In this document: positions 1 to 64,000 of the stretch, piece after piece
Layout: every line of letters starts with the position of its first letter
Numbering within the stretch: position 1 is the first letter of the stretch
Assembly (NCBI GenBank): GCA_965242555.1
Contig: CBDESO010000012.1
Span: forward strand, 330,803-394,802
DNA from: Dehalococcoidia bacterium
GTDB lineage: Bacteria > Chloroflexota > Dehalococcoidia > Lucifugimonadales > JADFKI01
Reading direction: 5' to 3'
Length of the DNA: 64,000 nucleotides
Translations under genes and position numbers: made by a program
Notes under the pieces: model-generated
Database searches by the model: none
Seen by the model: the letters and a program-made list of their open reading frames with translations, nothing else
Told to the model about the DNA's origin: nothing

Positions 1-59
1 ATGCGCCAAGCGCCACTTTGGCGCCTGGCGCAGCCATCCCCCGCCGCCCCCGCGCATCA

Positions 60-482
60 TCAGAAGAGCGAGAGCTGAGCGGCTACGGCAATCGCCTTCG
101 CCGCCTGCTTCTTGCGCCACCCCTCATAGAGCGGATGCCGGTTAAGCATATCTGCCGTATTTTCGCTAGGCGTCCCCGCGTACAAGTGGTCGGGATTGAC
201 GCAAGGCGGGTTATCGCAGGTGTGGCAGATTATCCTATCCCCAGGATCCTCGCCGTTGGCAATCGCCCACGAAACACGGGTTGCTACATAGTGTTGCGAA
301 CCCTTTTCGTATATCCGCTTGTACCGGCGCGTGTAGAACAAGCCGTAGCCGCGCGGCAACCGCTTATCAGTCCATACCAGACAGCCATCGGCATTGGGAA
401 CTGTGCGCTCGGTTATGTAGCCACGCCAAAAGGCTGCGTCGATTGTGTACATCGCAACCGGCAACGAATTTATCTTTATCAT
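60..482 (-). CDS. HNH endonuclease (phage-associated HNH_3 type)
   Basis: ORF 60..542; the likely start is ATG at 482 (MIKINSLPV). The motif [18 protein letters not shown] is the classic phage HNH nuclease signature. Confidence 0.8.
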
Positions 483-913
483 CTCTGCCTCCTTGCCGTG
501 ATATTCCCTATTTAGATGGTAAAGTGTTCGCAACAAAATCACTCGCCGCCAACCTGCCCGGCCACATCTCTACCTGCGGGTTAAGCGGTCAACAAAGAAA
601 TCCCCCACCGCCAACCCGCCCGCAAACATCATTGGGCGGTCAAATCAGCGCAACAAAAGCAGCCCCGACCGCCAAACCCCTACTTCCCGCACCTCCCACA
701 CCGCCCACCCCCATCCCCCACCAAATCCCGCAGCGCCACAATCTGCACATGCGTCTCCCCGTGATGCCGCGCCCGCAATATCAGATGCTCCGCCTTCACC
801 TCCGCCATCTTCAACCCGTCATGCTCGCAGCGTATCGCCCGCGTCCTATCATCTCGCATCTCTATGCCACTCCCCTCTTGTATTCGCGTATCTTATATTG
901 GCGTATTCGCGCC

Positions 914-1049
914 TTTGCAAAGCGATTGCGCCCGCCCTGTTCGCAAAGCGCCGCGCCCGCCCTGTTCGCAAAGCGCCGCGCCCGCCCCGTATGCAAAGCG
1001 CCGCGCCCGCCCTGTTTGCAAAGCGCCGCGCCCGTCTTGCCCGCAAAGA
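914..1049. repeat. Tandem repeat, about 25-26 bp x 5 (core gcaaagcgccgcgcccgccctgt)
   Basis: The core gcaaagcg recurs at 917, 943, 968, 993 and 1018, with a partial copy at 1043 (period 26, 25, 25, 25, 25). It is intergenic, between the portal stop (1129) and the HNH start. Confidence 0.85.
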
Positions 1050-1128
1050 GCGAGGCAAGGCAAGCGCATCCGCATCAATGTTGAAATAGACAATCGCCTA
1101 TTTCAACTCGCCGGCCGTAAGCCTCTTG

Positions 1129-2388
1129 CTACCCCCCAACCGGCGGCAAATTCATCTCCCGCCGAACTTCATCCACGCTCATTATCCCCGCCTCCACATA
1201 CATCCGCCGCCGCTTCGCCTTATTCTCTTCGCTCTCTTTCAGCGCCTCAACGCCGCTCAAGTCAAACTCCACCGACAGCCCCGGCTCCCTGAAATGCGGA
1301 ACGAGATACTGCGTCAGCGCCTCCTCGTACAGCGCCAATTGCGCCGCTATCGTGTCCTCCCAGAACAGCCGCCGCGCCGTGTTGAAGTTGGAAAAGGTCG
1401 TATGCTCAAAATCCCCTATCATCACCTTAGGCACCCCGAACACCCGCGCGATGTCCTCCAGACTCCAGCGCAGGCTTTGGATATACTCCATATCGCGCGG
1501 GCTGAAACCCAAATTGGACGCGCGCATCCCCGCGCCCAGCAGCGCCGGCCGCCGCGCCTTCTCGACGCCCTGATACCGGCTCTCCCACCGCCGGTAGAAA
1601 TCCCCCACCTCGGCGTCGGTCGGATTGCTGGTCGTCTCTATGATAAGTCCCGGCGCGCTGTCGTTCTGCAGCAGCTTTCGGTTCGCCCGCAAGGCGTCCA
1701 AGCCCATATCCGCCGACAACCGCAGCGGCGCTATCGGCGACAGCCCCGCGTAGTCGTCAAGCGGATTGAAATACCGCATCCAAACGATGTCCTCCGGGAT
1801 GTACGGCGCGAGCCGCCCGCGCTCGCCCACATGCACGAACCCGCGCACATACCGCTCGTCATCCGGCACGATGCGAACCCTATCCGGCCGCAGCGGCCAT
1901 ATCTCGGCAACGCCGCCGTCCTCGCCGCGCTCCAGCGCCCAGAACGCCGCGCCCCACAGCGCCAGATGCGTCTCGGTCGCCCGCCACAAATCCCCCCGCG
2001 TCCAAAACGGATTCGGCGCATCCAGCAGCCGCTGCAGCGGGTGATCCGCGCCCGCCGGCTCGCCGCCCGCACGCAGCCGCGCCGCATCCCCGCTCCGCCG
2101 CAACACCCGCAGCGGCAGCCGCGAGACAGCGTCCTGACGCGCCTTTATCGCCGCATATACCATCGCCGAGCGCGGGTAATACTCCCCATACTCCACCGGC
2201 GTCCACTGCCCGGCGCCGCCCAGCGCCCGCTCAAACCCAAGCCCCGGCGCAGCGCCCGACGCCATCCCCTGCGCCGCCATCCCGCCGCCAACGCCGCTTG
2301 CCCGCATATCGCGCCCTGCGCCCCCGTTCCCAATCCCCAACGGCAGCAGCCGCGCCAGCCCGCCAATCCTATCCTTGATATTCACCAT
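1129..2388 (-). CDS. Phage portal protein (HK97 family)
   Basis: ORF 1129..2469; the likely start is ATG at 2388 (MVNIKDRIGG), preceded by GGGAGGA. The region ..SNLGFSPRDMEYIQSLRWSLEDIARVFGVPKVMIGD.. is typical of HK97-type portals. Confidence 0.85.
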   Translation of the reverse strand: MVNIKDRIGGLARLLPLGIGNGGAGRDMRASGVGGGMAAQGMASGAAPGLGFERALGGAGQWTPVEYGEYYPRSAMVYAAIKARQDAVSRLPLRVLRRSGDAARLRAGGEPAGADHPLQRLLDAPNPFWTRGDLWRATETHLALWGAAFWALERGEDGGVAEIWPLRPDRVRIVPDDERYVRGFVHVGERGRLAPYIPEDIVWMRYFNPLDDYAGLSPIAPLRLSADMGLDALRANRKLLQNDSAPGLIIETTSNPTDAEVGDFYRRWESRYQGVEKARRPALLGAGMRASNLGFSPRDMEYIQSLRWSLEDIARVFGVPKVMIGDFEHTTFSNFNTARRLFWEDTIAAQLALYEEALTQYLVPHFREPGLSVEFDLSGVEALKESEENKAKRRRMYVEAGIMSVDEVRREMNLPPVGG

Positions 2389-2602
2389 CGTCCTCCCGTC
2401 CCGTCTTAGTTCGTAGCAATCAATCCGAAGTTCGCTCAATCCCGTTTCGTTGCGCTTAGTTCGTAGCAATCATCCCAAAGTTCGCTTTGTTCATTCGCGT
2501 ATCTTTGTGCCGCCGCCGCGCACAGGCGTTATATGAACGGCTTACGCGGCGAGGCGTCCGGTAGCGTCCATACTTTCCCCCAAGCCTTACGCCGCCATCC
2601 GA

Positions 2603-4024
2603 CTACACCCACACCTTGAGCCCCGACCCATCCCCCATCCGCGGCGGCGCCACCACCGCGAATGTCATCGCCAGCGCATCCGCCGCGTCCGGCGAATTCC
2701 CCCGCCCGGCGCTCTTCTTGTTCAGCCGCACCCGCCCCTTGCCGTCTATGTGATACTCGCGGCTAGACACCTGCCCAATCAGCTCGTCATCGTTGTCAGT
2801 GCTGATGCTGCCCTCCATATACCGCTCGCGCATATGCCACCACACCTCCGCGTTGCGATTGTAGAAATGCGCCTTGTCTTTGGCGTCCATCCCGCCATTG
2901 AACGGCACAATCCGCGTATCCCCCAAATCAAACTCCCGCAGCTTATCCACCACGCCCGCGCCCACGCCCACATCATCCACCACCAGCGCGTCCACGCGAT
3001 TGCGCTCGCAGTGCATCCGCAGAAAATTCGCTGTCTGCGAAGTGTCTATGCCCCGCATGCTGAGCTTGATTTCGGCCTTGCCGCCCTGACGCTTAACCGC
3101 CACCGTCCTATCCGACCCAAACCGCGCCACATCGCACGCCAACACCACCTCGCCCTCGCCCGGCAGATCCCGCCTAGCCGCCTCCGTAGCCGCCCGCAGA
3201 GGCACAACCACCCCGTCCGGATTGTCCGGAAACTCCGCCAGCACAGACGCGATGTACTTCGCGCTATCCTCCCCCCAATCCCGCTTATGCTCCTCAATAT
3301 CCTCCCGCGTTATCACGCCCGGAACCACCTCGCGCCCGGCCGCCACATTCGGCGTATCCGCCGCGCTGATTTTCACCGTCTCATACATATGCCGCTTGCC
3401 GTGATGCGAATCGTAGAACTCGCCCGCCACCGCGAAAGCGTTCCCCGTCAGCAGCAGCAAATTCGGATGCAGCCGCCGCACCGCGTCCATATAATCCGCC
3501 CCAACCCCGTGCGCCTCGGTGATTGCCACCATCAGGTTCGGCGAGTGAAACCCCAGCATGTTGTACGGCGAATTGGACGCGAACCCCAGCGCAAAGGTTT
3601 GCGTATCCAGCTCATACCTTGATGTTCTTGCCATGCGCCCCTCCAGCGGCGTAGCCGACCCCGCGTAAGCCGCCCGCATCTCATTCCAAACAATGCGGTC
3701 AACCTGCCGCGCCGACGGCCCCGTCACGATAACCTTAGCCGGCGAGCGCGTATGCACCCACCACAAAATAGCCCTAGCCGCCGCCCAATCCTTCCCCGAC
3801 CCGTTGCAGCCCACCACCGACACCCGCCGCCTATCGCCCTTCGCGGCCCTTCCCACCGCCTCCAGCATCTCCACCTGCTTCCTATGCGGCTCATCCCCCA
3901 GCGCCCCCCTCACAAACTCCACCGGCGACATCCCCCCAAACCCGCTGCCCTGCTGCTCCACGCCCATATCTCCCACACCTCCCCGCATCATCATCACCCC
4001 TCCGGCGCAAACCCGAGCAAACAA
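2603..4024 (-). CDS. Phage terminase large subunit
   Basis: 473-aa ORF with a Walker-A-like VSVVGCNGSGKDW and a C-terminal nuclease-type motif ACDVARFGSDRTVAV. It sits directly upstream of the portal gene. The start is uncertain because several internal Met codons are candidates. Confidence 0.75.
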   Translation of the reverse strand: MFARVCAGGVMMMRGGVGDMGVEQQGSGFGGMSPVEFVRGALGDEPHRKQVEMLEAVGRAAKGDRRRVSVVGCNGSGKDWAAARAILWWVHTRSPAKVIVTGPSARQVDRIVWNEMRAAYAGSATPLEGRMARTSRYELDTQTFALGFASNSPYNMLGFHSPNLMVAITEAHGVGADYMDAVRRLHPNLLLLTGNAFAVAGEFYDSHHGKRHMYETVKISAADTPNVAAGREVVPGVITREDIEEHKRDWGEDSAKYIASVLAEFPDNPDGVVVPLRAATEAARRDLPGEGEVVLACDVARFGSDRTVAVKRQGGKAEIKLSMRGIDTSQTANFLRMHCERNRVDALVVDDVGVGAGVVDKLREFDLGDTRIVPFNGGMDAKDKAHFYNRNAEVWWHMRERYMEGSISTDNDDELIGQVSSREYHIDGKGRVRLNKKSAGRGNSPDAADALAMTFAVVAPPRMGDGSGLKVWV

Positions 4025-4145
4025 CGCCGCCTGCCCCCACGCCGCAATCCAATATAGTACATATGTACGCTAGGTGTCAACAATAAACCGCCTTGCAAAA
4101 TCCAACCCGCCGCCCTAAACACGCCGCCCGCCGCCAGGTTATCCC

Positions 4146-4175
4146 TTGCAACCTAACGCCCCCTACCTGTAACCT
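4146..4175 (+). promoter_or_regulatory. Promoter-like box A (TTGCAA-18-TAACCT), part of a conserved ~38-bp block
   Basis: The block cccTTGCAAcc..ctacctgTAACCTaa sits 70 bp upstream of the ATG at 4246. Near-identical blocks occur at 5287..5325 and 5857..5892. Confidence 0.4.
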
Positions 4176-4245
4176 AACGCCCGACCCCAGATTTAGCGTC
4201 AGGCTCTAGATGACAAGATGACAAAAGATCTCGCGTGAGAAGACG

Positions 4246-4629
4246 ATGATCAAAGCCAAAATGCCCAAATCGCCAACGACCGCCAAAGCCCTATTGTGCA
4301 TCCTCTTCGGGCTGGCGATAGTCGCGCCGCCCGTTTGGATGATCAACCTTCACTACGACCAAATCGGCGCAAGAGACGAGATAATCAACAATCAGATTAA
4401 AGCGATTGAAAACCTGAAAGACGCAACCCCGGATTGGGAGTCATTCATCCGCTATACGGATGGCATGTACAGCGACGACAGCTACTATCGCATGGCGGGA
4501 GTAAGAGAGCGGCATCGTGACGGAGAGGCGCGCAACCTGATGTTTTCGATGTTCTGGGCGCTGACAGCGGCGGCGGCCGCGGGCTACTATCTAGGGCGAA
4601 TTCAAAGCAATTCGGGCGGCAAGGACTAA
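4246..4629 (+). CDS. Hypothetical membrane protein (N- and C-terminal TM helices)
   Basis: ATG at 4246 with an upstream purine-rich tract. Hydrophobic segments LLCILFGLAIVAPPVWMINL and LMFSMFWALTAAAAAGYYLG. No family recognised. Confidence 0.5.
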   Translation: MIKAKMPKSPTTAKALLCILFGLAIVAPPVWMINLHYDQIGARDEIINNQIKAIENLKDATPDWESFIRYTDGMYSDDSYYRMAGVRERHRDGEARNLMFSMFWALTAAAAAGYYLGRIQSNSGGKD

Positions 4630-4632
4630 CCT

Positions 4633-5229
4633 ATGATTGGATTGCTGCCAACTGTCTTGGCGTTTGTCGTCACTTTCGTCATAGCGGCGCTCTGCCTCGC
4701 TTGGACGCCATTCGCCGCCCTAATATGCGCCCGCATCGCCCGGCGCAGAGGCCTAAGCGCAAAGCGCGCCGCCATCCACGGCGCTATCTACTCCGCCCTG
4801 CTATTCCTGCCTTGGCGCCACCTAATACGCCAAATGCGCGGCGCTCCAATCACCCGCGCAAGCGTCAACGGCGCATACACCTTCGTATATGTGTACGCGG
4901 GGCTAGTGCTGGCTTCCCACATCGCCTTCATATTCACCATCACATACCCATCCTATTCGATCGCCGAATTCGCGGACATAACTGATTTCATTGCCACCTC
5001 AATCGCCGGCGCGCTAGCCTTCATCGCCGGCCTCGCAAGCCTATCCCGCGCCAACAAGCGCCTCGCCGAACTCCAAGAGCGCCATGAATCCCCCAACGCC
5101 ATTGACCTGCCCAACAAATCCTACATAGCCCCATTCGCCTGGGCATGGGCGTCCATGCTAATCAGCTCCGCCACCTGGTATTACAGGTTCATTACCATAC
5201 TCATATGGACGTCGTTCATAGACAGATAA
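4633..5229 (+). CDS. Hypothetical multi-pass membrane protein
   Basis: ATG at 4633 follows AAGGAC, 3 nt after the upstream stop. Four to five hydrophobic helices. Its N-terminal ~75 aa are duplicated at 5444..5716. Confidence 0.55.
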   Translation: MIGLLPTVLAFVVTFVIAALCLAWTPFAALICARIARRRGLSAKRAAIHGAIYSALLFLPWRHLIRQMRGAPITRASVNGAYTFVYVYAGLVLASHIAFIFTITYPSYSIAEFADITDFIATSIAGALAFIAGLASLSRANKRLAELQERHESPNAIDLPNKSYIAPFAWAWASMLISSATWYYRFITILIWTSFIDR

Positions 5230-5290
5230 GCGCCTTCACCCGGCCGCGCCAAGCCCCCGCCCTTGCCCCCGCCACCCCTCCAGCTACCCC

Positions 5291-5320
5291 TTGCAACCCC
5301 AACGCCGCTACCTGTAATCT
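5291..5320 (+). promoter_or_regulatory. Promoter-like box B (TTGCAA-18-TAATCT)
   Basis: Second copy of the conserved block; see 4146..4175. Confidence 0.4.
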
Positions 5321-5443
5321 AACGCCCGCCCCCCAAATTCAGCGCCCGCCGTCCGAAACACAAACCACATCCCAACGAAGACAAGCAAGACACCGCCAAC
5401 ACACTCCCGCAACCGCGCGTGCGTGGCAAACAAGGAATACCCT

Positions 5444-5716
5444 ATGCACCTAGCCGCCGCTTCCTTGGCATTCAGCGTCACTTTCGCCATAACAACGCTC
5501 TGCCTCGCCTGGACGCCATTCGCCGCCCTAATATGCGCCCGCACCGCCCGTCGGCGAGGGCTAACCATAAAACGCCCCGCCATCCACGGCGCGATCTACT
5601 CAGCCCTGCTATTCCTGCCCTGGCGACATCTAACCCGCCAAATGCGCGGCGATCCAATCACCCGCGCAAACCCCCCTTGCCACGCGCCCAAAACCCCCGC
5701 CCACCTACCCCGGTAG
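5444..5716 (+). pseudogene. Truncated paralogue of the N-terminus of the 4633..5229 membrane protein
   Basis: LCLAWTPFAALICARTARRRGLTIKRPAIHGAIYSALLFLPWRHLTRQMRGDPITRA aligns almost residue for residue with the 4633 ORF, then diverges and stops. ATG at 5444 follows AAGGAA. Confidence 0.4.
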
Positions 5717-5860
5717 CGTTTCTTTTCAGGTGGTTTTGAGAGTTTGGCAACTTACGCTCCACCTTATAAAGCAGGTGGTTATGGCAAAGCCATCCAACCG
5801 GCTACAACGATAGAAATGCTCAACCACCTAAATGGAAACGCTACCCCTACCCCCTATCCC

Positions 5861-5889
5861 TTGCAACCCAAACCCGCTACCTGTAACCT
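5861..5889 (+). promoter_or_regulatory. Promoter-like box C (TTGCAA-17-TAACCT) upstream of ugd
   Basis: Third copy of the conserved block, about 55 bp upstream of the ATG at 5942. Confidence 0.4.
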
Positions 5890-5941
5890 AATACTTTATA
5901 CTTGTCAAAACTTCACGCTTGATGCCTCACCCTGCGCGCCA

Positions 5942-7246
5942 ATGAAACTATCTGTCATCGGACTCGGCTACGTCGGCTGCGTCGCCGCCAGCGGCCTCGC
6001 CGCCGCAGGCCACCACGTCCTCGGCATAGACATCGACCACAACCGCATCCGCGCACTCCAAGACGGCATCGCCCCCGTGTACGAACCCGGCTTGCAACAG
6101 CGCATAACCGCCGCCGTCCGCGAGGGCAACCTGCGCTTCGCACACCCCGACCACGTCGCCGAACCCCTCGGCGCGGCCGCCCTCATCGCCACCGGCACCC
6201 CCCCCTCCCACGACGGCGGCGCAGACCTAACCCAAGTCCGCGCCGCCATAGACTGGATCAAATCCCAAAACCCCCGCGACCTAGTCGTCGTAATGAAAAG
6301 CACCGTCCCCCCCGGCGCCGGCGCCCGCATCCTGCGCGACACCCTCGCCGAAAGCGGCATCCGATACGCCGCCAACCCCGAATTCCTGCGCGCCGGACAC
6401 GCCCTCGCCGACTGGGACGCGCCCGACCGCATCGTCATCGGCGCCGAACCCGGCGACCGCGCCGCCATCGACGCCGTCAAAAAAATCCACAACGGCATCC
6501 AAGCCCCCTATGTCATCACCGACATCACCAGCGCCGAAATGGTCAAATACGCCAGCAACGCATTCCTCTCAACCCGAATATCCTTCATCAACGAAATCGC
6601 CGCCCTCTGCGACAGCGTGGGCGCAACCATAGACGCCGTCAGCGAAGGCCTAGCGCTGGACAAACGCACCGGCGTCCGAATACACGCCGGCGTAGGCTAC
6701 GGCGGCTCCTGCTTCCCCAAAGACGTCCGCGCGCTAGACCGCCTAGCATCCACAAGCGGCCTCAACGCCGAACTCCTGCGCTCCGTCATCAGCGTCAACA
6801 ACCGCCAGCGCCTGCTCCCCCTCCAAGCACTCCAAGACCGCTTCCACGGCCGCCTAGCCGGCATCCGCGTAGCCGTGCTGGGCTTGGCGTTCAAGCCCGA
6901 CACCGACGACATCCGAGACGCGCCCGCCCTATCCCTCATACGCGCCCTGCTGGACGAAGGCGCCGCCGTCGCCGCCTACGACCCGCGCGCCAACCGCAAC
7001 GCCGCCCGCCGACTGCCCGCCGCCGTCCGCATCCAAAACACCCTCCCCCAAGCAATCGCCGGCGCCCAAGCCGCCGCCCTCATGACCGAATGGCCCCAAA
7101 TCGCCCACGCCGACTGGCGCGCCCTACGCCCCCAAATGCGCCCCCCCCGCCTAATCTTCGACGGCCGAAACGCCCTATCCCCCACCCAAATGCGCGCCCT
7201 AGGCTACGAATACCTCGGCGTGGGGAGAGGGGCGCCCGCGGACTAG
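5942..7246 (+). CDS. ugd: UDP-glucose 6-dehydrogenase
   Basis: MKLSVIGLGYVGCVAASGLA Rossmann N-terminus, catalytic GGSCFPKD, and the C-terminal UDP-binding motif LGLAFKPDTDDIRDAP. The track ORF starts at 5744, but that extension covers the promoter-like box. Confidence 0.9.
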   Translation: MKLSVIGLGYVGCVAASGLAAAGHHVLGIDIDHNRIRALQDGIAPVYEPGLQQRITAAVREGNLRFAHPDHVAEPLGAAALIATGTPPSHDGGADLTQVRAAIDWIKSQNPRDLVVVMKSTVPPGAGARILRDTLAESGIRYAANPEFLRAGHALADWDAPDRIVIGAEPGDRAAIDAVKKIHNGIQAPYVITDITSAEMVKYASNAFLSTRISFINEIAALCDSVGATIDAVSEGLALDKRTGVRIHAGVGYGGSCFPKDVRALDRLASTSGLNAELLRSVISVNNRQRLLPLQALQDRFHGRLAGIRVAVLGLAFKPDTDDIRDAPALSLIRALLDEGAAVAAYDPRANRNAARRLPAAVRIQNTLPQAIAGAQAAALMTEWPQIAHADWRALRPQMRPPRLIFDGRNALSPTQMRALGYEYLGVGRGAPAD

Positions 7247-7354
7247 CGATTCCATACTCCCAAAACTAATCTCATTTGTTATCCGCAGCCACAATCTATA
7301 AAATAATTGAACAAGCGCATATAACGCCAATGTAAAACAAAGGACTTACGCAAC

Positions 7355-8176
7355 ATGATACCAACTAAAGAAAATAAACGACTCATCATCCTGCTCAGAA
7401 AACTCCAAGCCAAAGAAAACAATGACGCCAATGCCGTCGCCAAAACAGAATACCAACTCTATGGAAACAAAAAAGGCACCCTACCTAGTTTTAAGCACGA
7501 AGATAGGGATGACATCCAACTTCTAGTCGATAAAGGTATGATTGAACTTGCCACAAAGCCCCCCATCAATCCGATAGCACAAATACTTAACCCCTTCCCA
7601 GGAATAGACGAATACCATATCCTACCCAAAGGGCGAGCGTATCTTGCCCAACAAACACAAGACAAATTCATTTCCGGTTCACACACAAGCGGTATGCTTG
7701 CATGGAGTATATGGCTTGACGAATCCATCAATCTGGTGTACAGGCCCAAAATCCGCATTCTTCCTAATCTCATACACTCTTGGATCCAAACAAATCTGGT
7801 CACTACGACACTCAGTATTGACCCGCCGTCCCACGATGAACCTCTATACAGGATGCGTATTCCCCCATTTAATACTACATATGTAGTAACCCGTCATCAT
7901 TGGCAATTTGATAAGGGTACCAAGACCTGGTGGAAACGTAGAACGCAAACCACAAAGAAATCCCTTATCGGCGCTGAAGAAGTAGAAACTTTTTCAGAAC
8001 TAGATGATGCCATGCGCTACGTCGCATACTATTATCCACTTCTCGGCATTAAACGCCTTAACCGAATGTGGAAATGGGTGCGCTCATTTCTCCGCATTGT
8101 TTGGAAAATCCTTAATTGGTGGATACTCCCCACCATCATATCTTTGTGGGTTTATGACAGATATTTCAGCGGATAA
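7355..8176 (+). CDS. Hypothetical protein, possibly an N-terminal winged-helix domain plus a C-terminal TM anchor (low-GC islet)
   Basis: ATG follows AAAGGA. The C-terminal hydrophobic segment is ILNWWILPTIISLWVY. No recognisable family. Local GC is far below that of the flanks. Confidence 0.5.
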   Translation: MIPTKENKRLIILLRKLQAKENNDANAVAKTEYQLYGNKKGTLPSFKHEDRDDIQLLVDKGMIELATKPPINPIAQILNPFPGIDEYHILPKGRAYLAQQTQDKFISGSHTSGMLAWSIWLDESINLVYRPKIRILPNLIHSWIQTNLVTTTLSIDPPSHDEPLYRMRIPPFNTTYVVTRHHWQFDKGTKTWWKRRTQTTKKSLIGAEEVETFSELDDAMRYVAYYYPLLGIKRLNRMWKWVRSFLRIVWKILNWWILPTIISLWVYDRYFSG

Positions 8177-8361
8177 CAGATGCCAAAGGCGTCAAACTGC
8201 TTTATCAGGGGAATTGGGTGAAAGACATATGACACGCCGCGCACATAGATCGCGTGGGTTCAGGGCGCAAGGTGATGCGAGGGAATTTCAATAACCAAAC
8301 ACCACTAGCAATAATGCCGATTATGCGGTAGTATTGCTTTACATCTGAGCGGAGGACTGGA

Positions 8362-9336
8362 ATGGCAAAGCGCATAAGCATCATCAACTTCAAGGGCGGC
8401 GTCGGCAAGACCACGCTTGCGTTCCATCTCGGCGCGGGACTTGCTGCGTTTCATGACAAGAGGGTGTTGCTGGTAGATATGGATCACCAAAGCAGCCTGT
8501 CCATAGTTTGCCTGAGGGCGGGCAAATGGAATGAACTTGTTAACGGCAAGCAGACTGTTGACGAGATTTTTAGAACCTTCATCAATCCGTCCCACTCAGT
8601 TGGCAATGAGATTATTGTCAAGTCCCCTGTGAACCAACGATTCTGGGGCAGGGATTACAATAGCGATAAGTATCGCTATCTTAGCTACAATAAACTGGAC
8701 ATTGCGCCTGCGAGTCTCAGTCTTGACGATACAGAGATTGAGCTAACCGCATCGCATCAAGGCAATGCGATAAATTCAGAATGGAACAAGCGCACGCTGA
8801 TATGCCGCTGGATCGAAGAATCAGCAATAGATGATGAGTACGACTACATCATCTTTGACTGCCCGCCTGCGACAAAAATCGTCGCTCAAAATGCCATTGC
8901 GGCCAGCCACGGGTACATCATTCCAGTTGTGCCTGAGGCAGTGATGGAACGGGGCGCGCCGCATCTCCACCACATGATGGAGTCAGGCATTGATACTCGG
9001 TTAAAGGCTCTCGCCGCGATGGGAGAGCCCCGCCCAATACATGTGCCTGACACCAAACTTGTCGGGTTAGCCATAACTCGCATCCAAGTCGCTGCTTGGG
9101 GTTACACAACTGACCATGATGAGCATCTTGGGTCACTACAGCGTCGTTGGGGAACTGAACTACTAAGGCCTTACATAGAGCAGGGCACTGGTGTGTCTTC
9201 AGCTTTGTCGGTAGGCCGTCCGGTTTATAGCCGTGAAGGGATACGTAGCTGGGGGCAAAACATAGAGGCGCGCGGGATCAATACTCAGTTCATAGAGCTA
9301 ACAAACGAAATCAAGCGAAGGGTTGATGCCTTATGA
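8362..9336 (+). CDS. ParA/MinD-family (deviant Walker A) ATPase
   Basis: IINFKGGVGKTTLAFHLG (KGGxxK[ST]), DMDHQSSLS and IIFDCPPA Walker B. RBS GGAGGA. At 324 aa it is longer than canonical Soj, with an internal insertion. Confidence 0.8.
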   Translation: MAKRISIINFKGGVGKTTLAFHLGAGLAAFHDKRVLLVDMDHQSSLSIVCLRAGKWNELVNGKQTVDEIFRTFINPSHSVGNEIIVKSPVNQRFWGRDYNSDKYRYLSYNKLDIAPASLSLDDTEIELTASHQGNAINSEWNKRTLICRWIEESAIDDEYDYIIFDCPPATKIVAQNAIAASHGYIIPVVPEAVMERGAPHLHHMMESGIDTRLKALAAMGEPRPIHVPDTKLVGLAITRIQVAAWGYTTDHDEHLGSLQRRWGTELLRPYIEQGTGVSSALSVGRPVYSREGIRSWGQNIEARGINTQFIELTNEIKRRVDAL

Positions 9337-9845
9337 GAGATGGTCAACTCAAACTGAGCGGAAATCCGAAAACCGACGCCCACGAAGACCGGATACTTGT
9401 CCGCGATGTTGTCCGCCACTTGTCTGGTATGGCGCGACTTCATGCAGATGAGAAAGTTGGCAATCCCGTCCTAAGCGAAGGCTTGCGCCAAATCGCCAAC
9501 GCTTTGCGCCCTTACGCCACCTGCCCGGCGGATGAGTTGGACAGCGTTCTCAGGGGAATAAGGACTGCCCAAAAGCGACCGCCTAAAAAAATAAAGGCGA
9601 CGCTCCCGCCAAACTTGGAATCCATTGACGCGGACGGCATTGAGAAAGTGCTTTCCGACGAAAACTACACAAAATCCCAAATCGCCGAATTGGGATACAA
9701 ACGATTTGGCATATCCCAATCAACGCTCGCCAGGATCAGCAAAGAAGACGCGCTGATTTCCATACGCGCCGCGCTAGAGAATGAACGGGCCCTTGATGTG
9801 ATTTCACAAGTGGCGCGCGCAAGTGGCAAAGCGCGGGCGTCCTAA
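9333..9845 (+). CDS. Hypothetical 170-aa protein translationally coupled to the ParA-like ATPase
   Basis: ATGA start/stop overlap at 9333..9336. Basic tract KRPPKKIK and a possible C-terminal helix-turn-helix (SQIAELGYKRFGISQSTLARI). No family recognised. Confidence 0.5.
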   Translation: MRDGQLKLSGNPKTDAHEDRILVRDVVRHLSGMARLHADEKVGNPVLSEGLRQIANALRPYATCPADELDSVLRGIRTAQKRPPKKIKATLPPNLESIDADGIEKVLSDENYTKSQIAELGYKRFGISQSTLARISKEDALISIRAALENERALDVISQVARASGKARAS

Positions 9846-9985
9846 AAAAGCCCTCAAGCGCCGCCCGCCTCAAAGCCGACCTGATAAAGAACACGGGCGC
9901 CTGAGCGCGAGCGCAATGTGAACAAGCCAAACCTAGCCGCCCCCTAATCCAAGCCGCGCGCCCCCTTTGCGACACAGCCCCCTAC

Positions 9986-10447
9986 CTAAAACAACCCCTC
10001 CCCCTCCATCCCCGCCGCCTGCCGCACCCAGCCCGCCACCAGCTCCTCATCCTCAATCCCATCCTCATAAATATGATAATACCGAACCCCATCCTGCTTA
10101 GACGCCACCGGCGGCACAGGGCTAAGCGAACTCCCCCGAAAGAACGTAACCTTGATATACTTAGCAAAGCAGTGGTAGCTCACAAACCAGCCCTTGCCCT
10201 CAATCCCGTAAAACGGCGAATTCCACCGCACCGCCTTTCGCGCCGCCGGCGCGTTTCGCATAATCAGCGCATCCAGCCGCCGCCCAACCTCGCTCTTCCA
10301 CCCCGGCATCGCCGCGATATACGCCTCCACCGGCGCATCCCCATCCGCCTTCGCTATCTGCGGATTCCCCCCCGACAGCAGCCGAACTCCCCCATCGCCC
10401 TGCCCTGACGCGGGCTTGGAGCCACTATTAGACGACCTATCAGCCAT
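9986..10447 (-). CDS. DUF1801 (YdhG-like) domain protein
   Basis: ..VEAYIAAMPGWKSEVGRRLDALI..VRWNSPFYGIEGKGWFVSYHCFAKYIKVTFFRG.. matches the DUF1801 pattern. Confidence 0.7.
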   Translation of the reverse strand: MADRSSNSGSKPASGQGDGGVRLLSGGNPQIAKADGDAPVEAYIAAMPGWKSEVGRRLDALIMRNAPAARKAVRWNSPFYGIEGKGWFVSYHCFAKYIKVTFFRGSSLSPVPPVASKQDGVRYYHIYEDGIEDEELVAGWVRQAAGMEGEGLF

Positions 10448-10511
10448 AGCATCCGCCTAGCCCTGCCTGAACGCTTGTGAGGAAAACGCGCGCAACCTGC
10501 GCCGCGTGAAA

Positions 10512-10588
10512 TGGTGGAGCTGAGGGGACTCGAACCCCTGACTTCTTCCTTGCAAAGGAAGCGCTCTCCCGTGCTGAGCTACAGCCCC
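10512..10588 (-). tRNA. tRNA-Ala (anticodon UGC), CCA encoded
   Basis: The reverse complement reads GGGGCTGTAGCTCAGCACGGGAGAGCGCTTCCTTTGCAAGGAAGAAGTCAGGGGTTCGAGTCCCCTCAGCTCCACCA. It folds as a cloverleaf with the G3:U70 identity pair and anticodon loop TTTGCAA. Confidence 0.93.
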
Positions 10589-10636
10589 GCGCAGACATCC
10601 CGCCGCGCCAAGCGCGCGTCGCGCCGGGCGCAAAGA

Positions 10637-10662
10637 CACCTTAACCGCTGGATAGTGGAAGG
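10637..10662 (-). other. 3' half of the long-range helix enclosing the 16S (putative RNase III processing stem)
   Basis: caccttaaccgctggatagtggaagg is complementary at 24 of 26 positions to 12359..12384. Confidence 0.6.
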
Positions 10663-10848
10663 AAAAGTTTAGACTTAAATAACGACAGGTTTTCTCAGGG
10701 AGGCGCATTCGGGCTTCTGAGGAGCTCCCTCCGGCTTGCGCCGAAGTCCGGCTCTACTCGTCCGCCTTAGTCGCCCCGCCTGTCGAACGACCTGGGATTA
10801 GCCCTTGCGACATCGGCGCATGCGCGCGTCCGCCGCTTGGCTTCTCCC

Positions 10849-12347
<1,499 letters not shown>

Positions 12348-12358
12348 CGTGTGTATTT

Positions 12359-12384
12359 CCTTCCACTATCCAGTTGTTAAGGTG
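12359..12384 (-). other. 5' half of the 16S-enclosing processing helix
   Basis: ccttccactatccagttgttaaggtg pairs with 10637..10662. Confidence 0.6.
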
Positions 12385-12415
12385 CTAACACCGCTGTTCA
12401 AAAGCGGTAACCATC

Positions 12416-12480
12416 ATCTTACACCCCGCCGCGCGCGGGTGTCAAGCGTTTTTCAACGAATTTTGGAAAATATCCAAATT
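12416..12480 (-). promoter_or_regulatory. rRNA promoter: TTGACA-18-TAAGAT with an AT-rich UP-like tract
   Basis: On the minus strand, TTGACA lies at 12445..12440 and TAAGAT at 12421..12416. The AT-rich sequence ggatattttccaaaattcgttgaaaaacgc lies immediately upstream, in an otherwise GC-rich context. Confidence 0.55.
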
Positions 12481-12520
12481 CGCCCCAAATCCCGCATCCC
12501 GCGCGCGGCAAAGCGCCCTC

Positions 12521-13468
12521 TTACGCCTCCAACTCCCCCAATATCCCCCGCACATAGTTCACGCTGCGCCTGTCCTTGTACAGCTGATCCCCCGTGTTCG
12601 CGCCCTCTATCGCCAAATACCCGTCATAGCCCGCCTCCACCATCGCGCTTATGGCGAACCGATAGTCAATGTCCCCGTCCGGCAGCGCAGTCCGTATGTA
12701 ATACGAATGCTCCAGCTCGGGGATATGCACGCGGCTCAGGCTCTTGCAGTGCCAGTACTTCGACCGCGCCGCCAGCGCCGTTACGCACTGCTCCATAGAC
12801 TCCTCCGGCACATCGTAGTTCCACAGCACATTCCCCAAGTCCGGGTTCGCATGCACAAACGGGCTGTCCGCCAGCTCCAGCAGATGCAGCGTCGCCCAGC
12901 TGTTGTCCGCGATGGAATGCTGGTGAACCTCGATCGTGATGTTCACGCCCCTATCGCCCGCCATAGCCCCCGCCTCGCGCAGCGCCTGCGCCGTGCGGAT
13001 GAAGTCCTCCTCGCTCGCCATCTGGCTGGAGCCGTGCGACTCCGGCGCGCCCGAAGGCCCCGTGTCCAGCATGCGATTGGGCGCGGCGCCGCTCAGCGCG
13101 GTATTCACGATGTCCGCCCCCAGCGCGTCCGCCACCTCCACCGCGCGCTCCAGCCGCTTGCGATTATGCGCCGCCGTGCGCGGATAGCACAGCGGCCCGC
13201 CCGCCCGTATCGCCACGCACGGCGTCCCCTCGTCCGCCAGCCGCCGCCCCAGCGCCTCCACCTTGCGCTCATCGATATTCAGCTCGCCGTTAGCCGCCGC
13301 CGCCCCGTCCGCCGCGAACCCGTCCAGCCCCAGCTCGATCCCGTCAAACCCGATGTCCCGCACCTTGCCCAGGTAATCCCCCAGCGCGCGCTCATCCGGC
13401 AGCGCCCAAGCCGCCCCCGCCACAAACGGGTAAAACGTACTCCGCCGAAATGCGTATGCGATCTTCAC
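12521..13468 (-). CDS. Sugar phosphate isomerase/epimerase (xylose-isomerase-like TIM barrel)
   Basis: GTG start follows AGGGGAG. GFDGIELG.., ..ITIEVHQHS.., ..GYLAIEG are typical AP_endonuc_2/TIM-barrel motifs. Confidence 0.8.
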   Translation of the reverse strand: MKIAYAFRRSTFYPFVAGAAWALPDERALGDYLGKVRDIGFDGIELGLDGFAADGAAAANGELNIDERKVEALGRRLADEGTPCVAIRAGGPLCYPRTAAHNRKRLERAVEVADALGADIVNTALSGAAPNRMLDTGPSGAPESHGSSQMASEEDFIRTAQALREAGAMAGDRGVNITIEVHQHSIADNSWATLHLLELADSPFVHANPDLGNVLWNYDVPEESMEQCVTALAARSKYWHCKSLSRVHIPELEHSYYIRTALPDGDIDYRFAISAMVEAGYDGYLAIEGANTGDQLYKDRRSVNYVRGILGELEA

Positions 13469-13528
13469 TGCAACTCCCCTTTCTGATGTGATGTTTGCCT
13501 GATTAAGACTTGCCCTTGCCGCCGCCGA

Positions 13529-14572
13529 CTACTCCCCCCGTTCTCGCCGTTCCCGCCGAACCCGCTCCAGCTCCCGCCTCAACTCCGCCGCCTCAGCCTC
13601 GGCCGCCTTAACCCGTGCCTCGGCCGCCTCAACCCGCTCCCGCTCACTCCGCAACTCTGCCTCAGCCCTTGACTCCGACTCTTGTGACTGCGCCTCGGCC
13701 GCCTCAGCCCTTGCCTCCAACTCCCTTGCCCGTGTCTCGGCCGCCTCAGCCCGCTCTCGCTTACTCCGCAGCGCCGCATCAGATCGCTCCCGAATTTCCC
13801 GCGCTCGCTCCTCGGCCAACACCGCCTCAGCCCTAGCCAACACGGCATCCGCCTCCGCCGCCAGCCTCGCCGCATGCTCCGCGCTCAGAAAATACAGCCA
13901 CTCCCCGCTGCTGCTGTCCCGCATCCAAATCCGGCGGTCGTTGCGCCAGAAGAAGTCTATATCCAAGACCTCGCTATGCGCCCAAACCTCCCCGTCATCG
14001 TTCTCATGCAGCGGATACGGCACATACACCCCGTTCACCAGCCGCTCCGCCGCCAGCGGCTGCCCATACCAGTCGCCGCCGGTGGGATCTATGCGCCAGT
14101 ACTCCAGCGCCCCTATGCGCTCATAGATGTCCCGCTTTCTGTGCAAATCCGCCGACGCAGTACTCGGCGACGCCACCTCCACCACAAAATCCGGCGGCTT
14201 GCCCCACTGCCAGACGCGGTAGCTATTGTGCGTCGTCGCCATATCCGGATCCGCCCCGAACGCCACATAGCAATCCGGCGCGATCCGCGCATTCGGATTG
14301 TCTATGTCGTACAGGATAAACGTCGGCCCCGAAATCAGCACATCCTCCGGATAGTCGGCATACCGCAGCCGCAGCACGCTAGTTATGTCTTCCATTATCG
14401 GGTTCTGCTGCATGCCGTCTCCTGGCCGCTCCGGATCCTCTACAAAATCATACCAATGCGTCGCGGCAACCTGCGTCGCCCCTTGCGTCGCCGCCTGAGT
14501 CGCCGCCTGCGCCGCCGCCTGAGTCGCCGCCTGCGCTCCCATTGTCATAGCCAAACCTCCCGCAAGCATCAT
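13529..14572 (-). CDS. Uma2-family (DUF820) putative endonuclease with a long C-terminal coiled-coil tail
   Basis: The core PDCYVAFGADP..WQWGKPPDFVVEVASPSTASADLHRKRDIYERIGALEYWRIDP is the Uma2 PD-(D/E)xK pattern. The last ~110 aa form an A/E/R-rich repeat. Confidence 0.75.
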   Translation of the reverse strand: MMLAGGLAMTMGAQAATQAAAQAATQAATQGATQVAATHWYDFVEDPERPGDGMQQNPIMEDITSVLRLRYADYPEDVLISGPTFILYDIDNPNARIAPDCYVAFGADPDMATTHNSYRVWQWGKPPDFVVEVASPSTASADLHRKRDIYERIGALEYWRIDPTGGDWYGQPLAAERLVNGVYVPYPLHENDDGEVWAHSEVLDIDFFWRNDRRIWMRDSSSGEWLYFLSAEHAARLAAEADAVLARAEAVLAEERAREIRERSDAALRSKRERAEAAETRARELEARAEAAEAQSQESESRAEAELRSERERVEAAEARVKAAEAEAAELRRELERVRRERRERGE

Positions 14573-14667
14573 CCGCCTGCCTGATATTCCTAGCCGCGCC
14601 CTACCCGCTCGACGCCGATATTGCTATCGCGCCCACACTCGCCCCTTTGCCTTACGCGCCACTCTTG

Positions 14668-15888
14668 CTATTGCGCCCGCAGCCCAAACGCCCCCGCCGC
14701 CATATCCACGATATACCGGCTTATCGTCAGCGACGAAGTCGCCCCCGGCGACGGCGCGCTCAGCACATGTATCGCGTTCTCGCTCTCGGTTATCGCAAAA
14801 TCCTGCAGCAAATTGCCCTTCCCGTCCACCGCTTGCGCCCGCACGCCCGCGCCCGGATCGCTCAAGTCGTCCATCTCTATCTCAGGCACAAGCGTCTGCA
14901 GCGACCGCAGAAACAGCGACTTTCGCAGCGACCGATGCTGCTCGTCCAGCCCGCTCTTCCAGTGCGTCATAGACATCTTCCAAAAGCCCGGATACGTCAG
15001 CGTCCCCAGCGCATCCCCCAGGCTGAAACTCGTCTTATTGTAGCCCTCCCTTGCGAAAGCCAGCACCGCGTTCGGCCCCGCCTCCACGCCGCCCGTAACG
15101 CGCTTGGTGAAATGCACCCCCAGAAACGGCAGCTTGGGATTCGGCACCGGATATATCAGGCTGCGAACCAGATGCTGCCGCTCCGGCCGGATGGAAAAAT
15201 ACTCCCCGCGAAACGGGATAATTCGCAGCCCCGGCTCCGCGCCGATCATCCGCGCCACCTGATCCGCCTGCAACCCGGCGCAGTTGATAATATGACGCGC
15301 CCTAATCTCGCCGCGCGACGTCTCCAAATAAATCTGCCCATCCCGCCGAGTAGCGCCGCGCACCGCCGTATTCGTCAGCAGATCCCCCCCATTCTCGCCG
15401 AACTCCACCGCATACGCCCGCGAAACCCGCTGATAGTCAATAATCCCCGTATTCGGCGAGAAAATAGCCTTCACCCCCGCCGCATGCGGCTCAAGCTCCG
15501 CCAGCCGTTCCGGCCCCACCATCTCCAGCCCCTGCGCCCCATTCGCCGTCCCCCGCTCCAGCAGATCATCCAGACGCGGCACCTCCTCCTCATTCGTAGC
15601 CACGATAACCTTGCCGCACATCTCATACTCGATCCCGCGCTCATCGCAGAACTGCCTTAGCAGCCTGCCGCCCGTCGAGCAGAAATTCGCCTTCTGCGAC
15701 CCCGGCGCGTAATATATCCCCGCGTGAATAACCCCGCTATTATGCCCCGTCTGATGCTGAGCGATCTCCCCGTCCTTCTCCAGCGCCGCCACCTTATAGC
15801 GCGGATACTCCTGCGCCAGCCGCATCGCCGTCGCCAGCCCAATAATCCCCGCCCCAATCACCGCAATATCGTACCCCTGAAAACTCAT
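14668..15888 (-). CDS. lhgO: L-2-hydroxyglutarate oxidase (FAD-dependent)
   Basis: DIAVIGAGIIGLATA dinucleotide fold, QTGHNSGVIHAGIYYAPGS, RGEYF, PFLGVHFT and NAPSPGATSS. Recalled from memory, it appears collinear with E. coli LhgO/YgaF. Confidence 0.85.
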   Translation of the reverse strand: MSFQGYDIAVIGAGIIGLATAMRLAQEYPRYKVAALEKDGEIAQHQTGHNSGVIHAGIYYAPGSQKANFCSTGGRLLRQFCDERGIEYEMCGKVIVATNEEEVPRLDDLLERGTANGAQGLEMVGPERLAELEPHAAGVKAIFSPNTGIIDYQRVSRAYAVEFGENGGDLLTNTAVRGATRRDGQIYLETSRGEIRARHIINCAGLQADQVARMIGAEPGLRIIPFRGEYFSIRPERQHLVRSLIYPVPNPKLPFLGVHFTKRVTGGVEAGPNAVLAFAREGYNKTSFSLGDALGTLTYPGFWKMSMTHWKSGLDEQHRSLRKSLFLRSLQTLVPEIEMDDLSDPGAGVRAQAVDGKGNLLQDFAITESENAIHVLSAPSPGATSSLTISRYIVDMAAGAFGLRAQ

Positions 15889-16088
15889 GCCTACGCCCTT
15901 CCTTGCCTTAGTGGTCTTGATTATGCTTTCGTCGTTTTGATATGAAAACGCCTATGCCTTTGCGCTGATTGTATCACACACCCTATCCCAATCGGATTGC
16001 CCGACAGAACGACGGCGACAGAACAGAACGGACGCAGACACCCCCTTGCCCAATCGGCCCCCGCCTATTCATATCGCCCTCGCCAAAG

Positions 16089-16118
16089 TTGAGCGCCCTT
16101 AGCGAACTCAGATATAAT
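16089..16118 (+). promoter_or_regulatory. Promoter TTGAGC-18-TATAAT for RCC1/PQQ paralogue 1
   Basis: CCAAAGTTGAGC...gaTATAAT. The same architecture is conserved upstream of paralogue 2. Confidence 0.55.
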
Positions 16119-16196
16119 TGCGCCCGCCCAACTACTAGACACGGAGTATCCCCAACATTGCTTAATCTCGCCGCCATATCCACGTATGCCGCGCGT

Positions 16197-18497
16197 TTGT
16201 TTGGGGAGAGGCAGAACGAAAGCATCCCAAGCCTCGCCGCCCTCTGCGCCGCCCTTTGCCTAACCCTATTCGCCTGCTCTCAACCGCCCGCGCCCCAACC
16301 CCCCCTTGCCCCCACCGCCACCACTCAACCCACGCCTGCCCCCCCGCTGCCCGAACCCACGCCGCAACCCAGCTCTGCCCCCACGCAACCCGTGCCCTTG
16401 CCTACAAGCGTCGCCACCCCGTCACCCCCGGCGCAACCCACGCCACCCCCAACGCCCACCACCGCCCCAGCTCCTCCAAGCGTCGCCACGCCAACGCCCA
16501 CCGCTCAGCCTACTCCTACTCCCACGCCAACCCCGCCGCCAACCCTTCCACCCGCAGACGTCGCCTTCACGCAAATAACCGCCAGTAAAACCTACGCCTG
16601 CGGACTGCGCGAAAACGCCGCCGCCCTCTGCTGGGGACGCGACAACAACGACGATGGCATCCTAGCCCCTCCCGCACAAACCGCCTTCAGCCAAATATCC
16701 GCCGGGCTGGGCTTCACCTGCGGACTGCGCCAAGACGCCACAATCGCCTGCTGGGGAAGAAATTCGGCGGGGCAAGCCTCCCCGCCGCAAGGCTCATTTA
16801 GCGAAATAGCCACAGGCGGCAACCACGCCTGCGCCATTCCCATGCCACAAAGCTCGCCCCCCGGACTTATATGCTGGGGAGCGCCATTCCCAAACGGCGA
16901 TGAAACCCTGCTGCTGGACGCGCCCATCTCCGATATTAAGGCAGGAGGAAGTTCCACCTGTGGACTGACCCCCCAAGCCGATATGGCTTGCATGCAAATG
17001 AATCAGCGCCTGACTGAAATCACTCCCGGACCATTCACCCGCTTAAGCGTGGGCTTGCATCACATCTGCGCGTTGCGCGAAGACGGCAGCGCCTTCTGCC
17101 AAGAAGACAATCCCCAGTTCCGCTCAAGCCCGCCCCCCACCAAGTTCGTCCAAATCGCCGCAGGCTGGAATCACAGCTGCGGCATAACCCGCGCGCGCCG
17201 GATAGAATGTTGGGGCAGCGGACGCCCGGCGGCCCCAGGCGAGCGCCTCGCCGCCCCCGACGGCGAATTCGTCGCAATCACTATCGCCTGGCGCAACTCC
17301 TGCGCCCTCCGCCCCAACGGACGCGCCGTATGCTGGGGAACGCCCGACTACCTCCCCTCCGACTTTGCCCCCGAAATCCCCAACATCTCCGCCGGCGTCT
17401 CTCCCGCGTTTGGCGGCGCTGAGTTCAACTTGCCCGTGGACATATTCCCCTGGCCAAGCGGCGGACTTGCCGTAGTGGAACACAAAGGCGTCATCACCGC
17501 GCATCGCGACCAACCCGACGCGCCGCCCCCGCAAACCATACTTGACATCAACCACGCAGTCGGCGGCAGCGGCATTCTCAGTGCCGCCCTAGACCCGCGC
17601 TTCGAGGACTTCCCCTACCTATACGTCTGGTACACCGCTAACGTCTGGCACAGCGCCGTAGCGGACAACCTATTGGACCAGGGCCCGCCCCGTCTTGTTG
17701 GGCGACTGTCCCGCTTTCGCGTGGAGCGCGGCATCGCCATCAGAGGCTCGGAACTAGCCCTCCTAAACGTCCACATTTCCAACGAATCGCACATAGGCGG
17801 CGCCATACGGTTCGGCGCGGACGGCATGCTCTACCTCGGCATCGGCGACAACGGAAGTAAAGGCAACCCTCAAAACCTTAACAAGCTTAAAGGCAAAATC
17901 ATCCGCATAGACGTGCGCGGCGCAACCGAAGAGCGCCCCTACCGCATCCCGCCCGACAACCCTTTCGTGGACAACCCCAACGCCCGCCCCGAAATATGGG
18001 CATACGGCATGCGAAACCCCTGGCGCATGGCATTCGACCCCAAAGCCCCCAACAGCCTATTCGTCGCCGACGTAGGCCAAAGCACCCGCGAGGAAGTGTC
18101 CATAGCCACCGCCGGCGCCAACCTCGGCTGGCACCTATGCGAGGCGGACATCTGCCAAGAATCGCTCGACCGCGCCACAGCAGCCAGCCTCGCGCCGCCC
18201 GCCGTCGCCTACGGCAGAGACACCGGCTGCGCCGTCATCGGCGGCGTAACCGTCCCCTGGCTAGACAACGGCTTCATATTCGGCGACATTTGCTCCCGCC
18301 GCGTCTGGCTGCTGGAACGAATCAGCCTGCCCGCCGGCCCGCCGGACAGCCCCCAAAACTGGCGCATGCGCGAAATAGCCAACCTATCGGACTCGGCGCG
18401 CAACATAACCGCCTTTGGCGCGGACGCCAACGGCAACATATACGTGCTGCCGGGCAAAGGCCCAATACTGCGCCTCTATCCCGAACCCGCCGAATAG
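16197..18497 (+). CDS. Lipoprotein: RCC1-like 7-blade propeller fused to a PQQ-dependent sugar (glucose/sorbosone) dehydrogenase propeller, paralogue 1
   Basis: Lipobox LTLFAC, a P/T-rich linker and seven ..CGL/CAL..CWG.. blades. These are followed by GGAIRFGADGMLYLGIGD, RIPPDNPF, EIWAYGMRNPWRMAFD and GANLGW. The start is uncertain: TTG at 16197 is the in-frame candidate, and the ATG seen in paralogue 2 is AGG here. Confidence 0.75.
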   Translation: MFGERQNESIPSLAALCAALCLTLFACSQPPAPQPPLAPTATTQPTPAPPLPEPTPQPSSAPTQPVPLPTSVATPSPPAQPTPPPTPTTAPAPPSVATPTPTAQPTPTPTPTPPPTLPPADVAFTQITASKTYACGLRENAAALCWGRDNNDDGILAPPAQTAFSQISAGLGFTCGLRQDATIACWGRNSAGQASPPQGSFSEIATGGNHACAIPMPQSSPPGLICWGAPFPNGDETLLLDAPISDIKAGGSSTCGLTPQADMACMQMNQRLTEITPGPFTRLSVGLHHICALREDGSAFCQEDNPQFRSSPPPTKFVQIAAGWNHSCGITRARRIECWGSGRPAAPGERLAAPDGEFVAITIAWRNSCALRPNGRAVCWGTPDYLPSDFAPEIPNISAGVSPAFGGAEFNLPVDIFPWPSGGLAVVEHKGVITAHRDQPDAPPPQTILDINHAVGGSGILSAALDPRFEDFPYLYVWYTANVWHSAVADNLLDQGPPRLVGRLSRFRVERGIAIRGSELALLNVHISNESHIGGAIRFGADGMLYLGIGDNGSKGNPQNLNKLKGKIIRIDVRGATEERPYRIPPDNPFVDNPNARPEIWAYGMRNPWRMAFDPKAPNSLFVADVGQSTREEVSIATAGANLGWHLCEADICQESLDRATAASLAPPAVAYGRDTGCAVIGGVTVPWLDNGFIFGDICSRRVWLLERISLPAGPPDSPQNWRMREIANLSDSARNITAFGADANGNIYVLPGKGPILRLYPEPAE

Positions 18498-18570
18498 CCC
18501 CCCAACGCCTAACCCGCCGCGCCCTGAATTCTGCCGCGCCCCCCGCGCCCCCCGCGCCCCCCGCCAAAAG

Positions 18571-18600
18571 TTGAGCGCCCCCAACCAACTCAGATACAAT
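18571..18600 (+). promoter_or_regulatory. Promoter TTGAGC-18-TACAAT for paralogue 2
   Basis: CCAAAAGTTGAGC...gaTACAAT, homologous to 16089..16118. Confidence 0.55.
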
Positions 18601-18696
18601 CGCCCCCGCGCCACTCTTATATTTAGATATGGAGTAATCCCAGCATTGCCTAACCTCGCCGCCATAGCCGCGCCCGCCGCGCTTTTGTTCAGACAA

Positions 18697-20985
18697 ATGC
18701 AGAACGGATACACCCCAAGAACCGCCGCCCTCTGCGCCGCAATCTGCCTCGCCCTACTCGCCTGCTCCCAACCTGTCCCCGCGCCCCAACCCACGCCCTT
18801 GGCGACAAGCGTCGCCACCCCCGCGCCGCCTACCCACGTGCCATACACACCGCCATCCGGCTTACCCTCTGCGCCCACGCCGCCATCCGCCGCTATCCCC
18901 CCTATCGCGGCGCAACCAACGCCATCCCCCGCGCCCACTGCCACGCCCTTGCCCCCAAGCGTCGCCATCCCAACGCCATCCGCCCAGCCTACCCCCACGC
19001 CCACGCCGCCAATCGATCCCCCAGACGTCGCCTTCACGCAAATAACCGCCGGCAAGACCCACGCCTGCGGCTTGCGCGAAAACGGCGCTATCCTCTGCTG
19101 GGGACGCGATAACAATCACTATGGCAACCTAAACGCTCCCGCCGAAACTGCCTTCCGCCAAATATCCGCCGGGCTGCACTTCACCTGCGCCCTGCGCCAA
19201 GACGCAACTATCGCCTGCTGGGGAAATAACTCCAACGGCCAAGCCAACCCGCCGCAAGGCGCTTTCAGCGAAATAGCCGCAGCCGCCGGATACGCCTGCG
19301 CCATCCCCCTGCCGCAAACCGCGCCGCCCGCGCTTATATGCTGGGGAGCGTCATTCCCAAACGGCGCCGAAACACTGCCGATGGACGCCCCCATTTCCAA
19401 TATTCAGTCAGGAAGTTCTATCTGCGGGCTGACCCCAAAAGGCGATATGGCTTGCTTGCGAATGAAACAGCGCTTGATAGAAATCACCCCTGGCCCCTTC
19501 ACTCAGATAGCGGCCGGACTTGCCCACACCTGCGCCCTCCGCGAAGACGGCAGCGCTTTCTGCCAAGGCGACAATTATCGCCTCCGAGCGACTCCGCCGC
19601 CCACAAAGTTCGCCCAAATCGCCGCGGGCCGGTATCACAGCTGCGGCATAACCCTCGCCCACCGGATAGAGTGCTGGGGCAGCGGAGTCCCCGCCGCCCC
19701 CGGCGAGCGCCTTGCCGCCCCCGACGGCGAATTCGTCGCAATCTCCATCGGCTGGCGCAACTCCTGCGCCCTCCGCCCAAACGGACGCGCCGTATGCTGG
19801 TCAACGCCCGACTACGCCACATCCTCCTTCCTGAACATAGAAATTCCCAAGGCATTCGGCGGCGCTAAATTCGACGCCCCCGTGGACATCTTCCCTTGGC
19901 AAAGCGGCGGCTTGGCAATCGTCCACCGCAGCGGCGTCATCGCCGCCTACCACGACCGGCCCAACGCGCCGCCGCCGCATCCCATACTAGACCTAACCGA
20001 CGAAGTAGTCTGCTGCCCATACGAAAGCGGCATGTTCAGCGCCGCCCTAGACCCGCAATTCCAAGACTTTCCCTTCTTGTACATCTGGTACAGAGCCATA
20101 TCGGACAACGTATCAAGCGAGAACGAGCCCGGCTATGTGGGACGCCTATCGCGCTTTCGCGTTAACCGCGGCATCGCCGTTAGAGGCTCCGAGCTAGCCA
20201 TCCTTGAGGTGGATCTGCCCAAACACGGCCGCCTAGGCGGCGACATCCGTTTCGGCGCGGACGGCATGCTCTACCTCGGCATCGGCGACAACGAAAAATC
20301 GGCCGACGCCCAAGCCCTGAACAACCTGCGCGGCAAAATCATCCGCATCGACGTGCGCGGCGCAACCGCAGCCCAACCCTACCGCATCCCGCCCGACAAC
20401 CCCTTTGTGAGCGCCCCCAACGCGCGCCCCGAAATATGGGCGTATGGCATGAGAAACCCCTGGCGCATGGCATTCGATCCCAAATCCCCCGCCCGCCTAT
20501 TCGTCGCCGACGTAGGCGAAGGAACCCGCGAAGAAGTATCCATAGCCACCGCCGGCGCCAACCTCGGCTGGCCCCTCTGCGAGGGCGACCTTTGCCAAGA
20601 ATCCCTAGACGCGGCAACCGCGGCCAACCTCGCCCCGCCCGCCATCGCCTACGGCAGAGACGTCGGCTGCGTCGTCATCGGCGGCGTAACCGTCCCCTGG
20701 CTGGACAACGCCTTCATATTCGGCGACCTATGCTCCCGCCGCGTCTGGCTGCTGGAGCGTGATAGCCAACCCGACAGCGCTCCCGCCGGTACGCAAGAGC
20801 CTACACAAGACAGCGCCCAGGGATGGCGCATGCGCGAAATAGCCAACCTATCCAAGTCAACCCGCAGCATAATCGCCTTTGGCGCAGCCCCCGACGGCAG
20901 CGTCTACGTCCTGCCGAATAATGGCCCCATACTGCGCTTAGATCCAAGCCTAGCAGACCCCCTGCCCGACCCTGTCGCCGAATAA
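18697..20985 (+). CDS. RCC1-like propeller + PQQ-dependent sugar dehydrogenase lipoprotein, paralogue 2
   Basis: ATG at 18697 (MQNGYTPRTAALCAAICLALLAC lipobox). Same domain order and motifs as paralogue 1. The track ORF start at 18415 overlaps paralogue 1 and is rejected. Confidence 0.85.
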   Translation: MQNGYTPRTAALCAAICLALLACSQPVPAPQPTPLATSVATPAPPTHVPYTPPSGLPSAPTPPSAAIPPIAAQPTPSPAPTATPLPPSVAIPTPSAQPTPTPTPPIDPPDVAFTQITAGKTHACGLRENGAILCWGRDNNHYGNLNAPAETAFRQISAGLHFTCALRQDATIACWGNNSNGQANPPQGAFSEIAAAAGYACAIPLPQTAPPALICWGASFPNGAETLPMDAPISNIQSGSSICGLTPKGDMACLRMKQRLIEITPGPFTQIAAGLAHTCALREDGSAFCQGDNYRLRATPPPTKFAQIAAGRYHSCGITLAHRIECWGSGVPAAPGERLAAPDGEFVAISIGWRNSCALRPNGRAVCWSTPDYATSSFLNIEIPKAFGGAKFDAPVDIFPWQSGGLAIVHRSGVIAAYHDRPNAPPPHPILDLTDEVVCCPYESGMFSAALDPQFQDFPFLYIWYRAISDNVSSENEPGYVGRLSRFRVNRGIAVRGSELAILEVDLPKHGRLGGDIRFGADGMLYLGIGDNEKSADAQALNNLRGKIIRIDVRGATAAQPYRIPPDNPFVSAPNARPEIWAYGMRNPWRMAFDPKSPARLFVADVGEGTREEVSIATAGANLGWPLCEGDLCQESLDAATAANLAPPAIAYGRDVGCVVIGGVTVPWLDNAFIFGDLCSRRVWLLERDSQPDSAPAGTQEPTQDSAQGWRMREIANLSKSTRSIIAFGAAPDGSVYVLPNNGPILRLDPSLADPLPDPVAE

Positions 20986-21005
20986 GCTCGCCCGAAATCC
21001 TTCAT

Positions 21006-21043
21006 CCAAAAGTTTTTTGCTTACTTTTTTACAAAAAAGTAAG
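21006..21043 (+). repeat. AT-rich dyad element, copy 1 (CCAAAAGTTTTTTGCTTACTTTTTTACAAAAAAGTAAG)
   Basis: Member of a four-copy family. An 11-bp inverted repeat, CTTACTTTTTT/AAAAAAGTAAG, carries a compensatory extra T:A pair relative to the other copies. Confidence 0.85.
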
Positions 21044-21132
21044 ACCCCCACGCTTTCCTCTACCTACCTCCTTTTCGTCTGGTATAATCTAATCCAATCC
21101 CATAATCCCAAACAAAGAAAGGCGCATCCCCC

Positions 21133-21978
21133 ATGACAACCCAACAATACCCCAACCCCGACATCCTAGCCCAAACCGACTGGCTCGCCGAGCGCATCAA
21201 CGACCCCAACATCCGCATCGTGGACTGCGACCCCATAGACGCCTACGCCCGCGCCCACATCCCCGGCGCAGTCGGCATCCCCGTCCACCACTACATCAAG
21301 CAAGACGGCTACGACCGCGACCCGCGCGCCAACCCCCTAGTCGCGCCGCCCGCCCAAATGAAAACCCTTATGGAAAGCATGGGCATCGGCGACGACAACC
21401 TAGTCATCGCATACGACAGCAACGGCGCGCTATGGTCAACCCGTTTTTGGTGGGTCCTAAACTACTACGGCCACACCAACGTCAAAGTCCTAAACGGCGG
21501 CTGGAAAAAATGGCACTCCGAAGGCCGCCCCACATCCATAACCGCGCCCGCGCCCGCGCCCGCAACATTCACCCCCGCCGCCCAAGACAACCTAGTCTGC
21601 TCCCTTGACTACGGCGTCGCCAACGTCGGCAACGACGACGTCCTATTCCTAGACGTCCGCTCCGACGGCGAATGGGACGGCAGCAACGCCCGCGGCAACG
21701 CCCGCGCCGGACGCATCCCCGGCGCCGTCCACCTAGAATGGCTAAACTTCATCACCGACGACATCCACCAAACCATCAAGCCCGCAACCGAACTGCGCGC
21801 CATGCTAGACGCCGTAGGCGCCACCCCCGAAAAAGAAATCATCACCTATTGACAGGGCGGCATCCGTGCGGCGCACGGAGTATTCGTCCTCAACCTGCTC
21901 GGCTACGCCCGCGCCCGCAACTACGACGGCTCAATGGGCGAATGGGCAAACCGCCAAGACACCCCCCTAACAACCTAG
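21133..21978 (+). CDS. Two-domain rhodanese (thiosulfate/3-mercaptopyruvate sulfurtransferase) with an in-frame UGA at the active-site Cys position; candidate selenoprotein, otherwise a pseudogene
   Basis: ORF 21133..21852 ends ..EKEIITY-TGA. The same frame continues QGGIRAAHGVFVLNLLGYARARNYDGSMGEWANRQDTPLTT to TAG at 21976. Together this reads as the rhodanese active-site loop xxYCQxGxRAxH..NYDGSxxEW, with TGA where Cys belongs. An extended -10 (TGgTATAAT) lies at 21080..21088. Confidence 0.6.
21863..21879 (+). promoter_or_regulatory. SECIS-like hairpin 11 nt downstream of the in-frame UGA
   Basis: tccgtgc-ggc-gcacgga forms a perfect 7-bp stem with a G-rich apex. The stem codons (cgT gcG gcG) break the otherwise near-uniform C/A third-position usage of this gene. 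Confidence 0.45.
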
Positions 21979-22056
21979 CCCAATGCCACCCTGACGGCGC
22001 GGCAAGCCAACCCGCGCTCCGCGCCGTCCCCAATCCCAACGGCATCTGAAACGCAT

Positions 22057-24273
22057 ATGAAACAACTCGCCCGCCTCGCGCGCCGCGCAACCCGCCTGCC
22101 CACAACCGCGCCCCTAATCTGCGCCGCCCTATGCCTCGCCCTAACCGCCGCCTGCGCCCAACAACCTCCGCCCGCTCGCCCGCCCGCGCCCTTGCCTACA
22201 TACTCGCCCCCAATCCACTCGCTCGCGACGGTGCCTATGCCCGCTCAGCCCGCCCAGCCCGCCACGCCCCTCCCTGCGCCCCCGTCGCAGCCCGCGCCGC
22301 TCCCCGTGACTGCCACGCCCACGCCATTCCCGCCCTCAACCGATCCCCCCGCCGACGTCGCCTTCACCCAAATAAGCGCCGGCAAAAGCCACGCCTGCGG
22401 CCTGCTTGAAAACGGCGCTATCGCCTGCTGGGGGCACGACTACTTCGGACACGACAACCTAGACGCCCCCGCCGGAACCGGCTTCCGCCAAATAGCCGCC
22501 GGACGGGACTTCGCCTGCGCCCTGCGCCAAGACGCCACAATCGCCTGCTGGGGAGATAATTCGGAGCGCCAAACCTCCCCCCCGCAAGGCGCCTTCGCCG
22601 AAATAGCCGCAGGCACAGCCCACGCCTGCGCCATCCCCGCATCCCAAACCGCGCCGCCCGCGCTCGTATGCTGGGGAAGATCATTCCCAAACGGCGCTAC
22701 AACCCTGCCGCTGGACGCCCCCCTCTCCAAGATTCAGGCAAGCGCCCAACTCACCTGCGGCCTAACCCCCCAAGCCGACCTGGCTTGCGTATCATTAGAG
22801 CGCCGACTGGCTGAAATCACCCCCGGCCCCTTCAGCGGATTCGGCGTAGGCTTGCATCACGTCTGCGCCCTCCGCCAAGACGGCGCCGCCCATTGCCAAG
22901 GCCTAAACGACTCCCTCCAAGCCAACCCGCCGCCCACCAAATTCGCCCAAATCGCCGGCGGCTGGTACCACACCTGCGCCCTGACCCTCGCCCGCCGGAT
23001 AGAATGTTGGGGCAGCGACATCCCCGCAGCTCCCGGCGAGCGCCTAACCGCCCCCGACGGCGAATTCGCCGCAATCTCAATCGGCTGGCGCAACTCATGC
23101 GCCCTACGCCCCGACCGCCGCGCCCTCTGCTGGCGCGCGCCCGACCACATCGACTACCAACTGCCCGTCGGAATCACAGAGGCATTCGGCGGCGCAAAAT
23201 TCCAATCCCCCGTAGAGATATTCCCTTGGCCAAGCGGCGGCTTAGCAATCGCCGACCGCAGCGGCGTCATAACACTCCGCCATGACCGGCCCGACGCGCC
23301 GCCGCCCAAAACCATCCTGGACATCTCCGACTCCGTCCTATGCTGCCCCGGCGAAATCGGCTTGTACACCGCCGCGCTAGACCCGCAATTTGACGAATTC
23401 CCCTTTCTCTACCTATGGTATGGCGCGATAGCCGACCACGCCTCAGGCGAAGAAACGCCCGGCGTCATAGGCCGCCTATCGCGCTACCGCGTCAACAACG
23501 GCGTCGCCCTCAAAGACTCCGCCCTAACCATCCTGGAAGTCATCCAGCCCGGCATAGCCCGGCTGGGCAGCGCCCTCCGTTTCGGCCCCGACGGCATGCT
23601 CTACCTCAGCCTAGGCGTCGGCGACGGCAGCGCCTCCGCCAACGCCCAATCCCTCGCCGAGCTGCGCGGCAAAATCATCCGCATAGACATCCGCGGCGCA
23701 ACCCCCGCCCAACCCTACCGCATCCCCCCAGACAACCCATTCGCGCGCGCACCAGACGCCCGCCCCGAAATATGGGCATACGGCCTCAGAAGCCCTTGGC
23801 GAATGGACTTCGACCCCGCAAACCCCAACCGCATATTCGTCGCCGACGTAGGCGAAAGCGCCCGCGAGGAAGTATCCATAGCCACCCCCGGCGCCAACCT
23901 AGGCTGGCCCCTCTGCGAGGCAGACCTCTGCCAAGAAACCCTAGCCCCCGCCCTAGCCGCCACCTTAACGCCGCCCGTCGTCGCCTACGGCAGAGACCAA
24001 GGCTGCGCCGTCATAGGCGGCATCGCCGTCCCCTGGCTTGACAACCAATTCATCTTCGGCGACTTCTGCTCCCGCCGCCTCTGGCTCCTAGAACAAGACG
24101 CCCCTCCCGACGACGAACCCGACAGCCCACCCACCTGGCGCATGCGCCAAATAGCCGACCTATTCGCCCCCGTGCGTTTCCTATACTCATTCGGCTTGGC
24201 AACCGACGGCAGCGTCTATGTCCTAGCCCGCGAAAGCCCAATACTCCGCCTACACCCCGCCCTAGTCAAATAG
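22057..24273 (+). CDS. RCC1-like propeller + PQQ-dependent sugar dehydrogenase lipoprotein, paralogue 3
   Basis: MKQLARLARRATRLPTTAPLICAALCLALTAAC lipobox and the same motif set (RFGPDGMLYLSLG, RIPPDNPF, EIWAYGLRSPWRMDFD, GANLGWP). It starts 78 nt after the rhodanese stop with no obvious promoter. Confidence 0.85.
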   Translation: MKQLARLARRATRLPTTAPLICAALCLALTAACAQQPPPARPPAPLPTYSPPIHSLATVPMPAQPAQPATPLPAPPSQPAPLPVTATPTPFPPSTDPPADVAFTQISAGKSHACGLLENGAIACWGHDYFGHDNLDAPAGTGFRQIAAGRDFACALRQDATIACWGDNSERQTSPPQGAFAEIAAGTAHACAIPASQTAPPALVCWGRSFPNGATTLPLDAPLSKIQASAQLTCGLTPQADLACVSLERRLAEITPGPFSGFGVGLHHVCALRQDGAAHCQGLNDSLQANPPPTKFAQIAGGWYHTCALTLARRIECWGSDIPAAPGERLTAPDGEFAAISIGWRNSCALRPDRRALCWRAPDHIDYQLPVGITEAFGGAKFQSPVEIFPWPSGGLAIADRSGVITLRHDRPDAPPPKTILDISDSVLCCPGEIGLYTAALDPQFDEFPFLYLWYGAIADHASGEETPGVIGRLSRYRVNNGVALKDSALTILEVIQPGIARLGSALRFGPDGMLYLSLGVGDGSASANAQSLAELRGKIIRIDIRGATPAQPYRIPPDNPFARAPDARPEIWAYGLRSPWRMDFDPANPNRIFVADVGESAREEVSIATPGANLGWPLCEADLCQETLAPALAATLTPPVVAYGRDQGCAVIGGIAVPWLDNQFIFGDFCSRRLWLLEQDAPPDDEPDSPPTWRMRQIADLFAPVRFLYSFGLATDGSVYVLARESPILRLHPALVK

Positions 24274-24416
24274 CCGAATATAAGGAAAGCCCAGCACGGA
24301 TATGCTCGATATGTTGCCCCACGTAGCCGTTGGATGATGCGCGCTAAGCAAAAGCGCGGGCATCCCCATCCCATCCCAAACCCGCCCACTAGACTTGAGA
24401 CGCTTGCCCCTTCCCC

Positions 24417-25578
24417 CTACAACCCCTCCACAACCGCCGCCAGCGAATCCCCCAACTCCGCCCGCTGCCACCGCCGCACCCCATCCCCCGCCAGCTCCGA
24501 CCGCAACTCGCGCGGCCGCAGCGCCAGCCGCTCCAAACTCGCCGCCGGCCACACCAAACCCGCGTGCAGCCCCAACCGCTTAGCGCAACCCAACCGCCAA
24601 TCCTTCAGCGACTTCAACCGCTCCCTAGCCAAACCGCGCTCCCCGGCCCCAAGCCGCGCCCGCTTAACCTCGCCCGCCGACTCGTCGCCTGTATTGCGCG
24701 GCGGCCGCTTAACCGGCGCCCCCGCCAGCCCCTGCCGCACCGCCCTTCGGACGCCCGCGCCCTCTCTGCCGCGCCCATACCGGCCTATCCCCTTCACCCG
24801 CGCCACATCCGCGCGCGGATTAGCCGCCAGCGCCAGCATCGCCGCGTCCGAAAACACCTTAAACGGCGGACGATCCCGCCGCAAAGCCTCCCGCTCGCGG
24901 AACAAATACAGCGCCCGCAAAACCGCCAACCCCTTCCCATCCAACCCCCGACTGCCCTTCACATCCAAAAACCCCGTCTCAGCGTCCTGCTGTGTATGCC
25001 GCGCATTGGCAAGCCGCTCGCACTCCTCCGCAACCCACTCGCGCCTTCCCAACGCCTCCAACCGATCCCGCAAAAGCCCTGCCAATCGCTCCAAATGCGC
25101 CACATCCTCCGCCGCATACGCCACCATCGCGCGGCTCAGCGGCCGGATAGTCCAATCCGCCCGCTGCAGCTGCTTAGACTTGCTAACCTCAACGCCGAGA
25201 TACTCCTTCAGCGCCGCCGCCAGCCCCAGCCGCTCGCTGCCCGCAAACGCCGCCGCTATCCCCGTATCAAACAGCGGCTTGATATGAAACCCCCAATCCC
25301 GCCGCAAACTGCGAACATCATAATCCGCCGCGTGAAAAATCTTCAGCACCGACGGCGCCGCCAGCAACTCCCCCAGCGCCCCCACATCCTCCACCGCCAG
25401 CGGATCTACCAAAAACACCCCATCCGCCGTCGCCAGCTGCACCAAGCACACCCGCTCCGGATACCGATAAAACCCGTTAGACTCGATATCCACCGCCACC
25501 GCCGATTGAGCCAAAGCCGCCGCCGCGACCGCCTCCAACCGGGCTGCCGTCGTAACAATCTCAGGAATGGCGCAATCG
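24417..25578 (-). CDS. rnd: Ribonuclease D (DEDD 3'-5' exonuclease + HRDC)
   Basis: AVDIESNGFYRYPERVCLVQLA, LKIFHAADYDVRSLRRDWG, YAAEDVAHL and an HRDC-like tail. The 5' end is uncertain. The track ORF runs through tRNA-Asn, and no ATG/GTG/TTG lies between the tRNA and the first conserved motif; ATT at 25578 after GAGG is one candidate. Confidence 0.75.
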
Positions 25579-25669
25579 CCTCGCGCGGAAACTATGCGTA
25601 GCGTCCTTATGGGATAACTGGGGGGATAATCGGGGAATACACCGAGATACGCTTGATATGCGAGCGCCT

Positions 25670-25744
25670 TGGCTCCGCAGGTAGGATTCGAACCTACGGC
25701 CAATCGGTTAACAGCCGATTGCTCTACCACTGAGCTACTGCGGA
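25670..25744 (-). tRNA. tRNA-Asn (anticodon GUU), CCA encoded
   Basis: The reverse complement reads TCCGCAGTAGCTCAGTGGTAGAGCAATCGGCTGTTAACCGATTGGCCGTAGGTTCGAATCCTACCTGCGGAGCCA. It has a canonical cloverleaf, and the anticodon loop is CTGTTAA. Confidence 0.92.
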
Positions 25745-25880
25745 GCGCCAAAACCGCCCACAACCATAATAGCGCCGCCCGCCCCACAGGTCAACGATAT
25801 TTCCCCCCGTCCAAAATTCACCCTTGACACCGCCTTAAAACCCACACTATTCTTAACAGAACATATTACTAAACACCCAC

Positions 25881-25915
25881 CCAAAAGTTTTTGCTACTTT
25901 TTTCTAAAAAAGTAG
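25881..25915 (+). repeat. AT-rich dyad element, copy 2 (CCAAAAGTTTTTGCTACTTTTTTCTAAAAAAGTAG)
   Basis: Same family, preceded by cacccaCC as in copy 3. It lies between the MFS stop and the tRNA-Asn 5' end. Confidence 0.85.
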
Positions 25916-25941
25916 AGCGGCCCCCCATTCACAAACGGCAT

Positions 25942-27207
25942 CTAGTCCCCCACCGGCGCCCTCCGACCCCGCGCGCCACCTCTCGCATTCCCCGCCACAA
26001 ACCCCACCACCCCCGCCAGCGCCCCGATCCCCGTCATCCCGAACACATTCGCCACCCCAAACGGCGTAGCCAGCGGCCCCACCACAAACGACCCCGCGCT
26101 GCCCCCGATGTCCCACGCCTGCTGCAGCGTAGCCATCCCCGCGCTCCGCTCCCGCGGCGGCACCCGATCCACCGTGAACGCCTGTATCCCCGGCTGCAGC
26201 AGCCCAAACCCTAGCCCCGCGAAAAACCCCGCGCTCAGAAACATCGCCTGAAAAAACGCCCCATTCAGCACAAACATCGCCGTCGCCACCGACAACAGCC
26301 CCGGCACTATCACCGTCGGCCGGCCCAGCCTATCCGCTATCGGCCCCGCCGCCGCCATCGCCCCCATCGACGTCAGCGAAAACACCGTGTAAAACAGCCC
26401 CGGATTCCCCAAATTCCCCTGCGACGCCAACAGCGGCAAAAATGTATTTATCGGCGCCGTCGTGAATGTATATGTCAAAAACACCAGCGTCGGAAATATC
26501 GCCGCCCTAGACACCAGCGGCGGCTTATCCCCAGAACCCGCGCTCGCCGCGGGCCCCGGCTGCGCCGCCTGCTCAAACCCTATCCGCCGCGCCGAAATCC
26601 GCGCCGCGAACAACGTCCCCAGCAGCGCCGCCGCCGCCGAAAACACGAATGCGTACGTAAACCCATACGAATTCTCCCCCACATAAGTCAGTATGTAAGA
26701 CGCCACAAACGGCGAATACAAAAACGACGCGTTTATCGCATTCCCCATATACGCCATCGCCTCCGCCCGCCTATTCGCCGGCGCCAAATTCGCCACTATC
26801 GTTGACGTCGCCACCGGCCCCAGCGCCAAGCCTACACCCTGAAACATCCGCATCGGCACCAACCACCACGGCCCCAGCGCGAATATGTACGCCACGCTCC
26901 CCAGCGCCACTATCGCCGTCCCAGCCACCGCTACCCGCTTTGGCCCAAATGCGTAGATCCACTGCCCCCCAACAGGCCTTATCAGCAGCCCCACAATCCC
27001 AAACGCGCCCACGATAATCCCGATATGCCAAGTCGTCCCATGCAAATGCAGCACATACGGCGGTATCACCGTCAGCATCGCCGTGTAACCCGCGAACATA
27101 AAATGCGCCGTCAGCAGATTCAACACAAAATCCGCCGTCCAAAGCCTATTCCCCTGCCCCGTATCTGCCTGTCCAACCTGTCGCGCCATCAAACCGCCGC
27201 CTGCCAT
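25942..27207 (-). CDS. MFS transporter
   Basis: 421 aa with about 12 predicted hydrophobic helices and the loop motif GPIADRLGRP between TM2 and TM3 of the second half. Confidence 0.8.
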   Translation of the reverse strand: MAGGGLMARQVGQADTGQGNRLWTADFVLNLLTAHFMFAGYTAMLTVIPPYVLHLHGTTWHIGIIVGAFGIVGLLIRPVGGQWIYAFGPKRVAVAGTAIVALGSVAYIFALGPWWLVPMRMFQGVGLALGPVATSTIVANLAPANRRAEAMAYMGNAINASFLYSPFVASYILTYVGENSYGFTYAFVFSAAAALLGTLFAARISARRIGFEQAAQPGPAASAGSGDKPPLVSRAAIFPTLVFLTYTFTTAPINTFLPLLASQGNLGNPGLFYTVFSLTSMGAMAAAGPIADRLGRPTVIVPGLLSVATAMFVLNGAFFQAMFLSAGFFAGLGFGLLQPGIQAFTVDRVPPRERSAGMATLQQAWDIGGSAGSFVVGPLATPFGVANVFGMTGIGALAGVVGFVAGNARGGARGRRAPVGD

Positions 27208-27437
27208 AATATCCCGCCATTTCGGTTAGCGAACTTTAGCACATTCCACCCCGCAAGGGTTAGCGCCAATTCCCCCTTATTGCCGAGATGCCGCGCTATC
27301 CCCCGTTATCCCACAGCCCATTTGCGCCCTAACCCATTTGCGTTTATACTCACGCCATACCGCGCCCGCGCCCTTGCGCTCTCGCGCCCTGCGCCGCGCG
27401 CATACACACATTCACACAAACGGGAGGAGGCAGCCCA

Positions 27438-28109
27438 ATGAACCTACTGGTAATCTCAGGCGGCAGACACCCCTACGAAGAATCCACCCCCATCCTAGAG
27501 CGGTTCCTATCCGACGCCGGCCACTCAGTCAAAGTCACCGAAGACCCCGCCATCCTAGCCGACCCCGACGCGATGAGCGCCTACCACGCCCTCGTCTTCA
27601 ACACTATGCGCGCCGGCGACAACGGCATGACCCGCCAACAGCAAGACGGCATGACCCAATACATCCAATCCGGCAAAGGCTTCGTCTGCATCCACATCGC
27701 CGGCTGCGCCTCCGAAGACTGGCCCGAATACTACGACATCACCGGCGGCGGCTGGGTCTCAGGCATTAGCTACCACCCCCCCTACGGCAACTTCCAAGTC
27801 AACATATCCGACCCCAACAGCCCCGGCGCCGCCGGCATATCCGACTTCGCCACCAACGACGAACTCTATATGGGCATTGAATACCGCGGCGGCAACGACG
27901 TATTCCTAACCGGCGACGCCCAAGACGGAACATACATGTGGGGCGGCAAAGAAACCTTCATGCCCGGCGGCACATTCCCACTAGGCTGGACTCGCTCCTA
28001 CGGCGCGGGCAAAGTCTTCGTTACCCTGCTAGGCCACAACGGCCTCAGCTTCCAAACCCCCGAATTCCAACGCATCGTCCTAAACGGCATCGACTGGACA
28101 ACCGCCTAA
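27438..28109 (+). CDS. ThuA-domain (trehalose-utilisation-like) protein
   Basis: RBS GGGAGGAGG. The pattern ..YHALVFNTM..GKGFVCIHIAG..PLGWTRSYGAGKVFVTLLGHN.. matches ThuA-like class-I glutamine-amidotransferase-fold proteins. Confidence 0.75.
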   Translation: MNLLVISGGRHPYEESTPILERFLSDAGHSVKVTEDPAILADPDAMSAYHALVFNTMRAGDNGMTRQQQDGMTQYIQSGKGFVCIHIAGCASEDWPEYYDITGGGWVSGISYHPPYGNFQVNISDPNSPGAAGISDFATNDELYMGIEYRGGNDVFLTGDAQDGTYMWGGKETFMPGGTFPLGWTRSYGAGKVFVTLLGHNGLSFQTPEFQRIVLNGIDWTTA

Positions 28110-28178
28110 ACCCCAATCCCTACATCATCAACCCCTAATTCCCAACCCACAGCGCGCGCACACTCGGAGGTCACGCAT

Positions 28179-28931
28179 ATGCGACTGCAAGGCAAAGTAG
28201 CCATCATCAGCGGCGGCGCTCGCGGACAGGGCGCCGCCGAGGCAAAAATGTTCGCCCGCGAGGGCGCAAAAGTCGTCTTCGGCGACATCCTAGACGAAGA
28301 CGGCAAAAAGATAGAGGCCGAAATCAACGAAACCGGCGGCGACGCCCTCTACCTCAACCTAGACGTCGCCAGCGAAACCGCATGGCAAAGCGCCGTGGAA
28401 ACCGCCGTCGCCCGCTACGGCAAAGTGGACATCCTAGTCAACAACGCCGGCATAGCCGTATGGTCAGCCGGCGACGACGCCACCGTCGAAGACTGGGACC
28501 GCCTTATGGACATCAACGCCAAGGGCGTATTCCTCGGCACAAAAGCCGTCATCCCCGAAATGCGTAAAGCCGGCGGCGGCTCAATCATCAACATCTCATC
28601 CATATCCGGCATCATCGGCCAAACCACCATCCACCCCGGCTACAACGCATCCAAAGGCGCTGTCCGCATCCTAACCAAATCCACCGCCATCCAATACGCC
28701 AAAGAGGGCATCCGCGCCAACTCAGTCCACCCAGGCCCAGTCATGACCGAAATGACCGCCCACGGCTGGCGCAACCCCCAAAACCGCGCCCTCACCGAAC
28801 AACGCACGCCCCTAGGCAGATACGCCGACCCCGACGAAATCGCCAGCGGCGTCCTATTCCTAGCCTCCGACGAATCCTCCTACATCACCGGCAGCGAACT
28901 CGTCATAGACGGCGGCGTAACCGCCCAATAA
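28179..28931 (+). CDS. SDR-family oxidoreductase (classical short-chain dehydrogenase)
   Basis: TGGARGQG cofactor motif, NNAG, catalytic S...YNASK and PGPVMT. Confidence 0.9.
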   Translation: MRLQGKVAIISGGARGQGAAEAKMFAREGAKVVFGDILDEDGKKIEAEINETGGDALYLNLDVASETAWQSAVETAVARYGKVDILVNNAGIAVWSAGDDATVEDWDRLMDINAKGVFLGTKAVIPEMRKAGGGSIINISSISGIIGQTTIHPGYNASKGAVRILTKSTAIQYAKEGIRANSVHPGPVMTEMTAHGWRNPQNRALTEQRTPLGRYADPDEIASGVLFLASDESSYITGSELVIDGGVTAQ

Positions 28932-29093
28932 CCAACCACCAGCCAACGGCCACAACGAAAATCGGAAAACCAAAACGGGAGGCGAGCCAACGGCGCTACC
29001 GCCGCAAACCCCGCCTCCCGCATCACACGCGAAAAGAATAACCACGAACCAGATGGGATTAGCCCGACTGATGTGGCTAGTTGATACGCCTAA

Positions 29094-29246
29094 TTGATAC
29101 GCCCACAAGACGCGCCCCAGCGCTCCAAGAAGATGATCGGCCGGATTGATGCGCCCACAAGACGCGCGCCAATAACGCCAAGAAGACGATCGGCTGGATT
29201 GATGCGCCCACAAGACGCGCCCAACACGCCAAGAACCCGTCGGCTG
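29094..29246. repeat. Tandem repeat, about 52-53 bp x 3
   Basis: ttgat(a/g)cgcccacaagacgcgc...gccaagaaga(t/c)gatcggc(c/t)gga starts at 29094, 29146 and 29199. It lies between the convergent SDR and CBS genes. Confidence 0.8.
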
Positions 29247-29249
29247 CGC

Positions 29250-29675
29250 CTACGCCGCCGCCAGATCCAAATCATCATCCATAATCAGCGTCGGCTCCCC
29301 ATCCTGCTCTATCGCCCGCGACAAATCCTCCGCGAACAGCAGCCCCGCCACACGCCCCTCGCCATCCACCACCGGCATATGCCCCACCTCGGCATCCATC
29401 ATCGCCAGCAGCGCCTCACCCGCGCCCGTATGCAGGCCCGCCGTCTCGCTCAACAGCGTCATATGCCGATACACATGGCACTGCCACGAAATATGCCCGT
29501 CTATCAGACACCCCAGCGCCATATCGCGCTCCGTGATAATCCCAACCGGCGCGCCGCCCTCCGTAACCACAAGACACCCCGTATTCCTATCCCGCATCAA
29601 CGCCGCCGCGTCGGCCACCGTGGTATCTATATCAACCACCGTAACATCATTGCTCATCAAATCCGCCGCGTTCAT
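29250..29675 (-). CDS. CBS-domain pair protein
   Basis: ATG at 29675 follows AGGGG. It contains two CBS repeats (..DVTVVDIDTTVADAAALMRDRNTGCLVVTEGGAPVGIITERD.. and ..ALLAMMDAEVGHMPVVDGEGRVAGLLFAEDL..). Confidence 0.8.
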   Translation of the reverse strand: MNAADLMSNDVTVVDIDTTVADAAALMRDRNTGCLVVTEGGAPVGIITERDMALGCLIDGHISWQCHVYRHMTLLSETAGLHTGAGEALLAMMDAEVGHMPVVDGEGRVAGLLFAEDLSRAIEQDGEPTLIMDDDLDLAAA

Positions 29676-29753
29676 AATCGCCCCTTTCGCCTTGACCTCG
29701 CGCCCTGTCCCGCCTGACCCTGCGCCCCGTCTATACATAACATACCACTACAT

Positions 29754-29769
29754 TGTGAACCCCATCACA
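29754..29769. promoter_or_regulatory. Perfect CRP/FNR-type palindrome TGTGA-N6-TCACA
   Basis: TGTGAaccccaTCACA lies about 80 bp upstream of the CBS gene start, in the divergent CBS/pyrG intergenic region. Confidence 0.3.
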
Positions 29770-29947
29770 ATCATTGCCCAATGTTTAGTATTGCCTCCAC
29801 GAATACTGATGTCCCGCCTATCGCCGCCCTGCGCCCCCTGCCAACGCCCCGCCAACGCAAGATCGGCGGCATACGATTGGCGCGCGATTGCCCCAAACCA
29901 TTCCCGCAAACGCCCAATGCGCCCAACACAACGCTTGAATTGTGATT

Positions 29948-29997
29948 GAAATTGTGATTGACTTGCCCCGCCATTATGCGGTAATCTTGTTCGCATA
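29948..29997 (+). promoter_or_regulatory. Exact tandem 12-mer (AATTGTGATTGA x2) overlapping a TTGACT-18-TAATCT promoter upstream of pyrG
   Basis: 12-mers at 29948..29959 and 29960..29971. TTGACT at 29968..29973 and TAATCT at 29992..29997. The pyrG ATG is at 30057. Confidence 0.4.
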
Positions 29998-30056
29998 CTC
30001 CCAACCACGCGGTAGCCCCGACCCGCCGCGTCAGCCGGCCCAAATAGTGTGACCCC

Positions 30057-31745
30057 ATGACCAAGTTCGTTTTCGTAACCGGCGGCGTCGTCAGCTCCGT
30101 CGGCAAAGGCATTACCGTCGCCTCGCTAGGACGCGTCCTCAAAAGCAGAGGCGTCTCAGTCTCAGTCCTAAAACTCGACCCCTACCTAAACGTCGACCCC
30201 GGCACAATGTCCCCCTACCAGCACGGCGAAGTATTCGTCACCCGCGACGGCAGCGAAACCGACCTTGACCTCGGCCACTACGAGCGCTTCATCGACGTAG
30301 AACTCACCCGCGCATCCAACCTCACCGCCGGCCAAATCTACCGCGACATCATCTCCCGCGAGCGCCAGGGCGACTTCCTAGGCGGCACAATCCAAACCGT
30401 CCCCCACGTCACAGACGCCATCAAGCGCCACATGCTCAGCCTAGCCGAAACCAGCCGCGCCGCCGTCATCATCACCGAAGTCGGCGGCACCGTCGGCGAC
30501 ATCGAAGGACTGCCCTTCCTAGAGGCAATCCGCCAAATGCGAAACGAAGTCGGCAGAGACAACGTCTGCTACATCCACCTCACATTCCTACCCTTCATCA
30601 CCGCCACCGGCGAACTCAAAACCAAACCCACCCAGCACAGCGTCCGCGAACTCCGCAGCATCGGCATCCAGCCCGACGCCATCCTCTGCCGCTCCGACCA
30701 AGAAGTCCACGACGACATCAAACGCAAAATCAGCGTCCACTGCGACGTCCCCCTGCAAGGCGTCATCACCCTCCCCACCGTCGAAACCGTGTACGAAGTC
30801 CCCCTAATCCTAGAAGAGCAAGGCCTCGGCGACCTAATCATCAGCGCCCTCCGAATGAAAGGCGCCCCCCGCGACCTATCCGACTGGCGCAGCCTAGTCC
30901 ACGCCATCAAAGCCCCCAAGCAAACACTCCCCATAGCCGTCGTCGGCAAATACGTCGACCTCCAAGACTCCTACATATCCGTCAAAGAATCCCTTATGCA
31001 CGCCGGTATGGCGCGCGACATAGACATAGACGTCCGCTGGATCCGCTCCGAAGACATAGAGCGCGAGGGCGCGGATAACCTGCTAAACGACGCGCGCGGC
31101 ATCGTCGTCCCCGGCGGCTTCGGCAACCGCGGCGTAGAGGGAATGATCCAAACCGCCAACTACGCCCGCGCCCAAAAAATACCCTACCTAGGACTATGCC
31201 TAGGCCTCCAAGTTATGGTCATCGAAATCGCCCGCAACGCCCTCGGCGAACCCGACGCCAACTCCACCGAATTCGCCCCCGAAACCTCATCCCCCGTCAT
31301 TGACATTATGCCCGAACAGCGCGCCATAACCCAATTGGGCGGCACAATGCGGCTAGGCGAATACCCCTGCGACCTAATCCCTGATAGCAAAGCCCGCGCC
31401 GCTTACGGCGTCCCCTCAGTCGACGAGCGCCACCGCCACCGCTTCGAATTCAACAACGCCTACCGCGAGCGATTCCAAGACGCCGGCCTCTGGCCCACCG
31501 GCATATCCCCCAACGGCAAACTCGTAGAAATTATGGAACTCCAACCCGACCGACACCCATTCATGCTCGGCGTCCAATTCCACCCCGAATTCCGCTCCCG
31601 CCCCAACAGACCGCACCCGCTCTTCAAAGACTTCATCACAGCCGCCGCCGCCACCCTCCGCGAAGGCGGCCAACACACCCTACTACCCATAACCCCCGCC
31701 GCCGCCACAAACCAACCCGTCAACGGCAACAACCCCCTGCCCTAA
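30057..31745 (+). CDS. pyrG: CTP synthase
   Basis: MTKFVFVTGGVVSSVGKGI N-terminus, and the glutamine amidotransferase domain GLCLGLQ with HRHRFEFN. Confidence 0.96.
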   Translation: MTKFVFVTGGVVSSVGKGITVASLGRVLKSRGVSVSVLKLDPYLNVDPGTMSPYQHGEVFVTRDGSETDLDLGHYERFIDVELTRASNLTAGQIYRDIISRERQGDFLGGTIQTVPHVTDAIKRHMLSLAETSRAAVIITEVGGTVGDIEGLPFLEAIRQMRNEVGRDNVCYIHLTFLPFITATGELKTKPTQHSVRELRSIGIQPDAILCRSDQEVHDDIKRKISVHCDVPLQGVITLPTVETVYEVPLILEEQGLGDLIISALRMKGAPRDLSDWRSLVHAIKAPKQTLPIAVVGKYVDLQDSYISVKESLMHAGMARDIDIDVRWIRSEDIEREGADNLLNDARGIVVPGGFGNRGVEGMIQTANYARAQKIPYLGLCLGLQVMVIEIARNALGEPDANSTEFAPETSSPVIDIMPEQRAITQLGGTMRLGEYPCDLIPDSKARAAYGVPSVDERHRHRFEFNNAYRERFQDAGLWPTGISPNGKLVEIMELQPDRHPFMLGVQFHPEFRSRPNRPHPLFKDFITAAAATLREGGQHTLLPITPAAATNQPVNGNNPLP

Positions 31746-31846
31746 TCCCCGAACCTATGATATGCTAACACCCACAACCCGAAACCCTGCCCCAATACGA
31801 TTGCCGCTTGACACATATGATACAATGGCGAAGAGGTGATTAAACC

Positions 31847-32161
31847 ATGGCAACTGATATGCAAGAAGATACGCCAGGACGCGTAGAGACATCTGCCACT
31901 ACCCATGGAGGAACAGATATAGATGGACTTATGCAGATTTTGTTCCAACAGCAGTTGGAGCAAGGTCGCCAGGCAAGAGAAGATTGGCGCGCTATAAGAG
32001 AAAATTGGTGCGCTATAAGAGAAGAGCGGCGCACTATGAACGCGCAAATGGATCAACTTATTAAACGGCTTGATAGGCTTTTCTACCTAGTGGTAGGATT
32101 CGGCAGCGCCTCGCTAGCAGGCTTGATTGCCATTCTCATCAAGCTCTTCCTTGATGGCTAA
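31847..32161 (+). CDS. Small coiled-coil protein with a C-terminal TM anchor (hypothetical)
   Basis: ATG follows AGAGGTGA. The region is locally low in GC. There is an internal 21-bp tandem repeat at 31983..32024 (EDWRAIRENWCAIRE), and the C-terminus is FYLVVGFGSASLAGLIAILIKLF. Confidence 0.45.
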   Translation: MATDMQEDTPGRVETSATTHGGTDIDGLMQILFQQQLEQGRQAREDWRAIRENWCAIREERRTMNAQMDQLIKRLDRLFYLVVGFGSASLAGLIAILIKLFLDG

Positions 32162-32499
32162 CGGCCTGGCTAGGATTGCGGCATGACTGAGATCATTGAG
32201 ATTAAGGCAAATCGCCCCCAAAACCCACCCCAACATTTCCCTACCTCACCCGCATATGCTATAATCACTCTTGCGCCCCAAGCGCATCTCCCTGCCATCG
32301 CACCCGGACCCAACCCCGTCTAAGCTCAGCCCAGCGCTTCAGCCCTCCGGCGAGGACGTACCTTGGACGCTCAAACATCTCCCATCCACCGCCCGCAATA
32401 GCGCATCGCAATAGCGCCCCTCGCGCCCGCTTGCGCCGCCAATCCCCAATTCCCAACCCATCAAACCCTACCTAAACGCCTGCGCGCATGGAGCGTACA

Positions 32500-33768
32500 A
32501 TGAACCTATCCGAACTCCAAAACCTCAACAACGACGAACTCTTCAAACTCGCCCAAGAACTCGGCGTCCTAGACAACGGCTCTATGCCCCGCCGCCAAGA
32601 AATGATGTCCAGAGTCCTCGCCAACATGTCCGACAAAAACGGCAACCTCAAAGCCAGCGGCATACTCAACATCCTAAACGACGGCTACGGCTTCCTCCGC
32701 CAAACCGGCGACAGCGTCGGCAGCAACAACGACGTCTACGTCTCACAATCCCAAATCCGCCGCTTCAGCCTCCGCACCGGCGACCACGTCAGCGGCCAAG
32801 TCCGCCCCCCCAAAGACGGCGAGCGCTACTTCGGCCTAGTCCGCGTCGAAGAAGTCAACGAAACCATCCCCGACCGCACACGCCGCCGCCGACACTTCGA
32901 ATCCCTCACCGCCATATTCCCCACCCAGCAAATCGCCCTAGAAACCGCCAAAGGCATCGTATCCACCCGCCTCATAGACATGCTCTCACCCGTCGGCAGA
33001 GGCCAGCGCGGCCTAATCGTCGCCCCCCCCAAAGCCGGCAAAACCACCCTCCTCAAACAAATCGCAGACGGCATCACCGCCAACGCCCCCGACATCACCA
33101 TCATGGTCGCCCTAATCGGCGAGCGCCCCGAAGAAGTCACCGACGTCAACCGCTCCGTCAAAGGCGAAGTCTATAGCTCCACCTTCGACGAACCCGTCGA
33201 AGACCACTGCCGCGTAGCCGAAATGGTACTGGAACGCGCCAAACGCCTAGTCGAAAGCGGACGCGACGTCGTCATCCTCCTAGACAGCATCACCCGCCTA
33301 ACCCGCGCCTACAACCTCGCCGTCCCCAGCAGCGGCCGAACACTCTCCGGCGGCATGGACCCCGTAGCCCTATACCCCCCCAAACGATTCTTCGGCGCCG
33401 CCCGCAACACCGAAGAAGGCGGCAGCCTCACCATCCTCGCCGCCTGCCTCATAGACACCGGCAGCCGCCTAGACGACCTAGTCTATGAAGAATTCAAAGG
33501 CACCGGCAACATGGAAGTCCACCTAGACCGCCGCCTAGCCGACCGCCGCGTATTCCCCGCCATAGACATAGAACGCAGCGGCACCCGCCGCGAAGAACTC
33601 CTCCTAGACGAACCCACCCTCCGCAAAGTCTGGCTAATGCGCCGAATGGTCGGCATGGCAACCACCTCCGGCGACAGCAACCACATCGAAGTAATGGAAA
33701 ACATCCAAGAACGCGTCCGCCGCACCAAATCCAACCGCGAATTCCTAGCCACCCTAACCCAACAATAA
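32500..33768 (+). CDS. rho: Transcription termination factor Rho
   Basis: N-terminal [25 protein letters not shown]-binding GFLR, Walker [12 protein letters not shown], and [15 protein letters not shown] at 32500 has GGAG 6 nt upstream; the alternative ATG is at 32488. Confidence 0.96.
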
Positions 33769-33785
33769 CCCCGCCAAGCCCACAC

Positions 33786-36626
33786 TCACCGCCCCACAGC
33801 GAACTCCACCCCCCACACCCTACCCTCCCCGCCAACAAACTGCCCCGTCCGGACGCGCTCCACCCCATACCCCGGCAACCCACGCTCAACCACGCATATA
33901 TCGCCTATGCGCGCCCCGTATTCAGCGAATTCAAAGTCCATATTGACAAACCCGCGCCCGCGCCAGGCCGCCGGCAAGTCGGCGAGATCACTGGGAATTA
34001 TATGCAGAAAGAACCGCGCGTCCACATCGCCCGCCGCGCAGTTTTCCTTGAGATACGCCAAGCTATCCCCGCGCAGATACACATCGAAGTCAGACTTAGC
34101 GACGGGTTGCCCGTAGTCGCCGGCTGTGATACCGGCATACACCGCTTGCGCCGCGACGTGGGCGGCCGGGTCAAATTCAGCGCTCCACACGACGCCCTCC
34201 CCACCAACAAACTGCCCCGTATGGACGCGCTCTATCCCATAACCCGGCAACTCGCGCGCCGCCACGCAATCATCGCCCACATACGCGCCGTATTCGGCAA
34301 ACCCAAAATCCAAGTTCTCAAACCCGCGCTCGCGCCAGACCGCCGGCAGATCGACAGGATCAACGGGAACTATGTGCAAAAAGAACCGCGCGTCCACATC
34401 CCCCGCCTCGCAGTCCTCTTTCAGATACGCCAGCGCGCCGCCGCGCATATACACATCAAAGCCCGACCGCGCCACCGGCTGCCCGTACTCCCCTGCCGCG
34501 ATGCTATCGTACACCGCTTGCGCCGCCGCGCGGGCCGCCAAGTCAATGTCCGCGCTCCACCCATCGCCGCCAAGCTCCGCCGCGCTCTGTCCAGTGCGGA
34601 TGCGACCTATGGCATATTCTAGCAAGGGCTGTCTGTGGATGCACTTGCCCTCAAAAAAGACGTCGGTATGCGCGTCCAACCGGAAGTCCAAATTCTCAAA
34701 GCCATGCTCCCGCCTGTCCGACGGCAAGTTGGCGGGATCTACGGGGACGATGTGCAGGAAGAATCGCATCCTAGATCCGTTTGACGATAGCGGCGCGCAG
34801 TCCTCGCCGAGATAGTAGAGCGCGTCGTCATAAAGGTAGACATCGAATGCCGAGCGCGTCAGAAGAGTTCCATTCGCCTCGATATCTTCGTATGCCGCGC
34901 GGTAGGCGGCCGCCTTATTTGGCGCAATGATGTACGCGATGGCGTTGCCATAGGCGTTGATGGCGTAAATAGGCGGCTGCTCCAGCATGCTCAAGACGTT
35001 TATGCGCGGGTGAAAATAAAACTCGGATCCTCCGATACTTTTCCTGATCTGCTTGTTATGCCTGGCTTCGACAAACAGATAAAAATCCGCCATGTGCGGG
35101 CTGGTCAAACTTATGATGCGTTCCCGATCCTCCAAGGGAAGGATTGGCTCGCTTCGCCATACTCGCAACACGCGCAGAGTGTCATCCGGGTAGCGCGCCA
35201 GCAGATATTCCAGCAGTTGCCGGTGCGTCATCACCCAGTAGTCCATATCGTACCGCTCGCCAAGCGCGCCGGGCGTCTTGGTATCCACAAGCCCATTGAA
35301 ATACACCTGCTGGTTCGGATGCAGCGCCGCCATAGCCGTCAGCGTGGTTATCAGCCCAACGCCCGCCGCGCCGTATGCCAACCCCCGCCGCGCCATATGC
35401 AAGCGCCCGCAACCGCGAATCCGGCCGGGCAGCCGATCTCCAACTTTCCAAATACCCCCCCCCATACGAATGTTCGTAATTGTATGCAAGCCAACCGCCG
35501 CAAGCAAGCAAAACGGCGCCCACAAGAAATACATATGCCGCCAGCCGTTGTGAATGTTGGATTGCAGCGCGATGAGCGCCACGACAGGCAGCGCAAAGCA
35601 GCCTAGCAGCATTATCCGAAAGCGGGTTTCGCGGTCGCGGAGGGCGTGTAGAGGGCGCGTGATTGTCTGCCAACTGACTGCAGCCGCGCCTAACGCGCCC
35701 AGCGCCAGCGCCATCGGCGGCGCGGTTATCGCAAACCACGCCGGTATGTAATTCCACGGCGCGGCGTCAGATCTGTATAGCTCGCCCATAAACAAATTAT
35801 CTACAATGTAGGGATGCTGGGACAGTACGCGGATGCCCTCAACGAACCGCAGCGGGTTTTCCCAATAGTACGGGTGAATGATGTACAGCGTCGCCGCCGC
35901 CGCCGCCGTGAATATCCCCGCCGACGCTAATATACGCTTGCGCTTCCCCCCGGCCGCCTGCCAAAGATCTATCCCGCGCATACCGAGTATCATCGGCAAC
36001 AGCATCAGTCCGAAAGGGCGCAGATCTATCGCCAAGCCAACCCCTACGCCGCATATCAAAAACGCGCCGAGCGTATCCCTGCGAAACGCGCGGTGAGCAA
36101 GATACAGCGCGATGACCATCAGCGCCGCGAAAGGAATGTCCTTGCTGTTAAAAAACGAATGCGCGTACAAGCGCGGATGCAGCAGAAACATCAACATAGC
36201 CAACAACGCCACCCACCTGTTGCCCAGCATCCGATAGGCGAGCATCCCGCAAGCAAAGCCGCCCGCTATAAAGAACAGGTGGGTAAGCAGGTGGCGCGTC
36301 AGGTAGATATGGCGGCTGTCTTGCAGTCCGAGCGCGCGCTCAGCCAACAGCAGCGGCATCTCAATCACTAGGCCGTAGTAGCTGATATCGAAGCGGGCCG
36401 GCTTTGAGTCGGCGCCCACGTCGTACTCATACAATCCCAGGATGTAGTCGGCGTTGGCGCGGGCGATCCCCCGCTGCTTAGCCTCGTCCACGCCTAGCCC
36501 GTAATCGTCCACCACGCCCACGCCCAAAACCGCAAACACCGCGCACGCCACAGCCGCCCACGCCCAAAACGGCGCGCGCCGCAACGCGGCTAGGCGGAAT
36601 AGCGTGAATTGGGATAGCATAGGCAT
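33786..36626 (-). CDS. GT39/ArnT-PMT-like membrane glycosyltransferase with three C-terminal ~125-aa repeat modules
   Basis: About 12 TM helices, a DE-containing first loop (VDDYGLGVDEAKQ) and a PMT_2-like core. The C-terminus carries 3x FDVY(L/M)..LAYLKE.C..DVDARFFLHI.P.D..DLP..WR.RGFEN.DF.. modules. The start is probably ATG at 36626 or 36620 rather than TTG at 36680. Confidence 0.65.
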   Translation of the reverse strand: MPMLSQFTLFRLAALRRAPFWAWAAVACAVFAVLGVGVVDDYGLGVDEAKQRGIARANADYILGLYEYDVGADSKPARFDISYYGLVIEMPLLLAERALGLQDSRHIYLTRHLLTHLFFIAGGFACGMLAYRMLGNRWVALLAMLMFLLHPRLYAHSFFNSKDIPFAALMVIALYLAHRAFRRDTLGAFLICGVGVGLAIDLRPFGLMLLPMILGMRGIDLWQAAGGKRKRILASAGIFTAAAAATLYIIHPYYWENPLRFVEGIRVLSQHPYIVDNLFMGELYRSDAAPWNYIPAWFAITAPPMALALGALGAAAVSWQTITRPLHALRDRETRFRIMLLGCFALPVVALIALQSNIHNGWRHMYFLWAPFCLLAAVGLHTITNIRMGGGIWKVGDRLPGRIRGCGRLHMARRGLAYGAAGVGLITTLTAMAALHPNQQVYFNGLVDTKTPGALGERYDMDYWVMTHRQLLEYLLARYPDDTLRVLRVWRSEPILPLEDRERIISLTSPHMADFYLFVEARHNKQIRKSIGGSEFYFHPRINVLSMLEQPPIYAINAYGNAIAYIIAPNKAAAYRAAYEDIEANGTLLTRSAFDVYLYDDALYYLGEDCAPLSSNGSRMRFFLHIVPVDPANLPSDRREHGFENLDFRLDAHTDVFFEGKCIHRQPLLEYAIGRIRTGQSAAELGGDGWSADIDLAARAAAQAVYDSIAAGEYGQPVARSGFDVYMRGGALAYLKEDCEAGDVDARFFLHIVPVDPVDLPAVWRERGFENLDFGFAEYGAYVGDDCVAARELPGYGIERVHTGQFVGGEGVVWSAEFDPAAHVAAQAVYAGITAGDYGQPVAKSDFDVYLRGDSLAYLKENCAAGDVDARFFLHIIPSDLADLPAAWRGRGFVNMDFEFAEYGARIGDICVVERGLPGYGVERVRTGQFVGGEGRVWGVEFAVGR

Positions 36627-36778
36627 CACGTGGGGAATTATACCAATCTCAGCGCAACGGCGGGCAACGTTCCAATTCAAGCGGCTTAATACGCCTAATC
36701 TCTACAGCCGTTTGGACAGCATTCCCACCCCCACCCTAACCCGCCGGCAACAACCCGCCAACAGCGACAAGCGGCAAC

Positions 36779-37405
36779 CTAACCCACCCTCAACCCCACC
36801 ACCTGCATATCCCGCGGCAAACTCGTAGCCGTCACACTCAACCGCCCCTGCCCCTCCCCCGCATCCCCAACCCCCAACTCCCGCAACAACCGCGCCAGCG
36901 GCAACAACCCGCTACCATCATCAGCCCCCTCCACCGCATACCGCACCGGCACAACAATCCGCGGACCAACCTGATTCACCACCTGCGCCGCCAACTCCAC
37001 CGCCAACCTATCCCCCCCCGCCTCCACCACCACCACATCCGGCTGCCCAATCTCCTGCGCCTGACGCGGCGTCAGCGCCCCCCCAATCGCCCCCAAATGA
37101 CACACGCTCACACCCTCAGCCCGCAAAGTGAACGCCGTATTCACCCGCCGCTCCTCGCCATCGCCCGCTCGCCCGGCCGTAGCCGTCCCCACCACATAAA
37201 AATCCCCTATCTCATACTCCCCAGGCCCACGCAAAACCCGCGCCCCCTCAGCCACAACCACGCGCCCAACATCCCCCCCGCTCAGCGTCACAATATCCGC
37301 CCCCTCATACACGCCCGCGCTCCCTCCGCCATCCGCATCCATCACCACCACCGCATCCCCCGACCGCACCCGCACAGCCGACCCGCCCAGCCAAACTATA
37401 TCCAT
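36779..37405 (-). CDS. Beta-lactamase-fold (Lactamase_B_3-like) protein with no evident HxHxDH motif
   Basis: MDIVWLGGSAVRVRSGDAVVVMD.. resembles UPF0173-type MBL-fold proteins. The position that normally carries SHxHxDH reads TLSGGDVG. Confidence 0.5.
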   Translation of the reverse strand: MDIVWLGGSAVRVRSGDAVVVMDADGGGSAGVYEGADIVTLSGGDVGRVVVAEGARVLRGPGEYEIGDFYVVGTATAGRAGDGEERRVNTAFTLRAEGVSVCHLGAIGGALTPRQAQEIGQPDVVVVEAGGDRLAVELAAQVVNQVGPRIVVPVRYAVEGADDGSGLLPLARLLRELGVGDAGEGQGRLSVTATSLPRDMQVVGLRVG

Positions 37406-37546
37406 ATCGCCCCATCCTTTCGCTTGCAACTCGCCGCCAACGCCGCGCCCTTAATAATACAACGCCCCTACCGCCGCAAGTAACCCTAATTGAACCCAAG
37501 CAGCCCCTATCGCTGCGAACCACCACGCCCAAAACCACGCCCGCCT

Positions 37547-37574
37547 TTGACAAATCCCCAATCACGAGTATAAT
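37547..37574 (+). promoter_or_regulatory. Promoter TTGACA-16-TATAAT
   Basis: Consensus hexamers lie about 50 nt upstream of the hydroxy-acid oxidase start. Confidence 0.55.
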
Positions 37575-37624
37575 TCGCGCGGGTAAAACCCCATACCAAC
37601 ACCTAGCCGGGAGGGATGTCGCAC

Positions 37625-38719
37625 ATGGAACCCATCAACCTATTTGACATGGAGGCCCTCGCAGCCCAGCGCCTGCCACACAACATGTGGACATTCGTTG
37701 ACGCCGCCTCCAACGACGAAATCACCAAGCGCAGAAACCGCGCCTCATTCGAGCGCATCCTAGTCAACGCCCGATTCCTAACCGACGTCTCCGACCGAGA
37801 CCTCTCCACCACCGTCCTCGGCGAAAACATCAGCTTCCCCGTAATGATCGCCCCCACCGGCGGCCAGCGCCAAGCGCACCCCGACGGCGAGCGCGCCACC
37901 GCCACCGGCGCCGGCAAAGTCGGCACCCTATACACGCTACCCACCAGCAGCGGCTACTCCATCGAAGAAGTCGCCCAAGTCGCCACCGGCCCCCTATGGT
38001 TCCAACTCTACCACTTCGACGACGAAGTAACCGAAATCCTAGTCAAACGCGCCAAAACCGCCGGCTACAAAGCCATCTGCCTCACCATAGACACCCCCGT
38101 AGGCAGCCCCAAAGAACGCGACCTACGCAACAACTACCAAGCGCTCCCCGGCCTCCACTGGGGCAGCATGCGCGACCGCCCCGACCTAGTCCAGCGCCGC
38201 GGCGTCGGCGTCCCCGACCTAACCGACTGGGACCCGCCCGGCTACGTAGGCCTAACCTGGGACAGACTAGACTGGCTGCGAAACCTCACCGGCCTACCCC
38301 TCATCGTCAAAGGCGTCCGCACCATCGAAGACGCCCTCCAATGCGCCGAATACGGCGTCGACGGCATCGTCGTATCCAACCACGGCGGCCGCCAACTCGA
38401 CGGCACCCCATCCAGCATAGAAACCCTAGGCCCCATAGCAAACGCCGTAGGCGACCGCCTAGAAATCTACCTAGACTCCGGCGTCCGCCGCGGCCTAGAC
38501 GTCCTCAAAGCCCTATGCCTAGGCGCCCGCGCCGTCCTCGTAGGCCGCCCACTCTACTGGGGCCTAGCCTACAACGGCGCCGCCGGCGTCGAACACATGC
38601 TCACCATCCTAAAAGTCGAATTCGACCGCGCCCTAGCCTACGTAGGCTGCCGAACCCCCGCCGACCTCCACCGCGGCATCATAGACCTCCCCGACACCAA
38701 CTGGTGGCCCCGCAACTAA
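37625..38719 (+). CDS. FMN-dependent alpha-hydroxy-acid oxidase/dehydrogenase (glycolate oxidase/L-lactate dehydrogenase family)
   Basis: ..PVMIAPTG.., LTIDTPVGSPKERD, VSNHGGRQLDG, DSGVRRGLDVLKAL and GRP. ATG at 37625 is 9 nt after GGAGGG, whereas ATG at 37616 abuts the RBS. Confidence 0.9.
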   Translation: MEPINLFDMEALAAQRLPHNMWTFVDAASNDEITKRRNRASFERILVNARFLTDVSDRDLSTTVLGENISFPVMIAPTGGQRQAHPDGERATATGAGKVGTLYTLPTSSGYSIEEVAQVATGPLWFQLYHFDDEVTEILVKRAKTAGYKAICLTIDTPVGSPKERDLRNNYQALPGLHWGSMRDRPDLVQRRGVGVPDLTDWDPPGYVGLTWDRLDWLRNLTGLPLIVKGVRTIEDALQCAEYGVDGIVVSNHGGRQLDGTPSSIETLGPIANAVGDRLEIYLDSGVRRGLDVLKALCLGARAVLVGRPLYWGLAYNGAAGVEHMLTILKVEFDRALAYVGCRTPADLHRGIIDLPDTNWWPRN

Positions 38720-38781
38720 CCCCCACGCAAAGCCCCCGCCCGCGCAACCACGCAGGCGGGGGCAACCGCGCATCATCAGCG

Positions 38782-40443
38782 TCAGCGCGCCACCTCCATC
38801 TCAAGCGTGAAATCCCCACCGCTTTCAGCGCTATAAGTTGACGCCTCTATCGTATATGCCCCCGCCTGCAACACAGCGCTTATCGTAACCGAATCTGCGT
38901 CAGCAACGCCCTTTTCCCGCCTAACCGCGCCCCCCGTTCCCTCCCCCTCCAGCAAGAATACATAAGGCGTCGCATCGGCGGAGGCCAGCGTGATAGTCAC
39001 CTCGGACGCCGCGTACAGCGTGAATGTATAAAACCGCGCATAGTAAATCCGATTATCAGGCGAATTCGCAGTAAGGCAACCAGCCGCCCACCTGCCCCTA
39101 ACGCTGCCGCTACCCCCAAGCCGCTCGATGCAAGCGGTGGATGCCCCCGCCACGCTTGTAGGCGTAGCCGATGGCGTTGCGGTAGGCGTAGGCGTGGGGG
39201 TTGCCGAGCTTGCCCCGGAACCACCCTCAATTTGCGCCACCTTTGTGGCTAGAACCGCAACCTGGTTTTTGAGATCCGCCAGCTCCGCAACCTGCCCTTC
39301 AAGCGCAATCAGCCTGTCCATAACCTCGTCGGATGCCACCAAAGTCGCAGTTGGCGTTAGCGTGGCAACGGGAGTTACGGACGTGCCCGGCACGGATGTA
39401 GCAGTTGGCGTTGCAGTTGCGCCCTGCGTGGATGTAGCGGTGGGCGTTGGCGTTGCAGAAGTTGTCGTGCCGCAAATTGGCAACCCAATCTCTTGTATCT
39501 CCTGAGTGCTCAGAGGAACGCGCAGAGATCGGGGAATACAACCCGTCAGTCGATTGTCGCGAAGACGCAACTTTATAAGACGGGGTAGATTGCCCAACTC
39601 AGCGGGTATCGCGCCAGTCAGTTGATTGCTGTGAAGATGCACTTCCCTGACATTGGCAAGATTGCCCAACTCCACGGGTATCTCACCAGTCAGTTGATTA
39701 CCAGGGAGCCACACTTCCCTGATTTTGGCAAGATTGCCCAACTCAGCGGGTATTGCGCCAGTCAGTCGATTGTTGTCGAGACCCAAATCATAGAGATTGG
39801 CAAGATTGCCTAACTCAGCAGGTATCGCGCCAGTCAGTCGATTGCCGCCAAGATACAACTGCGCGAGATAGGTAAGGTTGCCCAACTCAGCGGGTATTGC
39901 GCCCGTCAATTGATTGTGGAAGAGCCTCAAAGACCATAGATTGGCAAGATTGCCCAACTCAGCGGGTATTGCGCCCGTCAGTTGATTATCGCTGAGATCC
40001 AAATCCGTGATATTGGCAAGGTTGCCCAACTCTGAGGGTATCCTGCCATTCAAGAGATGGTTGCTCAACTCCAACTTTGATACGCGATTCTTTGCTATCG
40101 TTACGCCGCGCCAACCGCTAATACGAACATCCGCTGACCAGTTTAGATAGCCCTCTGTACCTTCAAGCGTGTTCTTTGCAGCGAGTAGCGCGGCGCAGTC
40201 TGATACAAGGCCGACGTTGTTCGCAGGATCATGCACGGCTGTGCCGTTGGAGCATTGGGCGGTGTATTGGGCGGGTATGGTTATGGTGCGCGCGGCGGTG
40301 TTAGAACCACCCGCGTTAAATGCGGTTGCCCCGCCCCCACCACTCATCAGCAGCGATACCGCCACCACCGCCATCACCACAACCAGCGCCAGCCCGATCG
40401 CAATCCTAATTGCCCGCTTAGACACAGATGGCTTAATGTTCAT
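38782..40443 (-). CDS. Membrane-anchored leucine-rich-repeat protein (plant-type 24-residue LRRs) with a coiled coil and a C-terminal PPC-like domain
   Basis: N-terminal anchor IRIAIGLALVVVMAVVAVSLLM and about 9 repeats of LxxNQLTGAIPAELGNLANLxxL. T/P-rich linkers flank a heptad segment. The tail YYARFYTFTL..AGAYTIEASTY..GDFTLEMEV resembles a pre-peptidase C-terminal domain. Confidence 0.8.
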   Translation of the reverse strand: MNIKPSVSKRAIRIAIGLALVVVMAVVAVSLLMSGGGGATAFNAGGSNTAARTITIPAQYTAQCSNGTAVHDPANNVGLVSDCAALLAAKNTLEGTEGYLNWSADVRISGWRGVTIAKNRVSKLELSNHLLNGRIPSELGNLANITDLDLSDNQLTGAIPAELGNLANLWSLRLFHNQLTGAIPAELGNLTYLAQLYLGGNRLTGAIPAELGNLANLYDLGLDNNRLTGAIPAELGNLAKIREVWLPGNQLTGEIPVELGNLANVREVHLHSNQLTGAIPAELGNLPRLIKLRLRDNRLTGCIPRSLRVPLSTQEIQEIGLPICGTTTSATPTPTATSTQGATATPTATSVPGTSVTPVATLTPTATLVASDEVMDRLIALEGQVAELADLKNQVAVLATKVAQIEGGSGASSATPTPTPTATPSATPTSVAGASTACIERLGGSGSVRGRWAAGCLTANSPDNRIYYARFYTFTLYAASEVTITLASADATPYVFLLEGEGTGGAVRREKGVADADSVTISAVLQAGAYTIEASTYSAESGGDFTLEMEVAR

Positions 40444-40662
40444 TCGTTGACTCCCCCGCGCCTGTTTGCTTTATTGGCTTGCCTAACACCCTACACTACC
40501 ACAATCGCATAGTTTGCCGCAGTTCAAAACAGCCCCGCATAACGGAAACACCCTTTTCCCCGCCCGCTTATTTGCGCGAGCGGGGGCATCTAGCGGCAGA
40601 TTTCGCTGCATGGTCATCTAGCGGCAGGTGTCGCGGCTGAGACTACGGCTTTCACCCCCCCC

Positions 40663-41904
40663 TCACAATATCGCCCCCGCCTCCTGAAACCTCCCCACAT
40701 CTTCCCACCCATATCCCAACTCCTCTATCAACACCGCCTCCGTATCCTCACCCAACTCCGGCGCCCCACGAACCACCCCCGCCGGCGTCTCGCTGAACCT
40801 CACCGGAAAATTGCACACCCGAATCGCCCCCAAATCCGGATGCTCAAACCCCGTGATATACTCATTCGCTATCACCTGCGGATCATCCTTCAAATCCTCC
40901 ACCGCCTGCACCTTCGCGTAAATAAACCCATACTCCCGGAACACCCCATCCCACTCCTCATACGTCCGCTCCGCGAACCTCTCCTCTATCAACCCCAGCA
41001 GCTCCGGCACCACCTCAGCCCCCTCCTCTACCCCCTGAAACCGCTCATCATCCAAAACCCACCCAATCCCCAGCGCCTCCGCGAACCGCCGCCAGTACCG
41101 CTTCGGCTGCGGATTGGATATTCGCAGCCAACTCCCGTCCTTGCAGCGATATATGTTATACATATAATTGCGGACGCTATCCCGGTTAAGCGCCGGCATA
41201 TGGCTGCCGATAAGCAAATCCATACCCACCGCCAACCCCTGCAGCCACATCGTGCTGCTCATATGCGACACCTCCACCTTCTGCCCGACCCCCTGACTCT
41301 GCCGCGCCAACAGCGCCGACAAAATCCCCAAACACAGCACAATCCCCCCAATCTGATCCGACGGCGCTCCCCGCACCGAAACCGGATGCTTCGCCCAATC
41401 CGGCGTCGCCGACATCATCAGCCCCGCCCTAGCCTGCCCGCACGCGTCCAAAGACGGCATCTCAGCGTCCGGCCCCAGCGTCCCGAACCCCGACGCCGAC
41501 CCATACACCAGCATCGGATTTATCCCCCGCAGCGTCTCATAATCCATCCCAAGGCGCTCCGCCACCCCATTGCGGAAATTCTCAATGAACACATCCGCCC
41601 CCGCCACTAGCCTATGCACGATCTCGCGCCCCTCCGCCGTCTTCAGATTCACCGCAATCCCCCGCTTGCTCCGATTGCAAGTCTCAAAATAAGCGTTCCT
41701 CCCATTCGGCATCCCCGCCTGCGCCGACTCCATTGACGACACCGCCCGTCCCACATCCCCATCCAGCGCCTCAATCTTAATCACATCCGCCCCCATATCC
41801 CCCAGCATAGACGCCGCCACCGGCCCAAACTGCCACATCGTCCAATCCAAAACCCGCACCCCCGCCAAAGCCCCGCGCCCCTGCCTGCCATTCACGCCGT
41901 TCAT
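40663..41904 (-). CDS. CaiB/BaiF family III CoA-transferase
   Basis: ATG at 41904 follows GGAGGGA. LAGVRVLDWTMWQFGPVAASMLGDMGADVIKIE is the family N-terminal signature. Confidence 0.85.
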   Translation of the reverse strand: MNGVNGRQGRGALAGVRVLDWTMWQFGPVAASMLGDMGADVIKIEALDGDVGRAVSSMESAQAGMPNGRNAYFETCNRSKRGIAVNLKTAEGREIVHRLVAGADVFIENFRNGVAERLGMDYETLRGINPMLVYGSASGFGTLGPDAEMPSLDACGQARAGLMMSATPDWAKHPVSVRGAPSDQIGGIVLCLGILSALLARQSQGVGQKVEVSHMSSTMWLQGLAVGMDLLIGSHMPALNRDSVRNYMYNIYRCKDGSWLRISNPQPKRYWRRFAEALGIGWVLDDERFQGVEEGAEVVPELLGLIEERFAERTYEEWDGVFREYGFIYAKVQAVEDLKDDPQVIANEYITGFEHPDLGAIRVCNFPVRFSETPAGVVRGAPELGEDTEAVLIEELGYGWEDVGRFQEAGAIL

Positions 41905-42075
41905 AACTCCCTCCCTTGCTTTCGCTAATGCCTTATTCGCCTGCCGCAAGCATACCGCATCCAACCCCATTGTCAACGCCCCCCAAACGGAAAATCCCCC
42001 AATTTCAAATTCCCTCTTGACACCCGCCCATCTACCCATTATTCTTAATACGAACAAATATACCGACATACCCAC

Positions 42076-42111
42076 CCAAAAGTTTTTTGCTACTTTTTTC
42101 TAAAAAAGTAG
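42076..42111 (+). repeat. AT-rich dyad element, copy 3 (CCAAAAGTTTTTTGCTACTTTTTTCTAAAAAAGTAG)
   Basis: Same family. It ends 35 nt upstream of the ATG at 42146, and read as TTGCTA-16-TAGGGT it could itself be a promoter. Confidence 0.85.
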
Positions 42112-42145
42112 GGTCCCCCGGCGGGGAGGCTTGGAGGCAACAAAC

Positions 42146-43501
42146 ATGACAACCGCAACCCGCGAACCCATAACACGCGAACAGGCGCTATCCGAGCAAG
42201 AACTCGTGCGCCTCAAAATCGCCCGCCGCGTCAACCAACGCACCAACGACTGCGACGAACTCATAGACTTCATGCTAGACACCGTCCGCGGCGAATACCC
42301 CGACGCCAAGCACCACCACCGCCAAAACGCCGCCCGCGACCTAGCCATTATGGGCGGCAGCCTCCCACAAGACACTCCGGGATCAGCCGCCCGCGTCGTC
42401 CGCGAAGAAGACATGCCCAAACCCAAAACCCCCAAAGTAACACTCAAGCAAATCATCAACAAGCCCATCGGCGCATACATCCGCGAAAAAACCGACGACT
42501 GCGTCGACCTGATAGACGAATACTACAACATCCTATTCCCGCGCCCCGTGTTCGAAAGCGCCAACCCCGACGAAAAAAAATACCAAAAAGCCACCCGAAT
42601 CCGGTCCCATCACAAAGTAGCCGCGCTCAGAGAAATGATGAAACGCAGCATCGGCAGCCGCAACCCCTACGCCTACCCGCAAACCTCCGCTATGGAAGAA
42701 AAAATGCTCAACAGCAAGCTGGGAACCGGAATGCGCCTAGCGATGGACAAAGGCATGGGATACGCGCGCTACATGTTCGAAATCCTGGAAAACGACAAAA
42801 CCGACCGCTACGGCAACATAATAACCGACCCCTTCACCCAGAGCCACCGCCTCATCGCCCTCAACGAACTCTGCCGCATAGGCGCCGACATCCCCTGGGA
42901 ACACATAACCCCAGAATCCATAGACGCCTTCTTCCGCGACCTCCACGCCAAAGAGCGCCGCCAGGCGGAACGCCTCCTAGCCCAGCGCCAACAATCCGCC
43001 AACGCCGACCTCACCCCAGAGCAAAAAGCCGAAGTCCTAACCGTCTTCGAAGAAATGCAACGCCAAGCCGACGCCAACGACCGCAAAGCCGCCAAAAAAG
43101 CCAAGAAAGCCGAAAAGAAAGCCGCCAAAAAAGCCAACGCCAACCCCGTCAACAACGCCGATAAAGACGCCACCAAACCCGACAACACAAACACCGACCG
43201 GAATGTCAGCCCCGACACTGACACGCCCACCCCCGTCCCCGACACCCCCACAACCCGCGGCGAAACCGCCGTCGCCAACGCCCTAGCCCGCCACCCAGAA
43301 GTCGACCTAGACACCGCCCTGGAAAACCACCACGCCACCGCCGGCATCCCCAAACAAAACCTAACCCACGAACAAATCTACGACGCCATCACAGCCGAGG
43401 CGAACTTCCAAAAACGCCAAGCCATAATCCAAAACCGCCTGCGCGCGAAAAACCCAGACGCCCCTGACGACGGCCCCGACCCCAAATCCCGCAGCCCTTA
43501 G
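42146..43501 (+). CDS. Hypothetical protein: three helical repeats, a coiled coil, a K/A-rich basic tract and a P/T/D-rich tail
   Basis: ATG at 42146 is 7 nt after GGAGG. Repeat motif ..DC.(E/D)LID(F/E).. + ..H(H/K).xAAxxL.. occurs three times. KAAKKAKKAEKKAAKKA is a histone-H1-like tract. No family recognised. Confidence 0.6.
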   Translation: MTTATREPITREQALSEQELVRLKIARRVNQRTNDCDELIDFMLDTVRGEYPDAKHHHRQNAARDLAIMGGSLPQDTPGSAARVVREEDMPKPKTPKVTLKQIINKPIGAYIREKTDDCVDLIDEYYNILFPRPVFESANPDEKKYQKATRIRSHHKVAALREMMKRSIGSRNPYAYPQTSAMEEKMLNSKLGTGMRLAMDKGMGYARYMFEILENDKTDRYGNIITDPFTQSHRLIALNELCRIGADIPWEHITPESIDAFFRDLHAKERRQAERLLAQRQQSANADLTPEQKAEVLTVFEEMQRQADANDRKAAKKAKKAEKKAAKKANANPVNNADKDATKPDNTNTDRNVSPDTDTPTPVPDTPTTRGETAVANALARHPEVDLDTALENHHATAGIPKQNLTHEQIYDAITAEANFQKRQAIIQNRLRAKNPDAPDDGPDPKSRSP

Positions 43502-43528
43502 CTCCGCAAATCCGCGGCGCAAGCCGCC

Positions 43529-43565
43529 CCCAAAAGTTTTTTGCTACCTTTTTCCAAAAAAGTAG
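43529..43565 (+). repeat. AT-rich dyad element, copy 4 (CCAAAAGTTTTTTGCTACCTTTTTCCAAAAAAGTAG)
   Basis: Same family, with one stem mismatch. It begins 28 nt after the stop of the 42146 gene. Confidence 0.85.
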
Positions 43566-43684
43566 AGCGCCCACACCCCCCGTGCGCCCTCTCGCGCCCA
43601 CCGATTGCTGACGCCCACCCCGCGAATATGCTATCGTGAATACAACACGCCGGCCACCAACCGGCAACCCCAGCGAGAGAGCCA

Positions 43685-44767
43685 ATGTTTCGCCAACCAA
43701 AAGACGAACCCCCGCTCGAATACGATCCATACGCCGACCCCTACAACGGCGAACCTAGCGTCGAGCGGAACAACCCGCCCGCCATACCCCTCCCCGGCAT
43801 CGGCGGCAAAACCTACATAACCTACGCCCTCCTCGCCGTCAACGCCGCCGTATGGCTGCTAATGCTGCTCAGCGGCGGCTCCTCCGACCCCGACGTCCTC
43901 CTCCGGTTCGGCGCGATGTTCGGCCCCCTAGTCGCCGCCGGCGACTACTGGCGCTTGTTCACCGCCATATTCCTGCATGTCCACCTGCTCCACCTGCTTA
44001 TGAACTGCCTCGGCTTGTGGATATTCGGCAAGCTCGTAGAAGGCGTGTACGGCGTCAACCGCTTTATCGCCCTCTACCTCATCGCCGGCCTATCCGGCAG
44101 CGCCCTCAGCTACATATTCAACCGAGACGCCATAGCCGCCGGCGCCAGCGGCGCGATATTCGGCGTCCTAGGCGCGCTCGCCGCCTACTTCCTAGCCCAC
44201 CGCGACCTGCTAGGCGACTGGGGCAGGCGCAACTTTATGAGCCTAGCCGTCGTCGCCGTCATCAACCTAGCCATCGGCGCGCTCTGGCCCGGCATAGACA
44301 ACTGGGCGCACCTCGGCGGCCTAATCGGCGGCTTCCTAGCCGGCATCGCCCTAGCCCCCCGCTACCGCTATGAAACCGACCCAACGCCCTTTGGCAATCA
44401 GCGCCGCATCACCGGCAAAGCCCCCCTAGGCGTCCGCTGGCTAACAATCCCCGCCTTCGCCGCCGCCATAGCCGCGATGGTCTGGTTCGGCGGCACCCAA
44501 CTCACCGGCGCCGAGCAAGCCAAACTCCTCGCGATCCAGGCCGAGCGCCTCCACCTAGACGGCGACGCAACCGCCGCCCTAGACCACATCGACCGCGCCC
44601 TAGACCTAGCGCCGCGCAGCCCCGACGCCCACTTCGCCCGCGCCAAAATCTACGCCGCCCTAGGCGCAACCGACCTGGCCATAGAGGACATCGCCCTAGC
44701 CCTCCAATACGGCCTCGCCGGCGAACAAGGCCGAGAGGCTATATCCCTACTGGTCACGCTCCGATGA
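43685..44767 (+). CDS. Rhomboid-family intramembrane serine protease with a C-terminal TPR-like extension
   Basis: Catalytic GASGAIFGVLGA (Ser) and WAHLGGLIGG (His), WRLFTAIFLH, six TM helices, and a soluble helical-repeat tail. Confidence 0.88.
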   Translation: MFRQPKDEPPLEYDPYADPYNGEPSVERNNPPAIPLPGIGGKTYITYALLAVNAAVWLLMLLSGGSSDPDVLLRFGAMFGPLVAAGDYWRLFTAIFLHVHLLHLLMNCLGLWIFGKLVEGVYGVNRFIALYLIAGLSGSALSYIFNRDAIAAGASGAIFGVLGALAAYFLAHRDLLGDWGRRNFMSLAVVAVINLAIGALWPGIDNWAHLGGLIGGFLAGIALAPRYRYETDPTPFGNQRRITGKAPLGVRWLTIPAFAAAIAAMVWFGGTQLTGAEQAKLLAIQAERLHLDGDATAALDHIDRALDLAPRSPDAHFARAKIYAALGATDLAIEDIALALQYGLAGEQGREAISLLVTLR

Positions 44768-44879
44768 CCGCCCATAGCGCCACTACCCCCCAAGTGATAT
44801 GGTATGCGAACACAATGCTGATACGCCGCCCAACCAGATATTCGGATATGAGGACAATCGGATACGAGGTTCAACGCCC

Positions 44880-46061
44880 ATGACCCTGCCGCAGTTCCCC
44901 GCAGAGCGCCGCGAAAAGCGCGAATTCCTGCTCGCCGCCGTAGAATCCGTGCGTGATGTAGTAGCCGCCCACGCCGACGAATCCGAGCGCATCGGAACGC
45001 TCGCGCAGCCCTCCGTTGACGCCATCCGCCAAGCCGGCCTATTCGCCCTAAAGCTCCCCCAAGCGCTAGGCGGCGCCGAGGCCGACCCCGTAACCCAATT
45101 CGAAGTCATAGAGGCGCTATCCTACATTGACGCCTCCGCCGGCTGGTGCCTTATGATTGGCGCAACCGCCGTAGGCCAGCCCGGCGCCTACGCCGGCGAC
45201 GCCGCCATAGCCGAGATGTTCCCCAACGGCTACATCCCGCTCGGCGCTACCTCAACCGCCCCTATGGGCAGCGCCAAGCGCGTGGACGGCGGCTACCTGC
45301 TCACCGGCAGATGGCCCTTCGCCAGCGGCGTCCGCCACGCCGAGTGGATGTCCGCCGGCGCCGCCATACCCGCTCCCAACCCTAACGATCCCCCGATTTC
45401 GCTCGCCCTAGCCTACCCCACCGCCAAAGCGCAAATCCACGACAACTGGCATGTCTTCGGCTTGCAAGGCACCGGCAGCAACGACATATCGGTAGAGAAC
45501 ATATTCGTCCCCGACGCCTTCACCTGGGACTCCCTCGCCTTCAAGCCCAAGCGCGGCGGCGGCCTCTACCGCATGGGCAGGCCCGGCTTCGTAGCAAACG
45601 AACACCCCGCATTCGCCCTCGGCGTAGCCCATCGCGCCCTAGACGAAGTCCTAGCGAGCGCCCCCGCCAAACGCCGAGGCCGCCCGCCCACCTCCGTCGC
45701 CGACCGCGGCGCATTCCGCCTAGCCATAGGCGAATGCGACCTCCGCCTGCGCGCCGCCCGCCTGCTATCCCACCAAATCTTCGAGCGCGCCTACGCCGTC
45801 GCCTGCGCCGGCCGCATCCCCCCCGCATCAATGCAAGCCGAAATGCGCGCCGCATCCGCCTTCGCCACCCAAGTCGGCGTGGACATAGTCACAACCGCCT
45901 TCCGCTACTCCGGCGGCGAGGCGCTCTACCACCCCCACATCCTCCAGCGCTGCCTAAAAAACATCAACGCCGCCGCCCAGCACCTAATGGCCGGCGACAT
46001 CGGCATAGAACACCACGGCGCCGCCCTCCTAACCGACGGCGACGTCAACCCAATGGGCTAG
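44880..46061 (+). CDS. Acyl-CoA dehydrogenase-fold protein (type-2/flavin-dependent oxygenase-like)
   Basis: ATG at 44880 follows GAGG. ..LPQALGGAEADPVTQFEVIEALSYIDASAGWCLMIGA.. and ..WPFASGVRHAEW.. are typical of the ACAD type-2 subfamily. Confidence 0.75.
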   Translation: MTLPQFPAERREKREFLLAAVESVRDVVAAHADESERIGTLAQPSVDAIRQAGLFALKLPQALGGAEADPVTQFEVIEALSYIDASAGWCLMIGATAVGQPGAYAGDAAIAEMFPNGYIPLGATSTAPMGSAKRVDGGYLLTGRWPFASGVRHAEWMSAGAAIPAPNPNDPPISLALAYPTAKAQIHDNWHVFGLQGTGSNDISVENIFVPDAFTWDSLAFKPKRGGGLYRMGRPGFVANEHPAFALGVAHRALDEVLASAPAKRRGRPPTSVADRGAFRLAIGECDLRLRAARLLSHQIFERAYAVACAGRIPPASMQAEMRAASAFATQVGVDIVTTAFRYSGGEALYHPHILQRCLKNINAAAQHLMAGDIGIEHHGAALLTDGDVNPMG

Positions 46062-46791
46062 GAGGCTGCCCCTTGCGATATATCGTTATCCCAAAAGCGT
46101 CTATATGCCGTTTCAGCGGCGGATGCTTGACGCCTTCATATGCCTGCAAATCGCACATCTGCGGTATCGGCAAATCCTCAAGATCAAGCGCCAGCAACCC
46201 CAAGCGCCGGGAATCCGCGATCCCCAGCGTAACCAAATCAATATCCGACCGCTTGGTTGCCCTGCCGGTGGCCCGCGACCCGAACAGCCTGACCTCAGTC
46301 AGTTCGGGATACCCCGCGAACACATCCCTGAGCATCCGCAGCGTTGCGTCAGACAAGAAAGGAGCGGGCATTGTCATTGCGCCATAACCTCCGGCAAGTA
46401 GCCGCTGATAAAGCGCGTCCAATATCGCCAGATAGCGGGAGTGGATACTGCGTATGATCACATCAAACCGCTCAAAATCATATGCGCGCGCCATCAGATT
46501 GCGGTCGGCAAACATCGCCATCCAAGCCTCGCCGTCATCAATAAGCCTGGCGCTGAATGCTTGGCGTATAACCCCGCGCGGCGTTATCGTTGCGAGTATA
46601 GCCCCGTCGTACTCCAGCCTATCGTTCAGCAGGTTGCTCGCTACATCAAAGGCGAACCTGAATCGCCGCATAACGCCCTCGCGCTCCAGTTGGTTCAGCG
46701 GTTCAACGCCGTCCTCCAGCGCATCACGCAGCAGCGAATACGCGCGGCTGAAGTTCGCAAAGCGATACCGCCATCGTATCTCTTCGCTCAT
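46045..46791 (-). CDS. Single-polypeptide fusion of an HI0074-type HEPN (nucleotidyltransferase substrate-binding) domain and a minimal nucleotidyltransferase (MNT) domain
   Basis: ATG at 46791 (MSEEIRWRYRF). The N-terminal half has ..RFRFAFDVASNLLN..RNLMARAYDFE... The C-terminal half has ..LFGSRATGRATKRSDIDLVTLG... The track ORF start at 47145 overlaps the ABC ATPase and is rejected. The 3' end overlaps the convergent ACAD-like gene by 17 nt. Confidence 0.75.
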   Translation of the reverse strand: MSEEIRWRYRFANFSRAYSLLRDALEDGVEPLNQLEREGVMRRFRFAFDVASNLLNDRLEYDGAILATITPRGVIRQAFSARLIDDGEAWMAMFADRNLMARAYDFERFDVIIRSIHSRYLAILDALYQRLLAGGYGAMTMPAPFLSDATLRMLRDVFAGYPELTEVRLFGSRATGRATKRSDIDLVTLGIADSRRLGLLALDLEDLPIPQMCDLQAYEGVKHPPLKRHIDAFGITIYRKGQPPSPLG

Positions 46792-46841
46792 ATGCCTAAT
46801 CCCCCTGCCTAATCCTTGCCGCCGGGCCGCCGCATCCCGCC

Positions 46842-47555
46842 CTAATCCCGATACCGCAGCCCCACCTCCGCCTGCTCCAGCAGCCGCCCGTCGCGGATCT
46901 CTTTCACCTCGTCCGCCATTGAGAGCAGCGTGGAATCGTGCGTTGCGGAGACTACGCTGATGCCCTGCTTGACCACCATCTCCTTGAACAGCCCGAATAT
47001 GGCGTGCGCGTTGTTGGAATCCAGCTCGCCGGTGGGTTCGTCCGCCAGGATGAGCGAGGGGCGTATGACGATGGCGCGCGCTATGGCTACGCGCTGCTGC
47101 TCGCCGCCCGATAGTTCGTATGGGCGATGGCGCGAGCGCGTCCACAAGCCCACGATGTCCAGCGCCTCCCGCGTGCGCTCCGCCCTATCCCGCGCGCCCA
47201 CCCCGCTGATTCGCAGCGGCAATTCCACATTCTCAAACGCCGACAGCAGCGGCAGCAGTCCGAAAGACTGGAATATGAACCCAATCCGGTGGCGGCGCAG
47301 CTCGGTGAGTTCCTGCTCGCTCATCCGCGCCAAATCCTGCTCTTCAAACAGCACCTGCCCGCCGCTCGGCTTGTCCAAGCCCGCCATTATGTTCAGCAGC
47401 GACGTCTTGCCCGATCCCGACCTGCCCACCACCGCGATGAACTGCCCCGGGAACACATTCAGGTTCACCCCCCGCAGCGCGTTGACCTCCTCCGAACCGA
47501 GGTTGTATGTGCGGAAGACGTCCACCGCGGCGAGAAGTCTCTGGATTCTGCTCAA
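46842..47555 (-). CDS. ABC transporter ATP-binding protein (MacB/LolD type)
   Basis: TTG start follows GGAGG. Walker A GRSGSGKTS, Q-loop, signature LSGGEQQRVAIARA and Walker B LILADEPTGELD. Confidence 0.9.
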   Translation of the reverse strand: MSRIQRLLAAVDVFRTYNLGSEEVNALRGVNLNVFPGQFIAVVGRSGSGKTSLLNIMAGLDKPSGGQVLFEEQDLARMSEQELTELRRHRIGFIFQSFGLLPLLSAFENVELPLRISGVGARDRAERTREALDIVGLWTRSRHRPYELSGGEQQRVAIARAIVIRPSLILADEPTGELDSNNAHAIFGLFKEMVVKQGISVVSATHDSTLLSMADEVKEIRDGRLLEQAEVGLRYRD

Positions 47556-47670
47556 TTGGATTGCACCTCCGGCATACGGGGCAGTTGGCGATAGGCGATT
47601 AAGCCTGCGCGTATTCTGTGAAAGCGTTGCGGCTACGGGTTGCGTATGGCTATCTGATACGGCTAAACGA

Positions 47671-48564
47671 CTACAAACTATCGTCCGGCGTCAGGGTAAC
47701 CCTGCCGTCTTCGGCGTCTATGCGGGCGCGAGCGCCTATTTTGAGGCGATCTATGATGTCGCGGGGTATCTGCACTCTGCCGCTGCCGTCCACCAGGATG
47801 AACTCTTCCAAAGGCTGGTCGGTTTCGGCGGCGCCCGACAGCCGCTGATAGGTAACCCGCCGCCGCACTTCGGTAGCCATCTTGCCATCCCGTATCATCA
47901 CCACGCGCCCCACCTTGTAGGCTATGTCCGGGTCGTGCGTGACGATGAGTATGGTCGTGTTCAACTCGCGGTTGATTGTGCCGAACAGATCCAGGATTTC
48001 GGCGGCGGTGGCGTCGTCCAGCTCGCCGGTGGGTTCGTCCGCCAGCAGCAGCGGCGGATGGTTGGCGAGCGCCACCGCTATGGCGACGCGCTGCTGCTCG
48101 CCGCCGCTGAGCTTGTCCGGCGTATGATCCATGCGATGGCTAAGCCCCACGAGTTCCAGCAGATCCTCGGCGCGGCGGCGGCGGGCGGCGGGCGATGTGA
48201 ATGTCAGCATCATCGGCAGCGCCACATTCTCCACGGCGGTCAAATACGGGAACATATTGCGGCTCGTCTGCTGCCAGATAAATCCCACTTCGTCGCGGCG
48301 ATAGAGTTCCACGTCGTTGGGCGTCATCCGCAGCAGATCCTTATCGCCCACGGTTACGCGCCCGGCGGAGGGCGAATCGTAGCCCGCGAGTATGTTCAGC
48401 AATGTGCTTTTGCCGCTGCCGCTCGCGCCCACTATCGCCACCACCTCGCTGCGCCGCACATCCAGGTCAAGCCCGCGCAGCGCCACCACCTCAAGGTCGG
48501 CTATCTTGTATATCTTAAACAGATCCTCGCAGACGATATACGCCTCTGTGTCCGTGTATGTCAA
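47671..48564 (-). CDS. ABC transporter ATP-binding protein (MacB/LolD type) with a C-terminal SpoVT/AbrB-like domain
   Basis: Walker A GASGSGKSTLL, LSGGEQQRVAIAVA and LLLADEPTGELD. The last ~45 aa (GRVQIPRDIIDRLKIGARARIDAEDGRVTLTP) fit the swapped-hairpin AbrB/MazE pattern. Confidence 0.88.
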   Translation of the reverse strand: MTYTDTEAYIVCEDLFKIYKIADLEVVALRGLDLDVRRSEVVAIVGASGSGKSTLLNILAGYDSPSAGRVTVGDKDLLRMTPNDVELYRRDEVGFIWQQTSRNMFPYLTAVENVALPMMLTFTSPAARRRRAEDLLELVGLSHRMDHTPDKLSGGEQQRVAIAVALANHPPLLLADEPTGELDDATAAEILDLFGTINRELNTTILIVTHDPDIAYKVGRVVMIRDGKMATEVRRRVTYQRLSGAAETDQPLEEFILVDGSGRVQIPRDIIDRLKIGARARIDAEDGRVTLTPDDSL

Positions 48565-48654
48565 TTAACGCTCCCCGGCGTTAGCCTATTTCCCGGTGAT
48601 AGCCTATTCCCCGCCGTTAGCCTTAGCCCAGCCGCGCGGCGGCGCTTTGCTCGC

Positions 48655-51600
48655 TTAGAGTTCGCCCAGCCGCAGGATGCGCTGCAGCGATATGCGGCGT
48701 ATGAACCATATCATCCCCAGTATAATCAGGGTGAACACCAACACCATAAAGCCGTAGGTTATGGCGAGCGTTCCCCAGTCTATTTCCAGCACAAACGGCG
48801 GCAGGACTTGCGCACCGCGGTCGTTGTGGCTCAGAAACGGCATAATTATCGCGCCCAGCCGCCTGCCCATTTCGGCGCCCAGCGCCATCCCCGCCGCGAT
48901 AACCAGCGCCTGCTCCAGCCACACCAGCGTCACCAGCTGCCGCATAGAAAAGCCCACGGTTCGCATCAGCCCGAACTGCATCTCGCGCTCCCTGAAAGAC
49001 ACATAAGAGTGTACCAGAAAGCCCAGGCAGCTCAGTATCAGCACAGCGCCGAATGCCATAAACAGCAGCGCGCGCCAGCCCGCATGCACAAGCGGGTCAA
49101 CCGAGGCGTCCTGCAGCTCCTCCACGCGGTCGTGAATCCGGCGGCTTGCGAATGGCAAGGCGTCCTCGCGCATCCCGCTCACGAACTCTTCCCGCTCGCC
49201 GCCGTTGGCGTTGGCGCTCAGCCATATCTCGTTGGGCTTTACCTCAGCGGATGTGGACTCCAGGTTGGTGTAGCGGATGACGGAGTCGATGTCCGAAATC
49301 AGGTATGGCTTGGTAACCGTGTCAAGCGTGGGGAAGTATTCAAAAGTGTCTATGATGCGGATGGGGACGCGATGGCCCGCCACCGAAACCATAAACTCTT
49401 CGCCGACGCTGTGGCCGGTGTGGCTGAGAAACAGGCTGCTCGCAAGCACGGGCAGCGGGTTGGCGGCGGGCCCATGATATATGCCGCGCCCGGTGAGCGG
49501 CGGGCCCTCCGACCAGATGAACTGCGCGACGTCCTCAGTTGCGTTTGCCGCCGCATCGCCGCCGTTGACGGGCTGCAGGATGTCGGTTATGGACTCGCGC
49601 GCGCCGCGCAGAACGCTCCAAGCCTCCACCGAACCGAAGTCTTCGATGGTCGTCTTTGTGTTGGATGCGTCTCTCACCCATATCTCGTCAATGGCGATAT
49701 TGCCCGCGCGCAGCCTGCCGCGCGAGTTGGTGTCGTGAATGGACAGCGAAACCAGCGTCAGCGGTTTCGCCGGCTGCAGCGGCGCGAAACGCCGCCTGAA
49801 ACTGCTGCCCCGCGCCAAGCCGCGCTCAAGCGTAATCCAATCCCCGTCGCCGCCAAGCCTGCCTACCACATAGGTGTAGTATCGGTTGTTGGCGTCTTTG
49901 ATACGCATAGTTACCGCGATGCTCTCGCGCGGGCGGTCGGGCTTGACGCGCATCCCGATGGCGAAAGCGTTATCGGGCAGCTCAATGCCCAGCGGCGGCG
50001 CGGGATGCTCCAGCCGCGTCAGCAGATCCGCCATAGGCTTATCCGAAAAGTCCCCCCGAAACCAGCCGATGCGCCGCATGCTCTCGCCGTCAACGCCGAC
50101 CATCGTGTAGCTTTCGCCCAGCAGCTTAGACAAGTCCGTGCCAAACGCCTTGATTACGGGCGACGCCTCATCTACAACCGGCAGCGCCTCGTATGTATCC
50201 ACAAGCGGCACGCTGCGCCCGCGATTGTTGAGCGCAAGCCCCTCTACCCGAATGTCCGCGCCCGTGGAGTAGCGCGCCTGCTCTTGAAAGCTGCGCTCCA
50301 GCGTGCCGCCGAAACTCGCCGCGAATATGCCCAAGCCCGCCATAAGTATCAGCAGCAAAGACATCCGCGCGTAGTGCGTGGGATTGCGCGCCATCTGCCA
50401 CATTCCCATAGCGAAACCAACCGGCGCCCTGCGCGCAAACGCGCCGAACCCCAAGAACGCCAACCCCAGCGGCAGGGGCAAGAACACGCTCGCATCCGCG
50501 GATACGCTGAGTACAAGAACGCCCCCGATAATCCCCGGCGCTACGGCAATGTCCCCGCTGCGAAACGCCAGGAACTCCAGGATGGGCGCGTTGAACGGGC
50601 TTATCACAAGCGCGGCTACTATCGCCGTCTGCGCCGCCAATCCCGCAAATCGCAGACGGCCATCGCCCGCGCGCTCAGTTGCCCAGTACAGCGCCGCAAG
50701 GCCGGCTATCGCCGCCACCGCCGCCAAGCGCAACTGCCAGCCCGCGTCATCCGCGCCGCCGAACAAGACGCTCGCCGCCTGCGCGCCCGCCGCAACGCCC
50801 ACTATCAGGTGCATCAGGTTGGGCGAATCGCCGCTTATGAACCGGATGGACAGCGGGAACAGCCGCAGCAGCGCCACCGCGAAAGCCACCAGTATCAGCG
50901 CCGGAACGGCGAGCAGCGCCTGGTTCACCGCAACGCCCCCGAACAATCCGGTAGCCACCACGGACCCTTGATCATAGAGCTGCCGAAACAGGAATATGCT
51001 GACGACCAGCAGCATCACATCAAGGTAGAATCGTTGAAAGAACGGCTGCCCGGTCGGGCGCGCCGACTGCTGTCTATGGCGCGTAACGCCGATGCGGGAC
51101 GCGCGCACCGCCGGTATGAGCAGCGCGGCGAAACTGCACAGCCCGCCCAGCGCGCTCATCATATACGCGCCGCCCGTGATGAACACGCGCAGCGGCTCCC
51201 CGCCGCTCAGCCCGCTGAACGCGGGCGTGTATCCCAACAAACTGATGATGGCGGAGGCGAGCAGCGGCGCGGCTAACGCGGCTATCAGCGATATGGTCGC
51301 GCCCTCTATTATGAACACCGCGAGGATCTGCCCCGAACTCGCGCCCCGGCTGCGTAGCAGCGCAAGCTCGCCGCGCTGCTGCTCTACCAGCAAGGAGGAC
51401 AGCGTTATCACATAGTACAGGATGACAACCGCTATCAGAACCATCACCACGAACATCGGTATCTTGCTGAAGAACAGCCGCCTATCGTACTCCGCGAGCG
51501 TGGAATCAAGATCGGTAATCTGCCGGTAGCCGTAGAGATTTGATGCAAGCCGCGAGCGCATCGTGCGGATTTGCAGGTAGGTTATCGTGGTATTGCCCGC

Positions 51601-52416
51601 GTTCAGCCGCTCGCGGTCGACGTCCAAGTGCCATGCGTATGAGGCGTCCATATCGGTGAACGCCGCGCCCAGTATGTTGAAAAACATCTGCTCCGACACA
51701 TAGAACGGCAATGTGCGAAACGATCCTGATGTGACCGTGCGAAACAGCGCATCGTCCTGATACCAGAACTCGGCGTCAGGATCGTTCTTGACGAACAGCC
51801 CGCTGATAACCACGCTCGCGTAAGGGATGCGGTCGCGCCAGTATGGAACGGCGGACAGCCTATCGCCCACGCCCACGCCGAACAGCTCGGCGGCGTCCGC
51901 GGGAACGATCGCCTCCAGCGCCAGCGGAGCGCCGCCGTCCGCAAGCGCCCGCTCGTTGGGAAAGCGGCCGCCCTCAAGCAGCGTGATATGATCCGCAATG
52001 CGCGGGTTGAACGAAAAGAATGAGCGCGCGTCGCCATCGCTTGCGAACTCTTCCTCGCCCGGATACGCCAGGTAGAATGTGGCGGATTTGGCGCTGCGCT
52101 GCACATCCTTGAACAGCCAGCCAAGCCGCCCCTCATATTCGGTTCGCGTAGCGTTGGCGACCTTGCGATACTCGTCCACGGTGGTAGGCCCCCGCTCGGC
52201 TTTGAGCAGGATGTCCAGGTCGAGGTCGTCCACGCCGGCGAGCGTGTTTTTGAGCGCAAGCTCGCGCAGCGAGTCGAAGTATATGACCGTCCCCGCCATA
52301 ACCGTGGACGAAAGCAGAACGCCGATGATGACCGTGGACAGCAGCCGCCAATGAGACAGGCTGCGCTTTGCCACCATAGGCCACGCCGCTATTAGCGCTG
52401 ATATTGCTTGACGCAT
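48655..52416 (-). CDS. Giant FtsX/MacB-type ABC permease (1,253 aa; two FtsX modules, two large extracytoplasmic domains)
   Basis: N-terminal TM, a ~300-aa loop, then FtsX helices (..LLRSRGASSGQILAVFIIEG..) and extra TMs. A ~420-aa second loop precedes the C-terminal FtsX module (..GLMRTVGFSMRQLVTLVWLEQ..). Confidence 0.85.
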   Translation of the reverse strand: MRQAISALIAAWPMVAKRSLSHWRLLSTVIIGVLLSSTVMAGTVIYFDSLRELALKNTLAGVDDLDLDILLKAERGPTTVDEYRKVANATRTEYEGRLGWLFKDVQRSAKSATFYLAYPGEEEFASDGDARSFFSFNPRIADHITLLEGGRFPNERALADGGAPLALEAIVPADAAELFGVGVGDRLSAVPYWRDRIPYASVVISGLFVKNDPDAEFWYQDDALFRTVTSGSFRTLPFYVSEQMFFNILGAAFTDMDASYAWHLDVDRERLNAGNTTITYLQIRTMRSRLASNLYGYRQITDLDSTLAEYDRRLFFSKIPMFVVMVLIAVVILYYVITLSSLLVEQQRGELALLRSRGASSGQILAVFIIEGATISLIAALAAPLLASAIISLLGYTPAFSGLSGGEPLRVFITGGAYMMSALGGLCSFAALLIPAVRASRIGVTRHRQQSARPTGQPFFQRFYLDVMLLVVSIFLFRQLYDQGSVVATGLFGGVAVNQALLAVPALILVAFAVALLRLFPLSIRFISGDSPNLMHLIVGVAAGAQAASVLFGGADDAGWQLRLAAVAAIAGLAALYWATERAGDGRLRFAGLAAQTAIVAALVISPFNAPILEFLAFRSGDIAVAPGIIGGVLVLSVSADASVFLPLPLGLAFLGFGAFARRAPVGFAMGMWQMARNPTHYARMSLLLILMAGLGIFAASFGGTLERSFQEQARYSTGADIRVEGLALNNRGRSVPLVDTYEALPVVDEASPVIKAFGTDLSKLLGESYTMVGVDGESMRRIGWFRGDFSDKPMADLLTRLEHPAPPLGIELPDNAFAIGMRVKPDRPRESIAVTMRIKDANNRYYTYVVGRLGGDGDWITLERGLARGSSFRRRFAPLQPAKPLTLVSLSIHDTNSRGRLRAGNIAIDEIWVRDASNTKTTIEDFGSVEAWSVLRGARESITDILQPVNGGDAAANATEDVAQFIWSEGPPLTGRGIYHGPAANPLPVLASSLFLSHTGHSVGEEFMVSVAGHRVPIRIIDTFEYFPTLDTVTKPYLISDIDSVIRYTNLESTSAEVKPNEIWLSANANGGEREEFVSGMREDALPFASRRIHDRVEELQDASVDPLVHAGWRALLFMAFGAVLILSCLGFLVHSYVSFREREMQFGLMRTVGFSMRQLVTLVWLEQALVIAAGMALGAEMGRRLGAIIMPFLSHNDRGAQVLPPFVLEIDWGTLAITYGFMVLVFTLIILGMIWFIRRISLQRILRLGEL

Positions 52417-52539
52417 TGCGAATTACTCAGGTTGCTCAGGCTGTTCGGTTAGTTCATTGGCTTGTTTAACGGGGTTAGGGTTAGACGGGTTAGGGTTGGC
52501 AGGGTTGGCCGCATCGGTTTGGCGGCGGCGGGCGCTTGG

Positions 52540-55500
52540 CTACTCCAGCCGCGATATGGCGTGAAAGTCCAGGCGGCGCATCCCGCGCGTGAGCCGGTAT
52601 ATCGCCAGCGCGAATACGCTTATCAGAACCGCGTAGAGCGGCAGCAGAAAGCGCAGGTCGGTTTCCAGTATGAACGGCGGTATGACCTCCCTGCCGTTTT
52701 CGGTTACCGCAACCGATGATACCATAAGGTCGCTCATAACCCACCCCGCGCCCGTGCCAAGCCCCACGCCTATCGCCACGATGATCATATGCTCCAGCGC
52801 GAGAAGTCCCGCCATTTGGCGCGGCGACAGCCCGACCGACTGCAAAAAGCCCATTTCGCTGCGGCTGCGGTTGGCGAAAGCAAGCAGGTATGTCAGGTAG
52901 CCAAGCCCCGCCGTGAACACGATGAGCGCCATCGCAAGCAGCGACATCGCTTGCCAGCCGGCGGTTATGAGCGGATCCAGGCGCACCTGCTCCAGCCGCG
53001 CCTCGCGGTCTATCACAAGATCCCTGCCCACCATCCGCGTTACCACCTGCCGCACCGAATCGCCCGCGCCGGGCGCTTTCTGTATGAACATCTCGTTTGG
53101 CGTGGCGACCACCGCCGGGCTCAGTATGTTGATGTGGCGGATGAGCGTTTCCAAGTCGGCTAGGATAAAGCCCGCGCCGCGCGGGTCAAGCGTGGGGAAC
53201 AAGTCCACCGAATCGCGCACTACGATTGGCACAAATCGCCCCATCAGTTCCACAATCAGCGAATCGCCCACGCGCGCCCCCGACGCCGCCAGGAAAGAAC
53301 CGCTCGCCACCACCGGCACGGGCCCCCCGCTTGGACTTCTGTATATCCCCCTAAGCCCGTTATCGGTGTCTTTGCCGAATGTGAACAGCCCGGCGGTTTC
53401 CCCGCGTATCGCGTCTTCCCGCGTGAGCGCCAGCGAATCCGACGATAGCGTGGATGTGGCAAGCGGCAGCCACTGAGAGCGCGTGTCCTCAAAGTCTTCC
53501 AGGGCGCTGACTGACCCGTCCGCGCTGATGGCGTGTATCTCGTCCAGCAGGATGCCGCCGGCGGTTCCCGCGGGCCCAAAGACGGGTTCGTATATCTGTA
53601 TGGACGCCAGCTGCAGCGGCCTTTTGAGCCATTGCGGCAACTCCAGCGTCTGCCGATGCCACTCAGGCGGCCCCATGCTGCCCAGCGAAATCGTTTCAAG
53701 CACGCCGTCCGCGTCCTGCAAGACTACCCACATGAACATATTAGGATAATTATCGGCGGGCTTTACCCATACGCCGAGATGCGTGGCGTCCTCCGGCAAA
53801 GACAGCGGTTCGCTCACGCTTAGCGGGTTTAGCGCGCGCATCACTTCGGGCAGCGAGTTGCGCGAAAAGTCGTCCCGATACCACGAGTGGTAGTGAAAAT
53901 CGTCCGCCTCGACCGCGAGCGCCTCGAATTGGCGGCCGCTGTAGTTCGCGCCCAGCGATCCGCTTTCGCGGAACGACAGCGTCACCGACGTTACGCCCGG
54001 CAGGGTAGAGTAGCGCTCTTTCAGCCCGCCCACGCTGCGCGAAACAAAGCCGGGGATGTTGGACACGCGCATATCGGTGGCAACGTCGTACAGGATGCGC
54101 TCTTCGTAGCTGCGGTTTAGCGTGCCGCCCACGGTGGTGGCAAGCACGGCGAGCCCGGTGACCATCACCAGCAGCAGCACAAGCCAACTGTACTGCAGCG
54201 GGTTGCGCGCCATATGCCACAGACTTAGCGATACCCACACGGGCGCCACCCGCGAGAGCAGCGCAAAGCCCACATACAGCGCCTGCATCGCAATCAGCAG
54301 CGCGAAGGCGATAGTGGGCAGGAACGCCAATGTTCCCGACGTGGGCGTGTGAGTCAGCAGCAGCGCGCCAATCAGCGCTGATTGCGCGGCGAATGCGTAG
54401 AACTTGGAGCGCCGCCGCTCAGCGCGCTGAGTAGCCCAGTACGCCAGCCCGGCGCCCAGCGTTAGCGCGAGCGGCGGCAGAATGCCCATAATATCGCCGA
54501 GCCTAAGCCCGTCCATCAGCAGCGTCAGCGCGAGCGCGCCGCCCGTAGCCCAGGCGTACAGGTGGATGAGCGCGGGCGATTCGCCGCTGATAAAGCGCAC
54601 GAACAGCGGGAAGAACCGCATAAACACCAGCGCCACCAGCGTCAGCAGCAGCACGGGCGCGAACAGCAGCGCCTCGTTTATCTCTATGCCGCTGAACAGC
54701 CCGCCCGATACTATCTGCCCCCGCGCGTTCAATTCCCAGAACACCAGCGCCCCGATTGCCAGAACCATCATATCAAGATAGTAGCGCTGGAAGAACGGCA
54801 CTATGGGCGGGCGCGACGAGCGGAGTTTGTGTATGACTAGGCTTGTTCGCGCGCCAATCACGCCCGGCGCTACGAACATCGCAAGCCCAAGCGCGCCCAC
54901 TCCCGCGGACACCATAAACGGCGTCCAGCGCCAGTTGACGGGCAGAAATTCCCCGCCGGTTATCTCGGTGAAATAGGGCAGCATCCCCGACGCCGCGATG
55001 ACGCCCATAGCCAGCAGCGGCGCGATTATCGCCGCGACCGCCGCGAGTATCAGCCCCTCTATCGCGTACAGCCGCACAAGCTGCGCCATGCTCACGCCCC
55101 GGCTGCGTAGCAGCGCCACATCGTCTTCGCGGCTTTGCACAAGGTAGGACACCATCATCGCCAGGTAGTACAGCACGGTGATGACCATAATCGTGAGCAG
55201 CAGCAGCAGCGGTATGCTGGTGAAAAAGCTGCGCCGCTCAAAGCGGTCAAGCAGCGATTGGATGCCCGTGAACACCGCGGATCCCTGCATCAGCGCCGCC
55301 AAGCCGTTTTCCATATTGTCTATGCGTTGGCTGAGTTCCTCAGGCCGAATTCGCTTTAGCGGCTCTTTGTCAACAAATACGAACCACGACGACGAAACTA
55401 GGCTGCCCGGATACGCCTTGCCCACGCTGTCCAACAGCGCTTGCTTGGTAACGAAAAGCGCGATTGGCGGCTCTTCCGGATCCACCTCTATGCCCACATC

Positions 55501-56187
55501 CGGGATTTCGTCAAGCGGCGCGGGCTCTAAGAACACATTGGCGTTCTGCTGCCAATAGAGTTCGTCCGGATCCGTCGGGTCCATTATGCCAACGATTTCG
55601 GCGGTAACCGAAACCGCCGAACCCAGCGATGGCTTAAGCTCAAGCAGCTCGCCCACTTCCAGGCTAAACACATTCGCGGTTGACGCGCCCACCACCGCCT
55701 CTACATACGGACCTTCGGGCGTCTGCGTAACCGTATCCGACGCCATCCGCCCGGCCACAAAGTCAACATGATGTTCCACATTGGACAGATACTGAAAGTA
55801 GCCGCGCGAAACCAGCTCAGTGCTTGCGTTGGCGAGCGGCCGCCACTCTGTCCCTACAAGCATCGTAGAGCCTTTGAGGTATCGCTCGCGCCCCACATAG
55901 AAATCGGAGATGTTGTCGTCTATGAGGCGGTCGATCTGCGCGTCGGTGGTTATGAGGGTTTCTTCTTGCAGCGGCACATTGGGCGCGAATGCGAAGATGT
56001 TTAGGAAGAGGATGGACGAGCGGTCTATGGATGTGTTCAGCGTCAGGCGCGCCAGCGAGTTCAGATAGACGGGCGCGCCCGCCACAAGCGTGGACGCTAT
56101 CAGGATGCCCGCGAATATGCTCAGGAGCAACTTCCAATCGGAAGTCAGCCGCCTGAATATAAAGCCCAATGTGGAGAATGAACGCAT
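52540..56187 (-). CDS. Giant FtsX/MacB-type ABC permease (1,215 aa), paralogue of 48655..52416
   Basis: Same architecture (..LLRSRGVSMAQLVRLYAIEG.. and ..GFLQSVGLSPRQMAGLLALEH..). ATG at 56187. Confidence 0.85.
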   Translation of the reverse strand: MRSFSTLGFIFRRLTSDWKLLLSIFAGILIASTLVAGAPVYLNSLARLTLNTSIDRSSILFLNIFAFAPNVPLQEETLITTDAQIDRLIDDNISDFYVGRERYLKGSTMLVGTEWRPLANASTELVSRGYFQYLSNVEHHVDFVAGRMASDTVTQTPEGPYVEAVVGASTANVFSLEVGELLELKPSLGSAVSVTAEIVGIMDPTDPDELYWQQNANVFLEPAPLDEIPDVGIEVDPEEPPIALFVTKQALLDSVGKAYPGSLVSSSWFVFVDKEPLKRIRPEELSQRIDNMENGLAALMQGSAVFTGIQSLLDRFERRSFFTSIPLLLLLTIMVITVLYYLAMMVSYLVQSREDDVALLRSRGVSMAQLVRLYAIEGLILAAVAAIIAPLLAMGVIAASGMLPYFTEITGGEFLPVNWRWTPFMVSAGVGALGLAMFVAPGVIGARTSLVIHKLRSSRPPIVPFFQRYYLDMMVLAIGALVFWELNARGQIVSGGLFSGIEINEALLFAPVLLLTLVALVFMRFFPLFVRFISGESPALIHLYAWATGGALALTLLMDGLRLGDIMGILPPLALTLGAGLAYWATQRAERRRSKFYAFAAQSALIGALLLTHTPTSGTLAFLPTIAFALLIAMQALYVGFALLSRVAPVWVSLSLWHMARNPLQYSWLVLLLVMVTGLAVLATTVGGTLNRSYEERILYDVATDMRVSNIPGFVSRSVGGLKERYSTLPGVTSVTLSFRESGSLGANYSGRQFEALAVEADDFHYHSWYRDDFSRNSLPEVMRALNPLSVSEPLSLPEDATHLGVWVKPADNYPNMFMWVVLQDADGVLETISLGSMGPPEWHRQTLELPQWLKRPLQLASIQIYEPVFGPAGTAGGILLDEIHAISADGSVSALEDFEDTRSQWLPLATSTLSSDSLALTREDAIRGETAGLFTFGKDTDNGLRGIYRSPSGGPVPVVASGSFLAASGARVGDSLIVELMGRFVPIVVRDSVDLFPTLDPRGAGFILADLETLIRHINILSPAVVATPNEMFIQKAPGAGDSVRQVVTRMVGRDLVIDREARLEQVRLDPLITAGWQAMSLLAMALIVFTAGLGYLTYLLAFANRSRSEMGFLQSVGLSPRQMAGLLALEHMIIVAIGVGLGTGAGWVMSDLMVSSVAVTENGREVIPPFILETDLRFLLPLYAVLISVFALAIYRLTRGMRRLDFHAISRLE

Positions 56188-56403
56188 AGATTCGCGCGCC
56201 GGCGCTGCGCCGGACTAGCCCCCGTGCAAAGTATAGCGCCGCTGCCGCCCGCGCCTGACGATTAGCGCATAGCGGCGGCGCGTCAGGACGCCGGCGGATT
56301 GGCGTTGCCGCCATAGTAGCACATTATCGCAAAGCGCGTATCGCGCCCGGCAAAATGCGCCGGACGCGATGCGATATTTAAGCGATGTCAAGCGGCGTTG
56401 CGC

Positions 56404-57528
56404 TTACAGCCCGATGCCGTCCGCCACGGTTTCCAGATGGTAATCGGTATCGCCGAAAGCGAGCTCGGCGGCTTTGGCGCGGCGCGAGTAGAGCTGCATG
56501 TTATGCTCTTTGGTAAAGCCGATGGCGCCGTGGCACTGATGTCCAAGCGCGCAGATGCGGCGATAGGCGTCGCTCACCCACGCCTTAGCCATTGCCACTT
56601 CTTGCGCCGCCGCCTCGCCCTCGGACAGCAGCCACGCCGCCTGATAGGTGATGTAGCGCGAGCCCTCGACGTCGGTAGCCATATTCGCGCAGTGATGCTG
56701 TATCGCCTGAAAAGAGCCGATGGGCCTGCCGAACTGCGTGCGCTGCTTGGCGTACTCCACGGTCATATCCAGCACCTGCTCCGCGCCGCCGACCATTTCG
56801 GCGCACTTGCCCACCGCGCCCCACGCCAGCGCTTTCTCTATCGTGTCCCAGCCCTTGTTCACATCGCCAAGCGCGGCGGACGCGGGCAGGGATACGTTGT
56901 CCAGGACAACCTCCGACTGCCTATCGGACGCGATGGTCTTGAGCAGCGTTTGACTCACGCCCGCGGCGTCGCTGGGAACCAGGAACAGCGTGATGTCGCG
57001 CTCGCCCTCGCCGGTTCGCGCCGCGACCACATAGGTATCGGCGACATGCGCGTTGGGGACGAAAAGCTTTGTGCCGTTGAGCGTCCAGCCCTCGCCGCTT
57101 TGCGTTGCGGTGGTTTCCACGCCCGCCGCGTCCCAGCGCGCGCTCGGCTCGGTCAGCGCCAGCGTAACGATGAGCTGCCCCTCGCCTATCTGCGGCAGCA
57201 GTTCCTGTTTCTGCGCCTCGGAGCCGGCGTCCATAATCGCCATCCCGCCCATCACAATCGTGGAAAACAGAGGGCCCGGCAGCAGCGCGCGCCCGGTCTC
57301 TTCCAGCAGCACGGACAGATCCAGGAAACTAAGCCCCACGCCGCCATACTGCTCCGGGAAAATCAGCCCCAGCCAGCCCTGCTCGGCGATCTTCTGCCAC
57401 ATCTCAGTCGTGTAGCCGCGCTCATCCTCTTCCATAGCGCGCACATAGGTATCCGGGCATTCCGCCTGCAAAAATTCGCGGGCGGAGTTTTTGAGCATCT
57501 GCTGCGTTTCGTTCAGTCCAAGGTCCAT
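56404..57528 (-). CDS. Acyl-CoA dehydrogenase
   Basis: 374 aa; ..FGRPIGSFQAIQHHCANM.. and ..GAIGFTKEHNMQLYSRRAKAAE... RBS GGAGGA. Confidence 0.88.
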   Translation of the reverse strand: MDLGLNETQQMLKNSAREFLQAECPDTYVRAMEEDERGYTTEMWQKIAEQGWLGLIFPEQYGGVGLSFLDLSVLLEETGRALLPGPLFSTIVMGGMAIMDAGSEAQKQELLPQIGEGQLIVTLALTEPSARWDAAGVETTATQSGEGWTLNGTKLFVPNAHVADTYVVAARTGEGERDITLFLVPSDAAGVSQTLLKTIASDRQSEVVLDNVSLPASAALGDVNKGWDTIEKALAWGAVGKCAEMVGGAEQVLDMTVEYAKQRTQFGRPIGSFQAIQHHCANMATDVEGSRYITYQAAWLLSEGEAAAQEVAMAKAWVSDAYRRICALGHQCHGAIGFTKEHNMQLYSRRAKAAELAFGDTDYHLETVADGIGL

Positions 57529-57639
57529 TGCGTTGTTCCTCCGATTTGTGTTGTGTGCGTAATTTGGCGTAGGCTGTCTTTGTTATAATATCTTACGAAA
57601 CCATTTCTGATTTCTATCCCACGACGAGAGTCAAAAGTT

Positions 57640-57921
57640 ATGGCTAAGCCTACAATTCATTATCAAGCCAACCAATACCTTGCCGGGGAATTGTCTCACG
57701 AAAACCTACACAACTGGGTTTTTGATAGGCTGGGCTATTACTTTCGCCCCGACCTAGACGGGACGCCTGATTCTGACCTGGCTAGTTTGTTGGTCGGGCT
57801 ATTCTGCGATTGCGACCTCCAGATTGATATGCTGGGAGAGTATGATGAGGAAGAATTTCGGCAATCCCTAACCGAGTTCATTGCTAAGGCAGAACCGCAA
57901 CTGTCTCACGCGATAGGATAA
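57640..57921 (+). CDS. Small acidic hypothetical protein (paralogue A)
   Basis: 93 aa in a low-GC patch, with its own TATAAT-like -10 at about 57585. Shares L..W(V)(F/Y)DR(L/I).YYF..(D/E)LDG..D.(D/E)LAS.LVGL with the next ORF. Confidence 0.55.
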   Translation: MAKPTIHYQANQYLAGELSHENLHNWVFDRLGYYFRPDLDGTPDSDLASLLVGLFCDCDLQIDMLGEYDEEEFRQSLTEFIAKAEPQLSHAIG

Positions 57922-57969
57922 GCGGCGCAACAAAGATTCACTCCATAATGTACATAAGGGTTAACATCA

Positions 57970-58239
57970 ATGTCCGAACCCACACTCCGCGAACAAGCCC
58001 ACAGGTATATTGACGGCAACTTGTCATATTCGGAACTTCATCGGTGGGTATATGACAGGATTGACTACTACTTTGCGGACGAACTCGACGGCTACGCGGA
58101 TGGCGAACTCGCCTCCCAACTTGTTGGCTTAATGGCCGAGTATGACCTTGACGCCGATATTTTCGGCAACGCCGCCAAAGCCGAGGCCGTCTTTCGCCAA
58201 GCGGTCACAGAGTACCTGTACGCTCGCCAACTATCGTGA
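57970..58239 (+). CDS. Small acidic hypothetical protein (paralogue B)
   Basis: 89 aa, a tandem paralogue of 57640..57921. Confidence 0.55.
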   Translation: MSEPTLREQAHRYIDGNLSYSELHRWVYDRIDYYFADELDGYADGELASQLVGLMAEYDLDADIFGNAAKAEAVFRQAVTEYLYARQLS

Positions 58240-58332
58240 ACAAACTCCTTACTTAAGCGTCGTTTCTGACGTCCTAAATTTCGTAGCGTCTAGGTAAAGA
58301 CGCAGCCTTCTCATTCGCAGCTCGCAGGCGGG

Positions 58333-59511
58333 TTAGCGCGGCAGCCCCAGCCCGCGCGTGGCAATGACATTGCGCTGTATCTCGGACGTTCCCGCCGCCA
58401 CCGTGCCGCCGTGCGAGCGCATCCACCCGTTCTCGATGCGCCCCCGCAGCGGCGCCCACTTGGACTCCGGCTCCAGCTGCCCGTACAGCCCCATCACCTG
58501 CATCCCAAGGCTGTACAGGCGTATCATCATCTCAGTGCCGTATGCCTTTGTGATGGACGCCTCGCGGTTGGGGATCATATCCTGGCTTTGCATCCACGCC
58601 ACGTTGTAGCACATCAGGCGGCAGGACTCGATTTGCACTGCCATATCCGCCAGCCGGCGGCGTATGGTGACGTCCTCCGCCAGCGGCTTGCTGTTGCGGT
58701 CGTTCTGCTTGCAGAAGTCGGCTATGTCTTCCAGCAGGCGCTTTGCCCGCGCCGGCCGGTCGACGCCGGAGCGCTCGAAATCCAGCAGCGCCGCGCCCAC
58801 ATACCAGCCGCGGTTCAGCTCGCCCACAAGGTTCTTTTTGGGAACGCGCACATCCTCAAAGGTAACCAGCGCGCGGTTCGCGTTCCACATCATCGGTATC
58901 TTTTCCACGGTGACGCCGTCCTGCTTCAGTTCGGACAGCAGGAAACTGATGCCGCGATGCTTGGGCGCGTCCGGCTCGGTTCGCGCCAGCATAAACATCC
59001 AGTCGGCGCCTGAGTGCGCGCCGTTCCATATCTTAGATCCGTTGATGACGAAATCGTCGCCGTCCTCCACCGCCCGTGTGTTCAGCGACGCCAGATCCGA
59101 GCCTGAGTCGGGTTCGGAGTAGCCCTGCGCCCAGTCTATATCCGCCTGCGCGATGCGCGGCAGAAAGTACTGCTTTTGCTCCTCAGTGCCGTACAGCATC
59201 AGGATAGGCCCCACCATACGCACGCCCGAATCGCCCGCGGGAACGCCCCTGTACGCCATCTCTTCGTTGAAAATCATCTGTTGGATGTGCGGCGCCGCCT
59301 TGCCGCCGTACTCTTCGGGCCACGCCATAGTCAGCCAGCCGTTGGTGGCGAGTTTCTTCTTGAACTCGCGCACCAGCCCGGCATCCTCCGGCTCTTCGGC
59401 GTCCACCGCGCGCTCGCGCCAGTCCCAGGGCAGTTCGCTCTCAACGAACTCGCCCACCTCCCTGCGGAATGCGTTGTCCTGTTGGCTGAAGCGGAAGTCC
59501 ATTTGTTTCAC
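58333..59511 (-). CDS. Acyl-CoA dehydrogenase
   Basis: ..WAQGYSEPDSGSDLASLNTRAVEDGDDFVINGSKIW.. and C-terminal GTSEIQRNVIATRGLGLPR. Confidence 0.9.
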   Translation of the reverse strand: MKQMDFRFSQQDNAFRREVGEFVESELPWDWRERAVDAEEPEDAGLVREFKKKLATNGWLTMAWPEEYGGKAAPHIQQMIFNEEMAYRGVPAGDSGVRMVGPILMLYGTEEQKQYFLPRIAQADIDWAQGYSEPDSGSDLASLNTRAVEDGDDFVINGSKIWNGAHSGADWMFMLARTEPDAPKHRGISFLLSELKQDGVTVEKIPMMWNANRALVTFEDVRVPKKNLVGELNRGWYVGAALLDFERSGVDRPARAKRLLEDIADFCKQNDRNSKPLAEDVTIRRRLADMAVQIESCRLMCYNVAWMQSQDMIPNREASITKAYGTEMMIRLYSLGMQVMGLYGQLEPESKWAPLRGRIENGWMRSHGGTVAAGTSEIQRNVIATRGLGLPR

Positions 59512-59578
59512 CTCAGGTTGGCTTGCTGTTGTTTGGCGCAGGCATGCGATTAAACGCTTGCTTGCGGTTCTTGTATCG

Positions 59579-60007
59579 CTATGGGTATGCCCAATGCCGC
59601 GCAGTCAAGGCGCAGTTCCAGCGCCTCTTCACATACACTTCAGAGGGCAGCCCTCCCGTCATATTCGGCGCTATGCCCCCGAAAGATTTAAGCGGGGGAA
59701 TATCCTCTTGGCGCGGCAGCAGTTGCATGCTCCAGCCCCACACCCGCTTGGATCCGCCGTCCGCCGACGTCAGTTTTCTGCCGAACACGCTCACATTTCG
59801 CCCAAGCGCGTCTAGCGCTTGACGCGCCAAATCGCCCTCTAGGTGGCACTGCGCCTCGATCCCGCTCCAATCCTCAGTGACGATGAACTCGCCCTCGCCG
59901 CCGCAGGGCGCAAGACTGAGAGCGCCCGCGATAGAACCCACGGACTCGCGCCAACCCCCGCTCTCGCGGGCGGCAAGGCTATCTTTGCGCCCAAAGTCCG
60001 TGTCCAT
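59579..60007 (-). CDS. Hypothetical 142-aa protein between two ACAD paralogues
   Basis: ATG at 60007 follows AAGGTGA, and codon usage is like that of its neighbours. No confident family assignment, and the C-terminal ~15 aa look atypical. Confidence 0.4.
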   Translation of the reverse strand: MDTDFGRKDSLAARESGGWRESVGSIAGALSLAPCGGEGEFIVTEDWSGIEAQCHLEGDLARQALDALGRNVSVFGRKLTSADGGSKRVWGWSMQLLPRQEDIPPLKSFGGIAPNMTGGLPSEVYVKRRWNCALTARHWAYP

Positions 60008-60126
60008 TCGTTTCACCTTAATACTGATTGTTCGGCATACGGGTTGGCGATTTTCGGCTCCTTGTTGTTTTGTTTTGTCAGGATAGCCGCTGTGGCCCGT
60101 TTGGCACAGCGGCTATCCCCAACCTC

Positions 60127-61296
60127 CTACCTCGGCAAGCCCAGCCCGCGCGTGGCGATGATGTTGCGCTGGATCTCGGATGTCCCCGCCGCGATTGTGG
60201 CGGATACCGACGTCATGTAGCTCTGCTCTATGCGCCCCTGCAGCGGCGCGTACTTGGATCCCGGCTCCAGCTGCCCGTACAGCCCCAGGATTTCCATCCC
60301 CGCGCCCGCTACCGCCTGCTGCAACTCAGTGCCGAATGCCTTGCCCATAGACGATTCCTTGTTGGGAACAAGCCCCGCGCTCTGCATCCACGCTATCTGG
60401 TATGAGATGAGGCGGCTTATCTCGGTTCGCACGGTCAGGTCGGCGAGCTTGCGGCTGATTTTGGGGTCGTCTATGAGACGCCCTCCGTTGCGCTTGGTGT
60501 CTTTGCAGAACTGCACAAGCTCTTCCAGCGTGCGCTTTGTGCCGGCGGAGTACTCCACCCCGGAGCGCTCGAAGTCCAGCAGCGTCGCGCCCACATACCA
60601 ACCGCGGTTCAGCTCGCCCACTAGGTTGCGCTTGGGAACGCGCACATTGTCAAAGATGACCATATTGAAGCTGTGCTTGTTCGCCATATTGATGATGGGG
60701 CGAACCTCAACGCCGGGCTGCCGCATATCCGCCAGCAAGAAGCTGATGCCGCGATGCTTGGGCGCGTCCGGATCCGTGCGCGTCAACACCATCACATGGT
60801 CGGCGTGGTGCGCGTTGGACGTCCATATCTTAGTGCCGTTGATGACGAAATCGTCGCCGTCCTCAACCGCGCGCGTCTGCAGCGAGGCGAGGTCGGAGCC
60901 GGACTCGGGCTCGGAGTAGCCCTGACACCACTGCACTTCGCCGCGCGCTATGGGCGGCAGGTATTCGCGCTTTTGGTCTTCTGTGCCGTGTATCATCAGC
61001 GTGGGCGCGAGCATCTTTGTGCCGAACTGGTCCCTGCCCGGCGCGCGCTGATACGCCATCTCCTCGGCGAATATCAGCTGCATCATATGGGACGCGCCGT
61101 TGCCGCCGTACTCCTCGGGCCACGCCATCGTCAGCCAGCCCTTGTCCGCCAACTTCTTACGCATCTCCAGCGTGAAATCCCAGTCTTCGTCGTCCTCCTC
61201 AGAGCCGCCCGTCCAGCCGTCAGGCAGTTCCTTTTGCAGAAACTCTCGCAACTCGGCGCGGAAGTTCTCTTCTTCGGATGTGAACTTGAACTGCAT
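60127..61296 (-). CDS. Acyl-CoA dehydrogenase (close paralogue of 58333..59511)
   Basis: ..WCQGYSEPESGSDLASLQTRAVEDGDDFVINGTKIW.. and C-terminal GTSEIQRNIIATRGLGLPR. Confidence 0.9.
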   Translation of the reverse strand: MQFKFTSEEENFRAELREFLQKELPDGWTGGSEEDDEDWDFTLEMRKKLADKGWLTMAWPEEYGGNGASHMMQLIFAEEMAYQRAPGRDQFGTKMLAPTLMIHGTEDQKREYLPPIARGEVQWCQGYSEPESGSDLASLQTRAVEDGDDFVINGTKIWTSNAHHADHVMVLTRTDPDAPKHRGISFLLADMRQPGVEVRPIINMANKHSFNMVIFDNVRVPKRNLVGELNRGWYVGATLLDFERSGVEYSAGTKRTLEELVQFCKDTKRNGGRLIDDPKISRKLADLTVRTEISRLISYQIAWMQSAGLVPNKESSMGKAFGTELQQAVAGAGMEILGLYGQLEPGSKYAPLQGRIEQSYMTSVSATIAAGTSEIQRNIIATRGLGLPR

Positions 61297-61421
61297 TTGG
61301 CTTTCCTCCCGTCTTGTCTATTGCTTTGTCTTTGCGCTTAGGCGGCGAAAACGCCGCCTTGTGATTGTTGGGATTGCCGTTGCGTTTGCATATCGCAAGC
61401 GCAACGGGCGGTTCGCGGGCG

Positions 61422-61661
61422 CTACACGCTGCCGACCGACAGGCAGGTCACCGTGCGAACAATGCCGTTGATGATGTGGATCTGGCTGGTGACTAGGTCG
61501 CCAACGGAGTTTAGGTCGGGCGCAGCCACCACCGCGATTATGTCGTATGGCCCCGTTACGGCGTCAACCGATTCGATGCCGTTAAGTGAACGCAACGCGT
61601 CGGCAACATCCCTTGACTTGCCGACCGAAGTTTCAATCAGAATGTACGCCTTGGTGGACAT
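61422..61661 (-). CDS. Stand-alone Lrp/AsnC ligand-binding (RAM) domain protein
   Basis: 79 aa; KAYILIETSVGKSRDVADALRSLNGIESVDAVTGPYDIIAVV matches the AsnC_trans_reg domain, with no HTH present. Confidence 0.8.
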   Translation of the reverse strand: MSTKAYILIETSVGKSRDVADALRSLNGIESVDAVTGPYDIIAVVAAPDLNSVGDLVTSQIHIINGIVRTVTCLSVGSV

Positions 61662-62314
61662 CGTTTCCTAAGCCTCCCCGTGATGTTCGTAGATGTTCGT
61701 AATAAGCATCGGCATAGCGGCGTTTCCGGCGCGCAAGCGGGTTGCCCGCGAAAGCCGCTAGGCGCAATCCGCAACGCATCCAACGCGCCGCATTGCCGCG
61801 CAGTCTGTAATCCTCTGTATTCTATAAGGGCGCAAGAATATGTGTCAAACTAAACGCCGCCGTATGTAGCCAACCGCGCTTGCCGCGTTGCGACGCAAGG
61901 CTAATCGCTAATCACACTAATTATTAGGGGGCGATAGCGCAAAGCCAATCGCCTTTGCCGCCTACGCAAGCGCGAAATCGCCAACAAGCGCGGCGCAAAC
62001 GCTGTTTCAAGCCGCCAACCGCAATTGACACTACGATTTATAGACTGCTATACTTACTGCTAAGATATGTTGAAAACAAGGCGGGCGCGGCTCGCGCTCG
62101 CGACAGCGCTGTCAGGCGCTCTCCACGAGCCTGCAATGCAAGCGACACAGCGACATCACAGACGCGCAAGCGCCGCATCATCATCGCATCCCCTAGCGCA
62201 GACGCGCCGCATCAGCGGCCGCGTTGGCGCCTGGGGCTTTTTGGCGTTCCAACCGCGTTGGCGAACTACCGGCGGCGCGCGCCACTAACAAGCGAACAAA
62301 GCCCAGGAGGGGAA

Positions 62315-64000
62315 ATGCAAAAGACTGATTTTGTGGTTAGGTTTGCGGGCGAAGGCGGGCAGGGCATGGTTACCTCGTCCGAGGGGTTGGCGCAGGCGGC
62401 AAGCAATGAGGGCTACCATGTGCAAACCTTCGTTACCTTTCCCTCCCAAATTATGGGCGGCCCCACTATGGCGCAAACGCGCCTATCCACCAAGCACATC
62501 CTAAGCGCGGGCGACGACCTGGACGTGCTGGTGTGCTTTAACGAAGAGGCGTATCAGAACCACCGCGCCGAAGTGCGCGAGGGCGGCGTCATCATCTACA
62601 ACTCCGGCGACTTCGAGCCGGACGACGTAGCCAACAGCTTCGGCATGCCGTTCTCAGACCTCGCCAAGTCCACCGGCAACGCGCGCGCCGAGAATATGAT
62701 TGTGCTGGGCGCGCTGGCGCATCTGGTCAGCATGCCGCAAGAGATACTGGAAAACTTCGTGCGCGAGCGGTTCACGCGCGGACGCGCCAACGACGAGCAG
62801 ATCATCTCGTCCAACATAGAGGCGCTCTCGCTAGGCCGCCAAGAATCCGAAAAGAGCGGGTTCAGCCTCGGCGAACTCGCGCCGTCAATCACGCCGGAGG
62901 GCGACCAGATCCTCATAAACGGCAACGAGGCGATTTCGCTGGGCGCTTGCGCCGCGGGCATCAACTTCTATATCGGCTACCCCATATCGCCCGCCACATC
63001 CATCCTGCTTTGGATGGAGCGCAACCTCACCGGCAGCGGCAAGTTCGTGCATCAGGCAAGCTCAGAGATAGAGGCTATCAACGCTATCGTGGGCGCGGGC
63101 TTTGGCGGTTCAAAGTCTATGACCGCAACCGCCGGCCCCGGGCTTTCGCTTATGGGCGAGGGGCTTGGGCTGGCGTGGATGGCGGAAGTGCCGCTGGTTG
63201 TCGTGGACGTGCAGCGCGGCGGCCCATCCACCGGCTTGCCCACCAAGACCGAGCAGTCCGACCTGCTCGCCGCCCTTAATCCGGGACACGGCGATGTGAG
63301 CATGCCCATCATCGCGCCCGGCAGCGTGGAAGAGTGTTTCTACGCCTCCGTTATGGCGTTCAACTGGGCGGAGCGCTACCAAGGCCCCGTCATCCTGATG
63401 AGCGAGCATATGCTCTCTGAGCGCAAGCAGAACATCCGCAAGCCCAACCTGCGAACCCTAGAAGTGGAAGAGCGGGCAACCTATACCGGCAGCAACGGCT
63501 ACAACCGCTACGACGGCTGGGAGCTTTCGCCGATGCCGCTGCCCGGCGGCCCCGGCAGCTACATCGCCAACGGCAGCGAACACGACGGCATGGGCGACAC
63601 CACCCACCTGCCGGAGCGCCACATCCAAATGACCGAGCGCCGTTTCAGCAAGCTAAAGCTGCTTGAGAACGAAGAATACGAAGTCCGCGTCCCCGACGCG
63701 CCCGTAGTGCTAATGCCTTGGGGCGGATCCAAGGGGCCGGCGCAGGCGGCGTATGAGGAACTCACCGCCGACGGCGAAGAGCTGGGCTGGTACTACACTA
63801 TGTATCTCAACCCGCTGCCCAAAGACCTGGTGGAAGAGCTGCGCGAGAAAGATCTGGTGCTGGTTCCCGAACTCAACTACCTTGGGCAGTTCGCCAGCGT
63901 GCTGCGCTCGCAGGGCGTCAACGCGGAGGCTATCACCCAATACACGGGACTGCCGTTCAAAGTGAGAGACCTAGTCGGCCGGATAAGAGAGCGGCTTGAA
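62315..64000 (+). CDS. korA: 2-oxoacid:ferredoxin oxidoreductase alpha subunit (fused gamma-alpha type), 3'-truncated by the window end
   Basis: Absent from the ORF track because it has no stop in the window. ATG at 62315 follows AGGAGGGG. FAGEGGQGMVTSSEGLAQA (gamma-like), then GNEAISLGACAAGINFYIGYPISPAT and GGPSTGLPTKTEQSD. The frame is open through 64000 (562 codons). Confidence 0.88.
   Translation, partial: MQKTDFVVRFAGEGGQGMVTSSEGLAQAASNEGYHVQTFVTFPSQIMGGPTMAQTRLSTKHILSAGDDLDVLVCFNEEAYQNHRAEVREGGVIIYNSGDFEPDDVANSFGMPFSDLAKSTGNARAENMIVLGALAHLVSMPQEILENFVRERFTRGRANDEQIISSNIEALSLGRQESEKSGFSLGELAPSITPEGDQILINGNEAISLGACAAGINFYIGYPISPATSILLWMERNLTGSGKFVHQASSEIEAINAIVGAGFGGSKSMTATAGPGLSLMGEGLGLAWMAEVPLVVVDVQRGGPSTGLPTKTEQSDLLAALNPGHGDVSMPIIAPGSVEECFYASVMAFNWAERYQGPVILMSEHMLSERKQNIRKPNLRTLEVEERATYTGSNGYNRYDGWELSPMPLPGGPGSYIANGSEHDGMGDTTHLPERHIQMTERRFSKLKLLENEEYEVRVPDAPVVLMPWGGSKGPAQAAYEELTADGEELGWYYTMYLNPLPKDLVEELREKDLVLVPELNYLGQFASVLRSQGVNAEAITQYTGLPFKVRDLVGRIRERLE

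Follow-up and report, generated by a model that had tools for sequence, protein, structure and literature searches.

Extreme silent-site strand asymmetry ending at a gene junction in the genome of a soil Dehalococcoidia bacterium

The window analysed here, a whole stretch of 64,000 nucleotides from a Dehalococcoidia bacterium (GCA_965242555.1 CBDESO010000012.1:330803-394802), joins two regions that differ in the distribution of bases between the strands (Table 1). In the left region, the portal gene of a phage packaging module matches Pfam Phage_portal at 1.8e-72, and PHROGs recognises the portal, the large terminase subunit (TerL) and the HNH endonuclease. The ATPase of a low-GC islet matches AAA_31/CbiA and a PHROG ParA-like family. 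The 16S rRNA gene scores 1515 bits against Rfam SSU_rRNA_bacteria, and a tRNA gene is found by both Rfam and ARAGORN.

Table 1. Features of the 64,000-nucleotide window, with positions counted from its first letter
Feature	Position	Strand	Remarks
Strongly strand-asymmetric domain	1..46060	plus C/A-rich, minus G/T-rich	continues past the left end of the window
Phage packaging module	60..4024	-	HNH endonuclease 60-542, portal 1129-2469, large terminase 2603-4024
Small unskewed patch	4200..4630	+	127-aa ORF without family match
Low-GC islet	7250..9850	+	273-aa ORF (7355-8176), ParA-like ATPase (8362-9336), 170-aa ORF
tRNA-Ala and 16S rRNA	10512..12351	- (G/T-rich strand)	no 23S nearby; Rfam, ARAGORN
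pyrG-rho intergenic or leader region	31750..32480	+	locally unskewed, ~48% GC
GT39/PMT-family glycosyltransferase gene	33786..36680	-	PF02366/PF13231
Leucine-rich-repeat (LRR) gene	38782..40443	-	LRR families; unskewed, low silent-site GC
Step in silent-site skew, -0.85 to ~-0.1	46000..46400		convergent junction of acyl-CoA dehydrogenase (+, ends 46061) and NTase-HEPN pair (-)
Nucleotidyltransferase and HEPN-type substrate-binding pair (NTase/HEPN)	46045..46784	-	toxin-antitoxin-like; PF08780, PF18765, PF01909
Strand-symmetric block	46842..64000		two ABC ATPases, two 1200-aa FtsX-type permeases, three acyl-CoA dehydrogenases, AsnC, POR

Over positions 1-46060, whole-sequence GC skew is -0.265 and AT skew +0.148, at 61.1% GC. 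Under strand symmetry a skew measured over 46 kb has an expected standard deviation of 0.006, which places the GC value about 44 standard deviations away. Positions 46061-64000, also at 61.1% GC, have a GC skew of -0.068 and an AT skew of +0.018. Windowed computation therefore upholds the contrast between segments that an earlier note on this DNA had drawn by hand; its counts at 6001, 41001, 35701 and 63001 were exact, those at 33841 (G10/C30, not C31) and 50001 (G15/C22, not G19/C20) were not.

Read on the plus strand, the 4-fold degenerate sites of the plus-strand genes of the domain comprise C2554 G392 A588 T154 (GC skew at these sites, GC4, -0.73; AT4 +0.59), and those of its minus-strand genes C1592 G224 A189 T86 (GC4 -0.75; AT4 +0.38). 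The near-equality of GC4 in both gene orientations means that the bias tracks the DNA strand and not transcription, as had been proposed. Plus-strand silent sites run nearly to C/A fixation in genes of either orientation, T being as depleted as G. The most extreme counts are those of rho (A37 C198 G1 T2), and GC4 reaches -0.91 in pyrG, -0.92 in FMN_dh and, for genes on the minus strand, -0.93 in MFS and -0.86 in the CoA-transferase gene; the RCC1-GSDH genes are intermediate (-0.52). The minus strand is indeed the G/T-rich, leading-type strand, with an excess of both bases at 4-fold sites (GC4 0.73-0.99, AT4 0.38-0.59 in magnitude). AT skew follows the strand throughout the domain only at silent sites; over the whole sequence, the first two codon positions follow gene orientation and bring it close to zero or below at 1-4 kb and 11-16 kb. 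Intergenic DNA has a GC skew of -0.25, far below that of 4-fold sites. By a tally of gene coordinates, about 56% of the coding bases of the domain lie on the putative lagging strand, giving no leading-strand gene preference.

The largest 4-fold G/C skew in a survey of 352 chromosomes is 0.43 (PMC2099444), and the silent-site skew of the domain is about twice that value. At 80 rho loci from other species, the absolute whole-sequence skew is at most 0.19. The suspicion that the bias lies far above ordinary bacterial replication skew was thus well founded. Codon-usage selection or a transcription-associated asymmetry is refuted as the cause by orientation independence and deserves almost no credence: the same plus-strand skew in both orientations would amount to opposite codon preferences, intergenic DNA is skewed too, and skew peaks in rho and pyrG but the whole contiguous block to the right is unskewed, although within that block the small residual silent-site skews do track the coding strand, on which C exceeds G in gyrB, POR and PFOR-beta.

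Where small patches of the domain lack skew, the DNA was inserted later or belongs to a hypervariable gene. The GT39 gene (GC4 -0.24) shows a weak 4-fold-site skew from end to end (-0.02 to -0.48 in 300-nt bins), and is not unskewed only in its 5' two-thirds, as first described. It is present in the assembly L001 and absent from the relatives L081, L083, L084 and L097, where rho adjoins the MBL-like gene; it is an insertion specific to the species swarm of the window. Lying 18 nt from rho, the gene shows no asymmetric change between two strains when all sites are counted (AG 33 vs CT 25, AC 9 vs GT 12), in a small sample and with alleles that have possibly diverged elsewhere. The LRR gene has a GC4 skew of -0.11 and a silent-site GC of 0.58. 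Against L085 and L001 its region is about 70% identical or unalignable between flanks that are 93-95% identical, so that the gene is hypervariable between strains. In the ParA islet, GC is 44-54% against 61%, and GC4 is -0.04 for the ATPase and -0.21 for the 170-aa ORF; the 273-aa ORF is low in GC yet skewed (-0.58). By its composition, in a stretch covered by no relative, the islet is likely a later insertion. The patch at 4200..4630 adds to those listed earlier, with skews of +0.04 and 0.00 in 400-nt windows and a GC4 of +0.14.

The equation of unskewed with accessory DNA accordingly holds for GT39, the LRR gene and the ParA islet, and breaks down at 31.8-32.2 kb and right of 46 kb. The former patch (skew +0.13 at 31801-32200) belongs to the pyrG-rho intergenic or leader region, whose flanks align to L081 while 31992-32209 does not. 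Nor is the phage module fully skewed, as had been thought: its GC4 is near but not at the maximum, at about 0.6-0.7 in magnitude (portal -0.61, TerL -0.67). Across the tRNA and 16S genes, local skew is only -0.06 to -0.26 because RNA function damps it.

At the right edge of the domain the asymmetry collapses within about 300-500 nt, GC4 passing from -0.85 to -0.48, -0.22 and -0.11 in sliding 60-site windows. The NTase/HEPN pair is inserted exactly at this step; it comprises two genes in L085 and is absent from L086 and from the outgroup L099. The ORFs overlap at the step, where we found no DnaA-box cluster, notable hairpin or other cis element. No skew ramp appears on either side within 73 kb, and no positional gradient is resolvable in the window. 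The junction is present in L085 and, among relatives, in L086-L088.

Beyond the step, the block has GC4 values of 0 to -0.30. In the sister genomes L091, L092 and L094 it runs on through PFOR-beta, PALP and a binding protein to gyrB, reaching at least 27 kb in total. It is unskewed in every lineage sampled, including those saturated at silent sites. Gene order across the junction is the same in L085, in the 2.83-Mb relative L086 and in the unskewed outgroup L099, so that, judged as a candidate horizontal island, the 46-64 kb segment is neither absent nor differently placed in these three genomes. In the same comparison, GT39, the LRR gene and the NTase-HEPN pair do behave as islands, being absent, unalignable or about 70% identical in relatives. 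The silent-site GC of the block has re-equilibrated (0.88 vs 0.58), strain-to-strain silent divergence is equal on both sides (0.099 in the block, 0.087 on the skewed side), and its proteins evolve in a clock-like manner, those of the window and L086 being equidistant from L099. The nearest homologue of FtsX1 outside the swarm is 82% identical, which leaves no plausible recent donor. From synteny and divergence, the block is ancestral and vertically inherited and no recent arrival.

Comparison with related genomes, proposed earlier as a check, found that the skew recurs, is graded and is absent in outgroups. For rho, silent-site skew weakens from -0.99 (window) through -0.77 (L081), -0.65 (L083) and -0.58 (L097) to +0.01 (L084); the outgroup L099 is near zero on both sides of the junction, and other Dehalococcoidia have an absolute skew below 0.05. 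With unskewed outgroups and relatives in a graded series, the skew is derived, and the skewed lineage is a young clade of uncultured soil Dehalococcoidia. In the circular 2.83-Mb relative, a pair of strongly skewed loci separated by 290 kb agree in sign when read on the record strand. Relatives are patchy on a scale of 5-10 kb, opposite signs included (+0.42 at the L084 MBL gene; +0.36 beside -0.75 in L097), and skew values cluster near 0 and near 0.8-0.99 instead of spreading evenly. The long contigs are long-read metagenome assemblies with 14-63x coverage, and strand-specific nanopore error or a contig chimeric at 46 kb could be imagined, but such an artefact is refuted, and is extremely improbable, given that reading frames are intact, that the bias is concentrated at silent sites, that several strains and species, assembled independently, share the junction, and that the skew is found in other assemblies (OZ251547.1, L001, -0.276; PANK22 scaffold L081, -0.21; Logan SRA contig L082, -0.18), the same skew appearing in short-read-type scaffolds and Logan contigs and some of the relatives' assemblies being Illumina-type.

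Recent substitutions, polarised and read on the plus strand, differ between domain and block. In the domain, G>A and G>C together occur at 0.091 per site against 0.0064 for C>T and C>G (p=2e-9). Separately, G>A (5/132, 0.038) exceeds C>T (9/2636, 0.0034; p=3e-4) and G>C (7/132) exceeds C>G (8/2636; p=2e-6), an 11-20-fold excess over the complements. Three genomes of 95% identity, which polarise well, repeat the result, with G>A at 3/63 (0.048) against C>T at 2/834 (0.0024). The minus strand thus has a C>T excess of leading-strand type, and in the species swarm of the window it keeps losing C over at least 46 kb. On the plus strand, C and A change into each other and are otherwise stable, the recent spectrum being rich in C<>A and G>C transversions; T loss and A loss do not differ significantly in the polarised counts. 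In the block, losses of G (55/2445, 0.0225) and of C (73/3350, 0.0218) are symmetric, and the 3.8-fold excess of the domain is rejected there (p=6e-13). The block therefore evolves strand-symmetrically while the adjoining domain evolves asymmetrically, in the same genomes and at the same time. Since rare bases are expected to be lost at a high per-site rate under a stationary skewed composition, the domain counts show that the asymmetry is being maintained, not what causes it.

These results bear directly on the model of the earlier note, in which a very strong replication skew extends over the whole genome and every unskewed stretch is recent, unameliorated DNA. Amelioration of acquired DNA is a fair description of GT39, the LRR gene, the low-GC ParA islet and the NTase/HEPN pair, all of them confined to particular lineages and more weakly skewed than the DNA around them, and intermediate values such as those of the portal and RCC1-GSDH genes do occur. 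The largest unskewed stretch, however, is vertically inherited. This block of at least 27 kb is syntenic in L086 and L099, has remained unskewed in all lineages despite its re-equilibrated GC, diverges between strains as the domain does and substitutes symmetrically, so that the proposed clock fails there. As a complete explanation the model is refuted, and we regard it as unlikely.

Rearrangement offers another account, in which a strong but ordinary replication skew is combined with frequent inversions and translocations, and zero-skew segments have been flipped and are in transit. The relatives are indeed mosaics of both signs, and gene order varies between lineages around pyrG and past the rhomboid gene. 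A segment in transit should nevertheless substitute strongly asymmetrically, and the block does not; its orientation relative to its neighbours is shared by the swarm, L086 and the unskewed outgroup, and it stays near zero even in lineages at silent-site saturation, with values clustering at the two extremes. This account is improbable.

The reading that we favour, with moderate confidence, is that the skew is real and derived and reflects a strand-specific mutation regime still at work, one limited to a chromosomal domain instead of extending genome-wide. The abrupt end of the bias at a gene junction argues for a regional regime rather than a genome-wide clock, on a reading that rests on about 73 kb of genome. 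The G/T-rich polarity of the minus strand and its spectrum of C>T and C>G, with A>G added from composition, are what would be expected of damage to exposed single-stranded DNA, possibly through deamination of cytosine and adenine together with abasic-site bypass. Replication would be the most likely source, since no other process both occurs often enough and ignores gene orientation. The minus strand would then carry leading-strand sequence (the parental lagging-strand template), forks would run from high to low window coordinates, and the 46-kb step, from strongly negative to about zero towards the origin, would have origin-side and not terminus polarity.

The asymmetry of the window resembles bacterial replication asymmetry in following the DNA strand, in the joint enrichment of G and T on one strand, in being strongest at silent sites, and in having rRNA and tRNA genes, as well as the C>T excess, on the G/T-rich strand. 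It departs from it in magnitude (0.73-0.99 against a maximum of 0.43; PMC2099444), in not being genome-wide, in stepping to zero without a sign flip beside symmetric ancestral DNA, and in showing no preference of the domain's genes for the leading strand. [quoted passage not shown] Against the regional regime itself stand the patchwork of the relatives, the symmetry of GT39, the weak intergenic skew and, again, the gene orientations.

A more specific possibility, which we consider doubtful, is that part of the chromosome is copied asynchronously, as in vertebrate mitochondria, rolling-circle replicons or break-induced replication, or with sparse or delayed lagging-strand priming, the displaced parental minus strand remaining single-stranded over tens to hundreds of kb. 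Exposure would be maximal just downstream of a site of second-strand priming or initiation and about zero just upstream, yielding a sawtooth with steps that do not flip sign; the 46-kb junction, where second-strand or displacement synthesis would start, would be one such site. Of the models considered, this alone predicts a sharp maximal-to-zero step, of the polarity seen here, and beyond it a long flat stretch, and the step of L086 lies at about the same syntenic place, within ~5 kb. In vertebrate mtDNA, G and T are jointly depleted almost to saturation on one strand at 4-fold sites, whatever the gene strand, and in the strand-displacement model its light-strand origin gives a step without sign change. 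The window shares the near-saturating joint G/C and T/A asymmetry, and the polarity of its step fits. It differs in belonging to a bacterial chromosome 200 times larger, in showing no visible positional gradient over 73 kb, in having yielded no origin-like element at the step, and in a recent spectrum rich in C<>A and G>C transversions; the kb-scale patchwork of relatives would moreover need extra assumptions. We know of no precedent for such a replication mode in a 3.5-Mb chromosome. If it did operate, the closely related unskewed lineages would form a natural before-and-after series for a changed replication mode or a lost repair or priming function.

Returning to the regional mutation regime, a counterpart of similar size is found in the Microgenomates order UBA1400 (Ch65, Collierbacteria, Beckwithbacteria), with 29.8% C vs 15.0% G, a skew of about -0.33 (Kadnikov et al. 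2020, PMC7143001). There the disparity spans the whole chromosome of ~1 Mb, is ascribed to unidirectional replication and is absent in a sister family (PMC7143001). The two cases are alike in whole-sequence magnitude, in having genes on both strands and in being restricted to a clade. Ch65, with 27.9% A and 27.3% T, has no A/T disparity (PMC7143001), whereas the window is also A/T-skewed (AT4 +0.38 to +0.59). It belongs, moreover, to a 3.5-Mb Chloroflexota genome in which only domains that end sharply carry the bias, and the unskewed block, at least 27 kb long, speaks against a strictly uniform disparity. The window instead has an extreme silent-site asymmetry limited to a domain beside symmetric, ancestral DNA.

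Amino-acid usage in the domain has shifted along with the silent sites: amino acids with G/T codons make up 19.8% of the proteins of plus-strand genes and 24.9% of those of minus-strand genes, and amino acids with C/A codons 26.1% and 17.7%, respectively.

The way bacterial chromosomes replicate is routinely read by computation from strand asymmetry, which is taken to be modest and to extend over the whole genome. In the window, the silent sites of one strand have been nearly purged of two bases, with an effect on protein composition and apparently also on protein divergence. Over positions 1-46060 the whole-sequence GC skew is -0.265 and the AT skew +0.148, against -0.068 and +0.018 at 46061-64000, with an identical G+C of 61.1% in both regimes; the standard deviation expected for a 46-kb skew value under strand symmetry is 0.006. 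Four-fold degenerate sites, read on the plus strand, comprise C2554/G392/A588/T154 in the plus-strand genes of the skewed domain (GC skew -0.73, AT skew +0.59) and C1592/G224/A189/T86 in its minus-strand genes (-0.75 and +0.38). The extreme, orientation-independent skew described in the earlier note is therefore real and stronger than it stated. Four of the six 60-nt lines counted there by hand were exact, one was off by a single C, and the line at 50001 holds G15/C22 rather than G19/C20.

Among the four-fold sites of rho, a single G and two T are left (A37 C198 G1 T2). The GC skew at such sites reaches -0.91 in pyrG, -0.92 in the FMN dehydrogenase gene, -0.93 in a minus-strand MFS gene and -0.86 in the minus-strand CoA-transferase gene. 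The first two codon positions and the choice of amino acids are shifted along with the skew, residues with G/T codons making up 19.8% in plus-strand genes versus 24.9% in minus-strand genes. The skew of intergenic DNA is much weaker than that of silent sites.

Whole-sequence skew does not exceed 0.19 at 80 rho loci from other species, and remains below 0.05 in the nearest Dehalococcoidia. The strongest replication-dependent four-fold G/C skew among 352 bacterial chromosomes is 0.43 (Morton and Morton 2007, PMC2099444). In whole-sequence magnitude, the nearest published precedent comes from the Microgenomates order UBA1400, where one strand carries 29.8% C versus 15.0% G along the whole chromosome and the A/T disparity is absent (Kadnikov et al. 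2020, PMC7143001). Our literature search found nothing specific on skew in this Dehalococcoidia clade. The phenomenon belongs to a known kind, mutational strand asymmetry. What is new is its silent-site magnitude, its joint A/T component, its recent origin within Chloroflexota and, above all, the way it abuts sharply on ancestral DNA that evolves symmetrically.

The skew recurs in other sequences: -0.276 in OZ251547.1, a 3.50-Mb 'Dehalococcoidia bacterium' MAG, -0.21 in the short-read-type scaffold L081 and -0.18 in the Logan SRA contig L082. Open reading frames are uninterrupted and the bias is located at silent sites, which excludes sequencing error as its source. The window and OZ251547.1 encode Rho proteins of 100% identity, but at the DNA level they are only 93-95% identical, which places the window in a swarm of genomes that share about 95% identity. 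The metagenome ERZ26050812 holds at least three complete genomes of 3.43-3.51 Mb (L089, L090 and L091), with identities of about 95% both among themselves and with the window; this co-occurring swarm sits right at the conventional species boundary.

Across relatives, the skew is derived and graded. At the silent sites of rho the skew reaches -0.99 in the window; in relatives it is -0.77 (L081, with a PyrG 95% identical to that of the window), -0.65 (L083, 86%), -0.58 (L097, 82%) and +0.01 (L084, 82%). The outgroup L099 has the same gene order around the 46-kb junction with skew absent on both sides, and kb-scale mosaics carrying skew of both signs are found in relatives. The idea that relatives acquired their skewed segments from a donor resembling the window was rejected, as the skewed Rho (83%) and the unskewed PyrG (82%) of L097 show similar amino-acid identities to the window.

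Silent differences over 40.6-64 kb from the 95%-identical strain L085 and the sister genomes L089, L091 and L092 are unusually rich in transversions (transition:transversion about 1:2), with C/G and C/A exchanges prominent in skewed and unskewed regimes alike. Four-fold-site changes were polarised in two segments of the skewed domain and in the unskewed block to its right. At 22-39 kb, where the window was compared with OZ251547.1 using L081 as outgroup, G>A on the plus strand amounts to 0.038 per site versus 0.0034 for C>T (p=3e-4), and G>C to 0.053 versus 0.0030 for C>G (p=2e-6), bearing in mind that a stationary skewed composition itself predicts a high per-site loss of rare bases. The remainder consists mostly of exchanges between C and A (C>A 52, A>C 19, G>T 1, T>G 0). 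The asymmetry is repeated at 40.7-43.0 kb in a well-polarised set of three genomes with 95% identity (G>A 3/63 versus C>T 2/834). Singletons among five genomes give a symmetric spectrum for the block (G>A 0.0074 versus C>T 0.0066; G loss 0.0225 versus C loss 0.0218), and the 3.8-fold G-loss excess of the domain is rejected there (p=6e-13). From the domain spectrum it follows that the skew is still maintained, and from the block spectrum that the mutation pressure is not acting there.

The passage from one regime to the other is abrupt. In sliding windows of 60 four-fold sites, the GC skew goes from -0.85 at 45.7-46.0 kb through -0.48 and -0.22 to -0.11 by 46.35-46.7 kb. The step falls on the convergent, overlapping ends (46045-46061) of a dehydrogenase gene and an NTase/HEPN pair, the latter a swarm-specific insertion found in L085 and not in the circular 2.83-Mb relative L086 or in L099. 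If the G/T-rich minus strand is leading-strand sequence, forks run from high to low coordinates and the step has origin-side polarity with half the expected amplitude, to zero and not to the opposite sign. A replication origin at the step was rejected: DnaA-box matches (9 versus 6.6 expected) are unclustered with none grouped there, a search for a strong inverted repeat or notable hairpin at 45-49 kb found none, and two ORFs overlap at the site.

The acyl-CoA dehydrogenase / ABC-ABC-FtsX-FtsX-ACADx3-AsnC junction is kept in L085, L086 and the unskewed outgroup L099, and that of L086 is also present in Illumina-based Logan contigs. In sister genomes the unskewed stretch extends over at least 27 kb and reaches gyrB, taking in PFOR-beta, a PALP enzyme and a binding protein on the way. 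The block of L086 is likewise unskewed (ACADs -0.07 to +0.05), and the skew climbs from there through FtsX1 (0.25), ABC2 (0.49) and ABC1 (0.63), followed by the dehydrogenase (0.53) and the rhomboid gene (0.60). The block lacks skew in both genomes although their silent-site G+C differs (0.88 in the window versus 0.58 in L086), which means that silent sites have turned over. The block proteins of both genomes are equally distant from the outgroup, and the window and L085 differ at silent sites by 0.099 in the block against 0.087 on the skewed side. The conserved junction, the outgroup equidistance and the equal strain divergence indicate, on comparative grounds, that the block is old, ancestral DNA, inherited vertically.

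The substitution bias is strand-specific, orientation-independent, ongoing and regionally bounded, and it depletes the minus strand of C and, judged by composition, of A. It probably arises from damage to single-stranded DNA on the strand exposed during replication, by deamination and by abasic-site bypass leading to C>G; replication is invoked because no other frequent process disregards the direction of genes. In the circular 2.83-Mb relative, two loci separated by 290 kb are both strongly skewed and share their sign, which fits a replichore-scale determinant. Such damage leaves unexplained why the bias keeps to one side of a gene junction and why the skew stays flat at zero past it, as well as the two-sign mosaics and the weak intergenic skew. 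A mitochondrion-like asynchronous replication mode predicts exactly such a step, so far the sole observation in its favour, and we regard it as improbable. An inversion in transit through zero skew is contradicted by the symmetric spectrum of the block and by its conserved orientation. A genome-wide skew from which recently arrived DNA is exempt, as proposed in the earlier note, is refuted for the block by its synteny in L085, L086 and L099, its divergence equal to that of the skewed side and its symmetric substitutions, so that the interpretation of that note is supported in part. Selection, transcription and artefact are all excluded; transcription-coupled repair or co-orientation of the block genes was rejected in particular, plus- and minus-strand genes being alike in both regimes.

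Two further candidates were set aside. A large inverted duplicate homogenised to zero skew by gene conversion, in the style of the chloroplast inverted repeat, does not agree with AsnC occurring at one place per genome, with no collapsed similar places. A feedback through primase-site depletion is weak on paper reasoning, as codon positions 1 and 2 of the minus strand retain enough C and A.

The smaller unskewed patches had been taken for accessory DNA. The GT39 gene is weakly skewed over its whole length, and four relatives lack it at this place, between rho and the gene for the MBL-like protein; the LRR gene is hypervariable among strains with a low silent-site G+C, and the ParA islet has a G+C of 44-54%. 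These three fit late arrivals. The patch at 31.8-32.2 kb is the intergenic leader between pyrG and rho. Two GT39 alleles, a small sample, differ strand-symmetrically: either their divergence took place in another location, or the pressure is distributed more patchily than in a simple domain. The phage module is long-resident, as supposed, but not fully skewed, its values of -0.61 and -0.67 lying below the maximum.

Between the window and the 2.83-Mb relative, Rho is 83% and PyrG 82% identical, and the block proteins (ACADs, ABC ATPases) 88-93%. Proteins encoded by skewed DNA appear unusually diverged for their class, which suggests that mutation pressure may be speeding protein evolution. With a recent trait, graded intermediates, unskewed sisters and symmetric ancestral DNA in the same chromosome, the cause is directly testable by comparison of existing complete genomes. 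Candidate causes are a lost repair of deaminated bases, a changed priming of the lagging strand and an unusual programme of replication. In practice, such genomes will lead astray origin finders that rely on skew, detectors of horizontal transfer that rely on codon usage, and phylogenies based on genes under the bias.

The genes of the window are ordinary chromosomal genes.

Gene content of the window
Feature	Position	Strand	Remark
Phage packaging module: HNH endonuclease, portal, large terminase	60-4024	-	left edge of window
ugd; low-GC ParA islet			left part of domain
16S rRNA and tRNA-Ala	10512-12351		no 23S alongside
Three tandem paralogues (842/856/738 aa), RCC1 repeats and glucose/sorbosone dehydrogenase (GSDH) beta-propeller	15969-24273		
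RNase D, pyrG, rho, GT39 glycosyltransferase, LRR protein, CoA-transferase, rhomboid protease, acyl-CoA dehydrogenase			domain
Nucleotidyltransferase and HEPN-type substrate-binding pair, toxin-antitoxin-like	46045-46784		exactly at skew step
Two ABC ATPases, two FtsX-type permeases, three acyl-CoA dehydrogenases, AsnC, pyruvate:ferredoxin oxidoreductase			right of 46 kb
The same two FtsX-type permeases, adjacent and very large (1253 and 1215 aa), beside the two ABC ATPases	48655-56187		
AT-rich stretch of about 800 nt (48-50% G+C)	57400-58300		between two acyl-CoA dehydrogenase genes

The phage module is probably part of a prophage continuing past the left window edge; a comparison of its portal protein with IMG/VR found no relative. 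23S and 5S genes are absent within 10 kb on either side of the 16S gene, and the rRNA operon is therefore unlinked. The RCC1/GSDH genes are 74-78% identical in DNA to a lone copy in L081, and their silent-site skew (-0.52 to -0.67) lies under that of the adjoining core genes. The arrangement of FtsX-family permeases and ABC ATPases is family-wide, with 60-80% identity in relatives. The AT-rich stretch holds two small ORFs, called as genes of 89 and 93 aa in sister genomes, and its content differs among strains.

Follow-up and report, generated by a model that had tools for sequence, protein, structure and literature searches.

A hairpin-bearing intergenic repeat oriented by regional strand composition in a Dehalococcoidia genome appears to be the polar half of a horizontally spread, terminator-like palindrome

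The window analysed here, a stretch of 64,000 nucleotides from a Dehalococcoidia genome, contains four intergenic copies of a short, AT-rich inverted repeat that all point in the same direction, which raises the question of what kind of element they represent and what fixes their orientation. The initial annotation had placed them on the plus strand at 21006..21043 (copy 1), 25881..25915 (copy 2), 42076..42111 (copy 3) and 43529..43565 (copy 4). We confirmed all four, and none would be expected by chance: the dyad ACTTTTTTnnAAAAAAGT gave four window matches with ≤2 mismatches and the 34-mer gave three with ≤3 mismatches, compared with 0.00 for either in 100 dinucleotide-preserving shuffles. 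Scanning the window with Rfam covariance models returned rRNA and tRNA matches only, and nothing relevant at E≤5 around copies 3 and 4.

The copies sit in diverse surroundings. Copy 1 (CCAAAAGTTTTTTG-CTTAC-T6-AC-A6-GTAAG) is preceded at 20 nt by the stop codon of an RCC1/GSDH gene (TAA, 20983-20985) and followed at 89 nt by the start of a rhodanese gene (21133), with an extended -10 motif, TGGTATAAT, at 21080-21088 between the element and the rhodanese gene. Its extra T:A pair, which had been singled out as a compensatory change, is real and marks a CTTAC/GTAAG subfamily with 12 copies genome-wide. Copy 2 is a solo hybrid and, unlike the other three, which precede a plus-strand gene as observed earlier, has no plus-strand gene downstream; the stop codon of a minus-strand MFS transporter gene is 27 nt away. 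The left flank of this copy corresponds to the 5' region of a gene family encoding 451-aa proteins, including TTGACA-18-TATTCT at 25824-25853, and its right flank resembles the 3' flank of the same family, a layout that would fit the loss of a cassette gene via recombination between two flanking copies. One such 451-aa gene (42146..43501, plus strand) is present in the window with direct copies on both flanks. Copy 3 lies in its conserved leader, 34 nt upstream of the ATG (42146), and copy 4 lies 27 nt past its stop codon, with the start of a rhomboid gene (43685) 119 nt further on. A putative promoter, TTGACA-17-TATTCT (the consensus of 24 family copies), is conserved upstream of the element at 42017..42045 on the plus strand, and a GC hairpin, GCGGC-GCAA-GCCGC (43514..43527, plus strand), separates the stop codon from copy 4.

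A search of the whole genome and its relatives, as had been advised, bore out the suggestion that four copies in one window reflect a high-copy, REP- or MITE-like repeat. The source genome (G000; 3.4 Mb, 91.6% complete) holds ~137 copies, 135 of them intergenic, and a close relative with a closed chromosome (G012) holds about 100. No copy was found in the remaining genomes sampled from the genus or among 400 further Chloroflexota; genomes of other phyla hold hundreds. Each copy in G000 is a lone, non-coding half unit of ~80 bp with a single hairpin, made up of a C-rich left part of ~41 nt, AAAAGTTTTTTG, a 10-bp hairpin (C-T6 / A6-G) and a further ~7 nt, and roughly one third of these copies lie on the flanks of the 451-aa gene family. 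Divergence is 2.8-fold slower in the core than in its flanks (6.7% versus 18.7% substitutions per site, p about 3e-19). At stem position 4, a C:G pair is found in 83 of the G000 copies and a T:A pair in 33, and the T5/A5 run lengths change together. Compensated stem changes are far stronger across other genomes than within G000, with 96–98% Watson-Crick pairing versus 37–73% after shuffling and at least six stem types. Stem covariation and core conservation thus uphold one half of the initial proposal, that the dyad is selected as a hairpin, and the compensated half-site changes speak against the other half, a site for a dimeric protein. We also considered a small ORF on the reverse strand (MKKSSKKL...) and rejected it because T5/A5 versus T6/A6 runs and 2- or 3-nt loops break the frame; indels between copies are not multiples of three and some copies run directly into stops.

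Between G012 and G000 there is one clean 80-bp presence/absence difference, and no target-site duplication was readable at this single indel. The 21 other distinct orthologous sites that we compared are occupied in both genomes, and since nearly all sites are common to the two, there is no sign of current mobility. Neither literature searches by sequence and by topic nor Rfam returned a description of this repeat family, which is apparently undescribed.

The same family is present, with a patchy distribution, in other phyla. Its shared core combines AAAAGTTTTTTG with a T6·A6-based stem after it, and the exact 34-mer also occurs in Acidiphilium, Acidocella, Clostridia and Omnitrophota. Among the Acetobacteraceae, 49 of 201 genomes carry the core, in 1–263 copies each (218 in A. 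rubrum). It was likewise found in MAGs of Clostridia and Omnitrophota, and also on 97 stretches of viral contigs, on small plasmids and in a microvirus. Related cores are carried by a microvirus and by a plasmid encoding a replication initiation factor domain protein. An identical 34-nt core, at up to ~260 copies per genome, spans Chloroflexota, Alphaproteobacteria, Clostridia, Omnitrophota and phage contigs. As a source of function, the annotated records of plasmids and phages were set aside, given that the matches sit in unannotated intergenic DNA.

Elsewhere, 120 of 155 copies (77%) stand in arms-inward pairs with a modal gap of 46–48 nt, compared with 0 of 132 in G000 and 0 of 42 in G012. 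As seen in Acetobacteraceae, on phage contigs and in some Clostridia and Omnitrophota, the full unit measures ~115–135 bp and forms a palindrome with three hairpins, laid out as an AT hairpin, CAAAAAACTTTT, a GC hairpin of the host's type, AAAAGTTTTTTG and a second AT hairpin. Full units lie between convergent genes with their hairpin ends 3–21 nt from the stop codons, the upstream hairpins abut a T-tract, and a terminator scanner calls the copies at an Acetobacteraceae locus terminator-like. By its layout the full unit looks like a two-way intrinsic terminator and, judging from these comparisons of sequence, the half units of the Dehalococcoidia would be polar halves of a horizontally spread, terminator-like palindromic repeat. 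If the full form is indeed a mobile two-way terminator, transcription-end signals could be acquired as mobile modules.

What, then, sets the direction of the half units? The four window copies share one orientation because the window up to ~47.2 kb is a single C-rich (plus strand) skew block that holds all of them (window 1..47197; G000 C12:310-378 kb; mean GC skew about -0.24). Genome-wide, the top strand of the element coincides with the locally C-rich strand at 131 of the 137 copies (p about 1e-31); counted by block, skew and orientation agree for 126 copies and disagree for 2, and 8 are in neutral DNA. The same polarity is followed by 44 of 45 copies in G012. Moreover, where GC skew is extreme and independent of genes (blocks with GC3 skew about ±0.5), the density of copies rises about 12-fold. 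Orientation tracks regional strand composition, not gene direction: for the 94 copies outside the flanks of the 451-aa gene family (hereafter non-family copies), the downstream gene is co-oriented in 40 cases and convergent in 53 (p=0.21). The copies provide a discrete, orientable marker with ~98% agreement with a mosaic of extreme strand asymmetry.

Skew and element occur together only in the G000/G012 lineage; the sister genomes G001 and G004 have |skew| ≤0.085 and no copies. Because an inversion flips skew and element together, their concordance alone can neither date nor explain the link. Several simple accounts of it were rejected. Neutral blocks are not compositionally foreign DNA, as their GC content is the same as that of skewed blocks (61.4% and 61.2%, respectively). 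The element does not act as a local generator of skew either, considering that there is no sawtooth or gradient between consecutive copies (slope p=0.2), that asymmetry at block edges is not significant (p=0.14) and that skew is flat over ±6 kb. A two-replichore origin of the polarity does not agree with the closed G012 chromosome, on which the orientation switches at least 20 times without replichore bias. On the examined loci of other-phylum genomes with hundreds of copies, we saw neither extreme skew nor polarity.

The gene context also bears on what the half unit might do. The initial annotation had suggested that the downstream gene might be driven by the element as a sigma-70 promoter (TTGnnn-16/17-TAnnnN) whose spacer holds a palindromic operator; indeed, the TTG and TA motifs stand at roughly the right spacing, the A/T-rich upstream arm resembles an UP element, three of the four window copies lie ahead of a plus-strand gene and the organism uses classical TTGACA/TAnnAT promoters. 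However, a co-oriented downstream gene is found for just 40 of 93 non-family copies. The proportion is no higher in any subfamily, even where the hexamers are best (TTGGTT-17-TAACAT and TTGGCT-17-TAGCAT). The -10-like hexamers are poor (TAGAGC, TAAGAC, TAACAC), start codons lie anywhere from 17 to 511 nt away, 16 copies are located between convergent genes, and the same core stands at gene 3' ends in other phyla. The neighbouring genes have promoter-like TTGACA/TAnnAT sites of their own, and the 451-aa family conserves its TTGACA-17/18-TATTCT upstream of the element. We consequently rejected the promoter-with-operator proposal, which gene context brings close to refuted and to which we give hardly any credence. 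The element is no UP element for an adjacent core promoter either, as no -35 hexamer lies at the required distance downstream. Dyad symmetry, phased A/T tracts, intergenic siting and a conserved core might instead suggest a regulon or architectural site, bound by a dimeric regulator or nucleoid-associated protein. This we consider very unlikely, given that the outer half-sites change compensatorily within and between genomes, which argues for base pairing and not protein contacts, that the asymmetric arm confers a polarity needless for a symmetric dimer, that the flanking genes share no common function, and that the distribution across phyla is patchy with an identical core. A host-maintained transcript-end signal, whose RNA hairpin would act as a terminator, insulator or 3'-end stabiliser and whose copies would be kept for function and not mobility, is a further candidate. 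In 29 non-family copies the hairpin end lies 8–39 nt past the stop codon of a G-rich-strand gene, and in the clear examples among these the putative promoter of the next gene lies beyond the element. Copies in sense orientation are depleted between tandem genes on the C-rich strand (9 observed versus 22.5 expected), the sole deviation from a length-weighted null. The conservation of the core relative to its flanks points the same way, as does the full unit found elsewhere, which is two-way-terminator-like and retained in compact phage genomes. Yet the hairpin has an A:T-rich stem of about -7 to -8 kcal/mol, its tail is C-rich and no U-tract comes directly past the stem on either strand, a copy lies ≤90 nt from the stop codon for only some 6% of the genes of either strand, 31 copies lie between divergent genes, and the 98% polarity with skew would be left unexplained, so that we regard this explanation as unlikely. 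With so few genes involved, the element was also dismissed as the organism's general terminator; the scanner does not call the window copies, in agreement with the earlier judgement, drawn from the A:T-rich stem and missing adjacent U-tract, that an intrinsic terminator is unlikely here.

Our preferred explanation, which we consider somewhat better than an even bet, is that the element is a half unit, multiplied here to ~137 copies, of a horizontally spread palindromic intergenic repeat family, and that it was inserted or kept strand-specifically. The most likely route would be a folded single-stranded intermediate that enters whichever strand is exposed in strongly skewed blocks. Such strand-specific entry would account for the fixed polarity, and also for why copies are nearly absent from unskewed DNA; we infer this step solely from the polarity. 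A half unit in sense orientation may furthermore disturb read-through transcription, which would explain the depletion between tandem genes on the C-rich strand. The core might instead be conserved for a host function that has nothing to do with mobility, or through gene conversion among the copies.

A different reading starts from the same strand bias and holds that the element is the cis-acting site of a strand-specific DNA process (lagging- or displaced-strand priming, fork restart or nicking) that also makes the skew. The polarity in both genomes, the 12-fold density in skewed DNA and the co-occurrence of skew and element in a single lineage are compatible with it. Known single-strand initiation and nicking sites combine a hairpin with a conserved single-stranded arm, and the same layout here favours such a process, as do the related cores on the microvirus and on the plasmid with the replication initiation factor domain protein. 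Nevertheless, we judge it improbable in view of the missing inter-copy gradient, of the non-significant block-edge asymmetry, of the hundreds of copies that other phyla hold without extreme skew or polarity on the examined loci, and of the orientation switches in G012 that follow no replichore pattern. At slightly longer odds, the half unit might be the start or orienting site, or the insertion product, of a strand-specific transaction behind the block-wise, mitochondrion-strength asymmetry of this lineage, candidates being displaced-strand priming, nick-initiated repair synthesis and fork restart. If that were true, a non-canonical way of copying or repairing the chromosome could be mapped by reading the orientation of the copies.

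To return to the preferred reading, a horizontally spread repeat with strand-specific entry, known mobile repeats offer partial parallels. Like the REP/BIME elements of Proteobacteria, which have RAYT (Y1 HUH) transposases, the family consists of short extragenic imperfect palindromes in tens to hundreds of copies, often in inverted pairs at gene 3' ends, selected as hairpins and variable between lineages, and the commonest stem here ends in GTAG, reminiscent of the GTAG-type head of REPs. Unlike in REPs, however, this GTAG is a variable part of the stem (GAAG, GAAC, GCAG or GCGC in other copies or genomes) and no invariant GT[A/G]G head; the stem consists of A/T alone, while that of REPs is GC-rich, the 34-nt core is cross-phylum instead of species-specific, and the G000 copies are exclusively single, strand-locked half units. 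MITEs with transcription signals, such as the Correia elements of Neisseria and the enterobacterial ERIC sequences, are similarly non-coding, ~100–150 bp long with long inverted termini, high-copy, patchy and intergenic, and are able to form folds in mRNA and to affect transcription ends. Inverted termini also bound the ~115–135 bp unit in other phyla, but the Dehalococcoidia copies are without one terminus, neither a target-site duplication nor a parent insertion sequence was identified for the element, and its termini are hairpins with freely compensated stems, unusual for DDE-type terminal repeats. As a working analogy, we turned to the IS200/IS605 family (and PATEs), whose hairpin ends are recognised as folded single strands and whose orientation is tied to the strand. 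Their insertions are oriented by the replication fork, whereas the polarity of our element follows the skew-block mosaic and not two replichores; in addition, each unit has one hairpin and no left/right-end pair with defined cleavage sites. Finally, the full unit of other phyla shares with bidirectional intrinsic terminators an A-tract, a GC-rich hairpin and a T-tract located 3–21 nt past both stops. Ordinary terminators are not sequence-identical across loci and phyla and do not have the extra outer AT hairpins, and the window copies, in turn, have neither a GC hairpin (except after 451-aa genes) nor a stem-adjacent U-tract.

We looked for a mobiliser in several ways. Y1_Tnp (PF01797) had no match in G000 at its 91.6% completeness and was absent from three of five tested carriers of the paired form; an Acidiphilium Y1 locus has one copy on one side and two Omnitrophota Y1 loci have none, meaning that no Y1 gene is flanked by copies. 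A RAYT or IS200-type mobiliser was accordingly set aside. In the examined loci, no recurring transposase lies between inverted copies 0.4–4 kb apart, where the enclosed ORFs are ordinary or phage structural, and a master copy with a transposase was not found. The 451-aa gene, one of about 25 diverged paralogues (42–100% identity), was a further candidate. The family retains the GC hairpin in its 3'-flank copies and has paralogues genus-wide, but it is absent from the other-phylum loci, the paralogues in sister genomes have no AT-rich element nearby, and the protein has no detectable homology or fold match and no similarity to nucleases or recombinases, which led us to reject it as the mobiliser.

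With a clonable element that can be assayed for folding, nicking, priming and termination, the problem of the skew becomes more testable. As a minor observation on the window, the motif CCAAA(A)GT, reported earlier to precede TTGAGC upstream of both RCC1/GSDH genes, is indeed present immediately before it at both positions.

Direct reading of the window confirmed four copies of the element, at 21006..21043, 25881..25915, 42076..42111 and 43529..43565, all on the plus strand, as well as the compensated extra pair in copy 1 (CTTAC...GTAAG). We found three matches to the 34-mer (≤3 mismatches) and four to the dyad ACTTTTTTnnAAAAAAGT (≤2 mismatches) in the window, versus 0.00 in dinucleotide-preserving shuffles for either pattern. 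The initial annotation had placed three copies before plus-strand genes; this holds for the rhodanese gene (21133-21852), a gene for a 451-aa protein (42146-43501) and the rhomboid protease gene (from 43685), and does not extend to copy 2, which lies 27 nt from the stop codon of a minus-strand MFS transporter gene (25942-27189). Pfam further assigned a CoA-transferase (minus strand), RCC1/GSDH proteins and an RNase D-like protein among the flanking genes. A high genomic copy number had also been predicted, and the 137 copies detected with an oriented fuzzy pattern in the source genome G000 (3.41 Mb, 18 contigs, 61.3% GC) are indeed far above four; a gene model trained on the genome itself (2,924 genes, 86% coding) puts 135 of these between genes. 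Twenty-four copies sit in the conserved leader of the 451-aa family, 32–39 nt before the ATG and 3' of a conserved TTGACA-17/18-TATTCT, and 19 in its 3' flank, 27–30 nt past the stop codon and after a GCGGCGCAAGCCGC hairpin. The remaining 94 lie outside this family and form stem subfamilies (CTAC, GCTAC, GTTAC, CTTAC, CCTAC), which share, beyond the core, ~10 nt per side and, less strongly, a C-rich stretch of ~45 nt on the left. One clean 80-bp presence/absence difference between G000 and its close relative G012 sets the unit at ~41 nt, the 34-nt core and ~7 nt.

The stem in G000 consists of four outer pairs followed by C-T6/A6-G. At the fourth outer position, 83 copies have C:G and 33 have T:A, with 90% Watson-Crick pairing versus 56% when the arms are shuffled, and the lengths of the T and A runs covary (T5/A5 was seen 16 times versus ~6 expected). 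For copies from other lineages, three outer stem positions are paired in 96–98%, versus 37–73% after shuffling; these copies have at least six different stems (CTAC, GTTC, CTTC, CTGC, CGCCGC, CGCAGC), and the C:G pair adjoining the T/A runs is invariant. At 22 orthologous G000/G012 sites, substitutions per site were 6.7% in the core versus 18.7% in the 56 nt next to it (p~3e-19), and indels were half as frequent in the core as in its flanks. Stem covariation within G000 and across lineages, together with a core evolving more slowly than its surroundings, bears out the hairpin side of the earlier proposal that the dyad is selected as a hairpin or as a dimeric-protein binding site, and on these comparisons it is the hairpin that is under constraint. 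Its predicted stability as RNA is only about −7 to −8 kcal/mol, and no Rfam family matches the element.

The orientation of the copies follows the composition of the strands. On the strand of the element, C makes up ~40% and G 15% of the flanking sequence within ±150 nt, and the regional GC skew of G000 ranges from −0.38 to +0.35 (25-kb windows), equally in coding and non-coding DNA and independently of gene direction. The skew is borne by third codon positions: genes on the G-rich strand have G3/C3/T3/A3 values of 55/21/17.5/6% and those on the C-rich strand C3/G3/A3/T3 values of 59/16.5/18/6.4%, with a GC3 skew of +0.45 or −0.56 and an AT3 skew of ~±0.47. The top strand of the element lay on the regionally C-rich strand in 131 of 137 copies (p~1e-31), and 44 of 45 copies were concordant at the G012 loci examined. 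In a three-state segmentation, which simplifies a continuous 10-kb skew distribution, skewed blocks make up 1.93 Mb and neutral DNA 1.47 Mb; 126 copies agree in orientation with the skewed block around them, 2 are discordant and 8 fall in neutral DNA. Copy density was 66 per Mb in skewed blocks versus 5.4 per Mb in neutral DNA, and GC content is the same in both. Positions 1-47197 of the window fall within one C-rich block (G000 C12:310-378 kb), and the skew changes sign many times within G000 contigs. The sister genomes G001 and G004 have no element and ordinary skew (|skew| ≤0.085 in 20-kb samples), and genomes of other phyla, with hundreds of copies, show no such polarity at the short loci examined. 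We saw no sign that the copies generate the skew locally: it is flat ±6 kb around them and shows no trend from one copy to the next (slope p=0.2), and any shift of block edges towards their downstream side falls short of significance (p=0.14). The dnaA gene of G000 lies ~7 kb from a C-rich-to-G-rich switch, and a G-rich leading strand at the origin fits. Two replichores nevertheless do not explain the asymmetry: on the closed G012 chromosome, copy orientation marks at least 20 switches and replichore-level bias is absent. Because skew and copies change direction as one in an inversion, the concordance needed setting only once. A weak second DnaA-family match (PF00308; G000 C8:697043-697969, G012 C1:1788745-1789671) lies far from dnaA, divided over two neighbouring stretches of a single 489-aa frame that probably encodes a DnaA-related AAA+ protein.

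The element had initially been read as a possible promoter with a palindromic operator in its spacer. Promoters of this organism are of the classical type, such as TTGACA-17-TAAGAT at 12405-12470 (minus strand), preceded by an A/T-rich UP-like stretch, for the 16S rRNA gene (10852-12351), and TTGAGC-17-TATAAT for the RCC1 genes. The former is of the textbook rRNA type and provides a yardstick for promoter calls in this member of the Dehalococcoidia. The promoter regions of the two tandem RCC1/GSDH paralogues are almost the same (16075-16120 and 18560-18605; CCAAA(A)GTTGAGC-17-TATAAT or TACAAT) and have the motif CCAAAAGT in common with the element arm. We rejected the promoter/operator reading, since the element ignores gene direction (among the 94 non-family copies, the next gene downstream was co-oriented in 40 cases versus convergent in 53, p=0.21), the co-oriented share is no higher in any subfamily, including TTGGTT-17-TAACAT and TTGGCT-17-TAGCAT, and neighbouring genes have their own promoters between element and start codon. 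A role as the general terminator of the organism was likewise rejected: only ~6% of genes, whichever strand they are on, have a copy within 90 nt of their stop codon, and a terminator scanner made no calls on the window copies, which have a C-rich tail and a GC hairpin only downstream of 451-aa genes. Canonical terminators are scarce throughout G000 (1–5% of genes). Compared with random intergenic positions in skewed blocks, length-weighted and oriented by local skew, gene context showed only one clear deviation, a 2.5-fold depletion in gaps between tandem C-rich-strand genes (9 observed versus 22.5 expected, chi-square p=0.01), which suggests that read-through transcription suffers where the element is in sense orientation.

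The exact 34-mer also occurs in the closed MAG chromosome of G012 (OZ251547.1), Acidiphilium rubrum ATCC 35905, Acidiphilium sp. PA, Acidocella, several Acetobacteraceae MAGs, Eubacteriales/Clostridia MAGs and one Omnitrophota MAG. With a relaxed pattern, we counted 218 copies in A. rubrum, 37 in an Acetobacteraceae MAG, 34 in Acidocella, 13 in a 1.6-Mb Eubacteriales MAG and 12 in the Omnitrophota MAG, the dominant stem differing genome by genome. Among 201 Acetobacteraceae genomes, 49 are carriers (1 to 263 copies each, strand counts near-equal); 400 other Chloroflexota genomes from 218 genera, including that of G000, gave no match, and G000 and G012 are the only carriers among the genomes sampled in their genus. 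Unannotated intergenic stretches of a microvirus, Pseudoroseomonas plasmids, a small Mycoplasmopsis plasmid and a 7.1-kb Enterococcus cecorum plasmid with an annotated replication initiation factor domain protein contain related cores, and viral contigs hold 97 stretches with the element, mostly of 60–70% GC. We found no description of its sequence in the searchable literature. Because an identical core recurs across phyla and copy numbers are bursty, these distributions suggest that the element has spread horizontally and multiplied within genomes.

Outside the Dehalococcoidia, 120 of 155 copies (77%) form inverted pairs with arms inward (modal gap 46–48 nt), versus 0/132 in G000 and 0/42 in G012. 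Such a full unit runs from an AT hairpin through CAAAAAACTTTT, a host-type GC-rich hairpin and AAAAGTTTTTTG to a second AT hairpin; read by eye, the central hairpin is close to CTGGGnCATGGGCGTT...AACGCCCATGnCCCAG in several Acetobacteraceae copies. In that family, the outer ends lie 3–21 nt from the stop codons of convergent genes, and the outer hairpins, with GC pairs and a T-rich tail, were called terminator-like by the scanner. A stable upstream hairpin ends ≤12 nt from the T-tract in 60 of 85 copies. Judged from sequence, the design of the full unit is that of a putative two-way intrinsic terminator with back-up hairpins. Full three-hairpin units were seen at loci L084 (Acetobacteraceae MAG) and L030 and at many A. 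rubrum sites (e.g., G034:C24:10591-10703), and these units read the same on both strands. Their central GC hairpin is up to 25 bp long (−62 kcal/mol for the region) and, within the Acetobacteraceae, has its own recurring sequence. The best reading is that a family of palindromic, terminator-like repeats with horizontal spread is present here as polar half units, which are kept as hairpins and take their orientation from the strand, not from genes. The most plausible route to this orientation would be insertion or retention specific to one strand, in DNA that experiences very different treatment of its two strands, and the possible causal relation of the element to the skew mosaic is the most interesting point.

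Searching for a mobiliser, we found no Y1/HUH transposase genes in G000 or in three of five other carriers, and none flanked by element copies; ORFs enclosed by inverted copies were ordinary or phage structural genes at the loci examined. The 451-aa family comprises ~25 paralogues in G000 (42–100% identity, leaders and C-termini conserved) and 32 matches in G012. Its members vary over their N-terminal 300 aa (42–95% identity) and are near-identical in promoter, leader and the final 80 aa, and a low-complexity Lys/Ala/Asn linker is present. The protein had no match in Pfam, NCBIfam, PHROG or PDB, and its all-alpha AlphaFold model (pLDDT 72) had no significant structural neighbour. Distant relatives (25–30% identity) are multi-copy throughout the genus, with no element nearby. 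In G000, direct copies of the element stand on both sides of these genes, so that the family resembles a cassette; the genes always point the same way as the element and hence are nearly always encoded on the C-rich strand. At copy 2 (25824-25915), the family's 5' flank (TTGACA-18-TATTCT and a GAACA-containing leader) abuts a 3'-flank-like right side and the gene is absent, a layout that recombination between two copies flanking a cassette would leave. A second such hybrid lies at G000 C3:39173. Next to copy 2, a tRNA gene (25673-25744, minus strand) has a promoter-like TTGACC-17-TATTAT at 25766-25794 (minus strand), back-to-back with the orphan plus-strand promoter-like site of copy 2.

Follow-up and report, generated by a model that had tools for sequence, protein, structure and literature searches.

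The window analysed here (the whole stretch of DNA, 64 kb in length) carries on its plus strand a reading frame that begins with an ATG at 21133 and contains a single in-frame stop, a TGA preceded by the residues ...PEKEIITY. After this TGA, the frame remains open for a further 41 codons (QGGIRAAHGVFVLNLLGYARARNYDGSMGEWANRQDTPLTT) up to a TAG. All of these elements had been read in the preliminary description of the locus, which also took the joined product to be a two-domain rhodanese of 281 residues. Indeed, the joined protein matches the Pfam family Rhodanese (PF00581) in two stretches (E 6e-37), and its closest solved structures, 1UAR and 1E0C, align across residues 6-279. The N-terminal domain is devoid of a catalytic-loop Cys or selenocysteine (Sec); the catalytic residue lies in the C-terminal domain, as the first member of a six-residue loop with Arg at its end, which is the arrangement that characterises tandem-domain rhodaneses. 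Against the NCBIfam model NF008557 (3-mercaptopyruvate sulfurtransferase SseA equivalog), the protein scores 111.5 bits, compared with a cut-off of 250; it is a relative of SseA, though no SseA equivalog. NCBIfam holds no dedicated model for the Sec-rhodanese family, and the best matches fall under their own cut-offs. Public annotations close the gene at the TGA and give products of 238-241 aa (a few of 247 aa), in which the active site is missing and which are labelled either 'hypothetical protein' or 'thiosulfate/3-mercaptopyruvate sulfurtransferase'.

Table 1. Features of the rhodanese locus, in window coordinates
Feature	Position	Strand	Details and basis
Possible extended -10 promoter element TGGTATAAT	21080..21088	+	Suggested by sequence reading; identical in L003
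Shine-Dalgarno-like AAGAAAGG, 10 nt ahead of the ATG	21115..21122	+	Suggested by sequence reading; conserved in L003
Complete gene of a predicted selenoprotein, tandem-domain rhodanese	21133..21978	+	281 codons (239 + Sec + 41) plus TAG; translation, Pfam, structures
N-terminal rhodanese domain, aa 15-129	21175..21519	+	Best Pfam stretch (residues 15-129)
UGA codon 240, predicted to be read as Sec; catalytic-Cys position, start of the U-Q-G-G-I-R-A loop	21850..21852	+	Orthologue and structure alignment
Spacer, CAG GGC GGC A	21853..21862	+	10 nt, between UGA and hairpin
SECIS-type hairpin UCCGUGC-GGC-GCACGGA	21863..21879	+	17 nt; RNAalifold, codon conservation
Codons 241-281, post-Sec remainder of the catalytic C-terminal rhodanese domain	21853..21975	+	Conservation, structure alignment
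True stop TAG	21976..21978	+	Sequence, translation

The gene is adjoined by three paralogous proteins that combine RCC1 repeats with a glucose/sorbosone dehydrogenase (GSDH) domain, which agrees with its earlier placement within an RCC1/PQQ paralogue array. The suggestion that it is co-transcribed with one of these paralogues found no support, given that the gene has a conserved upstream element and a Shine-Dalgarno-like element of its own and that its genomic context is not conserved beyond the closest relative. In L003, the closest genome, the upstream element recurs unchanged between flanks that differ. Because a two-hexamer consensus scan called no promoter at this site, the element is regarded only as a possible promoter.

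The comparative evidence that the TGA is a functional codon is overwhelming, beginning with its distribution. It occupies the codon 240 column in 83 of 83 sequences, i.e., in the window copy and in 82 fetched relatives, which are independently assembled, share 55-96% identity, and belong to several phyla (Dehalococcoidia/SAR202, Ca. Binatia, Ca. Entotheonella, and others); the nearest relative, OZ251547.1, is 93-95% identical in nucleotides over the locus. Among the best 120 homologue clusters, the top approx. 116 (62-90% identity) are products of 238-241 aa (a few of 247 aa) that cover 84-85% of the query and therefore all stop at the same place. The full-length homologues (P0072, P0102, and P0117) are more distant and read TYCQGGIRAAH, with Cys at the UGA column; in 1UAR and in A. 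vinelandii RhdA (1E0C), it is likewise the active-site Cys that falls in this column. The earlier view that UGA replaces the persulfide-forming Cys of the loop is thus borne out by both comparisons, with UGA in the orthologues and Cys in the distant homologues. The immediate context is equally uniform: TAT precedes the UGA in 80 of the 81 unique genes, and C follows it in all 81. Moreover, at least 120 metagenome contigs contain an exact copy of the 32-nt sequence that comprises UGA and hairpin, and all of them continue with QGGIRAAH. Approx. 9 of the 34 other long ORFs of the window terminate in TGA; hence, UGA is not reassigned there.

Judged by purifying selection on the protein, the sequence downstream of the UGA is translated. 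Residues 250-279 have a mean pairwise amino-acid identity of 0.84, compared with 0.67 upstream of the UGA, whereas the fraction of identical codons is virtually the same (0.454 for codons 250-279 vs. 0.451 upstream). The post-TGA codons are thus conserved more strongly as protein while their synonymous divergence is normal, which argues for translation. The segment also aligns to solved rhodaneses through residue 279, the CX4R loop included. It had been proposed that the downstream part evolved as coding sequence, and the 41 codons do behave in this way. The codon bias cited in this respect is real (third positions of the gene are C 0.68, A 0.18, G 0.11, and T 0.02), but the preference for C- and A-ending codons reflects an extreme window-wide strand skew that is mirrored in minus-strand genes and is not specific to this gene. 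The observation that the exceptions gather at the hairpin was accurate, as four of the five non-obligatory G- or T-ending codons past the UGA (CAG, CGT, GCG, and GCG) fall within the spacer or the hairpin.

The hairpin itself, which had been described as a perfect one at the position expected of a bacterial SECIS, was recovered as such: it has seven perfect pairs and a GGC loop, and, with a 10-nt spacer, its first base is the 11th nucleotide past the UGA. In the RNAalifold consensus it is the only structure. The conserved core is a 6-bp stem (CCGUGC/GCACGG) with the GGC loop, and the loop and four stem pairs are invariant among 75 unique sequences. As regards covariation, conservation at the RNA level is evident and one compensatory change, from C-G to A-U at pair 14/28, was found in two sequences of Ca. 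Entotheonella; because the stem is otherwise nearly invariant, the covariation support is thin. A few sequences (L024/L027, L062, and L076) carry pair-breaking changes. A lower stem (GGGCGGC/GUCCUC) predicted from the window sequence alone was rejected for want of conservation: the third bases of the Gly codons differ among the sequences, and the stem is missing from the RNAalifold consensus. The folding energy of the hairpin does not differ significantly from that of shuffled sequence (z about -0.8).

Codon usage across the hairpin is more telling. Its codons (ATC CGT GCG GCG CAC GGA) are 95.5% codon-identical, compared with 45% elsewhere in the gene, and the 6-codon window from codon 244 ranks first of 242 windows. 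Codon entropy is 0-0.3 bits at Y239 (TAT in 80/81), Q241, I244, R245, A246, A247, and H248, and 0.47 bits at G249 (GGA). R245 is encoded by CGT in 79 of 81 genes, although CGC prevails at every other Arg column, and A246, A247 (both GCG), and H248 (CAC) show no variation in 81 genes. In contrast, the third positions of the spacer codons G242 and G243 vary freely (1.68 and 1.21 bits). Synonymous sites frozen only in the hairpin, together with free Gly codons in the spacer, point to selection on the hairpin at the RNA level and read as the signature of a bacterial SECIS. The features by which such an element is recognised, namely a stem-loop approx. 11 nt past the UGA, an apical G, and selection on the RNA, are all found here.

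Components of the Sec machinery were sought with ARAGORN and Rfam for tRNA-Sec and by tblastn with E. coli SelA, SelB, and SelD. None of these searches detected tRNA-Sec, selA, selB, or selD, whether in the window itself (64 kb), in the fetched flanks of the 82 genomes (1.5 Mb), or in the metagenome loci (0.77 Mb). Weak matches occur in L112 and L103, and a SelB-like match in L061 proved to be EF-Tu, adjoining nusG, rplK, and rplA. A second UGA gene was found near 12 related Dehalococcoidia loci; it encodes an AhpC-TSA/redoxin protein with the W-U-G-[TS]-C motif, a classic of selenoproteins, and has a 17-nt hairpin after a 10-nt spacer, i.e., at the same spacing as in the Sec-rhodanese. A Sec/Cys homology screen of every TGA-interrupted ORF in 1.57 Mb was dominated by 'shadow' ORFs, lying antisense to conserved genes or in another frame of them; after subsequent filtering by amino-acid composition, one convincing additional selenoprotein was left, the W-U-G-T-C redoxin. 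Other TGA-split ORFs of the window with a coding-like third-position bias (e.g., 36783-37064 and 25946-26392) likewise only shadow genes on the minus strand. It should be noted that few bacteria are as rich in selenoproteins as related Dehalococcoidia MAGs, for which 46-49 such genes are reported (PMC13326102), and that bins of sponge symbionts show an enrichment of the COGs for SelA and SelB (PMC5649159).

Taken together, it is very probable that the gene at 21133-21978 encodes a tandem-domain rhodanese in which UGA 240 is recoded as Sec by means of a SECIS hairpin. The initial proposal of a candidate selenocysteine sulfurtransferase is thus supported by the uniform UGA column, the conservation of the hairpin, and the coding-like behaviour of the downstream codons. 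According to this interpretation, codon 240 would be recoded co-translationally in an enzyme of the thiosulfate-sulfurtransferase type: the 17-nt hairpin, acting as a bacterial SECIS, would recruit SelB-GTP-Sec-tRNA(Sec) to a ribosome paused at UGA-C, and after Sec insertion the ribosome would read the remaining 41 codons as far as the TAG. The dependence on SelB and tRNA-Sec is presumed rather than observed, since no Sec machinery turned up in the window or in the fetched flanks. Sec would occupy the first position of the six-residue loop U-Q-G-G-I-R, the site of the persulfide in Cys-rhodaneses. The adduct chemistry and the physiological substrate are inferred: at this position, Sec would be expected to bind sulfane sulfur, or conceivably selenium, in the form of a Se-S(H) adduct, from which it would be handed to an acceptor.

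The alternatives raised at the outset were a recent nonsense mutation (TGC or TGT to TGA) and a sequencing error, to which a pseudogene and an assembly error at the same codon may be added. A gene that is intact apart from one in-frame stop is what a fresh mutation would look like, and the public gene calls do stop at the TGA. However, neither a mutation nor an error would be expected to recur at one codon in all 83 independently assembled genomes of several phyla, at identities of 55-96%, and again in at least 120 metagenome contigs, nor would a pseudogene keep 41 downstream codons under stronger purifying selection than the remainder of the gene. Furthermore, the plus strand is short of G and T and rich in C and A, so that a change from TGC to TGA, i.e., C to A, would lead away from the favoured C. 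The probability of this explanation is therefore negligible, and both alternatives of the preliminary description are excluded by the TGA column and the downstream selection. It is almost as hard to accept, if marginally less so, that translation truly ends at the UGA, with a 239-aa protein devoid of the catalytic loop as the product and the hairpin and downstream sequence retained as a terminator, an attenuator, or a separate 41-aa peptide. Gene callers do give the 239-aa product, and a GC-rich hairpin past a stop codon can serve as a transcriptional or translational signal. Nonetheless, the shortened product would be entirely without an active site, whereas the downstream part completes the rhodanese fold, aligning through residue 279 with the CX4R loop, and is conserved as protein in the frame of the UGA while synonymous change is free. 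A separate peptide would have neither a start codon nor a ribosome-binding site, and the hairpin is not followed by a T-run, with a terminator scan negative at this position.

A somewhat less remote, though still improbable, explanation is that the UGA is read through without Sec machinery, either by a near-cognate tRNA (Trp or Cys) aided by the hairpin or as a result of reassignment in the lineage, so that residue 240 is not Sec. In E. coli, stop codons in the UGA-C context found here are leaky. The lack of observed Sec machinery in the 64-kb window and the fetched flanks and the difference between the GGC loop and the canonical fdhF loop are also in keeping with such read-through. Reassignment, however, is at odds with the TGA codons that terminate other ORFs of the window. 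The recoded site is exactly the catalytic Cys, a hallmark of Sec/Cys pairs, and Trp or Gly at this position would kill a rhodanese. In addition, related genomes contain a second gene, with a UxxC motif, that has the same spacer and hairpin geometry, the related Dehalococcoidia MAGs are documented Sec users (PMC13326102), and the family is catalogued as a selenoprotein (PMC13188914). Recoding of UGA 240 as Sec thus remains the preferred reading. A broader scenario may also be considered, although it is speculative and rather unlikely as a whole: the clade might represent a distinct selenoenzyme lineage, more than one further Sec/Cys variant, whose gene and near-invariant SECIS spread horizontally between Dehalococcoidia, Binatia, and Entotheonella of marine and sponge-associated habitats. 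The gene for an arylsulfotransferase-like protein lies directly downstream in some clades, and in many Dehalococcoidia the two would perhaps be operon partners in an undescribed organosulfur (or selenium-trafficking) pathway. Cys forms with a 'fossil' SECIS (L085 and L086) would be recent Sec-to-Cys reversions.

Once the Sec codon is recognised, hundreds of genomes of marine and symbiotic bacteria regain a predicted enzyme with its catalytic site intact. It places a predicted selenoenzyme in the sulfur-transfer metabolism of marine Dehalococcoidia, Binatia, and Entotheonella, and adds to the evidence of a heavy investment in selenium by aerobic marine Dehalococcoidia of the SAR202 type and by the Binatia and Entotheonella that occur alongside them. 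The strongly conserved 17-nt hairpin may also provide a clean natural example for SECIS recognition by a putative non-proteobacterial SelB. As far as reviews show, no Sec-rhodanese has been biochemically characterised, and rhodanese selenoprotein families were still listed as 'predicted' in 2022 (PMC9312934).

The idea that Sec can take the place of the rhodanese Cys dates back in print to 2005, and Sec-containing rhodanese-related sulfurtransferases (COG2897; UxxG) have been catalogued since then (PMC1088965, PMC1976440, PMC2398784, PMC13188914). The gene in the window is therefore an unannotated member of an already known selenoprotein family, and the earlier mention of such proteins as predictions from marine metagenomes was correct (PMC1088965, PMC2398784, PMC13188914). 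The catalogued family is defined by a PF00581 domain and a UxxG Sec motif (PMC13188914), both of which are present here, with the loop U-Q-G-G; the clade was matched to the family, whose catalogued representative is MCY3690685.1, by this definition of domain and motif. Common to both are the PF00581 fold, Sec in place of the catalytic Cys, the UxxG motif, two domains of the SseA/COG2897 type, and an origin in marine or symbiont metagenomes. Earlier surveys reported 1-8 Sec sequences, whereas here the Sec form dominates a large clade, seen in 83 genomes at species level and in no fewer than 120 metagenome contigs, with a SECIS almost invariant across phyla. The redoxin found beside the Sec-rhodanese in 12 Dehalococcoidia loci belongs with the Prx-like/thioredoxin-fold UxxC selenoproteins (pfam00578; PMC9312934) and shares the layout of UGA, spacer, and hairpin, but it differs in fold and chemistry, has AGUUR as its hairpin loop, and is absent from the 64-kb window. 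The E. coli fdhF SECIS, with its 17-nt minimal upper stem-loop and 11-nt spacer, is likewise a hairpin inside the coding sequence directly past the UGA, with G residues in the apical loop. In contrast to fdhF, the stem described here is perfect (6-7 bp, with a GGC triloop) and has neither a bulged U nor a G-U loop dinucleotide.

The two-domain architecture is common to Cys-type tandem-domain rhodaneses, such as those of T. thermophilus (1UAR), A. vinelandii (RhdA, 1E0C), M. tuberculosis (SseA/CysA), and bovine rhodanese (1RHD), to whose structures the Sec-rhodanese aligns over its full length with E values from 7e-45 to 1e-30. In these proteins, the catalytic residue likewise opens a six-residue loop with a terminal Arg. 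The loop of bovine rhodanese is RKGVT. The window gene reads QGGIR, compared with RIAER in 1UAR and QTHHR in RhdA, and its catalytic residue is encoded by UGA, as predicted Sec, instead of Cys.

The reading frame encodes a two-domain rhodanese interrupted by UGA at codon 240, and each part of it that had been described, i.e., the ORF, the UGA, the 41-codon extension, and the hairpin, is present in the sequence (see the table). Joined across the UGA, the 281-residue product gives a two-part match to Pfam Rhodanese (PF00581; E 6e-37). The UGA aligns with the active-site cysteine of T. thermophilus rhodanese (1UAR) and A. vinelandii RhdA (1E0C), and alignment to solved rhodaneses extends through residue 279, with the post-UGA segment completing the catalytic domain. 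UGA is not reassigned in the window, where approx. 9 of the 34 other long ORFs terminate in TGA.

Coordinates of features in the window and in fetched loci carrying relatives' DNA (L-numbers)
Feature	Position	Strand	Remark
Rhodanese ORF start (ATG)	21133	+	read from sequence; frame runs to ...PEKEIITY before UGA
In-frame TGA	21850-21852	+	read from sequence
Perfect hairpin tccgtgc-ggc-gcacgga	21863-21879	+	10-nt gap from TGA
Terminal TAG	21976-21978	+	same frame open 41 codons past TGA
Tandem RCC1 + glucose/sorbosone dehydrogenase (PQQ-type) paralogues	15969-18497, 18415-20985, 22057-24273		three
tRNA-Ala(TGC)	10512-10588	-	adjoins 16S rRNA gene
16S rRNA gene	10852-12351	-	complete; in window
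tRNA-Asn(GTT)	25670-25744	-	in window
Arylsulfotransferase-like beta-propeller gene, examples	L026 10874-11995; L072 10867-12021
Redoxin-gene TGA	L008 2334, L009 2251, L010 3226, L011 2354, L012 2217, L014 4739, L015 1151, L016 3403, L017 1342, L018 1133, L020 1140, L021 1178

The joined sequence was searched against 5.8 billion proteins. Approx. 116 of the best 120 clusters considered (62-90% identity) are 238-241 aa long (a few, with a longer N-terminus, 247 aa), cover 84-85% of the query, and share a common end point; a few full-length matches (55-58% identity) read TYCQGGIRAAH at the UGA site. In the DNA of two truncated matches, TGA is followed by the conserved frame QGGIRAAHGVF...NYDGSM.EWANR..TPL. 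A genome scan with one genome per species (GTDB) yielded 80 loci: approx. 60 from Dehalococcoidia/Chloroflexota/SAR202, 14 from Ca. Binatia, two from Ca. Entotheonella, three labelled Deltaproteobacteria or Thermodesulfobacteriota, and one labelled Gemmatimonadetes. Together with two earlier loci and the window, the catalytic-Cys codon is TGA in 83/83; thus, close homologues carry UGA, a point that the preliminary description had left to be checked, whereas distant full-length forms carry Cys. Moreover, exact copies of the 32-nt stretch of UGA and hairpin number at least 120 among metagenome contigs, and QGGIRAAH follows in all of those listed. The explanations that the UGA is a nonsense mutation, the mark of a pseudogene, or a sequencing error are ruled out by these 83 loci and the metagenome contigs. 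All public gene calls inspected for the Sec-rhodanese family are truncated products of 238-240 aa that end at the Sec codon, under names such as 'hypothetical protein' or 'thiosulfate/3-mercaptopyruvate sulfurtransferase'; the Sec-rhodanese family is systematically misannotated in public protein databases.

Conservation was computed on 81 unique genes. Mean pairwise amino-acid identity is 0.84 for residues 250-279 vs. 0.67 for residues 1-238, and identical amino acids are encoded by identical codons equally often on both sides (fractions 0.454 and 0.451, respectively), which means that purifying selection strongly constrains the protein in the UGA frame, with ordinary synonymous drift. The proposal that the downstream part evolves as coding sequence is thus borne out, and these comparisons show a conserved UGA in the catalytic-Cys column and translation of the segment after it.

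Folding energy alone does not set the hairpin apart from shuffled sequence (z about -0.8); therefore, the case for a SECIS (the RNA hairpin directing Sec insertion at UGA) was decided by comparison with relatives. Codon entropy at conserved amino-acid columns is usually 0.6-1.0 bits (two-fold) or 1.2-2.2 bits (four-/six-fold), but it collapses at Y239 (TAT, 80/81 unique genes), Q241 (CAG, 77/81), I244 (ATC, 78/81), R245 (CGT, 79/81, with CGC dominant at every other Arg column), A246 and A247 (GCG, 81/81 each), H248 (CAC, 81/81), and G249 (GGA, 71/77). The two Gly codons of the spacer remain free (1.68 and 1.21 bits). Of 242 six-codon windows, the one from codon 244 has the highest codon conservation (identical-codon fraction 0.955), and the structure that RNAalifold predicts from 18 diverse sequences consists solely of a GGC loop on the 6-bp stem CCGUGC/GCACGG. 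Both partners of the outer C-G pair have changed in the two Entotheonella genomes, which yields A-U but replaces a Gly by Val; one stem pair is broken in a few sequences, and the base 3' of the UGA is C in all. A lower stem obtained by folding the window sequence alone was rejected, as it is unconserved among relatives. The hairpin noted at the SECIS position, after a 10-nt spacer, therefore stands, and frozen hairpin codons beside free Gly codons show that this hairpin, at SECIS distance, is under RNA-level selection.

In bacterial Sec insertion, SelB-GTP-Sec-tRNA(Sec) binds the SECIS apical stem-loop. By this general scheme, the ribosome would pause at UGA-C, and the hairpin would tether SelB such that Sec would be inserted at position 240. 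Rhodanese catalysis proceeds via a persulfide on the loop Cys; here, sulfane sulfur would be bound by the U-Q-G-G-I-R loop as an Se-S adduct and then donated to an acceptor. This CX4R-type loop resembles those of thiosulfate sulfurtransferases rather than 3-MSTs, whose loop is CG[ST]GVT, and the NCBIfam 3-MST equivalog scores well below the model cut-off.

None of selA, selB, selC, and selD was found in the 64-kb window, 1.5 Mb of flanks of 82 orthologues, or 0.77 Mb of metagenome loci; a single SelB-like match in the flanks was rejected as EF-Tu. By a Sec/Cys screen of the flanks, 12 related Dehalococcoidia loci were shown to carry a second UGA gene, absent from the window, with an AhpC-TSA/redoxin fold and the motif FHATW-U-G-[TS]-C (classic W-U-G-[TS]-C). 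Its UGA is followed by the same 10-nt spacer as in the rhodanese and then by a 17-nt hairpin whose loop is AGUUR and whose stem exhibits G-U/A-U variation. In these 12 genomes, it lies approx. 6-10 kb upstream of the Sec-rhodanese. Dehalococcoidia MAGs with 46-49 selenoprotein genes are reported in BSepDB, one of them sharing a UUID-named MAG series with many loci analysed here (PMC13326102), and most bins of sponge symbionts contain SelA and SelB COGs according to Slaby et al. (PMC5649159). The second UGA gene and these reports indirectly support decoding of UGA as Sec in the lineage.

The window is syntenic with the Dehalococcoidia MAG OZ251547.1 (L003; 93-95% nucleotide identity), and the rhodanese is flanked by paralogous RCC1-repeat and glucose/sorbosone dehydrogenase (GSDH) proteins; the three paralogues share approx. 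72-76% nucleotide identity. This context is confined to the closest relative, the neighbours in other genomes being MFS transporters, amidohydrolases, and other unrelated genes. Because the TGGTATAAT and AAGAAAGG elements upstream of the rhodanese are kept between the window and L003, it may well have its own promoter, and its suggested co-transcription with an RCC1 paralogue is unsupported. An AT-rich intergenic inverted repeat, cttactttttt-ac-aaaaaagtaag (21020-21043), lies upstream in a genome of otherwise 61% GC and is partly conserved in L003. In approx. 28 more distant loci (among L024-L081, several Dehalococcoidia subclades), an arylsulfotransferase-like gene (PF05935/PF14269) lies on the same strand 19-164 nt 3' of the Sec-rhodanese, and the two probably form an operon. 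The window holds no such homologue; L003 has a longer one (5699-7375), 2.6 kb upstream of the rhodanese, within approx. 2.1 kb of sequence that is extra compared with the window and separates the first two RCC1-GSDH paralogues.

The first ~46 kb (1-46000) exhibit extreme strand asymmetry (GC skew -0.25 to -0.35, A>T). The bias follows the DNA strand rather than transcription, because + strand skew at third codon positions (-0.5 to -0.86) is the same for genes of both strands. Amino-acid usage is shifted accordingly (P, T, H, Q, and N enriched in + strand genes; G, V, and R enriched in - strand genes). Skew is near normal in genes 8362-9336, 33786-36680, and 38782-40443 and past ~46 kb (46000-64000), which suggests recent acquisition or rearrangement. 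L003, the closest genome, for which Dehalococcoidia affiliation is noted, shares the skew (-0.28), whereas other Dehalococcoidia loci do not. The 16S rRNA and tRNA genes would be useful for placing the organism.

The nearest Cys homologues (L085 2001-2840, L086 2001-2831, L087 111-941) use TGC or TGT. Two retain most of the SECIS sequence (ATCCGCGCGGCGCACGGG in L085, ATCCGTGCGGCGCACGCA in L086), and L087 has lost it; such remnants may represent a 'fossil SECIS' that dates from a conversion of Sec to Cys. Together with the arylsulfotransferase linkage and, chiefly, the strand skew, these forms may be more unusual than the Sec-rhodanese itself.

The geometry is similar to that of E. coli fdhF (K-12 genome), in which UGA is followed by an 11-nt spacer and the 17-nt GGUUGCAGGUCUGCACC hairpin, compared with 10 nt and 17 nt here. 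Sec-containing rhodaneses are an established group of predicted selenoproteins: 'Rhodanese-related sulfurtransferase, COG2897' in the Sargasso Sea (PMC1088965), 'Sulfurtransferase COG2897' in Olavius symbionts (PMC1976440), and cd01449 and COG2897 entries in GOS (PMC2398784), so that the preliminary description was right in placing rhodanese-type selenoproteins among those predicted from marine metagenomes; a 2022 review counts these families among the predicted rather than the experimentally verified ones (PMC9312934). The window protein has the domain and motif (U-Q-G-G) that define the catalogued group and belongs to it by that definition. The original finding is real and its Sec-sulfurtransferase reading right. 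Its value lies in annotation correction, a very clean natural SECIS, and an uncharacterised selenoenzyme in marine Dehalococcoidia sulfur metabolism: the gene is unannotated and systematically mis-called, and it represents a known selenoprotein type rather than a new one.

Follow-up and report, generated by a model that had tools for sequence, protein, structure and literature searches.

Known relatives of the cluster

E. coli YbbAP(-TesA) (PDB 9GE6/9GE7/9GE8; PMC12646458) is built around a single-chain permease that contains two FtsX four-helix modules, linker helices between the halves, and two Porter/Sabre-type outer domains on stalks. Its LolD/MacB-type ATPase is a separate protein encoded by one gene, and two nucleotide-binding domains (NBDs) bind one permease, each half of which provides a coupling helix (PMC12646458). 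The BceAB modules of peptide-antibiotic sensing and detoxification (PDB 7tcg, 8g3a) likewise combine two NBDs, from a single ATPase, with one fused 10-TM double-FtsX permease. BceB, however, has only one large outer domain, located between TM7 and TM8, and the modules co-occur with a two-component system (PMC5985334). In the unfused type VII systems LolCDE and MacB, an FtsX module with a Porter/Sabre-type outer domain is combined with a LolD/MacB-like NBD. LolCDE pairs two different FtsX units with NBDs, the asymmetry lying in the permeases LolC and LolE, which act with a LolD homodimer.

Here, we describe four adjoining genes of a marine SAR202/Dehalococcoidia bacterium that share these building blocks, found in a window of 64,000 nucleotides. 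Unlike YbbAP, with one ATPase gene and one permease, the cluster encodes two different ATPases, one of which has an AbrB-like tail, and two paralogous permeases.

Organization of the locus

The features of the locus are collected in Table 1. As the preliminary description had it, the genes follow each other on the minus strand in the order permease A, permease B, ATPase 1, and ATPase 2, with short gaps (123, 90, and 115 nt), and a site scan showed no terminator-like sites within any of the three gaps. The region upstream of permease A contains TTGACA and several TATAAT-like hexamers, but a consensus scan reported no site there. It would likely be the promoter region of the four-gene cluster.

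Table 1. Features of the four-gene cluster (coordinates refer to the window)
Feature	Coordinates	Strand	Size or residues	Description and basis
Upstream region	56188-56403	-	216 nt	Intergenic; likely promoter region (putative)
Permease A	52540-56187	-	1215 aa	ORF, translation, two Pfam FtsX matches
Permease A, first extracytoplasmic domain	55267-56019	-	residues ~57-307	Mixed alpha/beta; AF2 secondary structure, loop table
Permease A, linker between FtsX halves	54247-54795	-	residues 465-647	Six predicted helices; AF2 helices at model positions 450-632
Permease A, second extracytoplasmic domain	52975-54081	-	residues ~703-1071	AF2 model
Permease A, insert	53308-53832	-	residues 786-960	Contains LSLPEDATHLGVWVKPAD...LQLASIQIYE...ILLDEIHAI
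Permease B	48655-52416	-	1253 aa	ORF, translation, two Pfam FtsX matches
Permease B, insert	49450-50013	-	residues ~802-989	Contains IELPDNAFAIGMRVKPD...LTLVSLSIHD...IAIDEIWV; aligns with the permease A insert
ATPase 1	47671-48564	-	297 aa	TTG start; ORF, translation, Pfam ABC_tran
ATPase 1, C-terminal tail	47674-47817	-	residues ~250-297	AbrB/MazE/MraZ-like, swapped-hairpin type
ATPase 2	46842-47555	-	237 aa	TTG start; ORF, translation, Pfam ABC_tran

Architecture of the permeases

Permeases A and B align end to end with 29% identity, and each has two FtsX modules according to Pfam. Permease B has the architecture of permease A, its paralogue, and the two form separate old clades on the tree. 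The NCBIfam lolCE models gave scores of 17 to 38 bits for the permeases, compared with a cut-off of 362. Hydropathy and the AlphaFold model agree with the layout proposed earlier, in which TM1, an outer domain of ~250-275 aa, and three FtsX helices precede the extra helices, after which come another outer domain (~370-400 aa) and three further FtsX helices.

The AF2 model of permease A (residues 16-1215; pLDDT 82.9, pTM 0.72) was used for a Foldseek search. The top match, over the full length of the chain, was YbbP (9ge6/9ge7; E 4.6e-16), in agreement with the YbbP-like double-FtsX layout suggested in the preliminary description, followed by MacB, BceB (E 4e-7, ~930 columns), LolC/E, YtrF, and HrtB. 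Identity to YbbP is ~11%, and sequence searches cannot detect this kinship. In the model, permease A is a type VII ABC permease of the fused double-FtsX (YbbP-like) kind, and 14 TM helices are predicted for it. The first outer domain, searched alone against Pfam, gave no match; its fold is probably Porter/Sabre-like, given the whole-chain alignment to YbbP, MacB, and LolCE and the matches to the periplasmic domain of LolE (5udf). In the linker, hydropathy and charge distribution agree with the positive-inside rule, and the count of 14 TM helices is a prediction because L3-L5 show only moderate hydrophobicity (KD 1.2-1.5). The linker varies among homologues of the two paralogues, measuring either 98 or ~205 residues: 25 permease-B orthologues of ~1116 aa have 98 residues in this region, compared with 203 to 227 in others, which explains their whole difference in length.

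Permeases A and B exceed known fused FtsX permeases in size, as suspected earlier. E. coli YbbP comprises 799 to 804 residues in PDB 9ge6/9ge7 (804 aa vs 1215 and 1253 aa) and has two linker helices (10 TM), compared with six predicted here. The excess has three sources, namely, a beta-sandwich of ~175 aa in the second outer domain, which YbbP lacks, four extra linker helices, and somewhat bigger outer domains.

The beta-sandwich corresponds to the beta-rich insert that had been noticed in the second loop and could not be assigned to the usual Porter/Sabre subdomains, and it indeed lies outside these. Folded alone, residues 786 to 960 of permease A gave an all-beta domain with 11 strands and no helix (pLDDT 90.6, pTM 0.87). 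Among solved structures, PLAT/LH2-type beta-sandwiches come closest but match weakly (E 3e-4 to 1e-2, TM 0.3-0.4). The insert was found in 126 of 126 aligned homologues of both paralogues, and the region spans 180 to 223 residues across all permease-B-like homologues.

Two distinct ATPases

ATPases 1 and 2 are 42% identical, and both match Pfam ABC_tran (E 1.5e-33 and 5.5e-34, respectively). The Walker A, signature, Walker B-Glu, and H-loop motifs are kept in ATPase 1 (GASGSGKST, LSGGEQQR, LLLADEPTGELD, and THD) and in ATPase 2 (GRSGSGKTS, LSGGEQQR, LILADEPTGELD, and THD). In NCBIfam, both are nearest to LolD, YbbA, FtsE, and MacB, under every equivalog cut-off; the best model for ATPase 1 is LolD, with 224.9 bits compared with a cut-off of 307.75. 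Judged by sequence, they are predicted MacB/LolD/FtsE-type NBDs with all canonical motifs, in line with the earlier assignment of two distinct MacB/LolD-type ATPases.

The C-terminal tail is conserved in each of the 12 ATPase-1 orthologues that were examined and is absent from ATPase 2. When the 12 tails were searched against Pfam, five matched MraZ (best E 7.5e-6) and five matched MazE_antitoxin (best E 4.9e-4); the tail of the present locus matched weakly (E 0.028-0.071). Half-barrels of the AbrB/MazE type normally need a second copy to pair.

Distribution and gene order

A phmmer search of 1.84 billion representative proteins yielded 532 matches (E<=1e-3), and among the best 150 of these, the full-length ones (~1065-1250 aa) carry the second outer domain in the same position. 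With clustering at 50% identity, the permease family has at least 532 clusters, and species genomes contain 298 of its loci. Thus, with regard to whether the permeases simply belong to a common, already characterized family, the family is common and has the same length and architecture, but it is uncharacterized. Matches occur in 103 of 301 sampled genomes of the class (about a third of the Dehalococcoidia sampled), nearly all of which show four HSPs, meaning two permease genes; some genomes have uneven permease numbers, with three to four copies. The present genome contains a single further FtsX-family gene.

The survey of gene neighborhoods showed that the four genes are co-conserved, the full A-B-1-2 order being present in 44 of 80 SAR202/Dehalococcoidia loci. 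The linkage is not absolute, since at 18 of the 80 loci no ATPase lies within 6 kb of permeases A and B, and at 11 an A-like gene stands alone, such extra A-like genes having no ATPase of their own. In 12 loci sampled from the class and phylum, a permease, a permease-B-like gene, ATPase 1 (with tail), and ATPase 2 follow each other, and stop and start codons frequently overlap. Both ATPases remain with the B-like gene when the permeases are divergent (G372, G228) or lie at separate loci (G292, G300), and in G348, the two ATPase genes adjoin each other at a distance of ~40 kb from either permease. When the permease genes are separated, no ATPase ever accompanies the A-like gene, and the ATPase pair stays together. 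Hence, the invariant link is that between ATPase 1 and ATPase 2, rather than between the permeases.

Uncharacterized clusters of other Chloroflexota classes (seven sampled genomes) have the same order of permease, ATPase 1 (aligned through the tail), and ATPase 2, and their ATPases are 51 to 57% identical to those described here. In contrast, their one permease measures 929 to 1029 aa, has ~10 hydrophobic segments, and carries a second outer domain of ~225 aa; the beta-sandwich insert is absent in these single-permease relatives of ~950 aa. Across 15 loci, no neighbor gene is conserved beside the four, including a hydrolase or other partner gene. No TesA-like partner gene lies nearby, a difference from YbbAP-TesA, and conserved genes for a MacA-like adaptor or a LolA-like partner are likewise missing beside the cluster, a difference from LolCDE and MacB; unlike for BceAB, no two-component system adjoins the cluster.

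Alternative assemblies

YbbAP and BceAB each employ two copies of one ATPase, and a cluster of two permeases and two ATPases could accordingly encode two independent transporters, each permease working with a homodimer of its own ATPase (e.g., two copies of ATPase 1 and two of ATPase 2). The tails, present only on ATPase 1, would then find their second copy and pair under the NBD dimer, like the regulatory domains of MetN and ModC. Nevertheless, this arrangement seems unlikely to us, considering that single-permease relatives carry both ATPase types side by side, that the pair stays together and leaves the A-like gene when the permeases separate, and that lone A-like genes have no ATPase. The preliminary description instead proposed an obligate hetero-oligomeric machine of two different ATPases and two different permeases. 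In such a machine, A and B would sit side by side, each with NBDs, and act only as one assembly, possibly held together by pairing tails of two ATPase-1 subunits. Part of this proposal stands, namely, the difference between the two ATPases and the co-conservation of all four genes. Also in its favor, the usual order is strongly conserved, the duplication is old, both paralogues occur in nearly every positive genome, and the single tail of a heterodimer would be unpaired unless two complexes meet. The obligate 2+2 composition is not supported as originally phrased, as each permease is already a pseudo-dimer, the ATPases stay paired when the permeases split, and single-permease relatives keep both ATPases. 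The tail also occurs in these single-permease systems and thus did not evolve as a bridge between the two permeases. Furthermore, A-like genes are found alone or at distant loci, copy numbers can be uneven, and no such super-complex exists among the solved type VII systems matched by Foldseek, nor in PMC12646458 and PMC5985334. We therefore regard a single obligate assembly as improbable.

Rather than extracting molecules, the cluster might act as an FtsEX-like regulator, the outer domains, including the beta-sandwich, binding and activating an extracellular hydrolase or surface protein encoded elsewhere. Type VII systems include pure signal transmitters (FtsEX-EnvC), YbbAP docks a hydrolase, and the genome encodes just one FtsX-family gene besides the cluster. 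Inserts of the beta-sandwich kind are also common as modules for protein-protein contacts or glycan binding; the fold matches here are weak and generic. Such a role appears quite unlikely, given that no hydrolase or partner gene is conserved near the cluster in the 15 loci, that NCBIfam FtsX_actino scores 16 bits against a 250-bit cut-off, and that the architecture is YbbP-like rather than FtsX-like.

A shared ATPase pair as working model

With this architecture, fold relationship, conservation, and gene linkage, we somewhat favor the view that the cluster is a lineage-specific elaboration of the YbbP-type fused pseudo-dimeric type VII ABC mechanotransmission system, with an ATPase pair shared by two permeases. 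The hetero-oligomer is most likely this NBD pair, common to two alternative permeases, because either permease by itself makes up a full pseudo-dimer, the ATPases remain adjacent despite permease rearrangement, and single-permease relatives have both. Two points speak against a heterodimer: AbrB-type pairing would fit an ATPase-1 homodimer more naturally, and ATPase adjacency could mean co-regulation of two homodimeric motors.

In the proposed shared-pair model, each giant permease would be a self-sufficient membrane unit, with two FtsX four-helix modules, linker helices, and two Porter/Sabre-type outer domains held up on stalk helices. By analogy with YbbA2:YbbP1 (PMC12646458), it would supply both FtsX halves and take two NBDs. 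ATPases 1 and 2 would form one heterodimer with two catalytically competent sites, one ATPase docking onto the N-terminal half of the asymmetric permease at its coupling helix and the other onto the C-terminal half, and this pair would serve A and B as alternative partners. As in characterized relatives, cytoplasmic ATP binding and hydrolysis would be relayed by the long stalk helices TM1/TM2 to the outer domains, which may pull a hydrophobic or envelope-anchored molecule out of the membrane at its outer face or may act on a partner outside, with no solute carried across the bilayer.

The four-gene cluster is an ordinary member of a widespread, lineage-specific variant that is itself unstudied. 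In Dehalococcoidia, an ancestral one-permease unit would have gained the ~175-aa beta-sandwich in its second outer domain, the permease would have been duplicated to give paralogues A and B, and some branches, including this one, would have acquired four more linker helices.

Gene organization of the cluster

The cluster comprises four consecutive minus-strand ORFs, encoding two permeases and two ATPases, which sit exactly where a preliminary description of this DNA had placed them. They are separated by gaps of 123, 90, and 115 nt, and a scan for terminator-like sites found none inside any of the three. In relatives, overlaps of a few bases between the same genes are frequent, which fits with an operon. 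The two permeases can be aligned end to end with 29% identity. Both ATPases carry the Pfam domain ABC_tran and are 42% identical to each other. In each of them, the Walker A, signature, Walker B-Glu, and H-loop motifs are intact. A long plus-strand ORF facing the cluster was rejected as a gene. It is a shadow ORF of GC-rich DNA that runs antisense to the permease and ATPase genes, and ORFs of this kind recur in relatives.

Coordinates of the cluster genes and of other features in their surroundings
Feature	Position	Strand	Description
Permease A	52540-56187	minus	ORF, 1215 aa
Permease B	48655-52416	minus	ORF, 1253 aa
ATPase 1	47671-48564	minus	ORF, 297 aa, TTG start
ATPase 2	46842-47555	minus	ORF, 237 aa, TTG start
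Shadow ORF	46930-51276	plus	1448 aa, rejected as a gene
HEPN/MNT-like ORF	46045-46791	minus	directly downstream of ATPase 2
Three acyl-CoA dehydrogenase genes	56404-61296	minus	consecutive, upstream of the cluster
Fourth acyl-CoA dehydrogenase gene	44799-46061	plus	

Structure of the permeases

Each permease contains two stretches that match the four-helix transmembrane (TM) FtsX module (PF02687; 57.3 and 59.7 bits against a cut-off of 25.5 bits), and a genome search recovered all four modules of the two proteins. An AlphaFold2 model of permease A (residues 16–1215), built on 127 aligned homologues, is confident, with a mean pLDDT of 82.9 and a pTM of 0.72. Its best fold match in the PDB is Escherichia coli YbbP (9ge6/9ge7; E 4.6e-16), which aligns over the whole chain with ~11% identity, followed by MacB, BceB, LolC/E, YtrF, and HrtB. 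A phmmer search of both permeases against PDB sequences returned only the TM parts of LolC/E/F, PsdB, and FtsX and did not find YbbP. Homology to YbbP is thus undetectable by sequence and is recovered by fold alone.

The outer domains that follow TM1 and TM1′ are of mixed α/β type in the model, and Foldseek aligns them with those of YbbP, MacB, and LolC/E, including the isolated periplasmic domain of LolE (5udf; probability 1.0). As judged from the model and these alignments, a large Porter/Sabre-type outer domain is present between TM1 and TM2 of each module. The Pfam family MacB_PCD had no match in the permeases, and Pfam searches with each outer domain separately gave only DUF7388 and HSBP1 matches that lay far under the cut-offs and were ignored. 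Pfam, hydropathy, the model, and Foldseek together describe an internally pseudo-symmetric protein, in which FtsX modules and outer domains are each present twice in a single chain.

The size of the permeases beyond the 804 residues of YbbP has three sources, namely a β-sandwich insert, extra helices in the linker between the FtsX halves, and somewhat larger outer domains. The permease A model has six helices in the linker, whereas YbbP has two. The hydropathy of this region and the Arg/Lys clusters at every second junction are compatible with a predicted total of 14 TM helices, compared with ten in YbbAP, with three of the six linker helices being only moderately hydrophobic. The linker of permease B is similar in length to that of permease A. 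Among permease-B orthologues, linkers of 98 versus ~205 residues account for the whole gap between proteins of ~1116 and ~1226–1253 aa. The YbbAP-like two-helix condition is found in the ~1116-aa orthologues with the 98-residue linker and in relatives from other Chloroflexota classes.

The preliminary description had also noted a β-rich insert in the second outer domain, and this segment indeed corresponds to a domain. Residues 786–960 of permease A, folded alone, yield an 11-strand all-β structure (pLDDT 90.6, pTM 0.87). The top Foldseek matches, to the PLAT/LH2 domains found in lipases, lipoxygenases, and a clostridial phospholipase, are weak (E 3e-4 to 1e-2), with query-normalized TM scores of just 0.29–0.37, where about 0.5 or more would be expected of a shared fold, and rmsd values of 5–10 Å. 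Since generic β-sandwiches score much alike, the insert was placed in no named fold family and is best described as a predicted β-sandwich with a faint PLAT-like resemblance.

The ATPases and the C-terminal tail of ATPase 1

The best NCBIfam models for both ATPases are LolD, YbbA, FtsE, and MacB (187–225 bits). All scores fall under the curated equivalog cut-offs, which indicates membership of the MacB/LolD/FtsE clade rather than orthology with any of these proteins. With FtsX modules, outer domains of the Porter/Sabre type, and ATPases of this clade, the cluster has the features of the type VII ABC (MacB/FtsX) superfamily.

ATPase 1 ends in a module of ~45 residues that is conserved in all 12 orthologues examined and that ATPase 2 lacks. 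The consensus of these tails is (E)[YF]xxVDxxGR[LV]Q[IL]P[RK]E...R[AV]R[VI]. In Pfam, five of the 12 tails match MraZ (best E 7.5e-6) and five match MazE_antitoxin (best E 4.9e-4), both of which are families of the AbrB-type swapped-hairpin kind. The tail of the ATPase 1 in the window itself scores 13.5–14.8 bits against MazE_antitoxin (E 0.028–0.071), under the 24.7-bit cut-off. A profile search of the PDB with the tail alignment retrieved spurious SRP54 matches only and no AbrB-type chain. AbrB-type half-barrels usually pair with a second copy.

In several single-permease systems of other Chloroflexota classes (as at loci L048, L049, L051, and L053), the ATPase-2-like gene has a conserved motif at its end, GPLDxDLPDLxQxxEF, that is absent from the ATPase 2 of the window. 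This motif was considered as the second half of an AbrB barrel, which is unsupported, as a Pfam search with two such C-termini, taken verbatim, gave no match.

Distribution and conservation

Homologues of the permeases number in the hundreds, with a length conserved at ~1110–1250 aa, and their source names are generic only (SAR202 or Chloroflexi “FtsX-like permease”). With the second outer domain as query, 532 clusters at 50% identity were retrieved among 1.84 billion representative proteins; in the best 150 of these, the full-length members (~1065–1250 aa) have this domain at the same position. The permease occurs in 103 of 301 sampled genomes of the class, or about a third, ranging from 17/17 in some families to 0/7 in others. 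Nearly all positive genomes gave four HSPs, which corresponds to two permease genes. The genome of the window has, besides the permease pair, just one other FtsX-family gene, and no more than two FtsX-type systems in all, counting the cluster.

A scan of species genomes gave 298 loci, the best 80 of which all belong to Dehalococcoidia or SAR202 MAGs. Among these 80, the full order of permease A, permease B, ATPase 1, and ATPase 2 is found in 44, and five more are cut by the flank; 18 have the permease pair but no ATPase gene in the 6 kb around it, and an A-like gene stands alone in 11. In the tree, A-like and B-like permeases form separate clades, and the duplication that gave rise to them is hence old. 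The cluster is therefore real and co-conserved, and the copy in the window is an ordinary, intact member of a widespread family.

Some SAR202 genomes have three to four giant permease copies or two complete four-gene sets (loci L098, L118, L124, and L075 of UBA1123; L112, L116, L117, and L121 of SRP308112_co1_387; L040/L041 of genome G356), and one genome with two complete sets is seen in the tree as well. These extra copies point to repeated duplication within the SAR202 lineage. Two otherwise intact clusters (loci L069 and L097) have the permease-A gene as a pair of ORFs (616+593 aa and 711+559 aa), a split that could stem from a frameshift, from gene decay to a pseudogene, or from faulty assembly.

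Comparison with known systems

YbbAP is structurally closest to the cluster, would resemble it in its mode of action, and shares with it the fused layout with two modules and two outer domains. The single fused permease of YbbAP bears two copies of one ATPase on its two coupling helices (PMC12646458), and BceAB likewise has a 2:1 composition (PMC5985334). By analogy, each giant permease would already be a complete membrane unit. In contrast to YbbAP, with its single ATPase (YbbA2), the cluster has two distinct ATPase genes that adjoin each other and are co-conserved across the phylum. YbbAP also has the hydrolase TesA encoded alongside, whereas no TesA-like gene neighbors the cluster at the 15 loci compared; a partner may be encoded elsewhere.

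Membership of the Lol, Bce, or FtsEX systems was rejected on the basis of model scores and architecture. The lolCE models score the permeases at 16.7 and 37.9 bits, against a cut-off of 362.45, and the LolD model scores the ATPases at 222–225 bits, against 307.75; the “lipoprotein release” names that JGI gives to homologues are generic. BceAB has just one outer domain, which lies between TM7 and TM8, and an adjoining two-component system of the BceRS type, whereas permease A has two outer domains, and no kinase or regulator was found near the cluster, either among its neighbors in the window or at the loci of relatives. FtsX is an unfused protein with four TM helices, unlike the fused permeases of the cluster, and the FtsEX models score low (FtsX_actino, 16.4 bits against 250; FtsE, 186–205 bits against 264.85).

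Genomic neighborhood and putative function

Clustering of all ORFs of 15 loci showed that only the four cluster genes and their antisense shadows recur, with no conserved partner gene. The neighbors in the window, which encode acyl-CoA dehydrogenases, a CoA-transferase, a rhomboid protease, and an HEPN/MNT-like protein, are not conserved with the cluster, and no partner hydrolase, adaptor, two-component system, or substrate-related gene is encoded nearby. By analogy with LolCDE, MacB, and YbbAP, the system would most likely act by mechanotransmission, in which ATP moves the outer domains and no path leads a substrate through the membrane. On the outer membrane face, it would extract or present a molecule that is hydrophobic or anchored in the envelope. 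Activation of an outer protein encoded elsewhere, in the manner of FtsEX, is a possible alternative function.

Some features of the surroundings are of interest in their own right. The HEPN/MNT-like ORF, which follows ATPase 2 on the same strand, combines a HEPN-like domain (nucleotidyltransferase substrate-binding) with a Polbeta/MNT nucleotidyltransferase domain. These two domains normally form a two-gene toxin–antitoxin pair. The ORF is not a conserved neighbor at the other ABC cluster loci. The acyl-CoA dehydrogenase genes around the cluster look like a local expansion. Across most of positions 1–46000 of the window, GC skew lies at an extreme of about −0.25 to −0.35; from 46 kb on, including the whole ABC cluster, it drops to about −0.05.

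Pairing of the subunits

The preliminary description had read the two ATPases and two permeases as one obligate hetero-oligomeric machine, an interpretation that is only partly supported. ATPase 1 adjoins ATPase 2 at every locus where either is complete. In genomes where the permease genes are divergently oriented, as in G372 and G228, or lie apart from each other, as in G292 and G300, both ATPases accompany the B-like gene and none the A-like gene, and in G348 the adjoining ATPase pair lies ~40 kb away from both permeases. In seven genomes sampled from other Chloroflexota classes, just one permease of 929–1029 aa is present, followed by an ATPase-1-like gene, alignable through the tail, and an ATPase-2-like gene; these single permeases have ~10 hydrophobic segments and a second outer domain of ~225 aa without the insert. 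The constant adjacency of the ATPases, their persistence as a pair where the permeases part, and the presence of both in single-permease genomes indicate that the obligate mixed pair is more likely that of the ATPases than that of the permeases.

Rival models are a homodimer of ATPase 1 or two complexes bridged through the AbrB-like tails, the main argument for which is that half-barrels of this type usually need a second copy. The tail is, however, also present in the single-permease systems of other Chloroflexota classes and hence did not evolve to join permeases A and B. The simplest history would start from an ancestral unit of one asymmetric fused permease and two different ATPases. In the Dehalococcoidia, the β-sandwich would then have been gained and the permease duplicated, and four linker helices would have been added in some branches, including that of the window.

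One may extend this to an undescribed, asymmetric branch of the type VII systems. Here, an obligate ATPase heterodimer would work on a fused double-FtsX permease, the motor pair would be common to two giant 14-TM permeases in SAR202, the AbrB half-domains, one on each ATPase 1, might pair and join the A- and B-complexes, and the lineage-specific PLAT-like sandwich would grip a membrane lipid or an envelope polymer. The whole would be an ATP-driven machine for lipid or envelope extraction, peculiar to these abundant bacteria of the deep ocean. We consider this extended proposal improbable.

Significance

SAR202/Dehalococcoidia rank with the most abundant bacteria in the dark ocean, and to our knowledge the construction of their envelope is very poorly understood. 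The cluster is a typical member of an unstudied permease family, and the literature searched contained no description of this giant permease family or of a fused type VII system with two ATPases. If the two ATPases heterodimerize on a fused permease, this would be a subunit arrangement undescribed for type VII ABC systems in that literature. The well-folded insert and the linker of either two or six helices provide handles for dissecting how mechanotransmission machines gain outer functions.
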